Source of the DNA: Negaprion brevirostris
Taxonomy: Eukaryota
NCBI GenBank assembly: GCA_030324005.1
Contig: JARDVH010000084.1
Span: 93,050,417 to 93,114,416 of the forward strand
Direction of reading: 5' to 3'
Length of the DNA: 64,000 bases
Position 1 is the first letter of the stretch. Each line of letters opens with the position of its first letter. A program made the position numbers and the translations under genes. Shown here in pieces: positions 1 through 64,000 of the stretch. Below the pieces are notes generated by a model. The model worked only from the letters and a program-made list of their open reading frames with translations, was not told the origin of the DNA and made no database searches.

Positions 1-89
1 GAACATTTGCAGGTACCACCATTTTTAATATACTATCGATTTTGGAGTGGGCCGTAAATTCGAGCTGGATCTTAAAACGTAAATGTGTG

Positions 90-850
90 AGTTGATGCAA
101 TGAAGGAGGTCAACCAGTTAAAGAAATGCGCAATAAATAGATATCTATGGCAGATGAAGATACATAAATCGGTGTACAAGTATCAAGGCAGCAGTGCAGG
201 TACACTGTGGATTGATCGACTTCATCGGCAGATGCATGAAATATAAAAGTCACTGTATGATGTTTCAATTACATGAAACACTGTTGCGCCATAATTAAAA
301 CAATGTGTATGTTGAGCTAGTCGCCTTGTTTACAAGAAGATCGTAATATTTGTGGGAAAAGAAAATGCACAGAGTTTTGCAAGTATGTTGTTAGGGCTAG
401 AAAAGTGTAGCTTTGAGCAGACATTGGATAGGTTAGGATTATTTTCCAAGGAACGAAGGCTGATAGGTGGCTTCATAAAGGTGTACAAAATTATGTCGGG
501 GTGAGAAGCAGTAGACAGGACACAATTGCTTACCTTGTCGGAAAATTTTAGGAAGAGTGGACATAGATTGAAGTTATGTTCTTCCACATGCAAAGGGAAA
601 ATGTGGATTTTTTTTTCACACAATGAAAGGTGGGGCTCAGCAGTTCTCTAACCCAAGTTAGTGATGAATGCAGAGGCCTTACACTTGTTAAAAAAAACAC
701 ACACATTGAATGCAACTTAAGTGCAATGAGCTGCAGGGGTATGGATCGGGTTCAGGAAGATGGCTTAGAGATGTCATCTGGATGCCCTCGGGTTTCATGG
801 ACGATATGAATCGAACGGCTTCTTTCTTTGCTGTTCTACGGTTTCTATGG
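90..850 (+). mobile_element. Highly degenerate CR1/HER1-type LINE 3' portion
   Basis: Decayed RT C-terminal motifs (ggataggttaggattattttcc...aggtgtacaaaattatg) and a ttctatg-type tail. Confidence 0.65.
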
Positions 851-965
851 AGTGCAATTTAATGACAATTTAAAGCATGACGGACCCAACAATCTCCACG
901 CAAATTAATAAAACCTAACATTGTTATATTGTATAAGTTTAGATTCGTTTATTTGGTATCACGTT

Positions 966-1061
966 TCATGCACAGATCAGTTCCAACATACAAAGCACGA
1001 ACCCGGAGGCAAAGGATGAGAGCGTATGGTTACTCGACAACAAGTGCCTTTCCGGCTGACC
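966..1061 (-). CDS. Candidate terminal coding exon (phase 0: GQPERHLLSSNHTLSSFASGFVLCMLELICA*)
   Basis: Strong acceptor ttttttttctcacag at 1062; minus-strand AATAAA at 948-953; reading frame and parent gene uncertain. Confidence 0.3.
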   Translation of the reverse strand, partial: GQPERHLLSSNHTLSSFASGFVLCMLELICA

Positions 1062-2264
1062 CTGTGAGAAAAAAAAAACCTGGCCTTTTCAAAAAAAAAC
1101 ATTCGATGCCTTGGCATTTGGCACGATGTATTTCAATAGATCTGCACATCCTTTGGTGTAATCCGTGCTCTCATTGTACAGAAAAGTGTCTGCCGTTTGC
1201 TGCATCGCAAACACACATGTATTTGAATACGTATCTGAGCAGGAGTCGGCAATTCCGCAGACATTTGTTCACATATGTTTTGATTCAATAAATGGCACTC
1301 GCATTGCATCAACTAATAATATAATAGCTTTTTGACGAAATCTAGAGAACTATGAGCCAGAAGGAAATGAATGGCCACGATGCAAGTTTTCGATGACCAA
1401 AATGACATCTGAGTGCAACGTAAACTACACCACTGACTAACTTGGTCGAAATGTCTGCTTCCCTGGCATAAATCTTACTTCATCAACTCATTTTCAAAAT
1501 TGAACAAAAATCTATTTCCGAGGCATAAACGGATTAGTCCAACATTTTTTTTTTGCTGATAGATCGTTTAGAATCCTGATTCAACAACATTTTATTTAAT
1601 TGCTGTGTTTCCCCATTAATTTCAGCTGGAATTTATTAATTGCATTGTCGGATTCTAATAATCAGAATGATCACATAAGTTCGTGCAAAATGTCATACAA
1701 TCGTTTTGCAGGGAATTTATGCTCATTGCAACAAGTCAGGGATGAATCCATTGTTTCACATAAAGTGAGTTCGAGTAATGCCTGTTTTAAATCTGGCACC
1801 AAGGCTGAAAACAATCACAGAAATTTTTATTTGTTTTAGAGGATGCAAGTTGGCATCCAAAGAAAAAAATGATTCGAGATTGAAGGCATGTGGTGAAAAT
1901 GAACGTTTTTTCCACGCAAGTGAGGGAGCAATTTAATCAATCAGCTGTTATATTGATTGCAGTTAGATAAATTGATTGTAAGCTCACGTTCAGTGTTTAA
2001 GATTCGGGGACAAATTTTCTGATGATTGTTGATTTTCGTTCTCAGCTTTAAAAAAATGTTCTCTTCTGGTGCCTCTCCATGAAGAAACATGTACAAGCTG
2101 ATGAGTTTGCTTGGTTTATGTTTTCGCCAAGAAAGGAAGAGAGATCCCAACAGCGAAGTGTTCGAGCATATCTTCGTATTACTGCCAAGTGTTCGCTCTC
2201 CTCTGTTTTTTTATTGCTCCGTATATCATTACTGAAAGGTGACTATGAAAATTTAATCTTTTGC

Positions 2265-2880
2265 TTTGCGCTATTCCTTCCAGAGATGTTGTTTTCACTG
2301 GCTATGACCACATTCATTGTGAATCATCATTTGCCTTTCAGAAGGCGTCAATGAGCTGTGTTCTTGATTCGCGGGTATATAAATAACAGCAGTGCCCTGT
2401 GGGAGGATTTTGACGCAGACGGTGACCGAACAGTGATATATTTCCAATGTAGGATGATGAGAGACCTTGAGTGGAACTTCCAACCGGTGACATTCCCATT
2501 TATCTACTGTCTTTGTCCTGCTCGATTGTAATGGCCTCTTGCATGTGATCGATGCTGCTTCAGGACCCTCGGAGGATTCCTGCTGTACATTATGCAGATA
2601 GTTTAATGTGCGTCGGCGTGGGAGAGACTGAAAACATGTGGACGGGTTTTCAGTTAAGCGGATAGCTTCGCCCTTAATTCTGTCAAGATTCTTGAGTGTC
2701 GTTGGAGCTGCATTCAAACTGACAAGGTCCACACTATTGACTTCTGCTGAATTGTTTAGAAATTCTCCGAAGTCACGAGGTAAGTAACTTGCCTCAGAAT
2801 TCGCAACAACTGACCTCTTCTTGTAACCACACTTCATGGCTAGTCCGTCTCCGTTCAATGGTAATTTCCATTATTGTGAC
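2265..2880 (-). mobile_element. Degenerate non-LTR retrotransposon 3' remnant
   Basis: Reverse-complement similarity to the element at 62800-63665; explains ORF 2295..2858. Confidence 0.5.
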
Positions 2881-4290
2881 AATTTGGTAATCAGCTACAG
2901 AAAATAAAATGAATGTTATGTAGCAAGATTCCGATTTTCTCTTGCTGATTAAGTTCATTAGACTACCATTGCAAATCTAAAGCCTACATATTACCGCGGT
3001 TTTGTTCTTTTTCACATGGACTGCTTCATCTGATGAATGCGGAATGCTATTGAACACTATGAAATCATTAGCTCGCATTTTCACATCTGACATTATGATA
3101 TGCTGGGACATAGGACAAAATCGTGGTCAAGATCACAGTCAATATTGTTCTCAATTGACTTCATTTCCGAGTGGCATTGAATGGCATAATAGTAAATCCT
3201 CGTTTCAAAAAAATAGTTGTATTTGAAACGGGGGAATTTTAAAAACGAAGCCTGATAACTCATGCCAGGAAGAAAAGTGACACACGCACAAAATCGGCTG
3301 TTAAAACTTATAGTATTCAAATAACATTGTGAAAACACAGATTGAAATAAGTCAGACACGCCACTTCGATGATTTGCTATAATCTACTATTAATAATAGA
3401 TTAATGGTATAATTTTTTTAAAAAAGAGACTATACCTCTATAGCTTTGATATAATCTCTCTATTGGAAGGCAAGGGATGCAAATGAAAATGTGACAGTTA
3501 CTCCAAGACATGTAAAGATAAACACTGTCTCAATAACAACATTTCGGGGCTACAGTGTCATGAAGTTTAAAACAAAATCAGCACAAAACGGGATGTGCAT
3601 TACGGTTGCTTCATGACAAGTTGACTAATTTCCCGAACAGTTTAGCGTCCCATAAGTTTATTGTAGACTACGTTTAAAATGAATACATAGGCAGTCACCT
3701 GCTGTTCCATTTCAAGAAGTGCAGTATTTTCGTGAGTGTCCACCACCTCGACGAATGTTGTCAATCCATTTGGTCGACCATTGAATTAAAATTCGTGCCT
3801 AACTTATCAACAACAATCTTTCGTAAGTTGCTTCTGCCTACTCCATTTTATGAAGTAGAATGCAAACATCATTTGATACTGATATTAGCATCCAATCAAA
3901 TGTCATTTTGCCAAACTTAGATCGGATATGCATGACAATTGTTTCTTGTATCAGAAGTGGGTGGCTGGAAATGCCAAGTGTTCCCCTTTGTGGTAAGATT
4001 GATACTTGCAGCTGATATTTGGCATATTTTGCTTTGAAATTCCCCCATTTTTCGCACTGACATTTGTTGGAAGTTTTATGAAGGAGTATTTTCCGGAACA
4101 TAAGGTGATATTTCCTATCCCACAATATTCAAATAAGCCCTTGAAAATTATATTGAGAAGGAATTTAAGTCATATCCATTGATTTCAATCACAACATAAA
4201 AATCAGTATAGCGGCTGCAAAGGTGTTCCAATTTTACAAAACAGGACATAACATCAAAACTATCATTATATTTATGACAAACTATTTTAC

Positions 4291-4440
4291 CTGCGAGTTC
4301 TATTGAACCCAGATTTCAAATGTTATTCTGGAATTATCAAGTGCCTGGCGCTATATATGGGCAACCTTAGAGCTCGCAACATGTTCACCCATGTGTGTGA
4401 CTCCACCCGAGTGTGCGCGCGTCAGGCGGGGCGTGCTGGA
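4291..4440 (-). promoter_or_regulatory. Candidate TATA/GC-box promoter with a short non-coding first exon
   Basis: GGCGGGGCG 4425-4433, CRE half-site 4420-4424, TGACTC 4398-4403, CCATATATAG (minus) 4351-4360, then donor CAG|gtaaaa at 4290. Confidence 0.4.
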
Positions 4441-5884
4441 GGGAAGCTCTAAAAGAAAAATGTGGCATGTTTCTGTCTTATGAATAAAATGACGATTTAA
4501 CTGACGCAGTTGAATGTTTGGTTAATGAAAGTCCAGGTCGTGGCTAGTGGCTTCTGTGAGACTGGATAAAAGATTGATGTATAGAAATATACCATAACCT
4601 TGTGAGTACTGAATTTATGTTAAATATCAATGTACGTCTGACCACAGACGATACTTCCCAATTATTCGATTCATTTCCCGCTAATTCAATTGAGCATTTA
4701 GCTATTTAGGCAAGGTATATGTTCTAATAACTGTTGCAGATATGCAGACAACATTTTGAGCAATAAAGTTGAGTTCTCCGGAGTTTTAGCGCTACTTTCT
4801 CTACGAGGATTAACTAGACAGTCAGCGGTGCAAGATTTCTCGCTGAAAAACATGTATCGCCTCAGTCCACCCAGTGTAATTTTTACTTCGACCTAGAGAA
4901 AAAAAAAGTTGCCCAACTGATTTGTCAATAAACAATTTATTGGATTTACAGTGCATCGAAATGAATTCTTCGTAAACGTTCGCTACTCGTGACTTTTCAT
5001 CTATTATGTTATATGGTTAGAACATTTTAAATTTGCTTCAGACCTTAAGTGTGATTTGCCATAAAGTCGCTGAGCATACCTGCATATTTAAAAGCTGTTA
5101 AAGGTGCATTTCATATGTCGCTTCACAACTGAATTTGCACGAATGGAATGCCCAGTTGTTGCGATATGATTTCGTTTCAGCTGCGTGTACGTATTAAAAC
5201 GTAATCCCGCTTCATGGTGCAGTGCAACTGATATAAACTGATATATTCTCAAAACTATGTCATAAAAATAAAACCTGTTGATTACCGTATTTGCTCGATA
5301 ATCTCACATTCAGGTAAGAATCATGGGGTATGAAAACCTACTCTTAATTAAAAGCTTCAAGTTTCTGGTCTCACGGTAAAGTAGTCAAAAATACATGTAA
5401 ATTTGATTCTTACAGAATCAGGGAGGGATTTAAATGCATACATTTTCCCTTAAAGTTCAGCAAAGGAAGATGTGTCTCTCCCCCGTGATTGGTAGAAATC
5501 CATAGCAGATGAAGCACCGTTCAGAAAATTTACGGCTTCACATGGTGAAAAGCTTTCAAGCCCGATGTGTATTTGTATTCACTAAAGACAGGGTTGCTGA
5601 AAATAACGTTGACAAACCCGGGGTCGTTTCATTCCAATCAATGCATGGCTGTAAAACCCCTCACGTTCGTTTAGTTGGAAAAAAAAATATTACCAATGAC
5701 TTTGCACGGTCGCCCATATTTTCCTTGAACTTGTGATAGATTGTGTTAACCAGTGCGACACATTGGTGGTTATTTACATGGAAACTATAGCGGACTACAT
5801 GCGCAACAAAAACGTATTGACCCGAATTTGATGTGATGATGTTGGGAGAACTGTTATTGATGGTTATCAGAACTCAATTTACGT

Positions 5885-5992
5885 TCAGCAAACTCCTGGC
5901 ACGTGGGTAGAGAAACCGATATTCCATAGCTGCTGCCAGAGTTTCTGTAATTCACGAGAAGATCTGCTTTTTAGCCAGCTCAAAAAGCCAGT
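5885..5992 (-). CDS. Alternative candidate terminal exon (phase 0: TGFLSWLKSRSSRELQKLWQQLWNIGFSTHVPGVC*; phase 1: DWLFELAKKQIFS*)
   Basis: Acceptor ttcattcattctttgcag about 770 nt downstream of the 26-nt exon; minus-strand AATAAA at 4936-4941 followed by a T-rich tract. Confidence 0.25.
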   Translation of the reverse strand, partial: TGFLSWLKSRSSRELQKLWQQLWNIGFSTHVPGVC

Positions 5993-6763
5993 CTGCAAAG
6001 AATGAATGAATTGAAGGTAGTTTCCATGGTCCCCTCTTGCTAATGATGAACTAAAATGAATGACGTTGAAATACAATTTGCACATTCTGTGAAAATGCAA
6101 AAAAAAAGCATTGACGCCAAATATCAGTATTGTACAATTTGAAAGATATTTTCTGTTCGAGAACGTTATCTATGTTTACCACAATAATTGATTTTAAATT
6201 GAATTCGAACGGCCTTCCTTTATTTGGCTATATTCAAATGCAATTATAAATTATTTGGTCTTCTTGGTCCCCTGTTTGCAGAATTCTGGACGGATATCCT
6301 CCTCGTTTGGACGGAATGCCAGGACTTTGTCGTTGATATCAACGTAACTGCACAACTGATGACTCCATTGATTTGACCGCATAACTCGATTCGGTGCATT
6401 AGAAGATGCATTCCGCTGACCGCGCTCATTTCTTGTGAGCAAGTGTTTTACAAGTTAGGTGAGTTTTTTTTTCGCTGACCCGACGGTATAATGGTCGTGA
6501 CTCATCAATTTAGTTTCCTGTTTATTGATCCTTCCATTCAACTCTCTATTGTTTCCTAAAGATGAATTCACATGACACTTTAGTGCGATTAGTATGTTAT
6601 GTTCACACGAAGCAGTATGATCATGAGATGTGATCTACGTTAGGACAATGGGCGTCAAAGAAACGTGCTGATCGTGTTCTTATCCACGACACAAAAATAA
6701 GCTTTCCAAGGATTCTTTGAGTGGACTACATTTCCATGTGCTATTTTTTTTGTCAAATCGTAC

Positions 6764-6789
6764 CTCTGCTTTATCACCAATTTTTTCCT
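6764..6789 (-). CDS. 26-nt microexon of the 27-nt class (EEKIGDKAE), ending in phase 0
   Basis: tttatgttttaccgcaacag|AGGAAAAAATTGGTGATAAAGCAGAG|gtacga; same caacag/gtac flanks as the 27-nt exons but 1 nt shorter. Confidence 0.72.
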
Positions 6790-7164
6790 CTGTTGCGGTA
6801 AAACATAAAGTATGTTTGAAGTACACTTGCTCTAAGTGAAAAGCTGATCTTGACACGTTTTGACATTTTTTCCCCCAATGGAACTCCACAGACGCATTAC
6901 GAAATTTGTGAGTACACATATGTTATTTTAGTTATTGTTGAAATTTTCGCAATTTTCAACAAAAATGTATTTCATAAGTAACATGATATATCGTTTTGTG
7001 CACGCAAACTTACAAAGAGAAAGATACTTGTTCACATTCATAAAGAAACACATACAAGCACGAACAAAATATTAATTTAATAGTGGAAAAGATAAAGTAT
7101 GTTTGAAGTACACTTGTTCTAAGACTGAAANNNNNNNNNNNNNNNNNNNNNNNNNNNNNNNNNA

Positions 7165-7256
7165 TCCACTTCAGATCAGCCATGATCTTATTGAATGGCG
7201 GGGCAGGCTCGAAGGGCTAGATGGCCTACTCCTGTTCCTACTTCTTATGTTCTTAT
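7165..7256 (+). mobile_element. CR1/HER1 LINE 3' tail
   Basis: gatcagccatgatcttattgaatggcggggcaggctcgaagggc...cttatgttcttatg. Confidence 0.8.
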
Positions 7257-7999
7257 GTAATGCATTTCATACATAATATGATATAGGTTTTTGTGCGCAC
7301 AAACACGCAAGCAGAAACACACTGTTGCGCGCTCATACAAAAAACATACATGCACAAACAGAAATATTAATTTAATAGTTTTCGAAATTGGATATTGGAT
7401 CTCAAACTCAGCTGATGAAGAGCACACCAAAATTTGGGGGCATTCAAGAGCTGTGTTCGATCAGGTGTGTAGTTCTCACAGCAACGTGGCTTGCTTTAGT
7501 ACTATATTAGAAATGTTTGATTATGAATTGCAGAAAAATGTAACAGCACCAGGAGCAGGAAAGAATATCACAATCGCAGGCTAGATAATTTTGAAAAGAG
7601 ATTAGCAGAAATTAAATTGATGCAGTAACGTCCGTAACAAGGGACAGCAAGCTAGAGGATAGAAAAAAAAGACAAAGATGTGTTTGATGATAGTAATTGA
7701 TACGAAAGTGCGCAAGAAGAAAAACCTGGAGCTAACCGCAAAAAGTGTAATGGAAAAAATCTACCCGTGACTGAGAGGTAAAGGAGCAGCAGATGATGCT
7801 TGTGGATTCGTAATACACATTTTATTGTATCAGTACCTGTCGCTGAGATTGTGAAGCGCAGATGGGAAGAAAAGGTTACTAATGGTTCACAGAATGCAAG
7901 TTCACAGCTGTTTTCGTTGCCATTGACTTGTCATGGACCCTTAAAACAACTGTAAAAATAAAAAAAAACTCTCCGCCGAATAACACTTCAGTAACATAC

Positions 8000-9560
8000 G
8001 CTGGCAGGCATAAAGAACTGTTTCGTTACTTCATGGCAAAAATCTTGCAGTTTTCGAATAATCGGAGATAGAACATTGTTTTAAAATGCGCGACAGAACC
8101 TGCAATAATCCTGATTCAACAGACGAATGGGAAATACCTCGGAAGCTTAAATTCCTGTTAGGAAGATTTCCAGCAGTCCTTAATGGTACGCAATGTTGCA
8201 GGCCTGAGCTTAATGGAGAAACTTTGGTCAAGCTGGCAGCAGTTACCTGAATTCTTACCTAGGAAATGTTTGACAATTATGCGCCTTGCCAAAGAATTGC
8301 TTAAGAAAACTGAATATCAAAACTGGATGATTCGGTCCCTCCCTTGCCATTCAATGACATGGTTATCCCAAATAATTGATGAACAATCACATCCCGACTG
8401 CCATCCTAACAAGGTGGCCATCCTAACAATCCTAATTGTAGAACATGAACAACGCACAACAAAAGAATCACAAGTAAACATGACCTGAGAGAACTAATCT
8501 CCAGTCTCACGCTTGGGGAGCAGAATATTAGATAGCAGTTCTCAAAGGACGGAATAATTTATGGACACCGAATAACTCCACCGTGAACCCGACGGTCTCT
8601 GACCATTTGTAAAAAAAAACACCGAGGGCTCAACTGTCACTGTATTTGCAAAACGTCCAGAAGACCACATAAACCACTTTAATCGCTTTAAAATACTTTT
8701 TTCTGTCCAAGCTCAGGACCCCACATCTAATCCTGCTCTCAAATAAAACACGAAACTAAATTCAAGAAGAAGTGTTACCACTCAATTTACACGTGCTACC
8801 AAGATCAAACACTTCACATACAATTGCCAACCTTGGCAAAGTAACCAAATGCATGGGGACACGTCGACAACCATCCGGTTACACGTGACAAATTAACTAT
8901 TTCAGCAAAACGACTCAAGAGACCCCCGATCATCGCAAAACGGTCCCAGCCTGCTAACTAACACGATCACCAACGACTAATCCCGCAGAGATCCCTAATC
9001 CCCTCATTGGCGGACCACTTAACTCCATGAAATCTCCAAATCTCCACGTACACGATTCAACTGCCAGCAGACAGCTGGCCCAACTAACACTACAATACAA
9101 ATTTCAACTTTCCACCCCCAACTGCCGATCGGTGAACGTGCACTCATCCGACAAATTAGCTATATCCAGCATCATAGCCGAAAAACTCCTAAGCAGAAAC
9201 GTCTACCAGCCCTAAGCACATGAAAGTAGCAGGCTAATGACTGGCTGCTCCTCACCTACCCGAAGATAATCTGGAGACTATTATGCGCTGATGAGGTGTG
9301 TTTGTGCCTCCTGGAGCTGTCTATTCCTGCCTACAAGACTCAACTATGCACAGGATTTGCCAACTCTGCACCAGACAAATGACAACCCGCCCATATAAAA
9401 CAGCAAATCTTTCATAAACTCAGCAAGTCTGGCAGCATCTATGGAGAGAAACAGAGGTAACGTTTAGGCTGTAGATGATCCTTCTACAGTTTTCTCCACA
9501 AGTGATATCAATCCTGTTGGTTTATCCAGGATGTTCCGATGATTTTTATTATTTCTTATT
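8000..9560 (+). mobile_element. Very old retroelement remnant, possibly Penelope-like
   Basis: A/C-skewed decayed coding-like tract ending in ctcagcaagtctggcagcatctatggagagaaacagag and a partial inverted copy, as in shark Penelope-type termini. Confidence 0.35.
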
Positions 9561-10665
9561 TTGAACGTATTTGCTGCACCTCATTTGCCGAAACACCTAA
9601 ATCACAACAAGTTTGCGGCCGAACTAGTACTCACCCATTTGCCTGCTTACACAGCTAAGAACTTCAATAACCATCCACATACCTCGTTAGCACCCTATTT
9701 GCTTCCTATTTGCTACTGCAGCCGCCTACTCACCTCGCCCACCTACACGTATCACTCCAAAACTCATTTTTCTAACTATCTATATCAACAGTCCAACGAA
9801 ACAACATTTTCATCCTTTCACTGACTACCGATTGGCTCATTCAGTCATCCATCTACCAATTCACAAGCAGAGCTACATTTATTAAAATGTTCGGTATTTG
9901 CTACATTTACCTGAATACAACAGCTATTGCCAAAGGACACGATTCCCCGTTTTTTCCCCCGTTTTTCTATGTTTTGGACTTGCCATCGGTACACTGTGCA
10001 ACACTTTTTTTTTTACTAGCGATCGGAGGATTCGGAAAGGAATGCGCAGAATTATCTGATCGGGAGAAGAAGACCTAAACGCTGAACAGAGGAGCTATAC
10101 TGCATTTAAGAGTAGCATGTGTTCATTTGGATCGTGAATAAGACATGAACTAGAGACTGATGAAACGTTCAACATATCGCAATGACATCCCTCTTCAATT
10201 GCACAAGAAGATATAGGCAAAATAATACACATTTTGAAGAACGCTTTCCTACCAATGTACCGGCGAATCGTTGCTTTGTTTTACTTCCAGCTCCACCACA
10301 CATCCAGCGTTCAATAGTTCGATCTATGCAGTTGTAACTGTGGTTGGCGCGTGGTATTGCTGGATTCAGCAGGACATTTTGCTGAATACGAGGTATGTTG
10401 TTGCGATTTAGTAGCTGCAGACGCTCAGACATGCAAACTAGCTGCATCAGCGGAATTAAGACACCCACGCAAGGAGGCTGATAATTACACTGTACATTGA
10501 ACAATTACCCAAAGGTAATGTAATCCAATTGCATTAAAAAAACTTGTATTACAATCAAAACATTGAAGTAAAATCACTTATATCGTCAAAGAGGGAACAT
10601 CCTGTCAGATTTATATTCATTGTTACAAAGATCAATGAAGAATAATCGCAGCTTAGCGAAAACAC

Positions 10666-10701
10666 CTGCGTTTTTCAGACTTTCTTTCAGTCTGTCGATT
10701 T
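10666..10701 (-). CDS. 36-nt phase 1-1 microexon (EIDRLKESLKNA)
   Basis: tttcctttttgtttcag|AAATCGACAGACTGAAAGAAAGTCTGAAAAACGCAG|gtgttt. Confidence 0.9.
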
Positions 10702-11087
10702 CTGAAACAAAAAGGAAACTGATTAATTCGAGTGCTGCAAATCACGTTTTTCTAAATTTCACTGGCGGAATTGGCAGAGGAAAACACTCACAAAACACTG
10801 GACAGCTTATTAAAAAATAATGTACTGCATGTGCATGGGCTGTTGCAGTCGCATCCCAGACATCCAAGCTTTGATTGACTGTTCTGTTCCCTAGTATTCA
10901 GAAATCACAATTCATGTTGTGTTCTCGTATGAAGCGCAGATGCGCTGAAGAAAGGAAGGTAGTGCGTGTTTGTAGCAAAGGTCCATTTTAATGTGTTATG
11001 TTTTATAACGTTGCAAATAGGGATAAGGAAACTAACAGTAAATATTCTTCGAAAAAAAATGACTCTCCATTTCAATTATGCATGTAC

Positions 11088-11114
11088 CTCTTTCTTTTTC
11101 TCGTAGGTCACTAG
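11088..11114 (-). CDS. 27-nt phase 1-1 microexon (ASDLREKER)
   Basis: ttttttgtgaccacag|CTAGTGACCTACGAGAAAAAGAAAGAG|gtacat. Confidence 0.88.
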
Positions 11115-12504
11115 CTGTGGTCACAAAAAATGGAAAATCTATGAACATCGATTTAATGGCTTGGGCGAGAAAACAATCAAATGCATTGTATTCGTGCTTA
11201 ACAAAGGAAACAAATCTGACAACAAGCCGTTGCAGAATTGTATTTTGTAAAAATTAACGTTTTGAAATACTACATTAATAGAATATGCAAACGGTTAAAA
11301 TAGAGATAATATTTCAGACCTAACTGTTGCAGATGTCTTTAAAATATTAGAACATCATTCCAAATCAGTTAAATACCACTTCTGTGCAAATACATTTCCA
11401 TTAATACCACTACGAATACTACATTTAAAATGACATATATATTTGGGTACTTCCATCTTCCCATTGGAAAGAAAAATGATTATTAAACGTGTTTGTCTAA
11501 AATAATTCGTGAAAAGTGTGATTTTTCGTTCATCCACTTTCGAATTGTAAGTATTAAAGTAAAAATTGTCTCAGCAGTTTATGTTGCTCCTCATACTTCT
11601 TTCATTCCTGCCTAGATTATTTTCAAATTACACTGCATAGTCCCCATCTTCTTAATATCATTCAGAATGTTTTCTCTAAAAATGTTCAGATCACCCTGCA
11701 TGTTTGAGGACACAATATGATGCAACGGGAAGAAACAAATGGATAATTCGGCCAAAGCATCGGTGAACAGATAATGCTTCTTAAATAAATGTTATCTTGA
11801 ACTATCTGCTCTGATCAACAAACCCATGCACTCGTATCTGTGTCACATAATATTCTGCCATTTCCTTCAAAAAAGAGAACTCTTTACTGACGTCTTCACT
11901 AACTTAATGTGTTAGTATTTTTCACATTGAAGGGAAAATATTCCCTGAGTGCAACATTTCAAATATACATTACATGATTATACTTGATGTTGCTAGTTTT
12001 GGGCTTCCGAAATAGGGGATTTTTTTTTTTGCATCCTTCATCTCCCCATTCTCAAAACTGGATGAAGCTATGTCAGTTCTCAAGTCCGGATTCTCTTTGA
12101 TACTGGTAAACAACGGTATTTAAATTATTTGCTTTAACATCTCTAGCAGCTCTCTGCATACCACTGAATGGCGCCAAATAAAGATCCAGGAACACAATTC
12201 AACAAGATATTACACTTCAAATCACTGCAAACGAGGAAAAATGTTGTCCCATGACCGCACAATAAAACATGGAGAACTAGATAACCACTAGAATTCTGGA
12301 AATCTGCAAGATCTGGAGATATTGGAGGAAAATGTATTTCCGTCAACGTAGCACACTTTAAGACCGAATGAATACGTCCAACTTCTCCTCAAACCTGAAA
12401 CACAACAGTTTAGCTGCACACATTTTTGAACATGTATTCTCGCAAAACCTCCATCATGAAATTCTAACTTCTTTTGTTATTGTTGGTGAATATTACATGT
12501 CTCA

Positions 12505-12805
12505 TCATTGACAAGGTGCCACATAGGAGACGGATAAATATGTTGTCGTGTCCATGTTGTTAAAGATAAGTTCCTGGCATAGATAGAGGATTTTTGACTG
12601 GCAGAAGGCAGAGAGTGGGGATAAATAAGTCTTTCTCAGGATGGCAGCCGGTGACTAGTGGTGTCCTCAGCAGGAGAGCTAGGAGCACAACTTTTCACGA
12701 CATACATTAACGATTTGGACGAAGATACTGAAGGCAGTATCACTAAGTTTGCAGATATACAAAGACATGTAGAGGGGCAGGTAGTATTGAGTTGGGGGGG
12801 GGGTG
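12505..12805 (+). mobile_element. CR1 LINE reverse transcriptase fragment running into a gap
   Basis: LGAQLFTTYINDLDEDTEGSITKFAD. Confidence 0.85.
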
Positions 12806-13649
12806 NNNNNNNNNNNNNNNNNNNNNNNNNNNNNNNNNNNNNNNNNNNNNNNNNNNNNNNNNNNNNNNNNNNNNNNNNNNNNNNNNNNNNNNNNNNNNNN
12901 NNNNNNNNNNNNNNNNNNNNNNNNNNNNNNNNNNNNNNNNNNNNNNNNNNNNNNNNNNNNNNNNNNNNNNNNNNNNNNNNNNNNNNNNNNNNNNNNNNNN
13001 NNNNNNNNNNNNNNNNNNNNNNNNNNNNNNNNNNNNNNNNNNNNNNNNNNNNNNNNNNNNNNNNNNNNNNNNNNNNNNNNNNNNNNNNNNNNNNNNNNNN
13101 NNNNNNNNNNNNNNNNNNNNNNNNNNNNNNNNNNNNNNNNNNNNNNNNNNNNNNNNNNNNNNNNNNNNNNNNNNNNNNNNNNNNNNNNNNNNNNNNNNNN
13201 NNNNNNNNNNNNNNNNNNNNNNNNNNNNNNNNNNNNNNNNNNNNNNNNNNNNNNNNNNNNNNNNNNNNNNNNNNNNNNNNNNNNNNNNNNNNNNNNNNNN
13301 NNNNNNNNNNNNNNNNNNNNNNNNNNNNNNNNNNNNNNNNNNNNNNNNNNNNNNNNNNNNNNNNNNNNNNNNNNNNNNNNNNNNNNNNNNNNNNNNNNNN
13401 NNNNNNNNNNNNNNNNNNNNNNNNNNNNNNNNNNNNNNNNNNNNNNNNNNNNNNNNNNNNNNNNNNNNNNNNNNNNNNNNNNNNNNNNNNNNNNNNNNNN
13501 NNNNNNNNNNNNNNNNNNNNNNNNNNNNNNNNNNNNNNNNNNNNNNNNNNNNNNNNNNNNNNNNNNNNNNNNNNNNNNNNNNNNNNNNNNNNNNNNNNNN
13601 NNNNNNNNNNNNNNNNNNNNNNNNNNNNNNNNNNNNNNNNNNNNNNNNN

Positions 13650-13725
13650 CGGTTGGACTAAAACCTGGTGTTGTCAGACTTTTTACTGTGTTTACGCCAG
13701 TCCAACGCCGGCATACCCACATCGC
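13650..13725 (+). mobile_element. Retroelement terminus (Penelope-like)
   Basis: gttggactaaaacctggtgttgtcagactttttactgtg...ccagtccaacgccggcat; internal inverted repeat gttggact/agtccaac. Confidence 0.45.
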
Positions 13726-16411
13726 AGATAACTCATACATCGATGCCAGCAATTTAAGCATAGCTGCAGCAAACTATGGATAATTGAATGTCTGGTTTCT
13801 TTGTTAAATATACATTCTGATTGCAGAGTGTTTTCGTACTTTTGGAATGTTTTCAACAAAATCTTACCGTCAATTTTCATAACCACCTATCCGCTACACC
13901 ATCCAGTTCACAAACTCAGGCGTCTAATGTACGACTGACTATTGCATTCTCGACTTAGTGATGATTTGGTCTCAGCTTAAATGAACTTCTCTGCAATGAA
14001 CTTCTATGTTAGGTATGCTTGGCAAAACACCGCAGTACTTTTCCTTTGACTTCGGCAGATGGAAAACAAGAATACATTAATCGCCCACCAAAAAGAAACA
14101 TTATCTAGGCTTAGATTGTCCATTCAAGTCATGAAGTGGCATTCGAGCGAAATGGTTCTAGATCAGAGTCTGGGATGTTACAAGCTGCTCCAAAAGACAG
14201 TTTCATTATTGTTCTCACCATACGTAAGTTATTTACAATATCATGCATAGATTGCCGAACGCAGTCATATTTAGCCTTACTTTTGTTACTGTACTCTGGT
14301 AAGAATTGAACAGCTATTTATTCTGATTTATTTGAATTGCCTGTACCTTCCAAGCTAACGTGCAAATCAGCAAATCGATTATCTCTTCCAACTCCAAAAC
14401 CGTTCTTGTCGTTCAGAAATAAATCCTAACCGAGGCAGCTGAACGTGTTGCACGAATGCCGTTCATGTTGTGATTTGCAACATAACATTCGAGTCACATA
14501 GGTCTTCAACCATTTGACGCTATTCCTCTCTTCCTCAATTAGACTGGCATCTGCTCCACAGTCCCATGGTTCACATTCTGCCCATTCTCCTCCAACCTTA
14601 AAATTTATCTTTATAAGTTTGTTTTAAGACAGGTCTATTGGCTTGGCCACTCGAGGATACAACCGTCTCAACATGCCTTCAGTTTTTTTTTGTTCTAGAC
14701 TACTGATGCCAATGTGACAAGGCATTACTCCAATCCAGAAGTAGTCCGAACATGTGTGCATTTCTTTATGTGTTCGCACTGGCCCATTATTGAATCACAT
14801 CACATTAATATCATTACATTTTTGCAGGTGCTCGTGTCAGTGAAAGTTTGCAGTATGTGAATTGGTTTTGTTAATATGCCATCCTCATTGTTTTTAGATT
14901 ATTGGCTTTATTAGGATATCGGAATATTTTCAAAAATGAAAATGGGAACTATCAAGTTTTAGGAAAAGGCAATTTTAATAACCGAGCTGATGTGTATTAA
15001 TTGTTGCAATGTACTGATTCTACTTCTGTAATTCATACTTTCTCATTTGTTTAAGCAAGTATAAGCAGATGACGTTAAACATTGCAACCCACTGTCATAT
15101 AGCTAGCGCAAAACTAACATGACAATTTACCTAATGAAAATGGTACGATGGGGTAAAACATGTAATTGACTCTGAAAATCACAGAGAAAACGAAGTATAT
15201 GGAAATGATGCATCCGATTATGTGTATCACAAATCTGCAGGAGAACAGCCAACAGCTTGGGGATGGGAATGCGGAGAGATTTCAATTTAGTTTACGTCAT
15301 TTTTTTGCATCAAGTGTATCTTTATGCCCTTTTCATGAAAATGTTTCTCAAATAATTATATATCAGCGACGGAGGTTATTACTAAACTGTCAAAGCATTT
15401 CCCAATGCTATGGCACAAAGAGACATAATAATGTTTGACGTCAGTGTGTGAAATCGTTTTATTAATTAGTCATCCTCATTGTTTTTAGATTATTGACTTC
15501 ATCAGGATATCGTGTACTAGTAATGTGAAACAGTGAACGACTTTTATTTTAGCAAATGAATGATAATACAAAATACCAAAAATAGGTTGTCAATTTTGTA
15601 CCTGGGATTGTATCCGCCAGCTTTCGCTCTGTTATGGCAAAACGGCACATTTTCAACACAGTGTCTTCCTTGTTCTGGCGTAGGATAAATATGACTTTCA
15701 CAACTCATTATATAACCTCTCTGTTCTTGCAGGCGTGCAATTTGCTCAAATCCGCAAACGACATTTCTCTCTGCGGCCACATTTAACTGTGGTTAATACG
15801 CATGCGTGCAAAAGCACATATGCAACGCCATCACATATAATTACAATGAAAAAAAAACACGACTTTCCATTATAAATGATAAGGAAAATATTAGAACAAA
15901 AACTATTCGTAAGCATTACTTTGAAAGACGGGAGGGAAATAGACAGGATAGTCGAGGCACGAAACTAAAGACAGTGGGATTGAAATGGCCTGGATATGCG
16001 CTGACTTGCAATGAGAGATAACATGGAGGGCGGTCCAAGTGGAGTGCAGTGCGAGCTTAATCTAAGTCGACAAGGCTTTATGATCCCGGCCGACAAATCC
16101 GGGAGCACGAGAATTTGCGCACTGGACTAACGAACGAAGTGGTCACATTTGAAGAAAATTCAACGTGCAAGGATGAAAATGCGTTAGTTCGCTTTCACTT
16201 TATATTATCCGACATGGATATGGTGTCGGAAATGTTTACATTAATCTGCTCATTTGTTGTCAATAGTGTTGGCTCAATGCCAGTTAAGCATTGTCTTTTG
16301 AACCATATATAGCCTCTGCTAACTAACCGTAAAAACAGGGGTTTTTTTGCATCTCATTAAACCATACCTACACAGCATTAGATCAACAACGATCTGCAGT
16401 CACAAACTCAC

Positions 16412-16447
16412 CTGCTGCGCTCAAGCGGTATTTCAAGCTCTCAATGT
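16412..16447 (-). CDS. 36-nt phase 1-1 microexon (DIESLKYRLSAA)
   Basis: cttttattccattttag|ACATTGAGAGCTTGAAATACCGCTTGAGCGCAGCAG|gtgagt. Confidence 0.92.
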
Positions 16448-17888
16448 CTAAAATGGAATAAAAGTGATGAAAACGAGTTTCTGAATTCTCCTTTTCCAGA
16501 TGAATGTTCAAGCTTATCAGTCATAATAATAACTAAAATACGTGTGCGAATATTTCACATAGTATATTATGTGGCGTCATTTCGATTACTGAATTCAGCA
16601 CGCCTTAATTCACGGTTGCACTGGTTGTACAGTGTGAGGTTGCGAGGTTGCAGGTTGATTCAGCACTTGCCACCGAAATGGAAGTTCCACTTGATTTGAA
16701 CGGAGCAATGGTAAAATAGTTTGGATCATGGAAATTTGAACACAAGGGCTGCTAACTGTCATTTCCAAAGAAGTTGAAATCTACCTCACCATTTGCGAAG
16801 CGGCAGGAAGTATTTCTGGCTCTGCTGCCTCCGGAGAGAAGCTAAAACTGCACGAGAGGCATGGTAGTGGAAAGTGATTCTCACTCCCTCTTCAGAAATT
16901 CTGAAATCCGTGATCAGGTTGGTGAAACCGAAAAGAGAAGTGTGGGCAATTTATTCAGTGGCTATTTCATTTTTCTTCATCTCGAACGCAAGTTCTAACA
17001 TTTGTTAACCCAGCTGGAAATAACCAATTGTAGAAGGCTCGACATTCTTAGCAAAATTATAGTCCAACTTCAAAATGACCTCTAAAAGCGTATTCGTCTT
17101 TTCGATGCCTCATGACAGCTCCTGCATTCAGAAAATATGCAGTGTGACGGAAACACTACATTGAGCAGATCTGGTGATTGCACTTCTGTAATTTCTGACT
17201 ATGTACTCACGCGCCACGTTGGAACAATAACATTCCAAGCGTACAAAACATTGAGTTTTGCGACTGGTAACAATTATCAATGTTCGATATACGCAGAGTT
17301 TTTTTCACGTTTGCTACCAAAATAACCTCGATAGCCTCTTCGTTTCTCAAATGATGGTGGCTAATTCACAGAGACGTTAATGGTTGCAACTGTTGGCTGT
17401 TGAAGAATTGCCTGTGTAATTTGAGGAGACCGAAAGTTCCAACGTACCGTTAACGATCCATAATTGAAAATAGGGGTTGTGGTATTACTAGGGAAGAAGG
17501 ATGTATGATGGCGGTGCTGTCTGGGTGTGTGCGTGCGTGTGATCAATTGGTTTCTCTTTGAAGTGAATATCCGAGTTTACCAATGAATATCCATTTATCT
17601 CGTCCTTACGCATGCAGCGGCTTTTTTCAAGTTTACTCTGATGTTTTGCTGACACTTAGAACAACATTTTTGAGTAGTTTGCTATTAATCTTGATATGTG
17701 TGACTGCAAATGGAAGGTTTTATTGGCTTTTGTAACAGAAATGCACCCCCACGGTTTCGGAGCTGGAATTATAAAATCATTACTGTACATAAATCATCCA
17801 ATTGTCCCTTAAGAAGATAGAATCCCAATTATCTTTCAATTTCAATCACGAGTCAGATACAACACTCGTCCGTTGCTTCACAGGGTAC

Positions 17889-17915
17889 CTTTATCTTTGG
17901 CTTTCAGTGCGTCTT
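17889..17915 (-). CDS. 27-nt phase 1-1 microexon (EDALKAKDK)
   Basis: tttttccttttgacaaaacag|AAGACGCACTGAAAGCCAAAGATAAAG|gtaccc. Confidence 0.88.
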
Positions 17916-18049
17916 CTGTTTTGTCAAAAGGAAAAACACATTAGCGTTCGCAAATCTTTCAGTATCACAATGCAATAGTTGCAAGGAAATTCTTGGCATG
18001 ATCAAATAGTTCACATAACAAACAATCACACAAATCCACATTCAGAAAT

Positions 18050-18165
18050 GCCGGAATGATAGGAAGTGGGATAGCTTGATCTTGGTTTCGGACATAGCTC
18101 GGCACAACATCGAGGGCCGAAGAGCCTGTTCAATGCTGTACTGTTCTATGTCCTATGTTCTATGA
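18050..18165 (+). mobile_element. CR1/HER1 3' tail
   Basis: gagggccgaagagcctgtt...tgctgtactgttctatgtcctatgttctatg. Confidence 0.7.
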
Positions 18166-20659
18166 ATACATTTGCAGAATTACAATAGTTTACTTGGCTC
18201 AAGGCTGAAGTTTTGAAGTGCGTTGAGCTCCATGTTGGCAACATGTTTATTTATTTTAAGAGATTAATGTTAGCAGTGTAAGTTTAGATTTTTTTTTAAA
18301 ATGATGGACGTGATATACCTCATCATAAACTAAACCAGATAAATGGGTCTCATATCATTTTTAGTTAGCAATAGACATGGGCACAATCAACAAATTAACA
18401 GTCTGCCTAGGGAAATGTATTACAATATNNNNNNNNNNNNNNNNNNNNNNNNNNNNNNNNNNNNNNNNNNCTAACCATTGTAAGACGTCTGCATCATCAC
18501 CAAATATAAACTGTTCTTCATTTTTTTTTTTAATTACTTGGCAGAAATGGGCTGGGAATCCAAAAATTAAGAGTAATATGGCCGAGGCACGGATTCGAAA
18601 CGGTGCAAGCTGGTACCATATTGGAAAGAAACAATAGCAATTCAGAAAGAAATGGGGAGCGGACCACATAAACTTAACCAAACTGTAATTTGTTAACATC
18701 AATCAGTTGAACTAATAACTGAGATGTTTCGTAACTATCCACAGTCGCCAGGTCAGTGTGAAGGAAAACGTGTCATGATTCTCGAAAAAAAAACATGCAT
18801 GCAAAGAATGGACTCCCTTTGGTCAAGCTGCTGTTCAGTATTTCAGTAATCAGAATGGCAATTCTAATTGCTAAATTATGGAAGTCGATGAAGTTTTCTT
18901 CAGGTATGCATGCCCTGGAATTGAGAATTGAGACAGGAACATTACGAAGAATAAATTGTATGAAACACTGCGAAAGTAGGAGTCACAAACATTCATTCCC
19001 GAGTACCAGTGAATTTTATGAATCGTAACGAAACGTCGGCTCGAGTGTGCACACACAACACTTTTCACCAGTTCGAACTGGGAGATAAGGGAGATGTAGA
19101 AACGCATACATCATGGAAAATTCAAACATCATGAGGATGCACAGGTGCCACTGTATCCTTCATTCTGCTTGTTGTTATTTTTTACAATTCAAAGGCAATC
19201 AGTGAAATAGTAAGTGTGTTGAAATTTAAGTGCGGGATATGACCAGTGTTCGCCCATGTTAAAGCTGTCAAAAAACGTAACCATAACATGAATGACGAAT
19301 TGAAAAGAGGTACTCAGGGGAAAATGTAATGGCGAAAAATGCAGTATCACCAGGACGAGTATCTCTCATTTCTATCATACCTCATTTGCTTGATTACGAC
19401 AGACAAATAGCAATAAATGGTCTGATGGTGCAGGAAGAGCTGATCTATGTTTTCAGACTGTACAGAAGTTTCAAATAAATCAACGGAATAAGGGGAAAAT
19501 TACAAACACGTAGGTAATTGAGAAATAACTATCATAATGAATGTGGATGATAAATATTTCACATTACAGGAGTGAGTATAAGCCAAATATTCAAATTGAT
19601 CAACCTACAATTTTAGTGGATTAACAATGAAGACCCAAATTTATTTTCCACAAGTTAATTTTCTGCTTGAATTAAGTCCGGTATCAAAGTCTGACGAAAC
19701 CGCATCATTTAATACCCGTGCTAGATGTGTGAATCCAGAAGGATTCTCGTGATCTGCACGAACACAGATATTGGAAATGATCTTGCAGAAAACAGCGCAG
19801 ATACTTATACTAGAAATTAAAAAAAAAAAGTTCTGACTGCAATGCAAAACTGGTTGGGAAAAATCTTGAGGATAGGGTGTTTCAAAACGAACCATAGGTG
19901 CACAGTTAAAACGTGGACCACGCGGATCACTCAAAAATACCAGTTGGGCATTGCAAATCACGGCACGTTTTCATTATCAGAAGAAGAAACAGCTATCAAT
20001 GCAATTCCCCAGTTAAAGTGACAGGCATGTGCTTTTCCCTTTTCAAGTGCAACGACAGGTCATTTCCTGTACTCGCTATCTCGCACCAGTATGAAAGATG
20101 CTTCGAAATAAATGTAGAATATCCTCCTTCAAAAATTCACGGCAAGAACATGCAATGCAAACAAACTGCGGTAAGATAACCTAGATGAATAAAAAGGAAG
20201 TACCTTGCAGGAAAGACCTTGGGATGCAGTAAAACAGCGATCCTTATTCATACTCATCTCTGCTTTAACTCTTGGGTCATAACGGATTGAATTCAGAGAT
20301 CAGAAGACAACACACATGTATGCACGGCTGCAGAGGTGGAGCAGTGTGAAGGCTGTTTTACATATTTGTGGCTTTCAAGCAGACTGTTGCGGAAATATAT
20401 CGCTTATAAAGAGGGTCAGGATGAATAATGCTAGTGTTAGGAATTTAAGGCAATGGTTTTACTGAATGTTTAATTGGCTTGATGTTGAGGCTTATAAGGT
20501 AACATATCTCGTTCGCTCCGAAGGCAGAAAGTTAGCAGACTGCAGAGAAGACCAAAACAGCAACAGAAACAAAGTCATCGATTTAAGCTGTGCGCAACAT
20601 CCTACAGAAATCTCAGTACCCGAAAATGCATGTGAACTGCGGACACAATCTGTAGTTCC

Positions 20660-20925
20660 AAAGAACAAAGAACAATACAGCACGGGAAAAAGGCCCTTCG
20701 GCCCAACGAGCCCGTGCCACCATTTTAACATTATGAGTGTCCCCCTCTTTCCCATGACCTTTGTCTACACCTATTGGGGAAGATTGAGGGACGACTCATT
20801 TAGGGACAATTTGTTACACCAATCAGCCTAAGAGCACGTTTTGGGGATGTGGGAGGAAACCGGAGCACCCAGAGAAACCCCACGCAATCACGGGGAGAAT
20901 GTGCAAACTCCCGCAGACACCGGCC
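20660..20925 (-). mobile_element. HE1-type V-SINE, 5'-truncated
   Basis: V-domain gtgggaggaaaccggagcaccc...ggagaatgtgcaaactcc plus a LINE-derived tail at 20660-20710. Confidence 0.75.
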
Positions 20926-21185
20926 CAATCCATGTAGCTGCACAGAAAACAGTGATAGTCACTGAGCTGTTGTCAGACAGATTGTCTGACAACAGCCCGT
21001 CAGATTGTCCAGTTTAAGCGTACACTAACGACGTGAAGCACAAGGCAACCCTCGAAGCAGCATCCAAGAGCAGCCCTCGCTCGACNNNNNNNNNNNNNNN
21101 NNNNNNNNNNNNNNNNNNNNNNNNNNNNNNNNNNNNNNNNNNNNNNNNNNNNNNNNNNNNNNNNNNNNNNNNNNNNNNNNNNNNN

Positions 21186-21915
21186 CGCCCCAAAGCACTT
21201 GATCTTTATTTAGAAAAATCTCCTGTACCCCTCCATCTCTAGTCCGCTCATGTGCCTGTCTAAGTAAGCCTTAAAAAAACCCTAGCGTGCCTGCCTCCAC
21301 CACCCTACTTGGCAGTGCATTCCAGGCCCCCACGACCCTCTGTGTGAAAAACTCCCCTCACCCAGAGCCCGTGGTCCCTCGTAATTATTGTATCAGCCTA
21401 GGAAAAAGCTTACCACTGTTCGCTTTATCTATACCCTTCACAATCTTATACATCTCTATTAGATCTCCCCTCATTCTCCGCGTTCCACTGCTACTCTCCT
21501 ATTACGAATCCAGTTCTCAATCCATCTAGACACCTGCCCTTGTATCCCATGATCCTTAACCTTTTCCACCAACTTACCATGAGGGACTTCGTCAAACGCC
21601 TTACTGAAATCTATGTAGACGACATCCACGGCTCGTACTTTGTCTACCGTTTTTGTCAACTCCTCAAAACATTCTACCAGGTTCGTAAGGCACGACCTCC
21701 CCTTTACAAATCCATGCTGCTTATCACTAATCAAATTGCCACACTCCAAATGTTTATACATCCTATCCCTAAGAATCCTTTCCAACAACTTCCCTACCAC
21801 TGACGTCAAACTCGCCGGCCGATAATTACCCGGGGTATTCCTACTACCCTTTTTAAACCACGGTACCACGTTCGCTATCCGCCAGCCCTCTGGGACCTCA
21901 TATGTGTCCAAAGAA
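21186..21915 (-). mobile_element. CR1 LINE fragment (RT and 3' part, internally deleted)
   Basis: ORF 21471..21950: VPEGWRIANVVP.FKKG...NYRPASLTSVVGKLLE...QHGF.KGRSCLTNL...YIDFSKAFD. Confidence 0.92.
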
Positions 21916-24455
21916 CAATTCCGATGCATATTTATTTGTTTCTCTCCCACAGAGTCTTCTGCGATTTTTTTTTTCCGTCTCCAAGCTTATGTCATGGATT
22001 CCAGGTGGATGCATACAGATTATGTGAATATAACTGATGAAATGTTGAAAGTGCCAAAACATGTTCTTAATACATCTGTAACGCCACACATGAGCCTTAA
22101 TCACTCGTAACCCGACCTCCTGTCTGTCACACTCCTGCCATTCAGGCATTCATCTGGCATGGGATTCATTTTTTTCCATTTGGCCTTGATATAAAATATG
22201 CCTTGATAATGAAAACAAAATCAAAGGAGACATGTGAAATTCAGCTACTGAGTTTATGAACCCAATGGTCAACGGATAGGATTAAAGGGCGCGAGCATGT
22301 AAAATTGTGTGGATTACCTGAATAAACACTGGACACCAAAAGTGACATTTACTTCAGCAGATTTGTGATAATCGATCACTGGAGCAGGTGACCTATATTA
22401 GGCCATTGCTATGAGCAGAAAGAACAGGAGGGAAGGTAAAGAAACAACAAGATTAGCAAGTGAATTTATGGCCAATACATTGGAATTGCTTAGCCAGGCT
22501 ATCCGATCCAGGGGAGCGACGGAGCCAGGCTATAAAATAAGCTAGAATGGATGTTTTTGGCCAAATGATCCATATGCTCCTCAAAGTTTTGTTCACGTGC
22601 GAATGAAGGAGGCTGGGGAAGGTTGATTAAGAAGATGTCCTCAAATGAAGAAGTGAAGCCAGGGTGTTCATTCAAATTGAGCATCATTTTGGAAAATTAA
22701 ATTGTTTTTGAAGTTGAAAAGTGGAACATTTGTTGCTGAAAATAATGCATTCAATGTGACGGAAAAAAAATTCAATCTCGTTCTCGAACATTGCGTTGAA
22801 AAACTCTACGGCTTGGACATGAATAAGGGGAACTCCAGTCATAAAAAGGAAATTGTCAAAGCTTAAAAATCAGGCTATGCTGTACTTGGGATGTGAAACG
22901 CGTTTTGCTTTTTTTTTGATGCTGTTACGGCACCTTGAAACTTGACGATTGGGTGAGAAGTTGTAAAGCCAAAATAATTTCAAATGAGGAATCATCGTGA
23001 CAAACTTAAAGAGAAATGTGCAGTGCTTGCAAAAAGAGAACTACTAAGGAAATCTGCAATCCTAAATTCCACAAAGGCACCGTATTGTCAGCAATCTTTC
23101 CAAGTATTATCAAGCGTCACGTAGATTTCCGAACACTGGGAGATAAATATAATTGGATGTGAGATTATATCAAAAAGATCCTGCGAAAGGATGTCATTCT
23201 GCGTTAAAGAGTAGTTGATTTTTATCTATCAAATCTACTAACTTGGTTTACTGGCCACATTAACAACAGTAAAGACAAGTGACAGTTCAGCCCAGAAAGT
23301 TTGCAATAAATCAAGTGGTCCAGTCGTCACACATGTTATCTGCGTTGAACGTGGAGGGTGCACGGAGTTGCTTTGTGCAAATACATTTTCAATTGTGAGA
23401 AAAAAGGAGGAATCAAGTCAAAATTAATTATTTCCACATGTCATGAAATAGTATCTATTTCATTTGATTCAATCCTTGAATTATGAATTTCTGTTGGACC
23501 AAAATTTCGCTGGTAGTCGAAATGTATGAATTTCACAATCTATACCTTCCTCGCTGAACAGCATTACACTATTAAAAATAAGAAGCACAATTGCAAACAA
23601 CTGACCAAATACTTGCAAATTATCCAAGGGGACACTCGCCATAAAGAATTAGAGGGATCACTGAGGAGCTGTCATGAGAGATGACAGGAAAACAGCATTA
23701 GGTTAAGCCAACGAAAAGATGAAACCCAAGTTGTCTTTGTGTGTGTTGTGTAGAAAGATAACTGAAATAAAACATTAAATGAGCAAAGTGAGCCAGCTGC
23801 TGCGAGATGCAGGGGANNNNNNNNNNNNNNNNNNNNNNNNNNNNNNNNNNNNNNNNNNNNNNNNNNNNNNNNNNNNNNNNNNNNNNNNNNNNNNNNNNNN
23901 NNNNNNNNNNNNNNNNCAGGGGAATAAATTGTCCTGCATCATCCAATCTTCAGGTTATCCTCAGCGATTTGTTTTTCATTGGCAAACATGACGAGAAAGA
24001 AGTTGAGACTACAGTACACAGGAAGAAAATATGAATCTTCATTTTAATTAACAAAACAAAACTTGGCATGCAGACAGTGAAATGAGCACTATGCCGCTTT
24101 GGAGGATTTGTTGAAAACATCGGAAAAGGTGATATTTCGCAAAAAATAAGGAATAATAGAATTTATTCACTCAAGATAATGAATTAAACTTCTGAAGTGT
24201 ATCAATCCTCACTGAGGTTTAAGCAAAGGGACAATAACAGGAAGGCCTTTGTCACTGAAAATTTAGATGACGCTGTCAAAATATGGTTATGGAATTTGAT
24301 TAACTATACGTAAATGAAACAGCAATGAAAACAGACTGATATTCGGATAAAACGTTGGTCGCAGTAACTTGAACTCTGCTTACGTGCTTGGATGTGTAAC
24401 AAAGTAATATAAAATGCAATAAATAATTAATGAATTGTACAAATATCGAACTCAC

Positions 24456-24491
24456 CTGCGTCTTTCAGCTTGTATTTAAGTCTGTCAACCT
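24456..24491 (-). CDS. 36-nt phase 1-1 microexon (EVDRLKYKLKDA)
   Basis: gtcattttactttag|AGGTTGACAGACTTAAATACAAGCTGAAAGACGCAG|gtgagt; peptide visible inside ORF 24427..24780(-). Confidence 0.92.
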
Positions 24492-25254
24492 CTAAAGTAA
24501 AATGACAATGGTAAGAACTGGAAACATGTTTCACCCTGTGAAGTTGCATCCTGCTGTGGAATATGTGTAAGGAGCTCGGGGAGTGATATTTGGCTGGCAT
24601 ATGTGTGACATTTGAATTGTTCCATAATTTTAGGCATCTTAATATTAACATAATATTGTTTCCATTAAGCATGCGATCAACAGTGTAATCTCGCATGCGA
24701 AAGCCAACTGTTTGCTCAACGCACTCAAACTGTGGTTGAGTTTTGGTGCTTGAGAAATTTAGGCGATGGGGAGTAGACAATAAAATGGATTGAACAGAGT
24801 GTCGGATGTGACCGTCTTTAACAAGGAAGTAAACTCAATGTGCAGTGCAGTTAGCTACTCTTCCTAGTCATAATTCATAATGCTCTTCGAAGCTAACTTA
24901 ATCCAGTGAAAATAAAAAGCTGGAAAAAGGTGACAAAATGTCGCAGTCTGCGACTACCACTTCCACATTACTTCATAAATCGAATAGTTATGCTATTGTT
25001 TCTGGTCAAATCCATTTACAGGAATTAAACGTTTGTTGATGTGATCCGTACCTATCCCAAAGAGAGTGTATGTTTTGAGTAGCGCTTTGTTAACTGTGAC
25101 GTATGCATGTTCCATCTGTTTGGGGTATGTTTACTCTTATTGCCAGGTTTCCAGATTCTTACAAAGTCAATTTTCATAAAGAGGAAAAACGAGTTATTTT
25201 TTTTTCACGCAAAATGAAAGTGGTGATGATGCGGCCATTTATTTCAGTAAATAC

Positions 25255-25281
25255 CTCGGTCTTTATATCTGCTTTCGTCCT
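25255..25281 (-). CDS. 27-nt phase 1-1 microexon (QDESRYKDR)
   Basis: cattttccacaacag|AGGACGAAAGCAGATATAAAGACCGAG|gtattt. Confidence 0.88.
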
Positions 25282-26289
25282 CTGTTGTGGAAAATGCAAC
25301 ACAAATGTAGATGTTAAGGCATTGCTTTACACGTTAATAAAATCGCAGCAATGAGAAGAATTGATTCCTTGTCTGTATTCCCAAGGAACATTTACGTTTA
25401 TCATTATTTTTATTCATTCTTCGTTGAGACGTCTTTTTTTTCAGATAGCCATGACACTCGCATCGAAATATAACTTACTTCAAAATGTAAAAAAAAAACT
25501 TTAACGATACTGTTGAGTTACATAAAATAGATTAGCCCCATGTTGCTTTGCCATACGAAACTCAGAGGTTCACTTCGATTTCGAAGGCGAACATCCAAAC
25601 AAACACTCATCAAGCACTGTATCAACAGTTGTTAAACTAAAACGTGAAATTGACATAGATATTGGTGCGTCCATTTTGTAGGGAAGTATCTGCTCAAAGT
25701 CATCTGCCAGTGATGCCTCTACACACTCATTTGATGATATTCGTGAAGTTAATTGTGATTGTTAATCAGGAATGAATAGTCCTGCTTTTATCTTTTGAAT
25801 GCTAGCTTATTGTACGAAGACGAGCGATATCAGTAGGTAATTGTATTAAGCATTGCATACTTTAAGAAGAAAATAACAACTGTTAAACGTAGTGAAAAAA
25901 GAAATGAATGCTTAATCATTGGCTATTGGATAAAATTGTAAGTCAGCTGAAAGAAGAAGTTGTACTATGTACCCAAAAACATGAAGATAGGGCAACGTAA
26001 AATAAAACTACTGATCTTGGTTTGACAACATGAGCGATGTCAAAGAGGCTGGAGAGTAGTGACGGAATGTAGCGATGGATGTCATGGCAATTTTGCATTT
26101 GTTTTGTTTCCGGAGGAATGGATATCGAACTCAAATTCAATTAATTGAAGAACAACAGTATAATACTGTAAATACTCAGCAACACAATGGGACTCGGAAA
26201 TGAGTGTGTATAGACAACACGTTCACACAAACATAATGACTGTATCAGTAAAGTAGAGGCATGAAAAAAATGTAAACTCATTAATTGTA

Positions 26290-29200
26290 TACCGTTTAAG
26301 TAAGGGCATATAAAGGGAGGGAGAATATATGGAGAAGTAGAAAATCACATTTCAAGGAGACGCTAGAAGTGCAGGTTAATTATGAGGACTTTCAACTCGC
26401 TTAAGGAGCCGAAGGTTCAGGACAGATTAATGAAGTCACCAGCCTATGTAATAGAACAGAAAGTATAGAACGTGGCAGTAATCTAACCTGAGGCAGAGCA
26501 ATAAGGCTGACAAGTAGGAGAAAGGAAGTGATCAATGCATGACTGAAGGTGTTGTACCCAAATGCGGGCAGTATATGGAAAAATGTAAATGAGCTTGTTG
26601 CGCACATTGAAATTGGCCAATGTGATGTAGTGGGCATCGTAGAAACATGGCTGCAAAGTGATCAAGGCTGGGATCAAATCATCCATGGATACATGCCCCA
26701 TCGAAAGGACAGGCAGATAGGCAAAAAGGAGGGGGATACATTGTTAGTAAGGAATGAAGTTAAATCGATAACAAGAACCAAAAACAAAATAATCAGAAAA
26801 CATTGAATATCTGTATGTAGAGTTGAGGAATAGCAAAGGTAAAAAAAAGACCCTGAAGGGAATTATGTACAGTCTCCTGACGGTAGTCGGGAAGTAGGAC
26901 AGAATGTAAATCAAAAGTTAGAAAAGACATATATAAAAAAATATATATTACAATGATTATGGCAGACTTCAATATGCAGGTGTACTGGACAAAACAGACA
27001 GGTAGTGGATCCCAACAAATGAATTTGTGGAATGTCTAAGAGATTTTATTTTTGGAGCAGCTTGTGACAGGCTCGACTAGTGAATAGGCAGTTTTGGATT
27101 TGACGATGAGTAATGAGGCAAACTTGATTAGGGAACTTGAGGTGAAGGAACTCATTGGGAGAGTGACCACAGTATGATAGAAATTACCGTGCAGTTTGAG
27201 AGGAAGAAGTTGGAGGCAGATGGAATGACATTAGAATTAAATAAAGGTAACTGCAAAGAAATGAGGGAGGAGTTGGCACGAGTTGATTGGAAAGGGACCG
27301 TAGCAGGGAAAACGGTGGAACAGCAATAGCAGGAAAATGGGGGGATTATTCGGGACGCAGAACAGAAATTCACCCCAAGGAGAAGGAAACATGCTCAGGG
27401 GAAAACGAAACATCCATGACTGATGAGGGAAGTCAAGCACAGCAGAAAAGCAAAATAAAAAAAAAAGTAGTGGCGAGGATTATTGGAAAACCAAAGGATT
27501 GGAATGTCTTTAAAAGCAAGTAGATGACAACTGAAAAAATAGGAGAGAGAAGATGAAATATGAGTATAAGCTATCCAGTAATATAAAACGAGATAGGAAG
27601 AGTATTTTTCAACATATAAAACGGTAAGAGAGGGGCAAAAATACACATTGGACCACAGGAAAATGAAGCTGGAGAAGTAAAAAATAAGAAATAAGGAAAT
27701 AGTAGAGGAACTGAGTAGTTGTGTTGTTGCATCAATTTTCATAGTGGAAGAAGATGTTGTTACGATGCCAGATCTCTAGGAGGATCGAGGAACACAGGTA
27801 AGTATAGTGGTCATCATGAAAGAGAATTCCTGGGGAAACTGAAAAGTATGAAGGTGGATAAATCACCTGGACAGGATGGACTACACCCCAGCGATCTAAA
27901 ATAAATACCTGAGGAAATTGTCCAGGCATTGATGTGATTTTTCAGGAATCACTGGGGGCAGGGAGGGTCCCAGAGGGCTAGAAAGTAGCTAAGGTCACAC
28001 CACTGTGTAATAAGGGAGGGAAACAGCCAACTGGAAATTAAAGGCTGGTTCCTTGGCAAGACTTTGGAATCCATTATTTAAAATGAGATTGAAGAGTACT
28101 TGGAAGTGCATAACAAAATAGTCGGGACTTAATACGGCTTAGCCGAGGGAAATTCATGTCTCGCAAATCTGTTAAAGTTCTTTGAGGAGGTGACAAGAAA
28201 GTTAGATAAAGGAGAATCAATGGACTTGATTTATTGAGTTTCCAGATGGTCTTTGATAAGGCACCATAGAAGATACTGTAACATAAATTCACAGTCCATA
28301 GTGTTAAGTGTAAGTAAGGCGGGGTGAGAGGATTAACTGACTGGCAGAGTGCAGAGAGCGAGGATAAAGGTGTCTGTTTCAAGATGGCAACTGGTGACTA
28401 TTTATGTGCCTCTGGGATCTGTGCTTTGACCCCAACTTTTCACAATATACCATAACGATTTGGAATAAGGAACTGAATGCACTATTGCTAAGTTTGCGGA
28501 AGACACAAAGATATGCAGATGGACGGTTAGTATTAAGAAAGGCGGGTGCGGCTGCAGAAGGACTTGCATAGGATAGGAAAGTGGGCAAAGAATTGGCGGA
28601 TGGAATGCAATGCAGAAAAGTGCAAGATGCACTTTGCAAGGAGGAATGGAGGCATAGACTTCTTTTTTTCAAAATGGAGAAATGCTTAGGAAATCAGGAG
28701 CACAAAAGGACTTGGGAGGCATTGATCAATATTTCCGAAGATTAAAGTTCAGTCAGCATTTCAGTTCTGTTGGCATTTAGAAAGGCAAATGCAATGGTAG
28801 CAGTCATGTCGATAGAACTAAAATACAAGAGTGGATATGTACTTCTGAGGCTGTATAAGGCTGACGTCAGACCCCATTTGGAGTATTGTGAACAGTTTTG
28901 GGCCCCATATCTGAGAAAGAATGTCCTGGCCTAGGAAAGGGCCCAAAGACGACTCACAAGAAAGATCCTGGAATGAAGAGCTTGTCGTGTGAGGAACGGT
29001 TGAGGACTCTGGATTTGTACTCGTTGGAGTTGAGAAGGATGGGGGGTTGATGGTGGTGGCTGGGGAGGGGGTGGGGGGTGGTGGAATCACTTTGAAAGTT
29101 GCGGGATGCTGCGAGGCCTGGATGTAGAGGACGAGGAGAGGATGCTTCCACTCTTGGGGTAAATTAGAACCACAGGGCACAACTTCATGCTAAACAGAAA

Positions 29201-29465
29201 TGAGGAGGAATTTATTCAACCAGGATGTGATGAGTCTGTGGAACGTTTCGCCACAGAAGGCTTTGGAGGTCAGGTCTTTGACTGTCTTTAAAAAAAACAG
29301 AGATTGATCTGCTCTTGATTAATAAGGGATTCGGTGTTTACAGGTAAAGGTAGGACTATGGGGATGAGGAAATTATCAGCCATGATTGAATGGCGGGAAA
29401 AATTCAATGGACCGAGTGGCCTAGTGGCTTATAGTTATGGCTTATGGCTCCTATGGCTTATAGTT
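26290..29465 (+). mobile_element. CR1 LINE with near-complete decayed ORF2 (APE endonuclease + RT)
   Basis: LYPNAGSI...DVVGIVETWL (26549), KSPGQDGLHP, gctaagtttgcggaagacacaaag, cttatgg tail repeats; many stops and frameshifts. Confidence 0.92.
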
Positions 29466-30095
29466 TTACGGGCTTATATCCCAGAATGTGGAAGCAGCAA
29501 ATACTTCGTCAGAAGTGCAATGACCCCTCGATTGCTCCAAGTAAAAATGGTTCGGACAATTATCAGTATGACAAACAGTAAAATGTGCCTGATTGGGTAT
29601 TTGTAATCTGTTGGCTGGCAGATTACAAACACCCTGGAAGCAATATGGCACACTAGAGATCTTTCTGCCAGGAAACCAAATTCCAATCACGGAAGCCAGT
29701 TTGCCACCTAGTTTTTACAGCTCGCACAATTCATCAGTGAACACATGGGCATTTATTGTATACTACTTGACTACAGGAAGACAATCCGCTTGGCATGCAC
29801 ATAGTTTTTTAAAAAAATTAGTTAAAACTGGATGTCTCCATCGGCTGCAGGTTTGCTACAACACATTCTGACGCCTTCCAATTCTCCACTTGCAACGAGA
29901 AATCTGAGTGACAAACATTGTGAAGCAATGCGTGAAATATCCACTACGCACTTGAATATGTTGCACTTTAGTTTGGACTTTGCCAAACAAAAAATGAGTA
30001 AACTAAAGCTATGCCCGTCTTTTTCAACACAAATGGCACGTTGTTAAACAAGACACGCATGCGTTCTTGTCCAAGGTATCAGAAATGATGGCCTG

Positions 30096-30231
30096 GGAAC
30101 TGATGATAACCAGTGATTATTCAGCCTTGTCATATTCAATAAATAACTTTTCCTGGACAAGGAACTGATGGTAACCAGTAATTATTCAGCCTTGTCATAC
30201 TCAATGCATAGCCTTTCCTGGACAAGGAACT
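30096..30231. repeat. 65-bp tandem duplication
   Basis: ggaactgatg.taaccagt.attattcagccttgtcata...ttcctggacaa starts at 30096 and 30161. Confidence 0.9.
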
Positions 30232-31510
30232 CCTTGTTCCTCAATAGCACCTGATGCTTCCGGGCTAGTTCTCTACTTGCTTCAAAATAGCGAAGAATGA
30301 CAGATTCCAACAAGATCATACCTATTAAAAGCATCAGTAACGTCACTCGAAAGAATGCATATGACTTTAGCTATCCAAAGAGCCTCCAAAAAGCCTACAT
30401 AGGCATGGTGAATCAAATTTTCCGAGCGAGGTCAGTATGTGTATGCTTTTATAAGAGCCGTGAAGGAATTAAGATGTAAAATTGAAGCACACGTTGTAGT
30501 GTACAAACATTTACTGGTAACGACCAACCTCCCTTGCAATAGACAAATAAGCTAAATATACAAGATTTTGAGGCAAAATTTAAGGACAAGAGAAACATGC
30601 AAACAGGAATATGTGTAAAAAATCTGAGACAAAATAAACTGTTCTTGAAAATAAAATGGACAGACAAGCAAACAATTAAATCGACGTAAGTCGGATAAGG
30701 GCGATAACTTCCATTCCCTAACCCTCAGGCCTTAGTGTTGGAAAGAGGAAGCGCTGAGAGATTAAACTGATACATTAAGAAGAGCACGATAATGTTTTGT
30801 TGTTAAACCAGAGAGGCTGTTGTCTTGTTCTTCTTTGTAAGTGTTAATCGTGTAATGGCACATCACTGGTGCCAATTGAAATAACTTGTCAGATGCATGT
30901 GAGCCTTCAAAACATTCCCTTCAATTATAAATGAGTCTCCAATCGTAAGAGTGCTTCTCATACAAGGCCAGAATCCGGAGTGTGAGTAAGTCTGGCAATA
31001 CTCATAACATACACAGATGAGATTGCCTGACTGGGTAGGTAATCATTACCTCAATCATGCAGCTAATACTCCAAGGGACCATACTCATTGTTGTCAGTAC
31101 ACCTACGCTGGTCTAATCTGATTTCGGTTAAGGAAGGCGTCGATGCGAAATTCTTTCTCTTCAAAGTGTTTCAATGGCCACTCGTCACCCATCTGTTTCC
31201 TTCCCCACAACCTGCTGAGCATCAATAACCCTTGTTATTTTAAAGTACAAAATTGCATGGAGATATACAATCGGAATAAAAGTGGCCAATGTCAGAACCT
31301 CTCTACGGTCCAAGTAATTTTGACATGTCTTCGCATCTCCTGCCTCCCCATGAGGGTCATTGCTGCATGTCACGTTCGATCAGCTGTTGGTCAAATGCGA
31401 CCCTATCTTCGCCAAGTGATAGTATGTCAATGTTGATTTACAATTCAGGAGCACTTGTAAAATCAAGGCAAAACAACAAAAAAAAGAAAGTTGCATTTAA
31501 TTTGGCTTAC

Positions 31511-31546
31511 GGGCTCTTTGCAGGTCATCTTTTAGTCTCTTTATAT
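31511..31546 (-). CDS. 36-nt phase 1-1 microexon (DIKRLKDDLQRA)
   Basis: ttcttgtttcctccgtcag|ATATAAAGAGACTAAAAGATGACCTGCAAAGAGCCC|gtaagc. Confidence 0.9.
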
Positions 31547-32409
31547 CTGACGGAGGAAACAAGAATTATATCTTCAGTTGCACACGAGTATTTATGTGGC
31601 AAGGTACCTGAGGAAAAGGTATTTGCTGCATCGTCCGAAATAAATAATACAAAAGTTATCATGTTGCATATAACTTACTGCCATACTGTAAATGAAAAAT
31701 AATTGATCAATATATGTCCGACTTTCTTCCAACACATATTATTCGGTCACGAAATATTAGCATTAATATCTATAATTATTAGACTGAATCTGCTCTAAAA
31801 CACTTAAGGCATCAGTAAACGAAATAGCATCATGTAGAATTAAATTGATTTTATAATTCATGAATAACATATTTCAAAATCAGCATGTGAACACTGGCAT
31901 AAGTTGCCAAACCTATCAGATTTCAAAGCAAAATATTACCTTCAGGTCTGATGTCTTTTGTTCAATTGCATCAGTGNNNNNNNNNNNNNNNNNNNNNNNN
32001 NNNNNNNNNNNNNNNNNNNNNNNNNNNNNNNNNNNNNNNNNNNNNTGTTTTATGTAATGTAATGTAGAATGCCCGACGCATCTTTCTTCGATATATTGAC
32101 GTTACTCAGAGCGTTCACATCCATTCCCTGACTTCAATATCAGTCTTGTCCTCCTCCTTAGTAAAGGACTCATTACCAGTCTCACTCACTTTCTGTGGCT
32201 TCCCGCATAAATTCCCTCCGTCATGGATGAGTGGGCCTATTTTTTCTCCTGCTCCTATTGTATACGATACTGCATGATTTTCATCTAATCATATCTCCAC
32301 TTTCCTGTTTTTTCCCCATAGCCCTTTACCCCGCTTTTGATCATATTCCTTTGCTGTATTGTTCATTGAACTGAAACTTTGAGGGATCAATCTCAACAAC
32401 CAAAAATAA

Positions 32410-32610
32410 AACAGATGTCCAACGAAGTGCGAGTTAAGTAGATTGGCCAATGTAATGTTTCCCCTTCGTGCCCTAAGATGATTATATTGGAGGTATTAGC
32501 GGGTAAAATATGGAGGGATATGGGGGTAGGGCTTGGGTGGAATTGTGGTCGGTGCAGACTCGATGGGCCGAAGACCACATTCTGCACTGTAGCGTTCTAT
32601 GATTCTATGA
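32410..32610 (+). mobile_element. HE1-type SINE 3' half
   Basis: gtgcgagttaagtagattggcca...ggtgcagactcgatgggccgaa...ttctatgattctatga. Confidence 0.75.
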
Positions 32611-33274
32611 TCCCATCGAAAAGTAACTCGTTTGTTTAGCATATTCTTTCTCTTGCAACTAAATGCTACATAAATGGCTTAATGGAACATATTGCAATAA
32701 AAAACTGGAGGACTCCAATGCGTATTTAAATTTTTTTTTGGCATGATCCACCACATTTGTTTTCATTCTATTTTGGACGTCATCAATACGTTTTTGTTAT
32801 TCCATGAAACCTTCAATACTTTATTTTTTGTCTCCTTCCATTTCCTTTTTGCATCAGCAAAGAAGGAGGATGTACAGCTTGCGATTGCCATAGTGAAATG
32901 CCATGTATTTCTTTTTACACTTGCAAAATTGTGCCATCACATGCAGAAACTTCACAGTAGAAATTCAAAATGGTGTTGCATGGACGCTTGGCGCGAGATT
33001 TGAACTAGGATGCATAATGATGAGAATTTTGTGATTGGATGCGAAGTTGGAAGGCTAAACAAATAAATGTTCTTTTGCAAACGTTTTGGGTTTTTTTTTC
33101 ATCACTACACAATTTACATATCAGTAAAGTATTTTTTAACACAAAAAGCAACGTGCAAACTATTGTGAAAGTCAGCAAGACAACTTTGTTCATTAGCATT
33201 TTTATTTAAATAAGGGCGAATGGGAGGCAGCCAGTTCTCAGCTCTAGGCAGAGTTCAAAGAACCATTTGGAGAA

Positions 33275-34215
33275 ACATAAGAACATAAGAAGTAGAAGCA
33301 GAAATACTCTATTTGGCCCCTAGAGTCGGCTCCACAATTCAGTAAGATCAAGGTTGACCTTTTTGTGTACTCACCTCCACTTACTCGCCCGCTCACCACA
33401 ACCCTTAATTCCTTTACTGTTCAAAAGTGTATTTATCCTTGTTCTGAAAACATTCAATGAGGTAGCCTCAACAGTTTCACTGGCCAGAGAATTCCAAAGA
33501 TTCACAAAACCTTGTGTGAAGAAGTTCCTTTTCAAGTCAGCCCTAAACCTGCTTCCCCGTATTTTGAGACTATGTCCCCTAGTTTTGCTTCCACATGTCA
33601 GTGGAAACAACTTCCCTGCTTCTATCTCATCTATTTCCTTCGTAATCTTACCTGTTTCTATGAGATCGTCACTCATTCTTTAAAGTCCAATGAGTATAGC
33701 CCACATCTAACCAGTCTCTCCTCATATTCCAAATATCTCAACTCCGTAATCAACCTAGTGAATCTCTTCTGCACCCCCTCCAATGCCAACACATCCTGTT
33801 TTCCCAAGTAAGGAGGCCAAAACAGTACATAGTACTCCAGGTCTGGCCTCACCAACACTTCATACAGATGCAACATAACCTCGCTCTTTTTTAAACTCCA
33901 TCCTCTAGCTATGAAGGGCAAAAATCAATTTGCCTTCTTAATTACCTGCTGCACCTGCAAACCAACTCTGAGATTCTTGCCTAAGGACACCCAGGTCCCT
34001 CGGCACAGCAGCTTGTTGCAATGCTTTACCATTTAAATAATAGTCCATTTTGCTGTTATTGCTACCGAAATGGATGACCTCATATTTCCAGACATTGTAC
34101 TCCATCTGTCATATCCCTTTGCAGACTTTCAGCAGCTTCTGCACAGTTTGCTCTTCTACCCTTTTTTTTTGTCATCTGCGAATTTTGACACTTGCTCTCC
34201 AACTCCAAGTCACCT
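33275..34215 (-). mobile_element. CR1 LINE 3' fragment specific to unit 1
   Basis: ORFs 33371..33676 (TRGHSLKIRG..FFTQ..VNLWNSL) and 33673..33921 (LVRP.LEY...ALEGVQKRFTRLI); interrupts sequence that is continuous in units 2 and 3. Confidence 0.92.
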
Positions 34216-34591
34216 GTGTGCAGGAGACACACAAAGAAAATAAAACGATATAAATCACGGTTAGGCTTAAGCATAATGAGAGGAATCGTAATCCCGTGAT
34301 CCTGAAAGGGAAGTATAATATGGAATCAGTTAAACAAGAAATTATCAACTAACTGGAGGATATGTGTGAGTGATCAGCACTGTAGTTACTTCAGTTGACG
34401 TTGGTGGAGGCAGGAATGATACTTTTCCAAGTGTGGTATTCGGTAAAGAACACAAGATGACATCGGCAAAGTATATTTTCAATTAGAAGTGATGCATATA
34501 AATAATGAATATACGCCAAGGTGCCATTAGAAGCAAAATTGCATGAGTTTCAAAATTAAGATTCTTCCATCTGAATTGACCTGACTCACAA

Positions 34592-36418
34592 AAAAGGGTT
34601 CATGAAATGTTCTTGGCAGGCAAGATTAAGGAGAATCCTAAGACATTTTATACATACTTTCGGAACAAAAGAGTTGTCAAGGAAAAAAAAAATCGGACTT
34701 CTGAGGGTCAAATGAGGGAAATTATGATTAGAGCCCAAGGAGGTCAGGAGATCCTAAATGAATACTTTGCATCAGTGGTCACAAAGGAGAGGGGCGTGTT
34801 GACAGGGAGTGTCTTAGAGGGAAGTGTTGACCCGTTAGAGAAATTCTCCATTACAAGGGAATATTAAAACTGACAAATCTTTAGGGCCTGATGGCATCCA
34901 CCCCAGACTGTTCAAGGAGACACGAGATGAAATTGCTGGGCCTCTGACAGAGATCTTTGCCGCTTCATTGGACACAAAAGAGATCCCTGAGGATTGGAGG
35001 ATAGGGAATGTGATACCGTTATTTAAGAAGGGTAGTAAGGATAACGCGGGCAATTATAGGCCGGTGAGCTTGACGTCGTGGTAGGGAAGTTGTTGGAGAG
35101 GATTCTTAGAAATAGGATGAATGCAAATTTAGAACGGAATAATCTCATTAGTGATAGACAGTATGGTTTTGCAAGAGGGAGAACATGCAACACAAATCTG
35201 GTGGAGTTTTTTTGAGGAGGTGACAAAACCGGTTGACGAGTGTAGAGCCGTGGTTGTCACCTATATGGATTTTAGTAAACCGTTTGACAAAGTCCCTCAC
35301 GGCAGATTGCTGCAAAAAGATAAACCTCATGGAATAAAAGGAGGTGGCTCGATGGTAGACAACTGGCGTGGCCACAGAAGACAGAGGGTAGTAGTGGAAG
35401 GGTGGATGTCTGTGACCAGTGGTTTGCCGCAGAGCTCTGTACTGGGACTTCTGCTATGTGTGACATATACATAACTGATTTGGAAGAAGGTGTAACCGGC
35501 GTGATCAGTAAGTTTGCAGATGACACAAATATGGCTGGACCTGCGGATAGTGATGACCATCGTCGGAGAATACAGCAGGATATAGACAGGCTGGAAAATT
35601 GGGCAGACAAATGGCAGATGAAGTTTAATCCAGATAAATGCGAAGTGATGCATTTTGGTAGGGCTGATGTGGGGAGGAGCTACACAATAAATGACAGAAC
35701 CAACAAAAGTATAGGCGCACAGAGGGACCTGGGTGTGCAAGTCCACAGATCCTTGAAGGTGGCAGCGCTGGTGGAGAAGGTGCTGAAGAAGGCTTATGGC
35801 ATGCTTGCCATTATAGGACGGAGTATAGAGTATAAAAAATGACGTCTGATGTTACAGCTATATAGAACGTTGGTTAGGCCACAAATTTGGAGTACTACGT
35901 CAAGTTCTGGTCACCACACTACCAGAAAGACGTGGAGGCTTTGGAGAGAATGCAGAAAAGGTTCACCAGGATGTTGCCTGGGACAGTAGGCCCTAGCAAT
36001 GAGGAACGATTGGGTAAACTGGGGTTGTTCTCCCTGGAAAGATGGAGAATGAGGGGAGACCTAATAGAGGTGTATACAATTATGAGGAGTATGGATAGGT
36101 TGAACAGTAGAAAAACTTTTTCCCTGGTTGGAGGTGACAAAAACGAGGGGTCACAGGTTCAAGGTGAGGGGGGCGAAGTTTAACTCAGATATCTGAGGGA
36201 TGTATTTTACACAGAGGGTGGTGGGAGCCTGGAATTCGCTGCCAAGTAGGGTGGTGGAGGCGGACACGCTAGGATCGGTTAAGACTTATCTCGATAGTCA
36301 CATGAGCAAACCGGGAATGGAGGGATACCGAAGAATGCTCTAGTTGGACCAATGAGCGGCGCAGGCTTGGAGCTCCGAAGGGCTTGTTTCCGGTGCTACA
36401 TTGTTCTTTGTTCTTGGT
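34592..36418 (+). mobile_element. 5'-truncated CR1 LINE specific to unit 1
   Basis: IKENPKTFYTY, YMDFSKPFDKVPH, ISKFADDT, KFNPDKCEVMHFG, gttctttgttctt tail. Confidence 0.95.
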
Positions 36419-38388
36419 TCAAAATTCGCTGCATGTCCTTCATTTTCATCTAAGGAACTAATTTCAGGGAGTAAAATTTGCAATACCCGTGCCCCACTTG
36501 TCGTTATCCATTTCGGTATGTTGTTCTCCACAAGAGCTTCTACATCAGCTGTAAATAAAGTAAGTTAATTCGNNNNNNNNNNGTTTTGGTAGCAAAATCA
36601 ATTGCGAACTCACCACCCAGCTGATCTTTCAGTTTTTGTATCTCTGAAACAAGATGAAATACTGCTGAGACCTTGAGGGAGAAAAATCGCCGTCCACCGC
36701 ATCAGAAAAAGTACAAAGCGGAGGAAAAAGTAATTGGAATTTTGTGTATGTATCGATGATTTCATAATACAATATCATATAGATACGGCTGTAATTGCAA
36801 CGTGTTAATCAAGGCCAATTCATTCAGCAGCGTAGCCTAGGGCGCAAGGATGCATTTTCAAATGGCTCAGCAAACCATTAACCTCTGCATTCTGGGACAA
36901 CATGTGTCCTACATAGGTCGGCAACTTCAGAATCCAGAGGAGAACGCCTTGTGCAAGTACGCGCAGGTTTCCATAGGTCGGCAAGTTCCCTGCACCCACA
37001 CCCTTTCCGCCCTGATGTCCGTGTACCGGGGAAAAGCAAGGAAGATAAGTATCAAAAGGACAATTGACAAGTGCTGCCGTCGTTATGAAAATTAATGGAA
37101 AGTTCATTCTCCTTGAGAAGCAAAGCATTAAGGCATTCGATTCGCATGCTGTCTGTCAGTGAAAGGCAATATTTTTTTGGGAACAAACGCAGAATTCTTC
37201 TCATTAATTGCCATATAACACTAACTGTTCAAAAGCACACCGCCGTCTCAAGCCCTCGACCCTCACCCCTCAACGTCGCTACTATGTCTCTCGCCGCTGT
37301 GGTGAATGAGGCCAGGCCGAGAATGGAGGGAAGCGCTGGAAAATAGCTAAAAATATAAGGTCCAATCACAAAATGCTGTTCACAGTGATACTCATTTGTC
37401 ACTAATTGTCTCAACTTCCTATTCGGGGCAGCCGGTCCAAGGCAGTTACGGACGCGCTTCAGACACCGGGCAATAAACCAGGAAACCGAAACATGCTCTG
37501 GTTGCTATCTAAGGCTGAAGTTTTTGTATTCCTTGCTGACAGTGACGGGGTGAGCAGTAACCTCCGAGAATCATAGCGCAATCTGTAGGGCCAGTCACCA
37601 TCGGTAATAGGAATGATGGTTACTATGCATGTTGTTGCTTTTGTATGAGAGTACGTCTAAATGAAGTTGCCTTCGACCACAGATGTATCTTTAAAAAAAA
37701 AATAGAAGGTTGAGCACTTTTACAGCTGTGAGTCTAGAGCTGCTCTTTGGGCTTGAGCGAATTAATGACGCGGGAGAGCTGGCTCGCGGCCTCAGAAATT
37801 AGCGTGGATGCGTTTAATCGAAAAGCAGACTTGTGACAGCATCGTTCAGGCTCTTGAGACATTCCAAAGGCACCGAAAAATGCCGTACGCACACTGTCTC
37901 CAAATAGCTGTCAGCTCTAGACTTCTAATTGGGTCAGGAGCGAGGCCGAGAAGTTCAATCGACTTGGACAGCATTCCTTCTTTGGGCCCGATCTGAAAAG
38001 TAGTAATAGTGGCTACATCGAGGATGCCGTTACGATTCATCCACAAAGGTAACCCGGAGGCGGGACAGCTTTACTGAGCAATCCAGCTGGGTTTCATATA
38101 TACTGTCGTCACTGCGTAACTTCCAAACGCCATAAAGTAATGCTTCTTCTAAAGGTGCGCGAGTATATTGACCATCATCGTAGTCCACTCAAGTGTTGCA
38201 ATTATATGTTTATTTTGCATGGTGAGTAACAAATGCGCGACACAGCCTACAGCCTATTCTGAGTTTTTTTTAAGTGTTAATTTAAGGTTCGCAAGTTAAA
38301 ATGCACGAAAAAGTCTTTATTCCAACAAAGTTACTGAATGTTATTCACAGAGCTAATACTCAGTTTGTGTCTTGTCTCCTGTAAGTAC

Positions 38389-38415
38389 CTCTCTCTTTAC
38401 ACTTCACGTCTTCTT
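38389..38415 (-). CDS. 27-nt phase 1-1 microexon (EEDVKCKER)
   Basis: cacaacag|AAGAAGACGTGAAGTGTAAAGAGAGAG|gtactt. Confidence 0.85.
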
Positions 38416-39451
38416 CTGTTGTGATAAAATGAAGAAATAGTAAGGCTCACGTCAGCTGTGTTTCACAGTAATTCAAAAATATGTTTATTTAAGATGCACT
38501 GAAGCAGTCGATGTTTCATTGAAATTGCCTTTTTTCCCCCTAAAATTATACTGACAACATTACTCTATTTTACTTGACTCTGCACTGTGATGTTGAGAAG
38601 GTCATGATCATACATCATATTTTCAAGTTTGTTATGGACTGCTTTTCAGAGTACAACTTTGGCAGAATAAAATCACCAATAACTTGTTGAGAGAGCCGAG
38701 TACATCTCACGCAAGGGTTGAACTCATTGGACACCCTTTTGCGTTCATCATTTATATTTAAGTTCCCTTCTGCTGCCACTAGTGTTGTTGTAACAGTGTT
38801 AGACACTAATTAGGCTGTCTACTCATTGTAGCAAATTGGGTACGATGGGCCCTTAGACCTGGTTTGCTGCTGAACAGTTTTGCCTTCCACTCTGTAGCAG
38901 ATGTCTTTGAATTCACATTATAGGTAGCATGGAGACCAGTTTCAGAGAGTAATTAGCTTCAGGGTTTCAAGATTAGGGCATCTAGAGAAAAAGATGGATG
39001 GCCACGGTTAGAAAAATTGTCAATGAGATGGAATGGAAGCAGCAAGTCTGGTACACTCACGTTGGTGGGAACTTAATAAATGGACAGTCGCTAAATAATG
39101 AATTGTACCTCTCTCTTTAAATTGGGTGTTTTTATTTCACCGACTGTAGGTCGATTACTGTGTAACGTTTGTATTCTGTAAACTCAACAGCTCAGCAAAT
39201 TAAATTTTTTATGTAAGGACAATCAGTCAAAGTAAATGTGTTACATTAAACTCTGCTGAAATGTAAGGACAGATGCCATGCACAGGAACATAGGAGATTG
39301 GAGCAGAAGGAGGACATTTCGCCCTTCACACCTCTTCAGCCATTCATCACGATCCTGCCCGATCATCCAAATCAATAGCCTGATTATATCTTCTCCAGAT
39401 AATCTTTCATCTCATTCCCGAAAAGTCTATATCTAAAAGTTTATATCTAGC

Positions 39452-39734
39452 CACGGCATGGTAGCACAGTGGTTAGCACTGCTGCTGCACAGCTCCAGGG
39501 ACCTGGGTACGAATCCTGGCTTGGCTCATTGTCTGTGGGGAATTTGCACATTCTCGTCGTGCCTGCGTGGGTTTCCTCCGGGTGCTCCAGTTTCCTCTCA
39601 CAGTCCAAAGATGTGCGGGTTAGGTTGATTGGCCATGCGAAAAATTATCGCTTGGTGTTGTGAAATGCGTATGTTAGAGTGATTAGCCGTAATATACGTA
39701 AGGACATGGCGGGGGAGGGGGGGTGCGGTGGAAT
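39452..39734 (+). mobile_element. HE1-type tRNA-derived V-SINE
   Basis: Box A tagcacagtgg, box B-like ggtacgaatcc, V-domain ttgcacattctc...gggtttcctccgggtgctcc. Confidence 0.9.
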
Positions 39735-42069
39735 NNNNNNNNNNNNNNNNNNNNNNNNNNNNNNNNNNNNNNNNNNNNNNNNNNNNNNNNNNNNNNNNNN
39801 NNNNNNNNNNNNNNNNNNNNNNNNNNNNNNNNNNCCCCCCCTCAACCCTAGTCTCTCTACTTGATCGCCGGTAGAATATTTCTGACGTGGTAATTATGCC
39901 TCCAAAATTTCTGATGACGAAGCAAATTTAGTTTATCCATGGCTCCTCTATTACATCTGCTATGTCTGGAAAGTTAAAAGAACTCTTAATCAATGTCGCC
40001 AAATGTTCGACTTCTTTAAAAAAAAAAAATCTGTATCATACCTGAAAACCCAGTGTCCAGAAATATTTCGCTGGCAAACGTTATGAGTTTTGAATCAGAT
40101 CTCAGGTATCGTCAGAAATTTTGACTTTGCTACAGATTGAACTGATTTTTTTATCCAGCCGCAGTGTCTGGCAGGTATAGAAATGTATGACTTGTTTGAT
40201 TTTGCCTTTATTTCTTAACAACATGTTGGGGCTCCGTTAAACAAAAACAATATTTTTCTTAATCTATTCTTACATCTATTTTGTGAAATACTAATACAGC
40301 GTGTATTTTCCTTTCTGAGTTTCCATTTTGGTTTATTGTAAAATCCTTGATAGTTGCACGTCGTTATGAAGCATTTTTGAGACCACAAGTGCAATTAAGC
40401 CAGATATGGTTGGGACAGGCAGTTGTTTCCAAAATTCTTCTTCGGCCTTGAATTTATTGAAATGAGGGTTATAGAAACGTACAGGGAAGAAAGAGACATA
40501 CACGTTTGGAGAGACATTAGGTAATTCAGCCCGCCGATCTCACTCCGCCATTTTATACGATCCTGCATGACTTCCGTCTCATCTGTTTTTTCCCCATAAC
40601 CCTTTATCCCGTTTTTGATCAAATATTTACGTATCCCATTCTTGAATCTATAAACTGACATTCACTTCCTTCACTGTACTCATCACTGAACTGAAAATCT
40701 GAGGGTAAAAACACAACTGCCAATCACTCAGGTCTGTTATCCGAAAAGAAAACGTAACTCATTTGTTTACCTTATTGTTTCTCCTAAAATTAAATACTGC
40801 ATAAATGACTCGAAGAAATCCAATAGCAAATAAAAAAATGAAAACAGGTAGCACTCCAATGCGTACTTGAATGAATTTTGTTTTTTGGCATGTGTCACCA
40901 GATATTCATTATTTAGAACGCCATCAATAAGTTTTGGTTATTTCATGCTTCTTTAGTAGTTCGCTTCAATACCTTATAACTTTTTTGTCTCCTTCCAGTT
41001 CTTTTTATGTCAATAAATAAAGAGGATGGGCGGCTTGCGATTGTCACAGCGAAATATGATTCTTTTTTTTTATCCTTGCAGAACTGTGACATTACAAGCA
41101 GAGACTTCACAGGAGGGATTCAAAATGGTGTTGCATGATGTAATTTGTAGGGGGATGCATGATAAGTGAGAAATTTGTGATTGGGTGCGATGTTCGAAGG
41201 CTAAGTATAAGTTGCATTAGTTCTGGAGATTTTTCTCATCACTACAAAATTGCCATATCAGGAAAGTATCTTTTAACACGTAAAGCGTCGTGGAGGCTAT
41301 TGTGGAGGTCAACAAGAAAACCTCGTTAGGCCGCATTTGTTTTTAATAAGAGGGCACAGGAGGCAGTTAGTTCTCATCCAAAGATAGATATCAAAGAACA
41401 GGACGGACGAGGTACATAACAAAACAAATATAGTAGGATGTAAGTTACGGTTAGATACAAGCATGATGAGAGGAAGCACAATATGGAATCAGCTAAAGAA
41501 GAAATTATCAGGTCACTGGATAAGTGTATGTGATTAGCCTGGTAGATACTGCAGTTGACGTTAGTAGAGGGAGAAATGATACGTTTCCCAGTGCCATATT
41601 CTGTGAAGAAAACATGATGACATACTGTTACATATTTTCATCAGGCGAAATTTATTTTCAATTACAAGTGATGCAGCTCTTTCTAAATAATGCATATACA
41701 CCCAGCTTTCATTGGAGGCAATATTTCAAGAGTTTCAAATTACAGATTCTTCAATCTAAATTGAGCTGACTCACAATCGTAGGCTGAAGCAAAGTGTAAA
41801 TATGAATGAAATTGGAAGGCACAACATAATTAATTCGAGTAACGAAACGTAATTTGTGCAGCCAAAATCGAAAAATGATGAGGAGAAATTTGAGAATTCA
41901 GAAATTCGTTTTTTATTGAAATCCGAGGAACATATTCAATTCCGGGCAACCGCTAAGTTAAAATAATATGAAGATGTAGCAGGCCGTTTGTGGAGAAAAA
42001 GGATGAGGCATTTTAAAAGATGGGGTTACGTTATGACGGACAACATAGCTACTGAGTAGATACTGGCAA

Positions 42070-43115
42070 TGGGCCAACAGTGCTGCAGGCACGGGGCAGT
42101 CTTCCCTCACCCTCAGTCTGCAGTCAATAAGGATGGACAACAACCCGCCTCTCTGATCATCCTCAACAGCGGTGCTCTACAAGGCTGTGCCCTCAGCCCC
42201 ATGCTACACTCCTTGTACACTTTTGAGTGTATAACCGAATTCGAGCTGAATTTGGTACACTATGTGCACCTTTGAGACTATAACCAAATTCCGCTCCGAT
42301 TTGGTTTTCAAGTGTGCTGCTGCCACCCGCTTTGTGGATTAGATTGAAACATTAAGAAAGGAAGTGCAGGAAAGAGTTAGAAAATCTGGGAAACTGGAGC
42401 GATGACAATTACGTTTCCCTCAAGGTCAGAAAAACGAAGCGGACAATCATCGATTTTAGGATGTAATGGAGGGCAAGCTACTGTCTACAGCAATGGGGCG
42501 GAAGTAGAAATGTTCGTGAGCATCAAAATTTTAGGCCTCCGGGTCACCAGCAACGGGTTCAGTTCCCTCCATGACGACGCTATAATAATGAAAGCTCACA
42601 AATGTCTCTACTCAACGAGGAGACGAAACAAATTTGGCACGACTCTCATCAAGTTCTATTAATGCAACGGAAAAAAACATTCCTCATTGTAACACAAGAA
42701 ATTATAACGAGTCGAAAATTAAGCAAAGCCTTTCATTAAAACAAGCCTCCGATCCATTGACACTGTCCAAACTTCCCACTGCTTCATAAAGACAGTCAGC
42801 ATATTCAAAGTTTTCAAGCACCCCGGACATATTCTCTTCCAACTTCTTTCACCGCGAAAAAGATACAGACGACTGAGATCACGTATCAACATAATCTAAA
42901 ACAGTTTATTTATCCTGCTGCCACCGGACTTTTAAAAGGACCTACCTCGCGTGAAGTTGATCTGTCTCTACATCTAAGCTATCACTATGACCTACATTCT
43001 GCATTATTTCCTGTCATTCCATATGTACTTTTTGCATTTCCTCTGTAGTGCAAGCAAACATACCTTCCCCTGTACACTGTGTGTGACAATAATCAATCGA
43101 ATCAAATCAAATCAA
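42070..43115 (+). mobile_element. Degenerate Rex1/Babar-type LINE
   Basis: LIILNSGALQGCALSPMLHSLYT and an aatca-repeat tail at 43090-43115. Confidence 0.75.
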
Positions 43116-45343
43116 CCGATAACTAGACAGCTCGGACCATCACTGGACTGAGTCACAACTGCAAGATGGAAATATCTGAGGATATTATAGTTTGTGATGA
43201 AATACGTGACATGGCATTGAAACAATGATTAATTCCGTTAAGAACGGCATAAAATAGTGATCAATTGATCTTGTAATTGAACAGATTTCTCCTTCATGTT
43301 GGAGGGGTTGTTTCTGGGAAGAGAGGAGCGTGCAGTGTGCAGAANNNNNNNNNNNNNNNNNNNNNNNNNNNNNNNNNNNNNNNNNNNNNNNNNNNNNNNN
43401 NNNNNNNNNNNNNNNNNNNNNNNNNNNNNNNNNNNNNNNNNNNNNNNNNNNNNNNNNNNNNNNNNNNNNNNNNNNNNNNNNNNNNNNNNNNNNNNNNNNN
43501 NNNNNNNNNNNNNNNNNNNNNNNNNNNNNNNNNNNNNNNNNNNNNNNNNNNNNNNNNNNNNNNNNNNNNNNNNNNNNNNNNNNNNNNNNNNNNNNNNNNN
43601 NNNNNNNNNNNNNNNNNNNNNNNNNNNNNNNNNNNNNNNNNNNNNNNNNNNNNNNNNNNNNNNNNNNNNNNNNNNNNNNNNNNNNNNNNNNNNNNNNNNN
43701 NNNNNNNNNNNNNNNNNNNNNNNNNNNNNNNNNNNNNNNNNNNNNNNNNNNNNNNNNNNNNNNNNNNNNNNNNNNNNNNNNNNNNNNNNNNNNNNNNNNN
43801 NNNNNNNNNNNNNNNNNNNNNNNNNNNNNNNNNNNNNNNNNNNNNNNNNNNNNNNNNNNNNNNNNNNNNNNNNNNNNNNNNNNNNNNNNNNNNNNNNNNN
43901 NNNNNNNNNNNNNNNNNNNNNNNNNNNNNNNNNNNNNNNNNNNNNNNNNNNNNNNNNNNNNNNNNNNNNNNNNNNNNNNNNNNNNNNNNNNNNNNNNNNN
44001 NNNNNNNNNNNNNNNAGGGCTCAGCAAGGCATTAAGCCTCATATTTTGGGACAGCATGTGGGTTCCTGGTGTGGAACCCAGAAGAGAGCGTTTTGCGCCC
44101 GGGTGTGCAGGCTTCCGTGGGTCTGCAAGTTCCTTGCACCCTCGTCCGATCCAGCCCCATGTCCCTGTACCAGTGGGAAAGAAGGGAAGACAAATATCAA
44201 AAGGACAACTGACAAGTGTTGCCGTAGCTGTGAGAATGAATGGAGAAGTTCAGGCTCCTTGAGAAGCAGAACATCAAGTCATTTCATCCGCATGTTGTTC
44301 GCCAGGGAAAGGCAATATTAAAGGGAAGAAAACCAAAATCTTTCTCATTAATTTCCATATAAAAATAAATATGTGAAGTGCAACTTTTCATAAGCGCACC
44401 GCCGTGTCAATTCCGCCCGCCCCCAGCCAGCCTCCCCACCCCCACCTTCTCCAACGTCAGTACCCTGCCCCTTGCTGCTGCAGTTAGTACGCTTAGGCTG
44501 AGAATGGAGAGAAGGGCTAGAGAATAGCTAAATCTATATGGTCCAATCACGAAATTCTGCCCATAGTGACACTCATTTGTCGCTGATTGTCTCAACGACA
44601 ATTGCTGTCCATGCTGCTGGTTTTGCATGACAGTAGGTCTAAATGAAATTGGCTCCGACACAGCGGTAACTTCAAAAAATAAAGAGGACTATTACAGTTA
44701 TAAATCTCGAGCCGCTCTTTGGGGTGAGCGAGTTAGTGACGCAGAAGAGCTAGCTCGCTTCCTCAGAAACTAATGTTAACGCATTTAAGCGTAGAGTTGT
44801 GACAAAACCGTCCTGGCCCTTGAGACGAAGCTCCAAAGGCTTTTAACAATGCCATACGCAGGCTGCCTCCAATCACCTATCAAGCTCTCGGCTTCTGATT
44901 GGGGTAGAAGGAGGCCGGGAAGTTCCATCGGCTTTGGAGAGAGATTCTTACTTGGTCTCGATCTGAAAAATAATAACATTTGGCCGTATCCAGAATGCTA
45001 TTCCGGAAGCCAACGAAGGTAACCCGGAGGGTTTGCTGAGCAGTCCAGATGGGTTTCAGCATTGCACTAATACCAACCTCCACGAATCAGCGTTGTATAT
45101 AAAGATGCAGGAGTACGTTGGCCCCCTTCATATTCCACTCAGATCTCGCAATTTTACGTTTATTTTTCATGGTTAGTAACAAATGCGCGGCACACCGTAC
45201 TGCCTACACTGAGTTACCTTTTAAGTGGTAACGTAAGGGTTTGCATGGTAAAACGTATGTAAACGTTTATGTTGTAACAAAATTACTGAATATTATTCAC
45301 AGAGCTCAAAAAAATCAATTTCTGTTTTGTCTCCTGTAAGTAC

Positions 45344-45370
45344 CTCTCTCTTTATATCTTACGTCTTCTT
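45344..45370 (-). CDS. 27-nt phase 1-1 microexon (EEDVRYKER)
   Basis: cacaacag|AAGAAGACGTAAGATATAAAGAGAGAG|gtactt. Confidence 0.85.
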
Positions 45371-46219
45371 CTGTTGTGATAAAACGAAGACATATATTAA
45401 GGCTGGTGTCAGATGTGTTTGACAGTAATTCAAAATAAAGTGTATCTAAAATATGTTGAAACCTCGATGTTTCATTTAAATTACGTTTTTTTCTAAAATT
45501 ATATTGAGAGTATACTTTAATTTATTTGACCCTGTACCGAGACATTGAGAAGTTCGTGATCATACATCATCTTTTCTAGTTTATTGTGGACTACTTCTCA
45601 GAGTACAATTTCGACAGTGTAAACTCTCCGCTAACTTATTGAGAGAGGAGGGTACATCTCATGCAAGGGTTCATTTTATTGGATAACCACCTCCTTCCGT
45701 TATTTACTATTTAAATTGCCTTCCGCCATCACTAAAGTTGTTGTAAAAGTGTTAGAAATAATCAAGTTGTCTTCTCGTTAAAGTAGCAAATCGAGTATTG
45801 TGGGGCCTTTGACCTCGTTTGCTATTGTGCAGTTTTGTCTTGCACGCTGTAGCAGATATGTTTGAATTCACATTATCGGTAGCATGGAGGCCAGTTCCAG
45901 AAAATACTTAGCAACAGCATTTGGCGATTAGGGATCTTGAAACAAAGATGGATGGACACGGTTAGAGGAATGTCAATGAGAAAGAGGAAGAGGCAGCAAA
46001 ATTGGAACACTAATGTTGAGGAGCACTAACTAAATTGACAGGTAGCTGAATAGTGAGCCATACTTTCCACTTTTAAATTGGCGTTTTATTTAATCGAGCC
46101 TTGTATAATGCTTGCATTCACTAAACTCAGTAGCTTGGCAAGTTAAGTTATTGTGCATAACGACAATCAGTCGAGGCAAATTTGTTAAACACTGCTGAAA
46201 TGTTAGGACACGTTAGGAA

Positions 46220-46610
46220 ACATAGGAGCATAGAAAATAGGAACAGAAGGAGGCCCTTTGGCCCTTTGCACCTCTTCCACCATTCAGCACGATCCTGCCT
46301 GATCATCCAAATCAACAACCTGATTATGCCTTCTCCCCATTACCTTTGATCCAATTCGCGCCAAGTGTTATTTCTAGATACCTGCTGCGTAGATTCAAGT
46401 TCCTGGTATCAACTATTTCAATGTGGTAATGAATTCCACAGGCTTATCACTCTTTGGGTGAGGAAATGTCTTCTCATTTTCGTCCTAAATCAACTACCCG
46501 AATGCTCATACAGTAAGCTCTGTTTTGCACCACCCCACCATTTGGGGACATCCTCTCTTCATCTATTGTGTCTAGTCCTGTTGGAATTTTCTAAGTCTGT
46601 GTGAGATGCA
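46220..46610 (-). mobile_element. CR1 3' fragment (paralogous copy at 39280-39435)
   Basis: aacataggagcatagaaaataggaacagaaggaggccctttggccc... at the same position at the ends of units 1 and 2. Confidence 0.75.
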
Positions 46611-46764
46611 GTATAACATTTTCGATCAGCTACTGGCCCGATGTGTCCAGATCTTTGCCAAATGAAATGGAGGCAATTTTGATTCATAATTCAGGAGAAA
46701 TTATAAGATAAAGGCAAAGAAAAGAAAAAAAAATGTAAGTTACTGTCCTATACAACTTCCTCAC

Positions 46765-46800
46765 CGGCTCTTCGCACGTCATCCTTTAGTTTTGGCAGAT
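46765..46800 (-). CDS. 36-nt phase 1-1 microexon of coiled-coil repeat gene (DLPKLKDDVRRA)
   Basis: tttcttctttcttccctcag|ATCTGCCAAAACTAAAGGATGACGTGCGAAGAGCCG|gtgagg; strong polypyrimidine tract and donor. Confidence 0.88.
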
Positions 46801-46993
46801 CTGAGGGAAGAAAGAAGAAATACATCTTGTTACAGGCGAAGTTTTATGTGGCAATTCCGAAAATAGGTGCATTTGCCGNNNNNNNNNNNNNNNNNNNNNN
46901 NNNNNNNNNNNNNNNNNNNNNNNNNNNNNNNNNNNNNNNNNNNNNNNNNNNNNNNNNNNNNNNNNNNNNNNNNNNNNNTTGCAACAAAGGCAT

Positions 46994-47021
46994 AAAAAAG
47001 CCCCGAAATGGGGCATTTTTT
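46994..47021 (-). terminator. Bacterial-style intrinsic terminator in a gap-flanking fragment (probable contaminant)
   Basis: Minus strand aaaaaatGCCCCatttcGGGGCtttttt, 24 nt after a TAG at 47039-47041. Confidence 0.45.
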
Positions 47022-50000
47022 ATAATGATTAATAAAGGCTAATGAATAGCAGTCACAGAAATGACCCTGACGGTACCATCGTCTTTAGTGTCGGTTCCCA
47101 CAACATCTCGGACGCCAAAGATTTTTTTTGTATTTGCTGCATCATCCGAAATGGAAAATCCAAATCTTGTCATATTGAATAATGTTAACTGCAGAAGTGT
47201 AAATGAAATAAAAAAATCTGATCATCTTCTGTCCGAATTTCGTTCGGCATATTTTCTTGACTCACTTGAGGTTAGCAATAATAATTGTAATTTTTAGACT
47301 GACGTTGATGTAAAACTTTTCACACACCAGTTAATGAAATAGCAACGGGTTTTAAAAAATTATCTTATTAAAATATGTCAATAATGGAACGTGAAACTGC
47401 TGACAAATTTTCTCAATCCTATCACAACTCAATGCGAGATATTACCTCTAGATCCAGCTTCTTTTGTTCAATTGCACCAGAGAAAAATCTATGAATAGAC
47501 TAAGATATCGCTCCTACCTCCCTGCGATGCATATACACCAAACATACCTTGGCTATACTTCAAACTACACGAGTCACTTTTTTGGTCAATGGGATGTTTC
47601 CCTTGCCTCCCGCAGTAACTTGAGATAGGTTACATCGGTAGCGGGGTCTTGCCTACCTTAATGCGATTTAGGATAACCAAAACAAACTCAATGTTCTTTA
47701 GAGCACCGCCGCTCTGATTCCTGGCCTGAACGTCAGACATGTTCTCCTATTTGGTGAATACAATTATGCCTTTTTTTTTATTACTAATTTCACCCACTTG
47801 CTGTGGCATCACGCATTCCTCCTTCCATCGTCCATGAGTGGGCCTATTCTTCCTGCTGCTACCCGCTTGCTCCTATTATAGACATAAAATGTCTTGGGGT
47901 TCTCCTTTACCCTGTTTGCTAAAAAAAATATGGCCACGTTTAGCCCTTTCTATTTTTTTCCCTAATTTATTGCCTACTTTCTTTATAATCGTCAACGGCT
48001 TCGGTTCACTCAGACGTTCCCCTTTAGTTTGATCACCATTTGATCGCCTGTAGGATGTTTCTGGCGTCGTAATTCTGCCTCTAATATTACTAAGCTCTAA
48101 TCGAATGTGTTGTACCATTGATTCCTCTGGTGTATCTTCTGCGTCCGGAATATAATGTTAAATGAATATTACTCAATCCTCACTTGAAAAAGAAATCTCA
48201 GTAATTCCCGAACAACCAGTGGCCAGAAATGTTTCGCTGACAAACTTTCTCCTATTTGACAGTCACCTCTGGTATCATCACAACACATTTTTCATGTTCC
48301 TACAGGTCAACAAAATGTTATAATTGTCTTCAAGCTAAGTGTCAACCATACATGCATATGGTCCGAATGTTCCCCTTTGCTCTTACTGTCTACCTAGTTG
48401 GAGCTCCGTTGAAAACAATATATTTCATCATCCATTCTTATTTTTCTTTGCGAAATATTAATACAGCATGCATTTCCATTTCTAACGTTATATTTTAGTT
48501 TATTGTAAAACCCTTTATAATAGAACCTACTTATTGCACATTTATGCATCGTAAGTGGCATTAAGTAACACGTGGTTAGAAGAAGTAATTGAATTCCTGT
48601 TCATCATTGAATTTAGTGAATTGAGGTAACAATTGCCACCACAATCCACACTAGGAACATAGCAACACAAGAATTAGGAACGAGAGTAGATAGTTCAGTC
48701 CTTCGAGCCCACTTTGCCGTTCCATATGAACATGGCTGGTCGCCATCTCGTCCTAACTCGGTTGCTTTGATTTTTTTTTCCCGACAGCCCATTATCACTT
48801 GTTGATCTTTTTTTTCTCTCTCTTGACTCCCTAGTCTTGCGTCCTTCACGTTAATATTCGTTGAACTGACGGCCTAAGCGATGCAACTCACAGCCTTTCA
48901 CTCAGACCTGTTTCCCAATAATAAAATGCAACTCATTTGATTTGCCTCCTGTTTCACCTGAAACTAAATGTGGCATAAACGATTCTGAAGAATGCCAAAC
49001 CCACAAACCTGATGCACTCCAATTCATATTTGAATGAAATCTATTTTTTTTTTGCTTATGTCACCAGATATTCTTTATTTTTAACATCATAAATAAGTTG
49101 TGGTTCTCCAAGCAAATGTGTTTGCTTCAAAACATTAAGATGTTTATTGTGTTCTTCCCGCACTTTGATAATGATGCAAGAGCATTTAAAATTTAATTCT
49201 TACGCTTCTATAATATCAGATATTATAAGGGATCAAAAGTTGTCATGTCAAAAATATCCCTAACATGTTCATTTTTTAGACTAGCTATATGTTTTAATAA
49301 TAATAAAATTAACTTATGATATATCGAGTAGAAAATATAGAGTAAAGACAACAATGTCTAAAGAGTATAGAGTAAAGAGCAAAGCGAGCTCTTTTCTCTA
49401 CCAATGGCATTTGAATGGAACAATAGCTCGTTAACATATTGTATGACAATGAACCACGAATTCCACTTTGACCAAGACACGGCTTCCATCAAACTGATTC
49501 TTGCAACATTATTTTGTTACAGATGATAACATACTTAACATAGGAATGCACTCTTAACTAATCCAGCACACCATGTGGTAACATTCTGACAGCTGATGGT
49601 GTCCTTCAATGAGACAACAGTTCAAGCGATGTCAATAAAGGAGGATGCACAGCTTGCCATTAGCACAATTAAATAAGATTTTTTTTTTAACCGTTGGCAG
49701 AACTGTGTGTTTACTCATAAGATGCATTTGCCTGATATAAGGGATTCAAATAGTGTTGTATGAACGCTTGACACTAGATTTGTAGGCGGATGTCTTAATT
49801 ATGGGTATATTAATAATTGGAATTCCGTGATTGGTTGCAAGTTTGGAAGACAAAACAAATGACTTGGATTATTTTTGCAGATTGTTCTCATCACTATAGC
49901 ATTTACGTGTGAGGCATGGACCATTCAAAACAGCAAAGCAGCACACACAGTTGAGTGAATGTCAACACGAAATTTTCATTTGGCTGTTTTTTTTTCTAAT

Positions 50001-50919
50001 GAGGTTGAATGGGAGGAATCTAGTTCTCATCCCAAGAAAGAGGTTAAAGAACAGATACGAGCGGACACATAATAAAATATAGAAGGGCTCAAGTTTTGTT
50101 TAGACCCAAGCATAATGAGTGGAAGTATGGAGCCTACGATTCTGAGAGGGAAGTACAATATGGAATCAGCTGATCAAATAGCTACCACTTTAATAGATGA
50201 TAATTGCGTGAATCAGCGTGGCAGCTTCTTCGGTTGACGTTGGTGGAGTCAGAAATGATATGTTTCAGAGCATGGCATTCCGTAAAAAAAAAAGACAAGA
50301 CGATATGGTGTTAAGTATTTTTAGCAGTCGATGTATATTTTCAATTACAAGTTNNNNNNNNNNACAAGTTATGCAGCGGTTTCACAAATAATGCATATGC
50401 ACTAACTTGCAATCGTTGGCAATATTTCATGAGTTTCACAATTCATTGTATTAAATCTGGATTGATCTGTCTCACAGTCGGAGACAAATGCAACGTTTAG
50501 ATGTTAACATAATTGAAAGTCGCAACATAATTGTTTTGGGTAATAAAACATAATTTGTACAGAAAAAAAAACGTAAAACGATGTGGAGAAAATCTGAGAC
50601 CTCATAATGTCGAAATCTACCTGACACCCAAGTAAATAATTAAATTCACTGCAAAGACTAGAAGAAAACAATATGAAGGTGCACCATGTTGGTTTTCGGA
50701 GAGAAAGGGTGAAGTATGCTACAGTAGGTCTTTGACATGAAGAGAAACAGAAATGTTGTGTGGGATAATGACAAGTTGACGATAGTACTATAGGCACAAG
50801 GACATATTGTTCTAAGCCACACACCGTATACAGTAAGGATAGACACACCATCTCCTCATCCTCAACACTGGTGTTCAGCAATCCTATGTCCTCAGCCCCA
50901 TACGTTACAACAATACACA

Positions 50920-53900
50920 AAGAACAAATAACAAATAAAGTTACAGCACAGGCCCTTTGTCCCGTCAAGCCTGCACCAGTCATGTTGCCCGTCTGAACTA
51001 AAGACATCTACTCTTCCCAGAACCATGTCCCTCTATTCCCATCATATTAATATATTTGTCACTATATGGTCACTAACGTAGCTGTTTCAAATACTTTCCA
51101 CTACAGCGCCTTCCAGCCACCCACCACCCTCTGTATGAAACATTGGCCTCTACATTTCCTTTGAGCCTTACCCCTCTCACCCTAAATCTGTTTCCCCAGT
51201 ATTTGACTCATGCACCCTGGGAAAAAAGCTTCTGAGTATTAACTCTGTCTCAGCCACACATAATTGTGTAGACTTCTCTCAGGTCGTCCGTCAATCTCCA
51301 TTGTTCCAGTTTGAAAAAAACAAGATGCTTCAATCTCTTCCCATAGCTGAAGTCCTCCATACCAGGCAAATTCTTGGTAAATCTTTTTGTACCGTCTGCA
51401 AAGCTTTCACATCCTTCTGGCACTAGCGCAACCAGAATTGAACACTATATTCTAAGCGTGGCCTAGCTAAGGTTCTATAACCCTGCATCAAGACTTGTCA
51501 ATGTTTAAACTTAATGCCACATCCGTTGAAGGCAAGCAAGTCTATGCCTTCTTTATTGCCTTCTCCACCTGTGTTATCTCTTTCAGTGGTCTGTGAGTTT
51601 GCAGACACATATATATTTCACGTAGCAAAAGTCCAAGACTCTTCTCTGAGGAATGCTACTCATCACAACCCTCCATTCAGAAACACACACATTTCGACTG
51701 TTTCCCTTTGTCTTCCTCGACCGAGCCAGTTCTGTATCCATTTTACTACATCACCTCTAGTCCATTGCGACTTCAACTTCTATACAAATCTGCCATGAGA
51801 GATTTTGTCAAGGGTTTTGCCAAAGTCGATATAGACTAGATCCGCTGTCTAACCATCATCAATAAATATTCTTTGTCACTTCGTCGAAAAGCACAATCAC
51901 GTTAGTGAGACAAGATCTCCTGTGCATAAAACCATGTAGCCTCTCGCTAATACGTTCACTTATTTTCGAGTGGGAGCACAACCTACCTTGAAGGCTATTT
52001 TCCATAAACATCCCTATCACTGACATAAGGCTCACTGACCTGTAAGTACTTGGGTTATCCTTGCTACACTATTTAAACAAAGGATAATAATTAGCTATTC
52101 TCCAGTCCTCTGTGACTTTCTCTGTTACCAGTGAGATTACAAAGATTTCTGGCAAGGTCCCAGGATTTTCCTCCTTTGCCTCCCACATTATGCTCGGGTT
52201 GATCCCATCAGGTGCTGGGGACTTATCTACCTTAACGTTTTTCAAGACCGCTAATACTTCTCCCTTTGATCTCAATATGACCGACACTCTCTACACACCC
52301 TTCCCAGATTAACATATAACAAGTCTTCCTCTTTGGTGAATACTGGCACAAAGTACTCAAGTAAGTCTTTGCCCATGTCCTGTGGTTCCACGCATATATT
52401 CCCTCCTCTGCCACTGAGTAGATCAACTTTCTCCCTGGCTACCCTCTTGCATACACTATTAATAGAGAGAGAGAGATGCTGATTTGCTCTCAAACGTCTG
52501 CCCACAAACTACATTCTTCAATTCTTTCTTAATATTATTATAATTAGCTTTCTCCCAATTTAGTATCTTCACCTGAGGACTACAAGTATCCTTTTCAATC
52601 ATTGCCTTAAAGTTTACTGAATTATGCTCACATTACCAAAACTGTTCACCGACTGAAAAGTCGATCACCTGGCTGGGCTCATTCACCAATACAGCCATTC
52701 CCGATTTGGACCATCTACATCCTGTTTCAGGAATCCTTGCAGGTTACACCTTCCTGCCCCATCGACGCCCCTAGCACGAAATGAGTCCTAGTCAATGCCA
52801 GGAATATTAAAACCAGCCACCACAATCATCCCAGGTTACATTTACAAATTATGAAAACCTGCCTATGTATCTCTTCCTCTATCTCCTGCAGCCTGTTGGG
52901 AGGCCTAGACTAAATTCCCAACATTGTGACTACGGCCTACTTATTCTGGAGCTTTACCCATATTGTATTGCTGTATGCCTCCTCTGCCATATTCTCCTTA
53001 ACGAATAGTGCAACTGCCCGACCCCTTTACGTCGGCTTCTACCCTACATGAAACACTTACATTCTGGAACGTTAAGCTGCCAATCTCTTCCTTCTCATAA
53101 CCAAGTCTTTATAATGCCAACAATATCATAATCCCAAGTGCTAATCCAAGCTCAAGTTCATCTGCCTTAACTATTAAATCTCTCGCATTGAACAACTGCA
53201 CTTCAGTCCACCAAAGTGTCTCTGATCAGCGACCACACCCCTTCTGCTGTTCCTGTAAGTCATACTGGCCCTACTCTTTCGTTCTCTTTCACATAATTCA
53301 AATTTGCTTTTGCTCCCAAGTTAGCTTAATCTTTCACATTTGATACGAGCAAGCCTCCGTGCCAGAAATTTCTCCCTACTTCTCCACCACCCCCCCCCAC
53401 TTCGCCCCACACCTCAACCCCACTGTAGATGTAACCCGTTTTCTTGTAGAAATCCCACCTATCGCGTAAGAGATCTCCATTTTCCAGACATGTGAAACCT
53501 TCCGTTTTATACCAGCTGATTGATTGATTGACTTATTGTCAGAACCACTAACATGCAGTATTGTTTATTGTGCGCTATACAGACAAAACAGACCGTTCAT
53601 ACAAAAGGGAACTAGAGAGAGCAGAATGTAGCGTTACAGTCATCGCCAGGTGTCAAGAAAGATCAACTTAATGCAAAGTAGGTCCATTCAAAATCTGACA
53701 GCAACCGGGAGAAAGCTTTTCTTGAGTCAGTGACTGCGTGACCACTGCCTTTTATATCTTTTGCCCGATGGAAGAAGGTGGAAGAGAAAATGTCCGAATG
53801 CGTGGGATCGTTAATTATGCTGGCTGAGAACACAGCCTTGTAGTGCACCGGTCTTGAGGATGATCTTGGATGAAATGTTGTTGCCTATCCTTACTGATTG

Positions 53901-55070
53901 TGGTCTGTGAGCTAGAAAGTTCCAGGTCCAGTCGCAGGGGGACATGCCGAAGCCCAGGGCACGGAGTTTGGAGATGAGTTTCGTGGGGATAATTGTGTTG
54001 AAAGTTGAGTTGTCGTCAATAAGTAGGATCTGACATAGGTGTCCTTGTTATCTAACTGTTTCAAGGTCGAGTGCAGGGCCAGAGAGATGGCGCCTGCGGT
54101 GGACTTGTGGTGGTGGTAGGCAAACTGCAGTGAATGCCGGTCGTCCATGAGGCTTCAATTGATTCGTGCCATGACTAGCTTCTCGAAGCACTTCATAACG
54201 CTGGATGTCAGAGCAACCGGCCGATAATCATGAAAGCGCGCTGCTTGTTTTTTCTTAGGTACCAGGATGATGGTCGTCTTCTTGAAGCAGATAGGGACAT
54301 CAGACCACGTGTTGACCTGTACTGTCTATCTACGTTTAACCTCATTGGCACGTGGCATAGGAAGTACCCTTAGATTACGGCCGAAGAAGTCCTGCTTTTT
54401 TTAAATTTCCTAATGCTGCTGCAGACCGCGTCACATGTCCTCGCTATGCCGTCAGTACAATGTCTGATTGTTCACCTTCTCCCTTCAGAATGTATTCCGC
54501 CAGTTCAGAGACATCCTGGATCCTGCTACCAGGGAGGCAACATTCCACCCTGGAGTCTATTTCACGCCGACATAAAAGTTATCAGTAACCCTAACGAAAT
54601 AGTCCTCTATAATTATTACTCTAGTTCTCTTTGTCCCTCCCTTCTTTGTAACACAGCCTGCCGTGATGCCACTGTTCTAGCTGCTGCAGTTATTAGCCCT
54701 GATAGGCCATCCCCCAGTATCCAAAANNNNNNNNNNNNNNNNNNNNNNNNNNNNNNNNNNNNNNNNNNNNNNNNNNNNNNNNNNCTTCTAGCGAGCACTC
54801 ATCTATCTGCCTGCAGCTTGGATGTCACCACATCACTAAAACACGTGTTTGTTTTACGCGAACTTCATGCTCATTCGACCATGCAAATCCTCCTCCAACC
54901 ATCCCTGCGGTCCGTTCGGGCTCCATTTGGATGCACTTCCTGCGCATGTATTCGTCCGAGATGCTGGAAGAGTTATGGGTCTCCCACATCTCACTAGTTT
55001 AGCAGTAAACACAATGACTGACATTTCAATCACCAACTAAATTATTTAAGACAATTCACTAAACGCCTGT
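50920..55070 (-). mobile_element. Near full-length decayed CR1 LINE (ORF1 esterase region + ORF2), interrupted by another LINE
   Basis: 3' tail at 50920; LKNVKVDKSPAPDGINP...EDWRIAN; endonuclease remnant about 52600-53200; ORF1-like segment 54480-54620. Confidence 0.8.
53520..54310 (-). mobile_element. Rex1/Babar-type LINE nested in the CR1
   Basis: SLQFAYHHHKSTAGAISLALHSTLKQLDNKDTYVR; gatt-repeat tail at 53518-53530. Confidence 0.82.
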
Positions 55071-55074
55071 CTTC

Positions 55075-55960
55075 ACCTATAGCTGCAGGTGCTTACTTTC
55101 TACTTATTTTTGACTGTGTTGCTAAATTCCCCTCCAACTCGATTTTCAAGTTTGCTGGTGACACCAGCGTTGTGGGTAGGATCTCAAATAATAACGAGAC
55201 AATGTGCAGGAAAGTGTTCGAGAAACTGGTGAACTGAGGCGACAAAATGAATCTCTCCCTCAATGTCAACAAAGCGAAGGAAGTAGTCGTAGACTTCAGG
55301 AAGCAAAGAGAAGTGTATGTTCTTATCTATATCAATGGGGACGAAATAGAGAAAGAACGAGAGCTTCAAGATCTTAGAAGTATTGATCACGAACAAACTT
55401 CCTTGGGCCCTCCATGCAGACGCTACAGTGAAAGAAGCCAACCAACACACCTACGTTCTCATGAGACGAAGGAAATTTGGCATGTCCGCAAAAACTCTCA
55501 CTAATTTCGACAGATGCACCTTGGAAAATATCATTTCTGGTTGTATCACGATTTGTATGACTCCTAGACTGTCTAAGACCGCATGTAACTAGAATGCTCA
55601 ATTCAGCCTAATATCCATTAACAATGTTTACACTTCCTATTGCCTCAGAAAATCAGCCAGCATATAAAAACACCCAACGCGGCCAGGACGTCCTCTCTTA
55701 CACTATCTTCTGTCTTCTGTCGGGAACAATCCGAAGTCTGGCATCACGCGCCAACCGACTCAAAAACAGTATCTCACTGCTGGTATCAGACTTTTGAATG
55801 GACCTACCCTCGCTTTAGGTTGATATTTTTCTACACCTTAGCTCCGGCTGTAACGTTACTTTCTGCACTCTCTATTNNNNNNNNNNATGTACGGTATTCA
55901 TCGTCTGTATTGTCGACAAGAAGCATACTTTCCGTTGCTCAATGATACATCTTTCAATAA
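55075..55960 (+). mobile_element. Rex1/Babar-type LINE 3' part (5' part at about 50745-50900), paralogous to 42070-43115
   Basis: aagtttgctggtgacacc, LSLNVNKAKEVVVDFRK, RKFGMSAKTLTNF.RCTLENIISGCIT. Confidence 0.82.
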
Positions 55961-58127
55961 TGAATCAAACCAAGCCATAAGGGAATTCGCCCGACAACCA
56001 CATTGAGGTCTATCTGAGAATGAGATAGCCTGCAAAGCACTACCTGACACTGGCTTGAAACAATGTTTACTTCCGTTATCAACAGCGAGTATAGCGAACA
56101 ACTGATATTGCTGAGGAAAATTGTTCTCCATTTCACAGGAAGGGTTGCAGCTAGGAAGGGAGGAGTTTTCAGCTTCCAGAAAATTAGGGACAATAAAAGT
56201 GAATTCGCCGTGAATCTGAATCTAACTTCATGTCTTTCACTTTCCATCTAACGACTCTGATTTTTCTGAGTGAAATTAGTAAACCTTGGCCCCCACTTCC
56301 GATGACCATTTTAGTTTACTGCTCTTCGTAAATGCCCAATGCATCAGCTGTAGGTAAAACACGTTATTTGAGCTTGCTAGCATTATCAAGCAGCGAACTC
56401 ACCCTTCAGTTGATCTTGCAATCTTTGTAACTCTGAAACAAGTTTAAAAAATAACTACTGTGACTTGAATGATTTTTTTTCGTTCACTGCATCAGAATAA
56501 CAACAAATCGGATAAAATGTTATTTGGAATGTTCTATATATGGAGACATGTATATATAAAGTATGTAAATTTAGGAATTATTTATAACATGCTTATCCGG
56601 ACCAGTCCACTCAGTCGATTCCGCCAAAGCTCAAGGGTGCATGCTTACAGGGCTCAGCAAACAATTAGGCGACTCTTGCATTCGCCGTCTAATTTGTGAA
56701 AACACGGAACAACATGGAGAGAACAGATCTCTTGCAAGTATGCGCAGGCAAATGTTCTGCCCCCTTTGCCAATCTTCCATTGTGCCTGTTACCCAGTGGG
56801 AAAGCAGTGAAGGCATAAACCAATGGGACATAAACCACCAAATCATTCCGCCCACCTGTCGCCTGTCAGTGAAACGCAATATTAAAAAGAAGAAAGATAG
56901 AATCTATCTCACTTATTTGTGTATAAAATTAATGCATACGAAATGTTCAGCTGTCCAACAGCACCCCGCCGTCCCACCTCATTACCCCGTCCCTTGCCGC
57001 TGTGACGAGTGAGCCGAGGCCGGAAAGGAAGGAGAGTGCTTGAAAACGATTAAACAGTTCCGGCCTCATCACGAAATACTGCTCATTTTAAAACTCAATG
57101 GTAACTCGTTGTCGCAATTATCTTCTTGCCGCGACTTGCTCACGGCAGCTTCGGATGTGCTTCAGTCGACTTGCAATAAACCAAGAGGGCGGAACGTGCC
57201 TGTTGACGATGGTCGCTATAATTTGTATATTCCCTGCGGATAATGACGGGCTGGGCAATAACATCCGAGATTCANNNNNNNNNNNNNNNNNNNNNNNNNN
57301 NNNNNNNNATAGCTTAGAGAACAGGGTCAGCAGGCATACAAAAAAAAGAACGATGACTGTTATCTATGCTGCTAATTCTGCATGACACTACGTACAAGTG
57401 AAGTAGTCGTCAGATGACAGCGGTATTATTTTTAATAAAGACGGGTGAGCGTCGTTACATCTGTCAATCGGTGCTCCGCTTGATAGGTTGATCGACTTGG
57501 AGACGGGGGGAAGGTGGCGTAGGGATTAATGAGGGCGCGTTTAATCGAAAAGCAGCCTTGTGACAAAATCGTCCTGGCTCTTGGGGCGAAGCTTCAGTGT
57601 CTTCTGGCATGCCACACGCGCACTGCTTCCAAGCAGCAGTCACGTCTGGAGTTCTGCTTGGGGGACGAGTGAGGCCGAGGACGTTCAGACGTGATCGGAG
57701 AGCGCATTAGCTTGGGCCCGATAAGGGGAAAAATGAAAATGAGTCTGACCAGCATCCAGAATGCTGCTTTCGATTCCTCTGGGAAGCTAATCCAGAGGCG
57801 GGCAGAGTTTGCTGAGCAGTCTGAAAGGGATGCGGAGATGTTGTTATCACTGCAATCATTCCAAGTTTCCCACACCAAAGCTGTCTCTAAATCTGCGGGA
57901 GCACCCTGACCAACGTCGCAGTTCACTGAAACGTTTATTTTATGTCTATTTCACAGGACAGCAACGAATGCGCGGCGCAATGTGTTGCATGCACTGAGGA
58001 ATCTTAAAATGGAAATTACATGAATTGCAAGATAAAATCCTTCTAAGTAAAAATCCATCCTCTAACAAAGATACTGAATGTTATAAGAAGAGCTGATATT
58101 CAATTTCCATTCTTTGTCCTTAAGTAC

Positions 58128-58154
58128 CTCTTTCTTTATATTTCAGATCGTCTT
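58128..58154 (-). CDS. 27-nt phase 1-1 microexon of coiled-coil repeat gene (xDDLKYKER)
   Basis: Minus strand cacaacag|AAGACGATCTGAAATATAAAGAAAGAG|gtactt; open in phase 1; homologous to six other short exons. Confidence 0.85.
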
Positions 58155-58554
58155 CTGTTGTGGTAAAACGAAGAACATTTTAAGGTTTGTGTCATGTGTG
58201 TTTGACAGTAATTAAATAATAATTTGCCCAGTACGTTAGGTGAGCTGAAGCATTCGATGTTTCACTGAAATGGCATTGTTACCTAAAATGATACTAACAG
58301 AAATGCACTGCTTTGCTTGACCTTGTACCGAGACGTAATGAAGTTCATGATCATACATATTTTTCAGTTTGTTGTGGGTAGTTTCTCAGGGTACAATTTC
58401 ATCAAAGTAAACTATCCGCAAAGTTGGTGAGAAAGGGAGTCCATCGATGATAACGTTAGACTCATTCGACAACCACGTCACTTTGTCCTTATATATTTAA
58501 ATTAACCGTCTCGCCACCACAGCTTTTTAAGAGTGTTCGACTAATCACGGTAAA

Positions 58555-58680
58555 GCAAAATACTGGGGATGTTGAAACCTGAAAGAAAAAACAACTTTAA
58601 TGTTGGAAAATCTGAGAAGCTCAGACAGTATCTGTGGAGAGAACTAAACTTGAGAATCTTCATGACCCTTTGTCAGGGAC
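58555..58680 (+). mobile_element. Short Penelope-like terminal fragment inserted only in unit 3
   Basis: tgttggaaaatctgagaagctcagacagtatctgtggagagaa resembles 9405-9460. Confidence 0.45.
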
Positions 58681-60299
58681 TGCTTAAGCTGCATTAAAGC
58701 AGCAAATCGGCTTAGGTGGGCCATCAGACTTGATTGATTGCTGCGCAGGTTTGTATTTCAATTCACAGCAGATATGTGTAAACCATATTTTAGGTGGCAT
58801 GGGAATACCACAGATTATTTATTTATTTATCGGTGTCACCAGTAGGCTTACATGACCACTGCAATGATTTTCAGTTACTGTGAAACTTCGGGATTTGGTG
58901 AATAGTGTTTCTTGAAGAATGAGGGATGTTCAACTTTACCAGAAAGTCGGAAAGAAGGAGCAGGAGACAACAAGAAATCAGGTTGGCAGGCAGTAAATAA
59001 ATGAACAGTGATGGTGAAGTTTATGTTTTACACTCACTTGGGCGGTTTTTTTTTTAATCGAGCATCGTGTAATGTTTGCACTGTGTAAATTAATAGCTTG
59101 ACTGGTTAAATTATTTACATAACGACTATCAGTCATTGAACAAAGAAGTATTTGCCAATTAAAAGACTGTTGAAATGATTGGACAACCGACTTGGTGAGA
59201 CCCACTGAACACAGCAACAATCGACAGGTGCATCCTGTACAGAAAATGTTCCCATCGGAATGGATCAGATCGAAATCAAAATTAGGAGATTTTTTTTTTT
59301 ACTGCAATGTATAATGCAGACATCATATGATATTGAGAGTCATCTGTAAACTTCAGTGATGAACAGCCAAATTTCAGTTGCTACATTCTGCTTTCCCCCA
59401 AAGGACGGAAAATGGGGCATCCTGACCAAAAAAAAGCGCATAATTTAGATATTCTCTACAAAAAAGCAGGCACGTGTTCTCAAGCAGAATCACAAAATAA
59501 TAACATAGAACGATCTTCAAAAAATAACTTGTTATGACAGTCGTGGTTCTTTTTATCAAGGTTACCAAGATAAGTTAGGTGATCCCAGTTGACGATCCTC
59601 GTGGATAAATGCAATGGTGCCGTTATTTCGCAAGGTGGGGGTACACTTCAAGTTTACTTCATGTTAACTAGCAACGTTTATATCGTCAATTATACCCGCT
59701 ACGAAACAATGGTGCCTTCGTAGAACATATTGATTTAGATGGGAAAGTAACAAGCTCCAGTTCCGATAAATCTGGGCGCCCAACAACCATACTTTCATAG
59801 CCTGGAAATCATTATGTCCTCCTTATACTGCGTTCATTGTGTGTTATCNNNNNNNNNNNNNNNNNNNNNNNNNNNNNNNNNNCCAATCGTTTTCTCAAAG
59901 ATAAAGCATTATTAAATGCTTCTTGGATGCCCAATTTTCCAACGTCCGCTGAAATCCGTATTTATTTTGCACATGGTTATTTTTCCTTGTGGGTTGTTCT
60001 AGCTCCATTGGCTGTAAAGATGGTTAGTAATGAAGTTATTCATGAAGGCCCTGCCCTCCGAAACCTGCTGGTGGGCAGAACTGTGATGATTCTCCGATTA
60101 AAATATCACCAGGCACAGCCTATTGCCATCTGTGACGAAGGTGGCATTACCTTACTTCTGAAGGGGACGACAATAAATTCATCAACATCGAGTTAAATTC
60201 ATCAATACTTTATCTTCTGCTGTTTAAGTTCTGAATGACTAAATCACTTCTAAATCGCATCTTACGCATAGATTCCATATTTTAATAGGCACTAGAATT

Positions 60300-61310
60300 G
60301 AGAGATGTTGGATCAACCATGATCCAACTGAAGGTCGCAACATGCTTGAGCGGCTGAACTGCCTACTCCAGTCTCTGTTTGTTATGGACCAGATCTGCTG
60401 AATTTAGTCGCCTGCGTGTCTTCAATAAAGATGATATCTCTCTGGCTTATTCCTCAAGGAACATTGAAAAATCCAATATATTTTCAACTATTACATCCAA
60501 CAAATTTGCCAATCATTTATATAAATGATGCACATCACAGTGTCTCTCAGTATCCATTGAATTAGCTTTCCCAGTATCACGTCCACAGTCATAATGGCTG
60601 TTTAATTTATTTCTGCTCTACTGCATGCTTTTCTAGTTTTTCAACGAACCAATCAATATTTTTCGCCATATTCTGTAAAGACAAATGAAATTCCGGTCCA
60701 AAGTTTCCAAGGTGTCCGTCTTCATTATCAAACTACAAGTGATCAACATTGGCATTAGGTTCCTCTTTAACATGATTTACATAAAATTTGGGAAATTTCA
60801 CTGTCCATTACGCAAATGCTTACAGTTGCATCGCAAACCCACAGTGTATTCCTCTTTATTTTGTTTCATGCTACTTCGCTTCTTCATAAAGCGTTCCTTA
60901 CTTTCTTCCCTGATTAGTTGCCTCAAAATGATACGCCTTTTTCAATTTCGTAGCAAACTTCATTAGTGAGGTAGACGTGGATGGTGAATCCTTCACATCG
61001 TGACTTTCTTGCTGAATATATACTTATGCTAAGAATTATGGAATATTTTCCCAAACTGCTGCCACGGCTTTTCTCTTCCTGTGCATTTTATATTGTTCTC
61101 CCAGTATGATCAAGCCATGCTTTCTGTCATTTCTTTGCCTTACTTCAATTAAAGTTTCCTAAAGATTACTTTGAGGTCACTCGCCATCACTTCCCCATTC
61201 CAAATTGTTAGCTAAGAATTACACTTTTCCACGATTGGTTCAAGACATAATGTTCTGGGAAAATTTCCTAATAGGTATATCAACTGATGTGGCCGATTTG
61301 GGATTTTGAA
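60300..61310. mobile_element. Old CR1 remnants (3' tail at 60300-60385 on +; decayed ORF2 on -)
   Basis: gatcaaccatgat...ggctgaactgcctactcc tail, then decayed endonuclease/tether-like sequence. Confidence 0.5.
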
Positions 61311-61349
61311 CTCGTAAAAAAAAAACTGCATAGCAGTGGACACAGAAGG

Positions 61350-61600
61350 CATAGACGCAAAATAAAGGAGCAACACTTTTGAACAGAGATGAGGACGAAT
61401 ATCTTCAGCCAGAGGTTGTTGAATCTATGGAATTCATTGTCTGTCAATCAAGGCCAGAGGAGTTGCCTTTTTTAAAAAAAAGATGGAGATAGATAGGTTT
61501 TTGAACTATAAGAGGGTTTAATGGTCATGGGGAAAGGGCGAGAGAATGGCGATCAGGAAATTATCCGCCATCTGGAAGAGAGAACGGATCTACCATGGCG
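61350..61600 (+). mobile_element. CR1 3' fragment
   Basis: gaacagagatgaggacgaatatcttcagccagaggttgttgaatctatggaattc. Confidence 0.8.
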
Positions 61601-62006
61601 GGGCCACAAGGGACGGGCCTTAGTGGGGCAACACCAGGCGGGACGGCCCGATTGGGAAGGAGGGAGGACTACTGCGCAATTCACGGTTGTGACGAAAGGG
61701 AAAACGAAAGGGTCTACTATCACTCTTCAAATGTTGGGGTGGGCGATGCTACTCTGCAGGACAGCGGTGGGAAGAGGTCACCCATTGTCAAACTGCAAAA
61801 GATTGATGGGAGGGGGACTGGGGCCCACTATGCATGAGATAGTTGGGGATTTGGCGGCGCGATTGGTCTGGGCGGTAAGGAACGTCACGCGGCTAGGTTG
61901 ATGTTTTCGGACGGTGTGTGTCTCGCCATCAGCCACGGACCCCTGCGATAGCGGTGGGGATGGGAGGTGGCTACGTTGAGGCCGGCGTCTGCAGCAGTGG
62001 CTTGAC
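61600..62006. promoter_or_regulatory. CpG-island-like promoter with ISRE-like, CCAAT, GC-box and CRE-like motifs
   Basis: GC/CpG-rich stretch in an AT-rich background; GAAAGGGAAAACGAAAG 61694-61710; ATTGG 61651 and 61862; GGGCGG 61870; ACGTCA 61882. Confidence 0.55.
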
Positions 62007-62799
62007 NNNNNNNNNNNNNNNNNNNNNNNNNNNNNNNNNCCTGACAGGTCTATATCTCGGTCACGCTTCTGCAGTTGCAAATGTGTTTGTGCGGCCACAG
62101 AAGTCTGCACAAGCGTAATAGCTCCCTCTGCTTCTTGATCAAACTGGCCGGCATGTAAAGCCCCGTCCACTTTCTCTGCTGGCTGTAATGATCTGGTCTA
62201 TTCTTTTCATGTACGGAGTGGATCAGATTGAAAGTAAAGGATTGTCCAAAAATGTGATCTGAAACATTCCCATTTTCACGCTGGTTGGACAATTAGATTT
62301 TTTCTCATAAAATTTTTCCATCAAAGTGTCGAATCTCTCAAAAACGAAACTAAAATAAATGCTCCCTACGCAGCGAAAGGTTTTGAAATATGTGTTCAGG
62401 ACTTAAACTATACACTCATAGCGTTGCATCTTCGAGTAAATTTTCATTGCCAAATGGCGAATGCGTTTTCTAAACAGTGAAGCGTTCGTGTGTGTGCCTG
62501 ATTCGTCTTGAACATTTCAACTTTAGAATTTGACAAAGTTGTTTTTGATAACACCAAAGCGGAATGTAAAATTGGAATTTACGTTCAAGAAGATTTAAAT
62601 AAATTGGATTGGAAATGAAAAAAAGAAACAATACTGGTTAATAACTCTTCATTAGTAATCTTGCTGACGGAATGTTAATCCTATCGGTTTATTTGGATTA
62701 CATCATCACAAGAACACGACATCACTCCGAAAAAAGAAACAAAACATTTCTGAATCTCTTGGTGACGTGGTGGCTGCACAGTAACAGTCACACGGCACA

Positions 62800-63665
62800 A
62801 ATGCCTCACTGAAACAGACACTGTAACCGCCACCCTTTAACATTCAATGGTGTTACCAACACTGAATACCCCACGTCAATATCCTGGGCAGTGAGTTGAC
62901 AAGAAAATCAACTGGACCACCACATAAACTCAATGGCTGCAAGAGCTGCTCAGAGGCTTGGAATATTGTGGCGAGTAATTCATCTCATGCTACCGCAAAG
63001 CATTTCCGCCTTCTGCAAAACAGCAACATGGAAAAAAGATGACCCACTTGCCTCGATGGGTGCGGCTATAAAAGCAGTCATGACGTTTCTCACCATCCGG
63101 AATGAAAAAAAAACTGCCCACTTGCTCGGCATCACATCTACAGATGTTCACTCTTTCCAAAGCCGATGCTCAGTTTCAGCTATATACAAGCAATTCACCA
63201 ACGAACCTTTTCAGAACAACTTCCGAACCCGCCCTCACTTTTGCCCATAAAGGCAAGGGCAGCAGGTTAATGAAAAAAANNNNNNNNNNNNNNNNNNNNN
63301 NNNNNNNNNNNNNNNNNNNNNNNNNNNNNNNNNNNNNNNNNNNNNNNNNNNNNNNNNNNNNNNNNNNNNNNNNNNNNNNCCAGAAAGGCAAGGGCAGCAG
63401 GTTAATGAAAAAAAAAAGCAGCACCTGCACTTTCCCCTCCAAGCCACTTTCCTTCCTAACTTGAAAATATATCATTCGCATATGTCCCTTCACAGTCGTT
63501 GGGCCCAAATCGTGGAATTCGTCCCCTAGAGTTATTGAGAATCAATTCACGTCACATGGGCTACAGCGAATCAAGAGGCGGTTCAGCATCATCTGCTCAA
63601 GGGCAACTGAGAATGGACAAACAACGCTGGCCAGCTGGTGAGCCTATGTCTCATGAATTATTCAT
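62800..63665 (+). mobile_element. Degenerate non-LTR retrotransposon 3' part
   Basis: NILG...WTTHINSMAARAAQRLGILWRV-like RT C-terminus; 3' region shared with 2265-2880. Confidence 0.65.
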
Positions 63666-63833
63666 AAACGTTTCGGCAGTGTGTGAAGAGCAAACCAAAC
63701 ATTCAAATAAAGCAAACATGTGGACAATTATAACCGGAATTTCATTTCGGATGCCCCAAGGAACACTAATTTCATTAATTTAGTTGTTTTTTTTTCCGCC
63801 AGCCAAATAGACATTTCTGCGCTGCTACATTCA

Positions 63834-63860
63834 TGTGTGTGTGTGTGTGTGTGTGTGTGT
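63834..63860 (+). repeat. (TG)n microsatellite
   Basis: Uninterrupted TG run. Confidence 0.95.
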
Positions 63861-64000
63861 ATTGGGAAAATATTGCACTTATTCCTGGATAGACAATAAA
63901 CTTGAAATTACAACCTCGTTTTAAGCAAGAGTTGAAATACTGATTATTCTGGAAGAACTGGATGTGGGATTCATCGTGGTAAAGATTTTGGATCAATGCG

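Follow-up and report, generated by a model that had tools for sequence, protein, structure and literature searches.

Phase-1 microexons in Negaprion brevirostris and a predicted family of coiled-coil rods that can carry B30.2 domains

Microexons of the window

Exons of 18-36 nt set in introns of several kb escape ordinary searches. To what gene, then, do the minus-strand microexons in a 64-kb stretch of N. brevirostris DNA (hereinafter, the window) belong, and what kind of protein could they encode? The first-pass annotation had proposed a hidden gene of 12 microexons, alternating between 36 and 27 nt, that would jointly spell out a 21-aa three-heptad module. The window holds not 12 but 15 such exons, which are given here in window coordinates, in the order of the minus strand, together with the duplicated units and assembly gaps; array-wide positions below are in Mb on C84.

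31375..59134, no strand assigned: an intron-exon unit present three times in tandem, each copy with a 27-30-36 exon trio, at offsets of ~7-13 kb and 64-77% identity
58128..58154, minus: 27-nt phase-1 microexon, class B, duplicated unit 1; confirmed
56403..56432, minus: 30-nt phase-1 microexon, class C (shortened 36-nt type); missed at first pass
46765..46800, minus: 36-nt phase-1 microexon, class A; confirmed
45344..45370, minus: 27-nt microexon, class B, unit 2; confirmed
43345..44015, no strand assigned: assembly gap, with a 30-nt exon predicted at ~43797 from the repeat offsets
39735..39834, no strand assigned: assembly gap, with a 36-nt exon predicted at ~39818 from the repeat offsets
38389..38415, minus: 27-nt microexon, class B, unit 3; confirmed
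36614..36643, minus: 30-nt microexon, class C; missed at first pass
31511..31546, minus: 36-nt microexon, class A; confirmed
25255..25281, minus: 27-nt microexon, class B; confirmed
24456..24491, minus: 36-nt microexon, class A; confirmed
17889..17915, minus: 27-nt microexon, class B; confirmed
16412..16447, minus: 36-nt microexon, class A; confirmed
15602..15628, minus: divergent 27-nt microexon, weaker, containing a proline; missed at first pass
11088..11114, minus: 27-nt microexon, class B, whose junction to the next exon joins adjacent residues of P0046 (see below); confirmed
10666..10701, minus: 36-nt microexon, class A, equivalent to P0046 residues 81-91; confirmed
6764..6789, minus: 26-nt exon resembling class B, asymmetric for lack of a single base, without a P0046 counterpart

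Eleven of the 12 likely exons called at first pass stand at their positions, on the minus strand, with AG/GT boundaries, phase 1 and open frames, whereas the last one comprises only 26 nt; both 30-nt exons that had been overlooked (56432-56403 and 36643-36614) possess strong splice sites. In leave-one-out profile searches the 11 confirmed exons scored 22-58 bits, compared to 5.6-10.1 bits for the best plus-strand site of each test, and therefore cannot be attributed to chance; the lack of in-frame stops in the called exons is not counted as evidence because stops had been excluded from the profile training set. When spliced, the 14 symmetric exons yield 142 aa without a stop; the 26-nt exon would shift the frame if included, and is likely to be decayed, skipped or the product of an assembly error. 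The exon order (27, 30, 36, 27, [gaps], 27, 30, 36, 27, 36, 27, 36, 27, 27, 36, 26) reveals a 36/27 alternation that is common rather than strict, with 30-nt exons and a 27+27 step intervening, and the break across the gap is accounted for by the two predicted exons, which fall in N runs. The residues L5, K6, A12 and K19, described as invariant, are indeed so across the 11 confirmed exons, but not gene-wide: 43 of the 36-nt exons drawn from the whole array have no invariant column in common.

Two further copies of the duplicated unit, at 82% identity, are found on unplaced contigs, each with an intact 27-nt exon. Together with the tandem copies in the window, these support a rod length that is set in part by module copy number. 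Among the three units of the window, third codon positions differ only somewhat more (15/49) than first and second positions (19/98), and in the 30- and 36-nt exon pairs the third-position difference is not higher at all.

Extent of the array and the predicted product

The array reaches far beyond the window. Within 464 kb, there are 83 candidate exons on the minus strand versus 10 on the plus strand, and 664 kb of contiguous DNA contain 135 exons after removal of nested and stop-containing calls; the hidden microexon gene is upheld, whereas the strict bipartite 21-aa module is not, given the 30-, 18- and 21-nt exons and the 27+27 steps that occur besides the 36- and 27-nt exons. Sampling over a wider range gave 20 minus-strand and no plus-strand exons in 16 samples inside the span (14 of the 16 positive), and two of each in nine samples outside it. 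The span measures ~2.3 Mb and adjoins an RBM4-type gene, in a part of the chromosome where SPRY exons are numerous. This array is likely to be a tandem cluster of several paralogues.

Are these exons joined in a mature message? A 586-aa database protein, P0046, encoded on Logan contigs of 3402 and 1977 nt that are short and apparently spliced, chains collinearly, exon by exon, over window coordinates +82779 to -122120. The chain score is 922, with 31 adjacent junctions, compared to at most 599 and 17 among 37 reversed, shuffled or block-shuffled controls. The window would form the central part of a microexon gene that spans at least 205 kb and has inferred boundaries; the start and stop exons of P0046 found no convincing match in the N. 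brevirostris genome. For the 12 window exons from 58154 to 15628, P0046 offers no helical equivalent but a linker of ~28 residues that is not helical; these exons may have arisen by recent expansion and be left out of the spliced message. The chains of P0001, P0045, P0063 and P0073 over 820 kb contain many chance exons, and only their adjacent runs were read; a profile of 47 single-exon peptides was uninformative when compared with the protein database (0 of 7999 candidates scored). Coil modules in collinear microexons are common to the chondrichthyan family (XP_038671249.1, XP_038672308.1, XP_069775385.1 and XP_042191567.1), and blocks of 6, 9 and 12 aa, each the size of an exon, distinguish the RefSeq model isoforms of relatives from one another.

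The heptad rod proposed at first pass agrees with the long helices in AlphaFold models of the family rods and with the hydrophobic period of 3.50-3.56 in P0046 and 3.52 in the P0001 coil. P0046 is predicted to be helical over most of its length and is acidic (net charge -23), and the rod extends to ~770 residues within the family. Homodimer prediction for P0046 residues 72-260 scored 0.30, short of the mark of 0.32. An Atlas search with P0046 retrieved generic coiled coils, with a low recognition value of 1174, and no filament family was matched above the cut-off in the Pfam scan.

B30.2 domains and the cartilaginous fish family

The array contains two intact B30.2 exons, at 93.461 and 91.196 Mb, the latter with a phase-1 acceptor, and a broken one at 91.621 Mb. 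The change in copy number and the broken B30.2 copy are consistent with a fast-evolving family. In the S. canicula protein XP_038671249.1 (945 aa), these coil modules are combined with a B30.2 domain (62% identical), and Pfam and genome scans place B30.2 in the cluster and in five relatives; B30.2-bearing paralogues, with the domain intact, are present on C121 as well. P0046, the closest homologue of the window gene, has no B30.2 domain in Pfam, and three relatives of 579-589 aa lack it altogether. The interval from 92.75 to 93.46 Mb yielded no remnant of B30.2, although 4464 N just downstream of the window gene could hide one, and the window's own gene is probably devoid of the domain. The 191-aa ORF at 2870-2295 and the other long ORFs of the window were considered as B30.2 candidates and rejected for want of any resemblance; several of the long ORFs look like LINE fragments.

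A quick tree with 93 rows groups the family B30.2 domains in a single clade (SH-aLRT 100); excluded from it were P0064, rows matching in <100 columns and the majority of the 150 matches from one search. All named members are cartilaginous fishes, namely sharks, a ray and a chimaera, and among these named relatives the proposed chondrichthyan restriction holds. The idea of an entirely unrecognised protein had to be given up: the relatives appear in RefSeq as 'zinc-binding protein A33-like', 'golgin A6-like', 'TRIM39-like' and 'TRIM58', four unrelated and misleading names that expose a blind spot of annotation, and the family carries B30.2. Our literature search found no published description of such a gene family. 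A shark skin mucus 'zinc-binding protein A33-like' (A0A401NX33; PMC10707392) could not be linked to the family and was set aside.

So could the domains identify the parent family? The best fold match of the Narcine member is the coil-B30.2 fragment of TRIM20/pyrin (4cg4, E 6e-10), from a low-confidence model (pLDDT 55.9, TM 0.25). The top solved-structure match of the terminal exon by sequence is BTN3A1 (E 2e-14), which does not single out a parent because TRIM21 scores almost alike (3e-13). Neither RING nor B-box was matched by Pfam in eight family proteins or by motif in 820 kb; Pfam detected no Ig family in the same eight proteins, and the four IgV-motif matches in the 820 kb, where N gaps remain, fall in no plausible Ig exon. 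A comparison of the 5' regions of two genes, aimed at a first exon of the Ig, RING or B-box type, gave only repeats among the best matches listed. The maximum 19-residue hydropathy in nine family proteins, 0.5-1.4, points to no transmembrane segment, compared to 1.73 in the BTN3A3 control. With no RING, B-box, Ig or membrane segment found, we have to conclude that the family is neither TRIM nor butyrophilin/BG.

A candidate scaffold, its alternatives and its analogues

The reading that we favor, with a probability of roughly 0.55, is that the window is the middle of a gene in a paralogue cluster encoding a cytosolic coiled-coil rod, which would most likely act as a TRIM-like scaffold or spacer for B30.2 domains. 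The microexons would all be phase 1 at both ends and a multiple of three in length, and could therefore be duplicated, lost or skipped without loss of frame. The commonest pair, 36+27 nt, would add exactly three heptads and keep the coil register, and the 27+27, 36+18 and 27+30 steps would introduce stutters or hinges. The rods would dimerise in the manner of TRIM or BG coils. In members ending in B30.2, the dimer would present a pair of binding domains, and the number of exons would determine the distance between them; members without B30.2, probably including the window gene, would associate with these as partners, or decoys, of variable length. Domain kinship and genomic neighborhood suggest that the role is most likely in cell-intrinsic immunity.

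The same genes could instead have a structural function: their rods would polymerise, or else attach to the cytoskeleton, and act as a filament or tether of a particular tissue, with B30.2 as an optional cap. The three relatives without B30.2 and the mostly helical, acidic P0046 speak for such a function, but B30.2 stays intact in at least two cluster genes and in the C121 paralogues, and across sharks, ray and chimaera, and neither Pfam nor the Atlas matches point to a filament; we consider this possibility unlikely, if deserving of attention. A single transcription unit of 1.8-2.2 Mb, beginning at 93.41 Mb and reaching the B30.2 exon at 91.62 or 91.20 Mb, is rather improbable. Such a unit would hold some hundreds of microexons (350-450 by extrapolation) that are interchangeable and are spliced combinatorially, in many isoforms, into molecular rulers, each of a chosen length, that serve a B30.2 sensor, and it would be among the most exon-rich vertebrate genes. 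Every exon does lie on one strand and is phase-compatible, the longest gap between called exons in the 664 kb is 21 kb, and searches from 93.46 to 91.62 Mb revealed neither B30.2 nor another terminal domain. However, the database proteins are 221-945 aa long, each with its own start and stop (the upper limits of the searches, 1654-2000 aa, leave long forms poorly visible), modules resembling the XP_038671249.1 N-terminus reappear in window coordinates -185 kb to -282 kb, as the start of a new gene would give, the P0046 match is flanked by 75 kb and 35 kb without high-scoring exons, and the broken mid-array B30.2 exon resembles a dead gene end. Finally, that the window stretch or the whole gene is a decaying duplicate, with exons multiplied in tandem and now unused, is highly improbable notwithstanding the 26-nt exon, the broken B30.2 exon in another part of the cluster, the 12 exons without P0046 counterparts and the weak codon-position signal, given that 14 of the 15 exons keep length, frame and splice sites amid duplicated introns that have diverged to 64-77% identity, and that both unplaced copies retain an intact 27-nt exon.

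If the scaffold reading is correct, a B30.2 family peculiar to cartilaginous fishes has persisted in them from a time before the chimaera-shark split. It has neither the ligase module of TRIM proteins nor the ectodomain of butyrophilins, and its rod is drawn from hundreds of frame-neutral microexons over megabases. It would also offer a parallel to the chicken BG tail and a second system in which to probe the roles of coil length and sequence. In the BG reports, that tail is a long coiled coil encoded by many symmetric phase-1 mini-exons, mostly of 21 nt (27-38 repeats), in proteins with a signal peptide, an IgV domain and a membrane segment, the exon number being variable and the genes arranged in tandem, in the same orientation, with changes in copy number (PMC5938342, PMC8813856); the coil is described there as being under selection for unknown reasons (PMC5938342).

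The shark family shares with chicken BG the heptad tail from symmetric phase-1 mini-exons, their variable count and the tandem genes in one orientation, but differs in that no signal peptide, IgV or membrane segment was found, in its use of chiefly 36- and 27-nt exons, which are spread across hundreds of kb, and in its capacity to end in B30.2. The butyrophilins BTN3A1 and BTN2A1 likewise have a heptad stretch followed by B30.2, whereas the shark family has a far longer rod, no Ig or membrane segment detected, and B30.2 in a separate clade. With the TRIM-B30.2 proteins (TRIM20/pyrin 4cg4, TRIM21, TRIM7) it has in common a cytosolic coil and B30.2, in contrast to which it shows no RING or B-box, builds its rod from microexons and includes members without B30.2. 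The teleost 'zinc-binding protein A33' (si:ch73-54f23.4) has the same domain list, a coil and B30.2 with no RING in Pfam, and its A33-like RefSeq label is that of two shark members; however, its coil is short, its B30.2 is only 30-38% identical to that of the sharks, and in the quick tree the teleost domains form a separate clade (7 rows, SH-aLRT 99).

Microexons and repeat units in the window

The microexon feature of the window is real. A minus-strand scan for AG-[36 or 27 nt]-GT recovered 11 of the likely 12 exons reported by the first-pass annotation, and in leave-one-out profiles each tested exon scored 22-58 bits versus 5.6-10.1 bits for the best plus-strand site. The count of 12 was too low, however: a general splice-site scan of the window adds three more, two of 30 nt (56432 and 36643) and a weaker one of 27 nt (15628), for a total of 15. 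The stop-free spliced frame claimed at the same time holds for the 14 symmetric exons, which yield a peptide of 142 aa without stops, but the exon with its end at 6764 is 26 nt long. The main hydrophobic period of the 14-exon peptide is 3.40, not 3.5, as expected if the 19-residue step of a 27+30 pair breaks the register.

Self-alignment of the window detects an intron-exon unit in three tandem copies (31.4-59.1 kb, 64-77% identity), each carrying a 27-30-36 trio; the middle copy lacks two of its exons, which should fall within N runs. Unit copies that match unit 3 at 82% identity are present on two unplaced contigs, C723 (stretch L003) and C31941 (L005), and each retains an intact 27-nt exon. 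Since this identity is too distant for alleles, these copies are likely extra modules absent from the chromosome, so that the assembly probably under-counts the unit. The window also contains dispersed repeats, the translations of which resemble CR1-type LINE reverse transcriptase:

Window 12585-12791, 21211-21986, 34887-36342 and 51104-52212: mutually similar dispersed repeats

The window's gene and the array around it

P0046 (586 aa), the closest homologue, is collinear with called exons from window coordinates +82779 to -122120, about 205 kb, in a chain with a score of 922 and 31 adjacent junctions versus at most 599 and 17, respectively, across 37 controls. The Logan contigs that encode P0046 (3402 and 1977 nt) barely exceed its reading frame, from which we infer that its source is the spliced RNA of a relative. 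In P0046, the 27-nt exon type at 11114 is followed directly by the 36-nt exon at 10701, and neither 6789 nor the next called exon is included. Between the matches to +73005 and 11114, P0046 has a linker of about 28 residues, predicted to be non-helical, the counterpart of which in the Negaprion brevirostris genome is 13 called exons (134 codons), so that the window corresponds to a portion of the gene that either is expanded here or is skipped by the relative. Neither of the end exons of P0046 was found in this genome.

The interval from +83 to -126 kb contains 56 called exons with 558 codons in all; of the 55 steps between them, 35 pair a 36-nt with a 27-nt exon, in either order, and nine are 27-27. 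From -185 kb, modules resembling the N-terminus of Scyliorhinus canicula XP_038671249.1 recur and are therefore read as the next gene. On the other side lies a further block:

Window coordinates +354 to +149 kb: upstream block, rich in 36+18 pairs

Given the 75-kb gap between high-scoring exons, this block may be a separate gene; if it is part of the same gene, the latter spans about 480 kb and comprises 1095 codons in 111 called exons. Within the block, from +354 to +183 kb (L027-L035, L046-L054), the 36-nt exons often encode cysteine and pair with 18-nt ones, which makes for steps of 18 residues instead of 21.

In 464 kb around the window, which lies at C84:93050417-93114416, a generic scan gave 83 minus-strand versus 10 plus-strand candidates, overlapping alternatives counted, and class profiles over 664 kb made 139 calls, 135 after removal of nested and stop-containing ones. 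Sixteen samples of 8-10 kb each between 92.71 and 91.20 Mb, 14 of them positive, contained 20 minus-strand and no plus-strand exons, compared with two on each strand in nine samples outside the array span. About 40% of the 2.3-Mb span was covered. Extrapolation from one exon per 4.9-6.6 kb gives a total of 350-450 exons. The top edge lies at about 93.53 Mb, next to a gene that can serve as a synteny anchor for other genomes.

B30.2 exons and relatives

A SPRY search of the genome found minus-strand matches at 93.461 and 91.196 Mb, in a region of the contig (85-101 Mb) crowded with SPRY exons. Each is an intact single terminal B30.2 exon; the two are 36% identical, and the one at 91.196 Mb has a phase-1 acceptor compatible with the microexons. 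Searches with two family B30.2 domains gave only one further match between these two exons, a broken copy that appears to mark a dead gene end within the array. At full sensitivity, a profile of the family detected no B30.2 remnant at 92.75-93.46 Mb, a range with 4464 N at window coordinates -126 to -185 kb, and the window's gene appears to lack this domain.

Features of the array, its flanks and the second locus
C84:93.55-93.56 Mb (L081:9899 to L068:3505), plus: RNA-binding gene of the RBM4 type, in head-to-head orientation to the cluster
C84:93.53-93.46 Mb (L078, L079, L067, L098-L101): compact paralogue, about 70 kb, about 20 microexons and an intact B30.2
C84:91621456-91621947 (L111), minus: broken B30.2 exon (frameshifts, stop codons); on visual inspection, its nearest match is the XP_038671249.1 domain
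C84:91.007 Mb (L106), minus: PRY-SPRY exon of conventional type, located 190 kb below the cluster
C84:90.2 Mb (L092:5746-6756), plus: 337-aa open frame resembling a genuine exon; without a Pfam match at E 0.01
C121, 6.2-11.0 Mb (L109, L110, L112): at least four more B30.2 exons, which score beside the family

The compact paralogue, orthologous to S. canicula XP_038672308.1, is the simplest cluster member for experiments.

With the 91.196 Mb exon as the query, the sole strong hit among 42 (317 candidates) was XP_038671249.1 (945 aa, 62% identical), the coil of which matches exons in samples taken immediately above the query exon. A search with this coil retrieved four more proteins among 7998 candidates, the finds being S. 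torazame XP_072329362.1, Narcine 'golgin A6-like' isoforms and P0046; B30.2 is absent from all three of the four that were scanned. Isoforms of the relatives differ by 6, 9 or 12 residues. An exhaustive B30.2-exon search added members from Cetorhinus, Hemiscyllium, Rhincodon, Narcine, S. canicula and Callorhinchus. Parts of the family are already in RefSeq, where they bear unrelated names.

A quick tree built from 93 B30.2 domains groups the family's 13 rows into a single clade with a long stem (SH-aLRT 100): six rows with species names, all chondrichthyan, four from the Negaprion brevirostris genome and three without a name. Outside it are teleost A33-like proteins, mammalian butyrophilins and L106, the last on a long branch. 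Both C121 exons placed in the tree are within the clade, and one paralogue there has 21- and 27-nt microexons upstream; C121 is a second locus of the family.

The encoded protein and comparison with known systems

We estimate the probability that the window's gene is correctly identified at about 0.9, and the array very probably comprises several genes. The exons are symmetric and phase-1, the hydrophobic period is 3.5 residues, and the models are helical for P0046 (pLDDT 73) and helical with a beta-rich end for the Narcine member (pLDDT 56). Neither a membrane segment nor RING, B-box or Ig domains were found in the family, and we infer a cytosolic coiled-coil product. If it behaves like the coils of TRIM and butyrophilin proteins described in PMC8813856, the rod would form dimers and determine how far apart the ligand-binding B30.2 domains are held; members without B30.2 might serve as partners, spacers or decoys. 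Rod length could be altered by exon duplication between species and by exon skipping within a species. The main rival is a structural filament role for the rods; given the gene identity and the several-gene reading, we lean somewhat towards an immune scaffold.

No published description of the family was found in the literature searched, which excluded subscription papers and bioRxiv supplements. The tails of chicken BG proteins are encoded, according to PMC5938342, by 21-nt exons with a split first codon. Although the family belongs neither with chicken BG nor with the TRIM and butyrophilin proteins, it is built like the tails of the former and ends like the latter.
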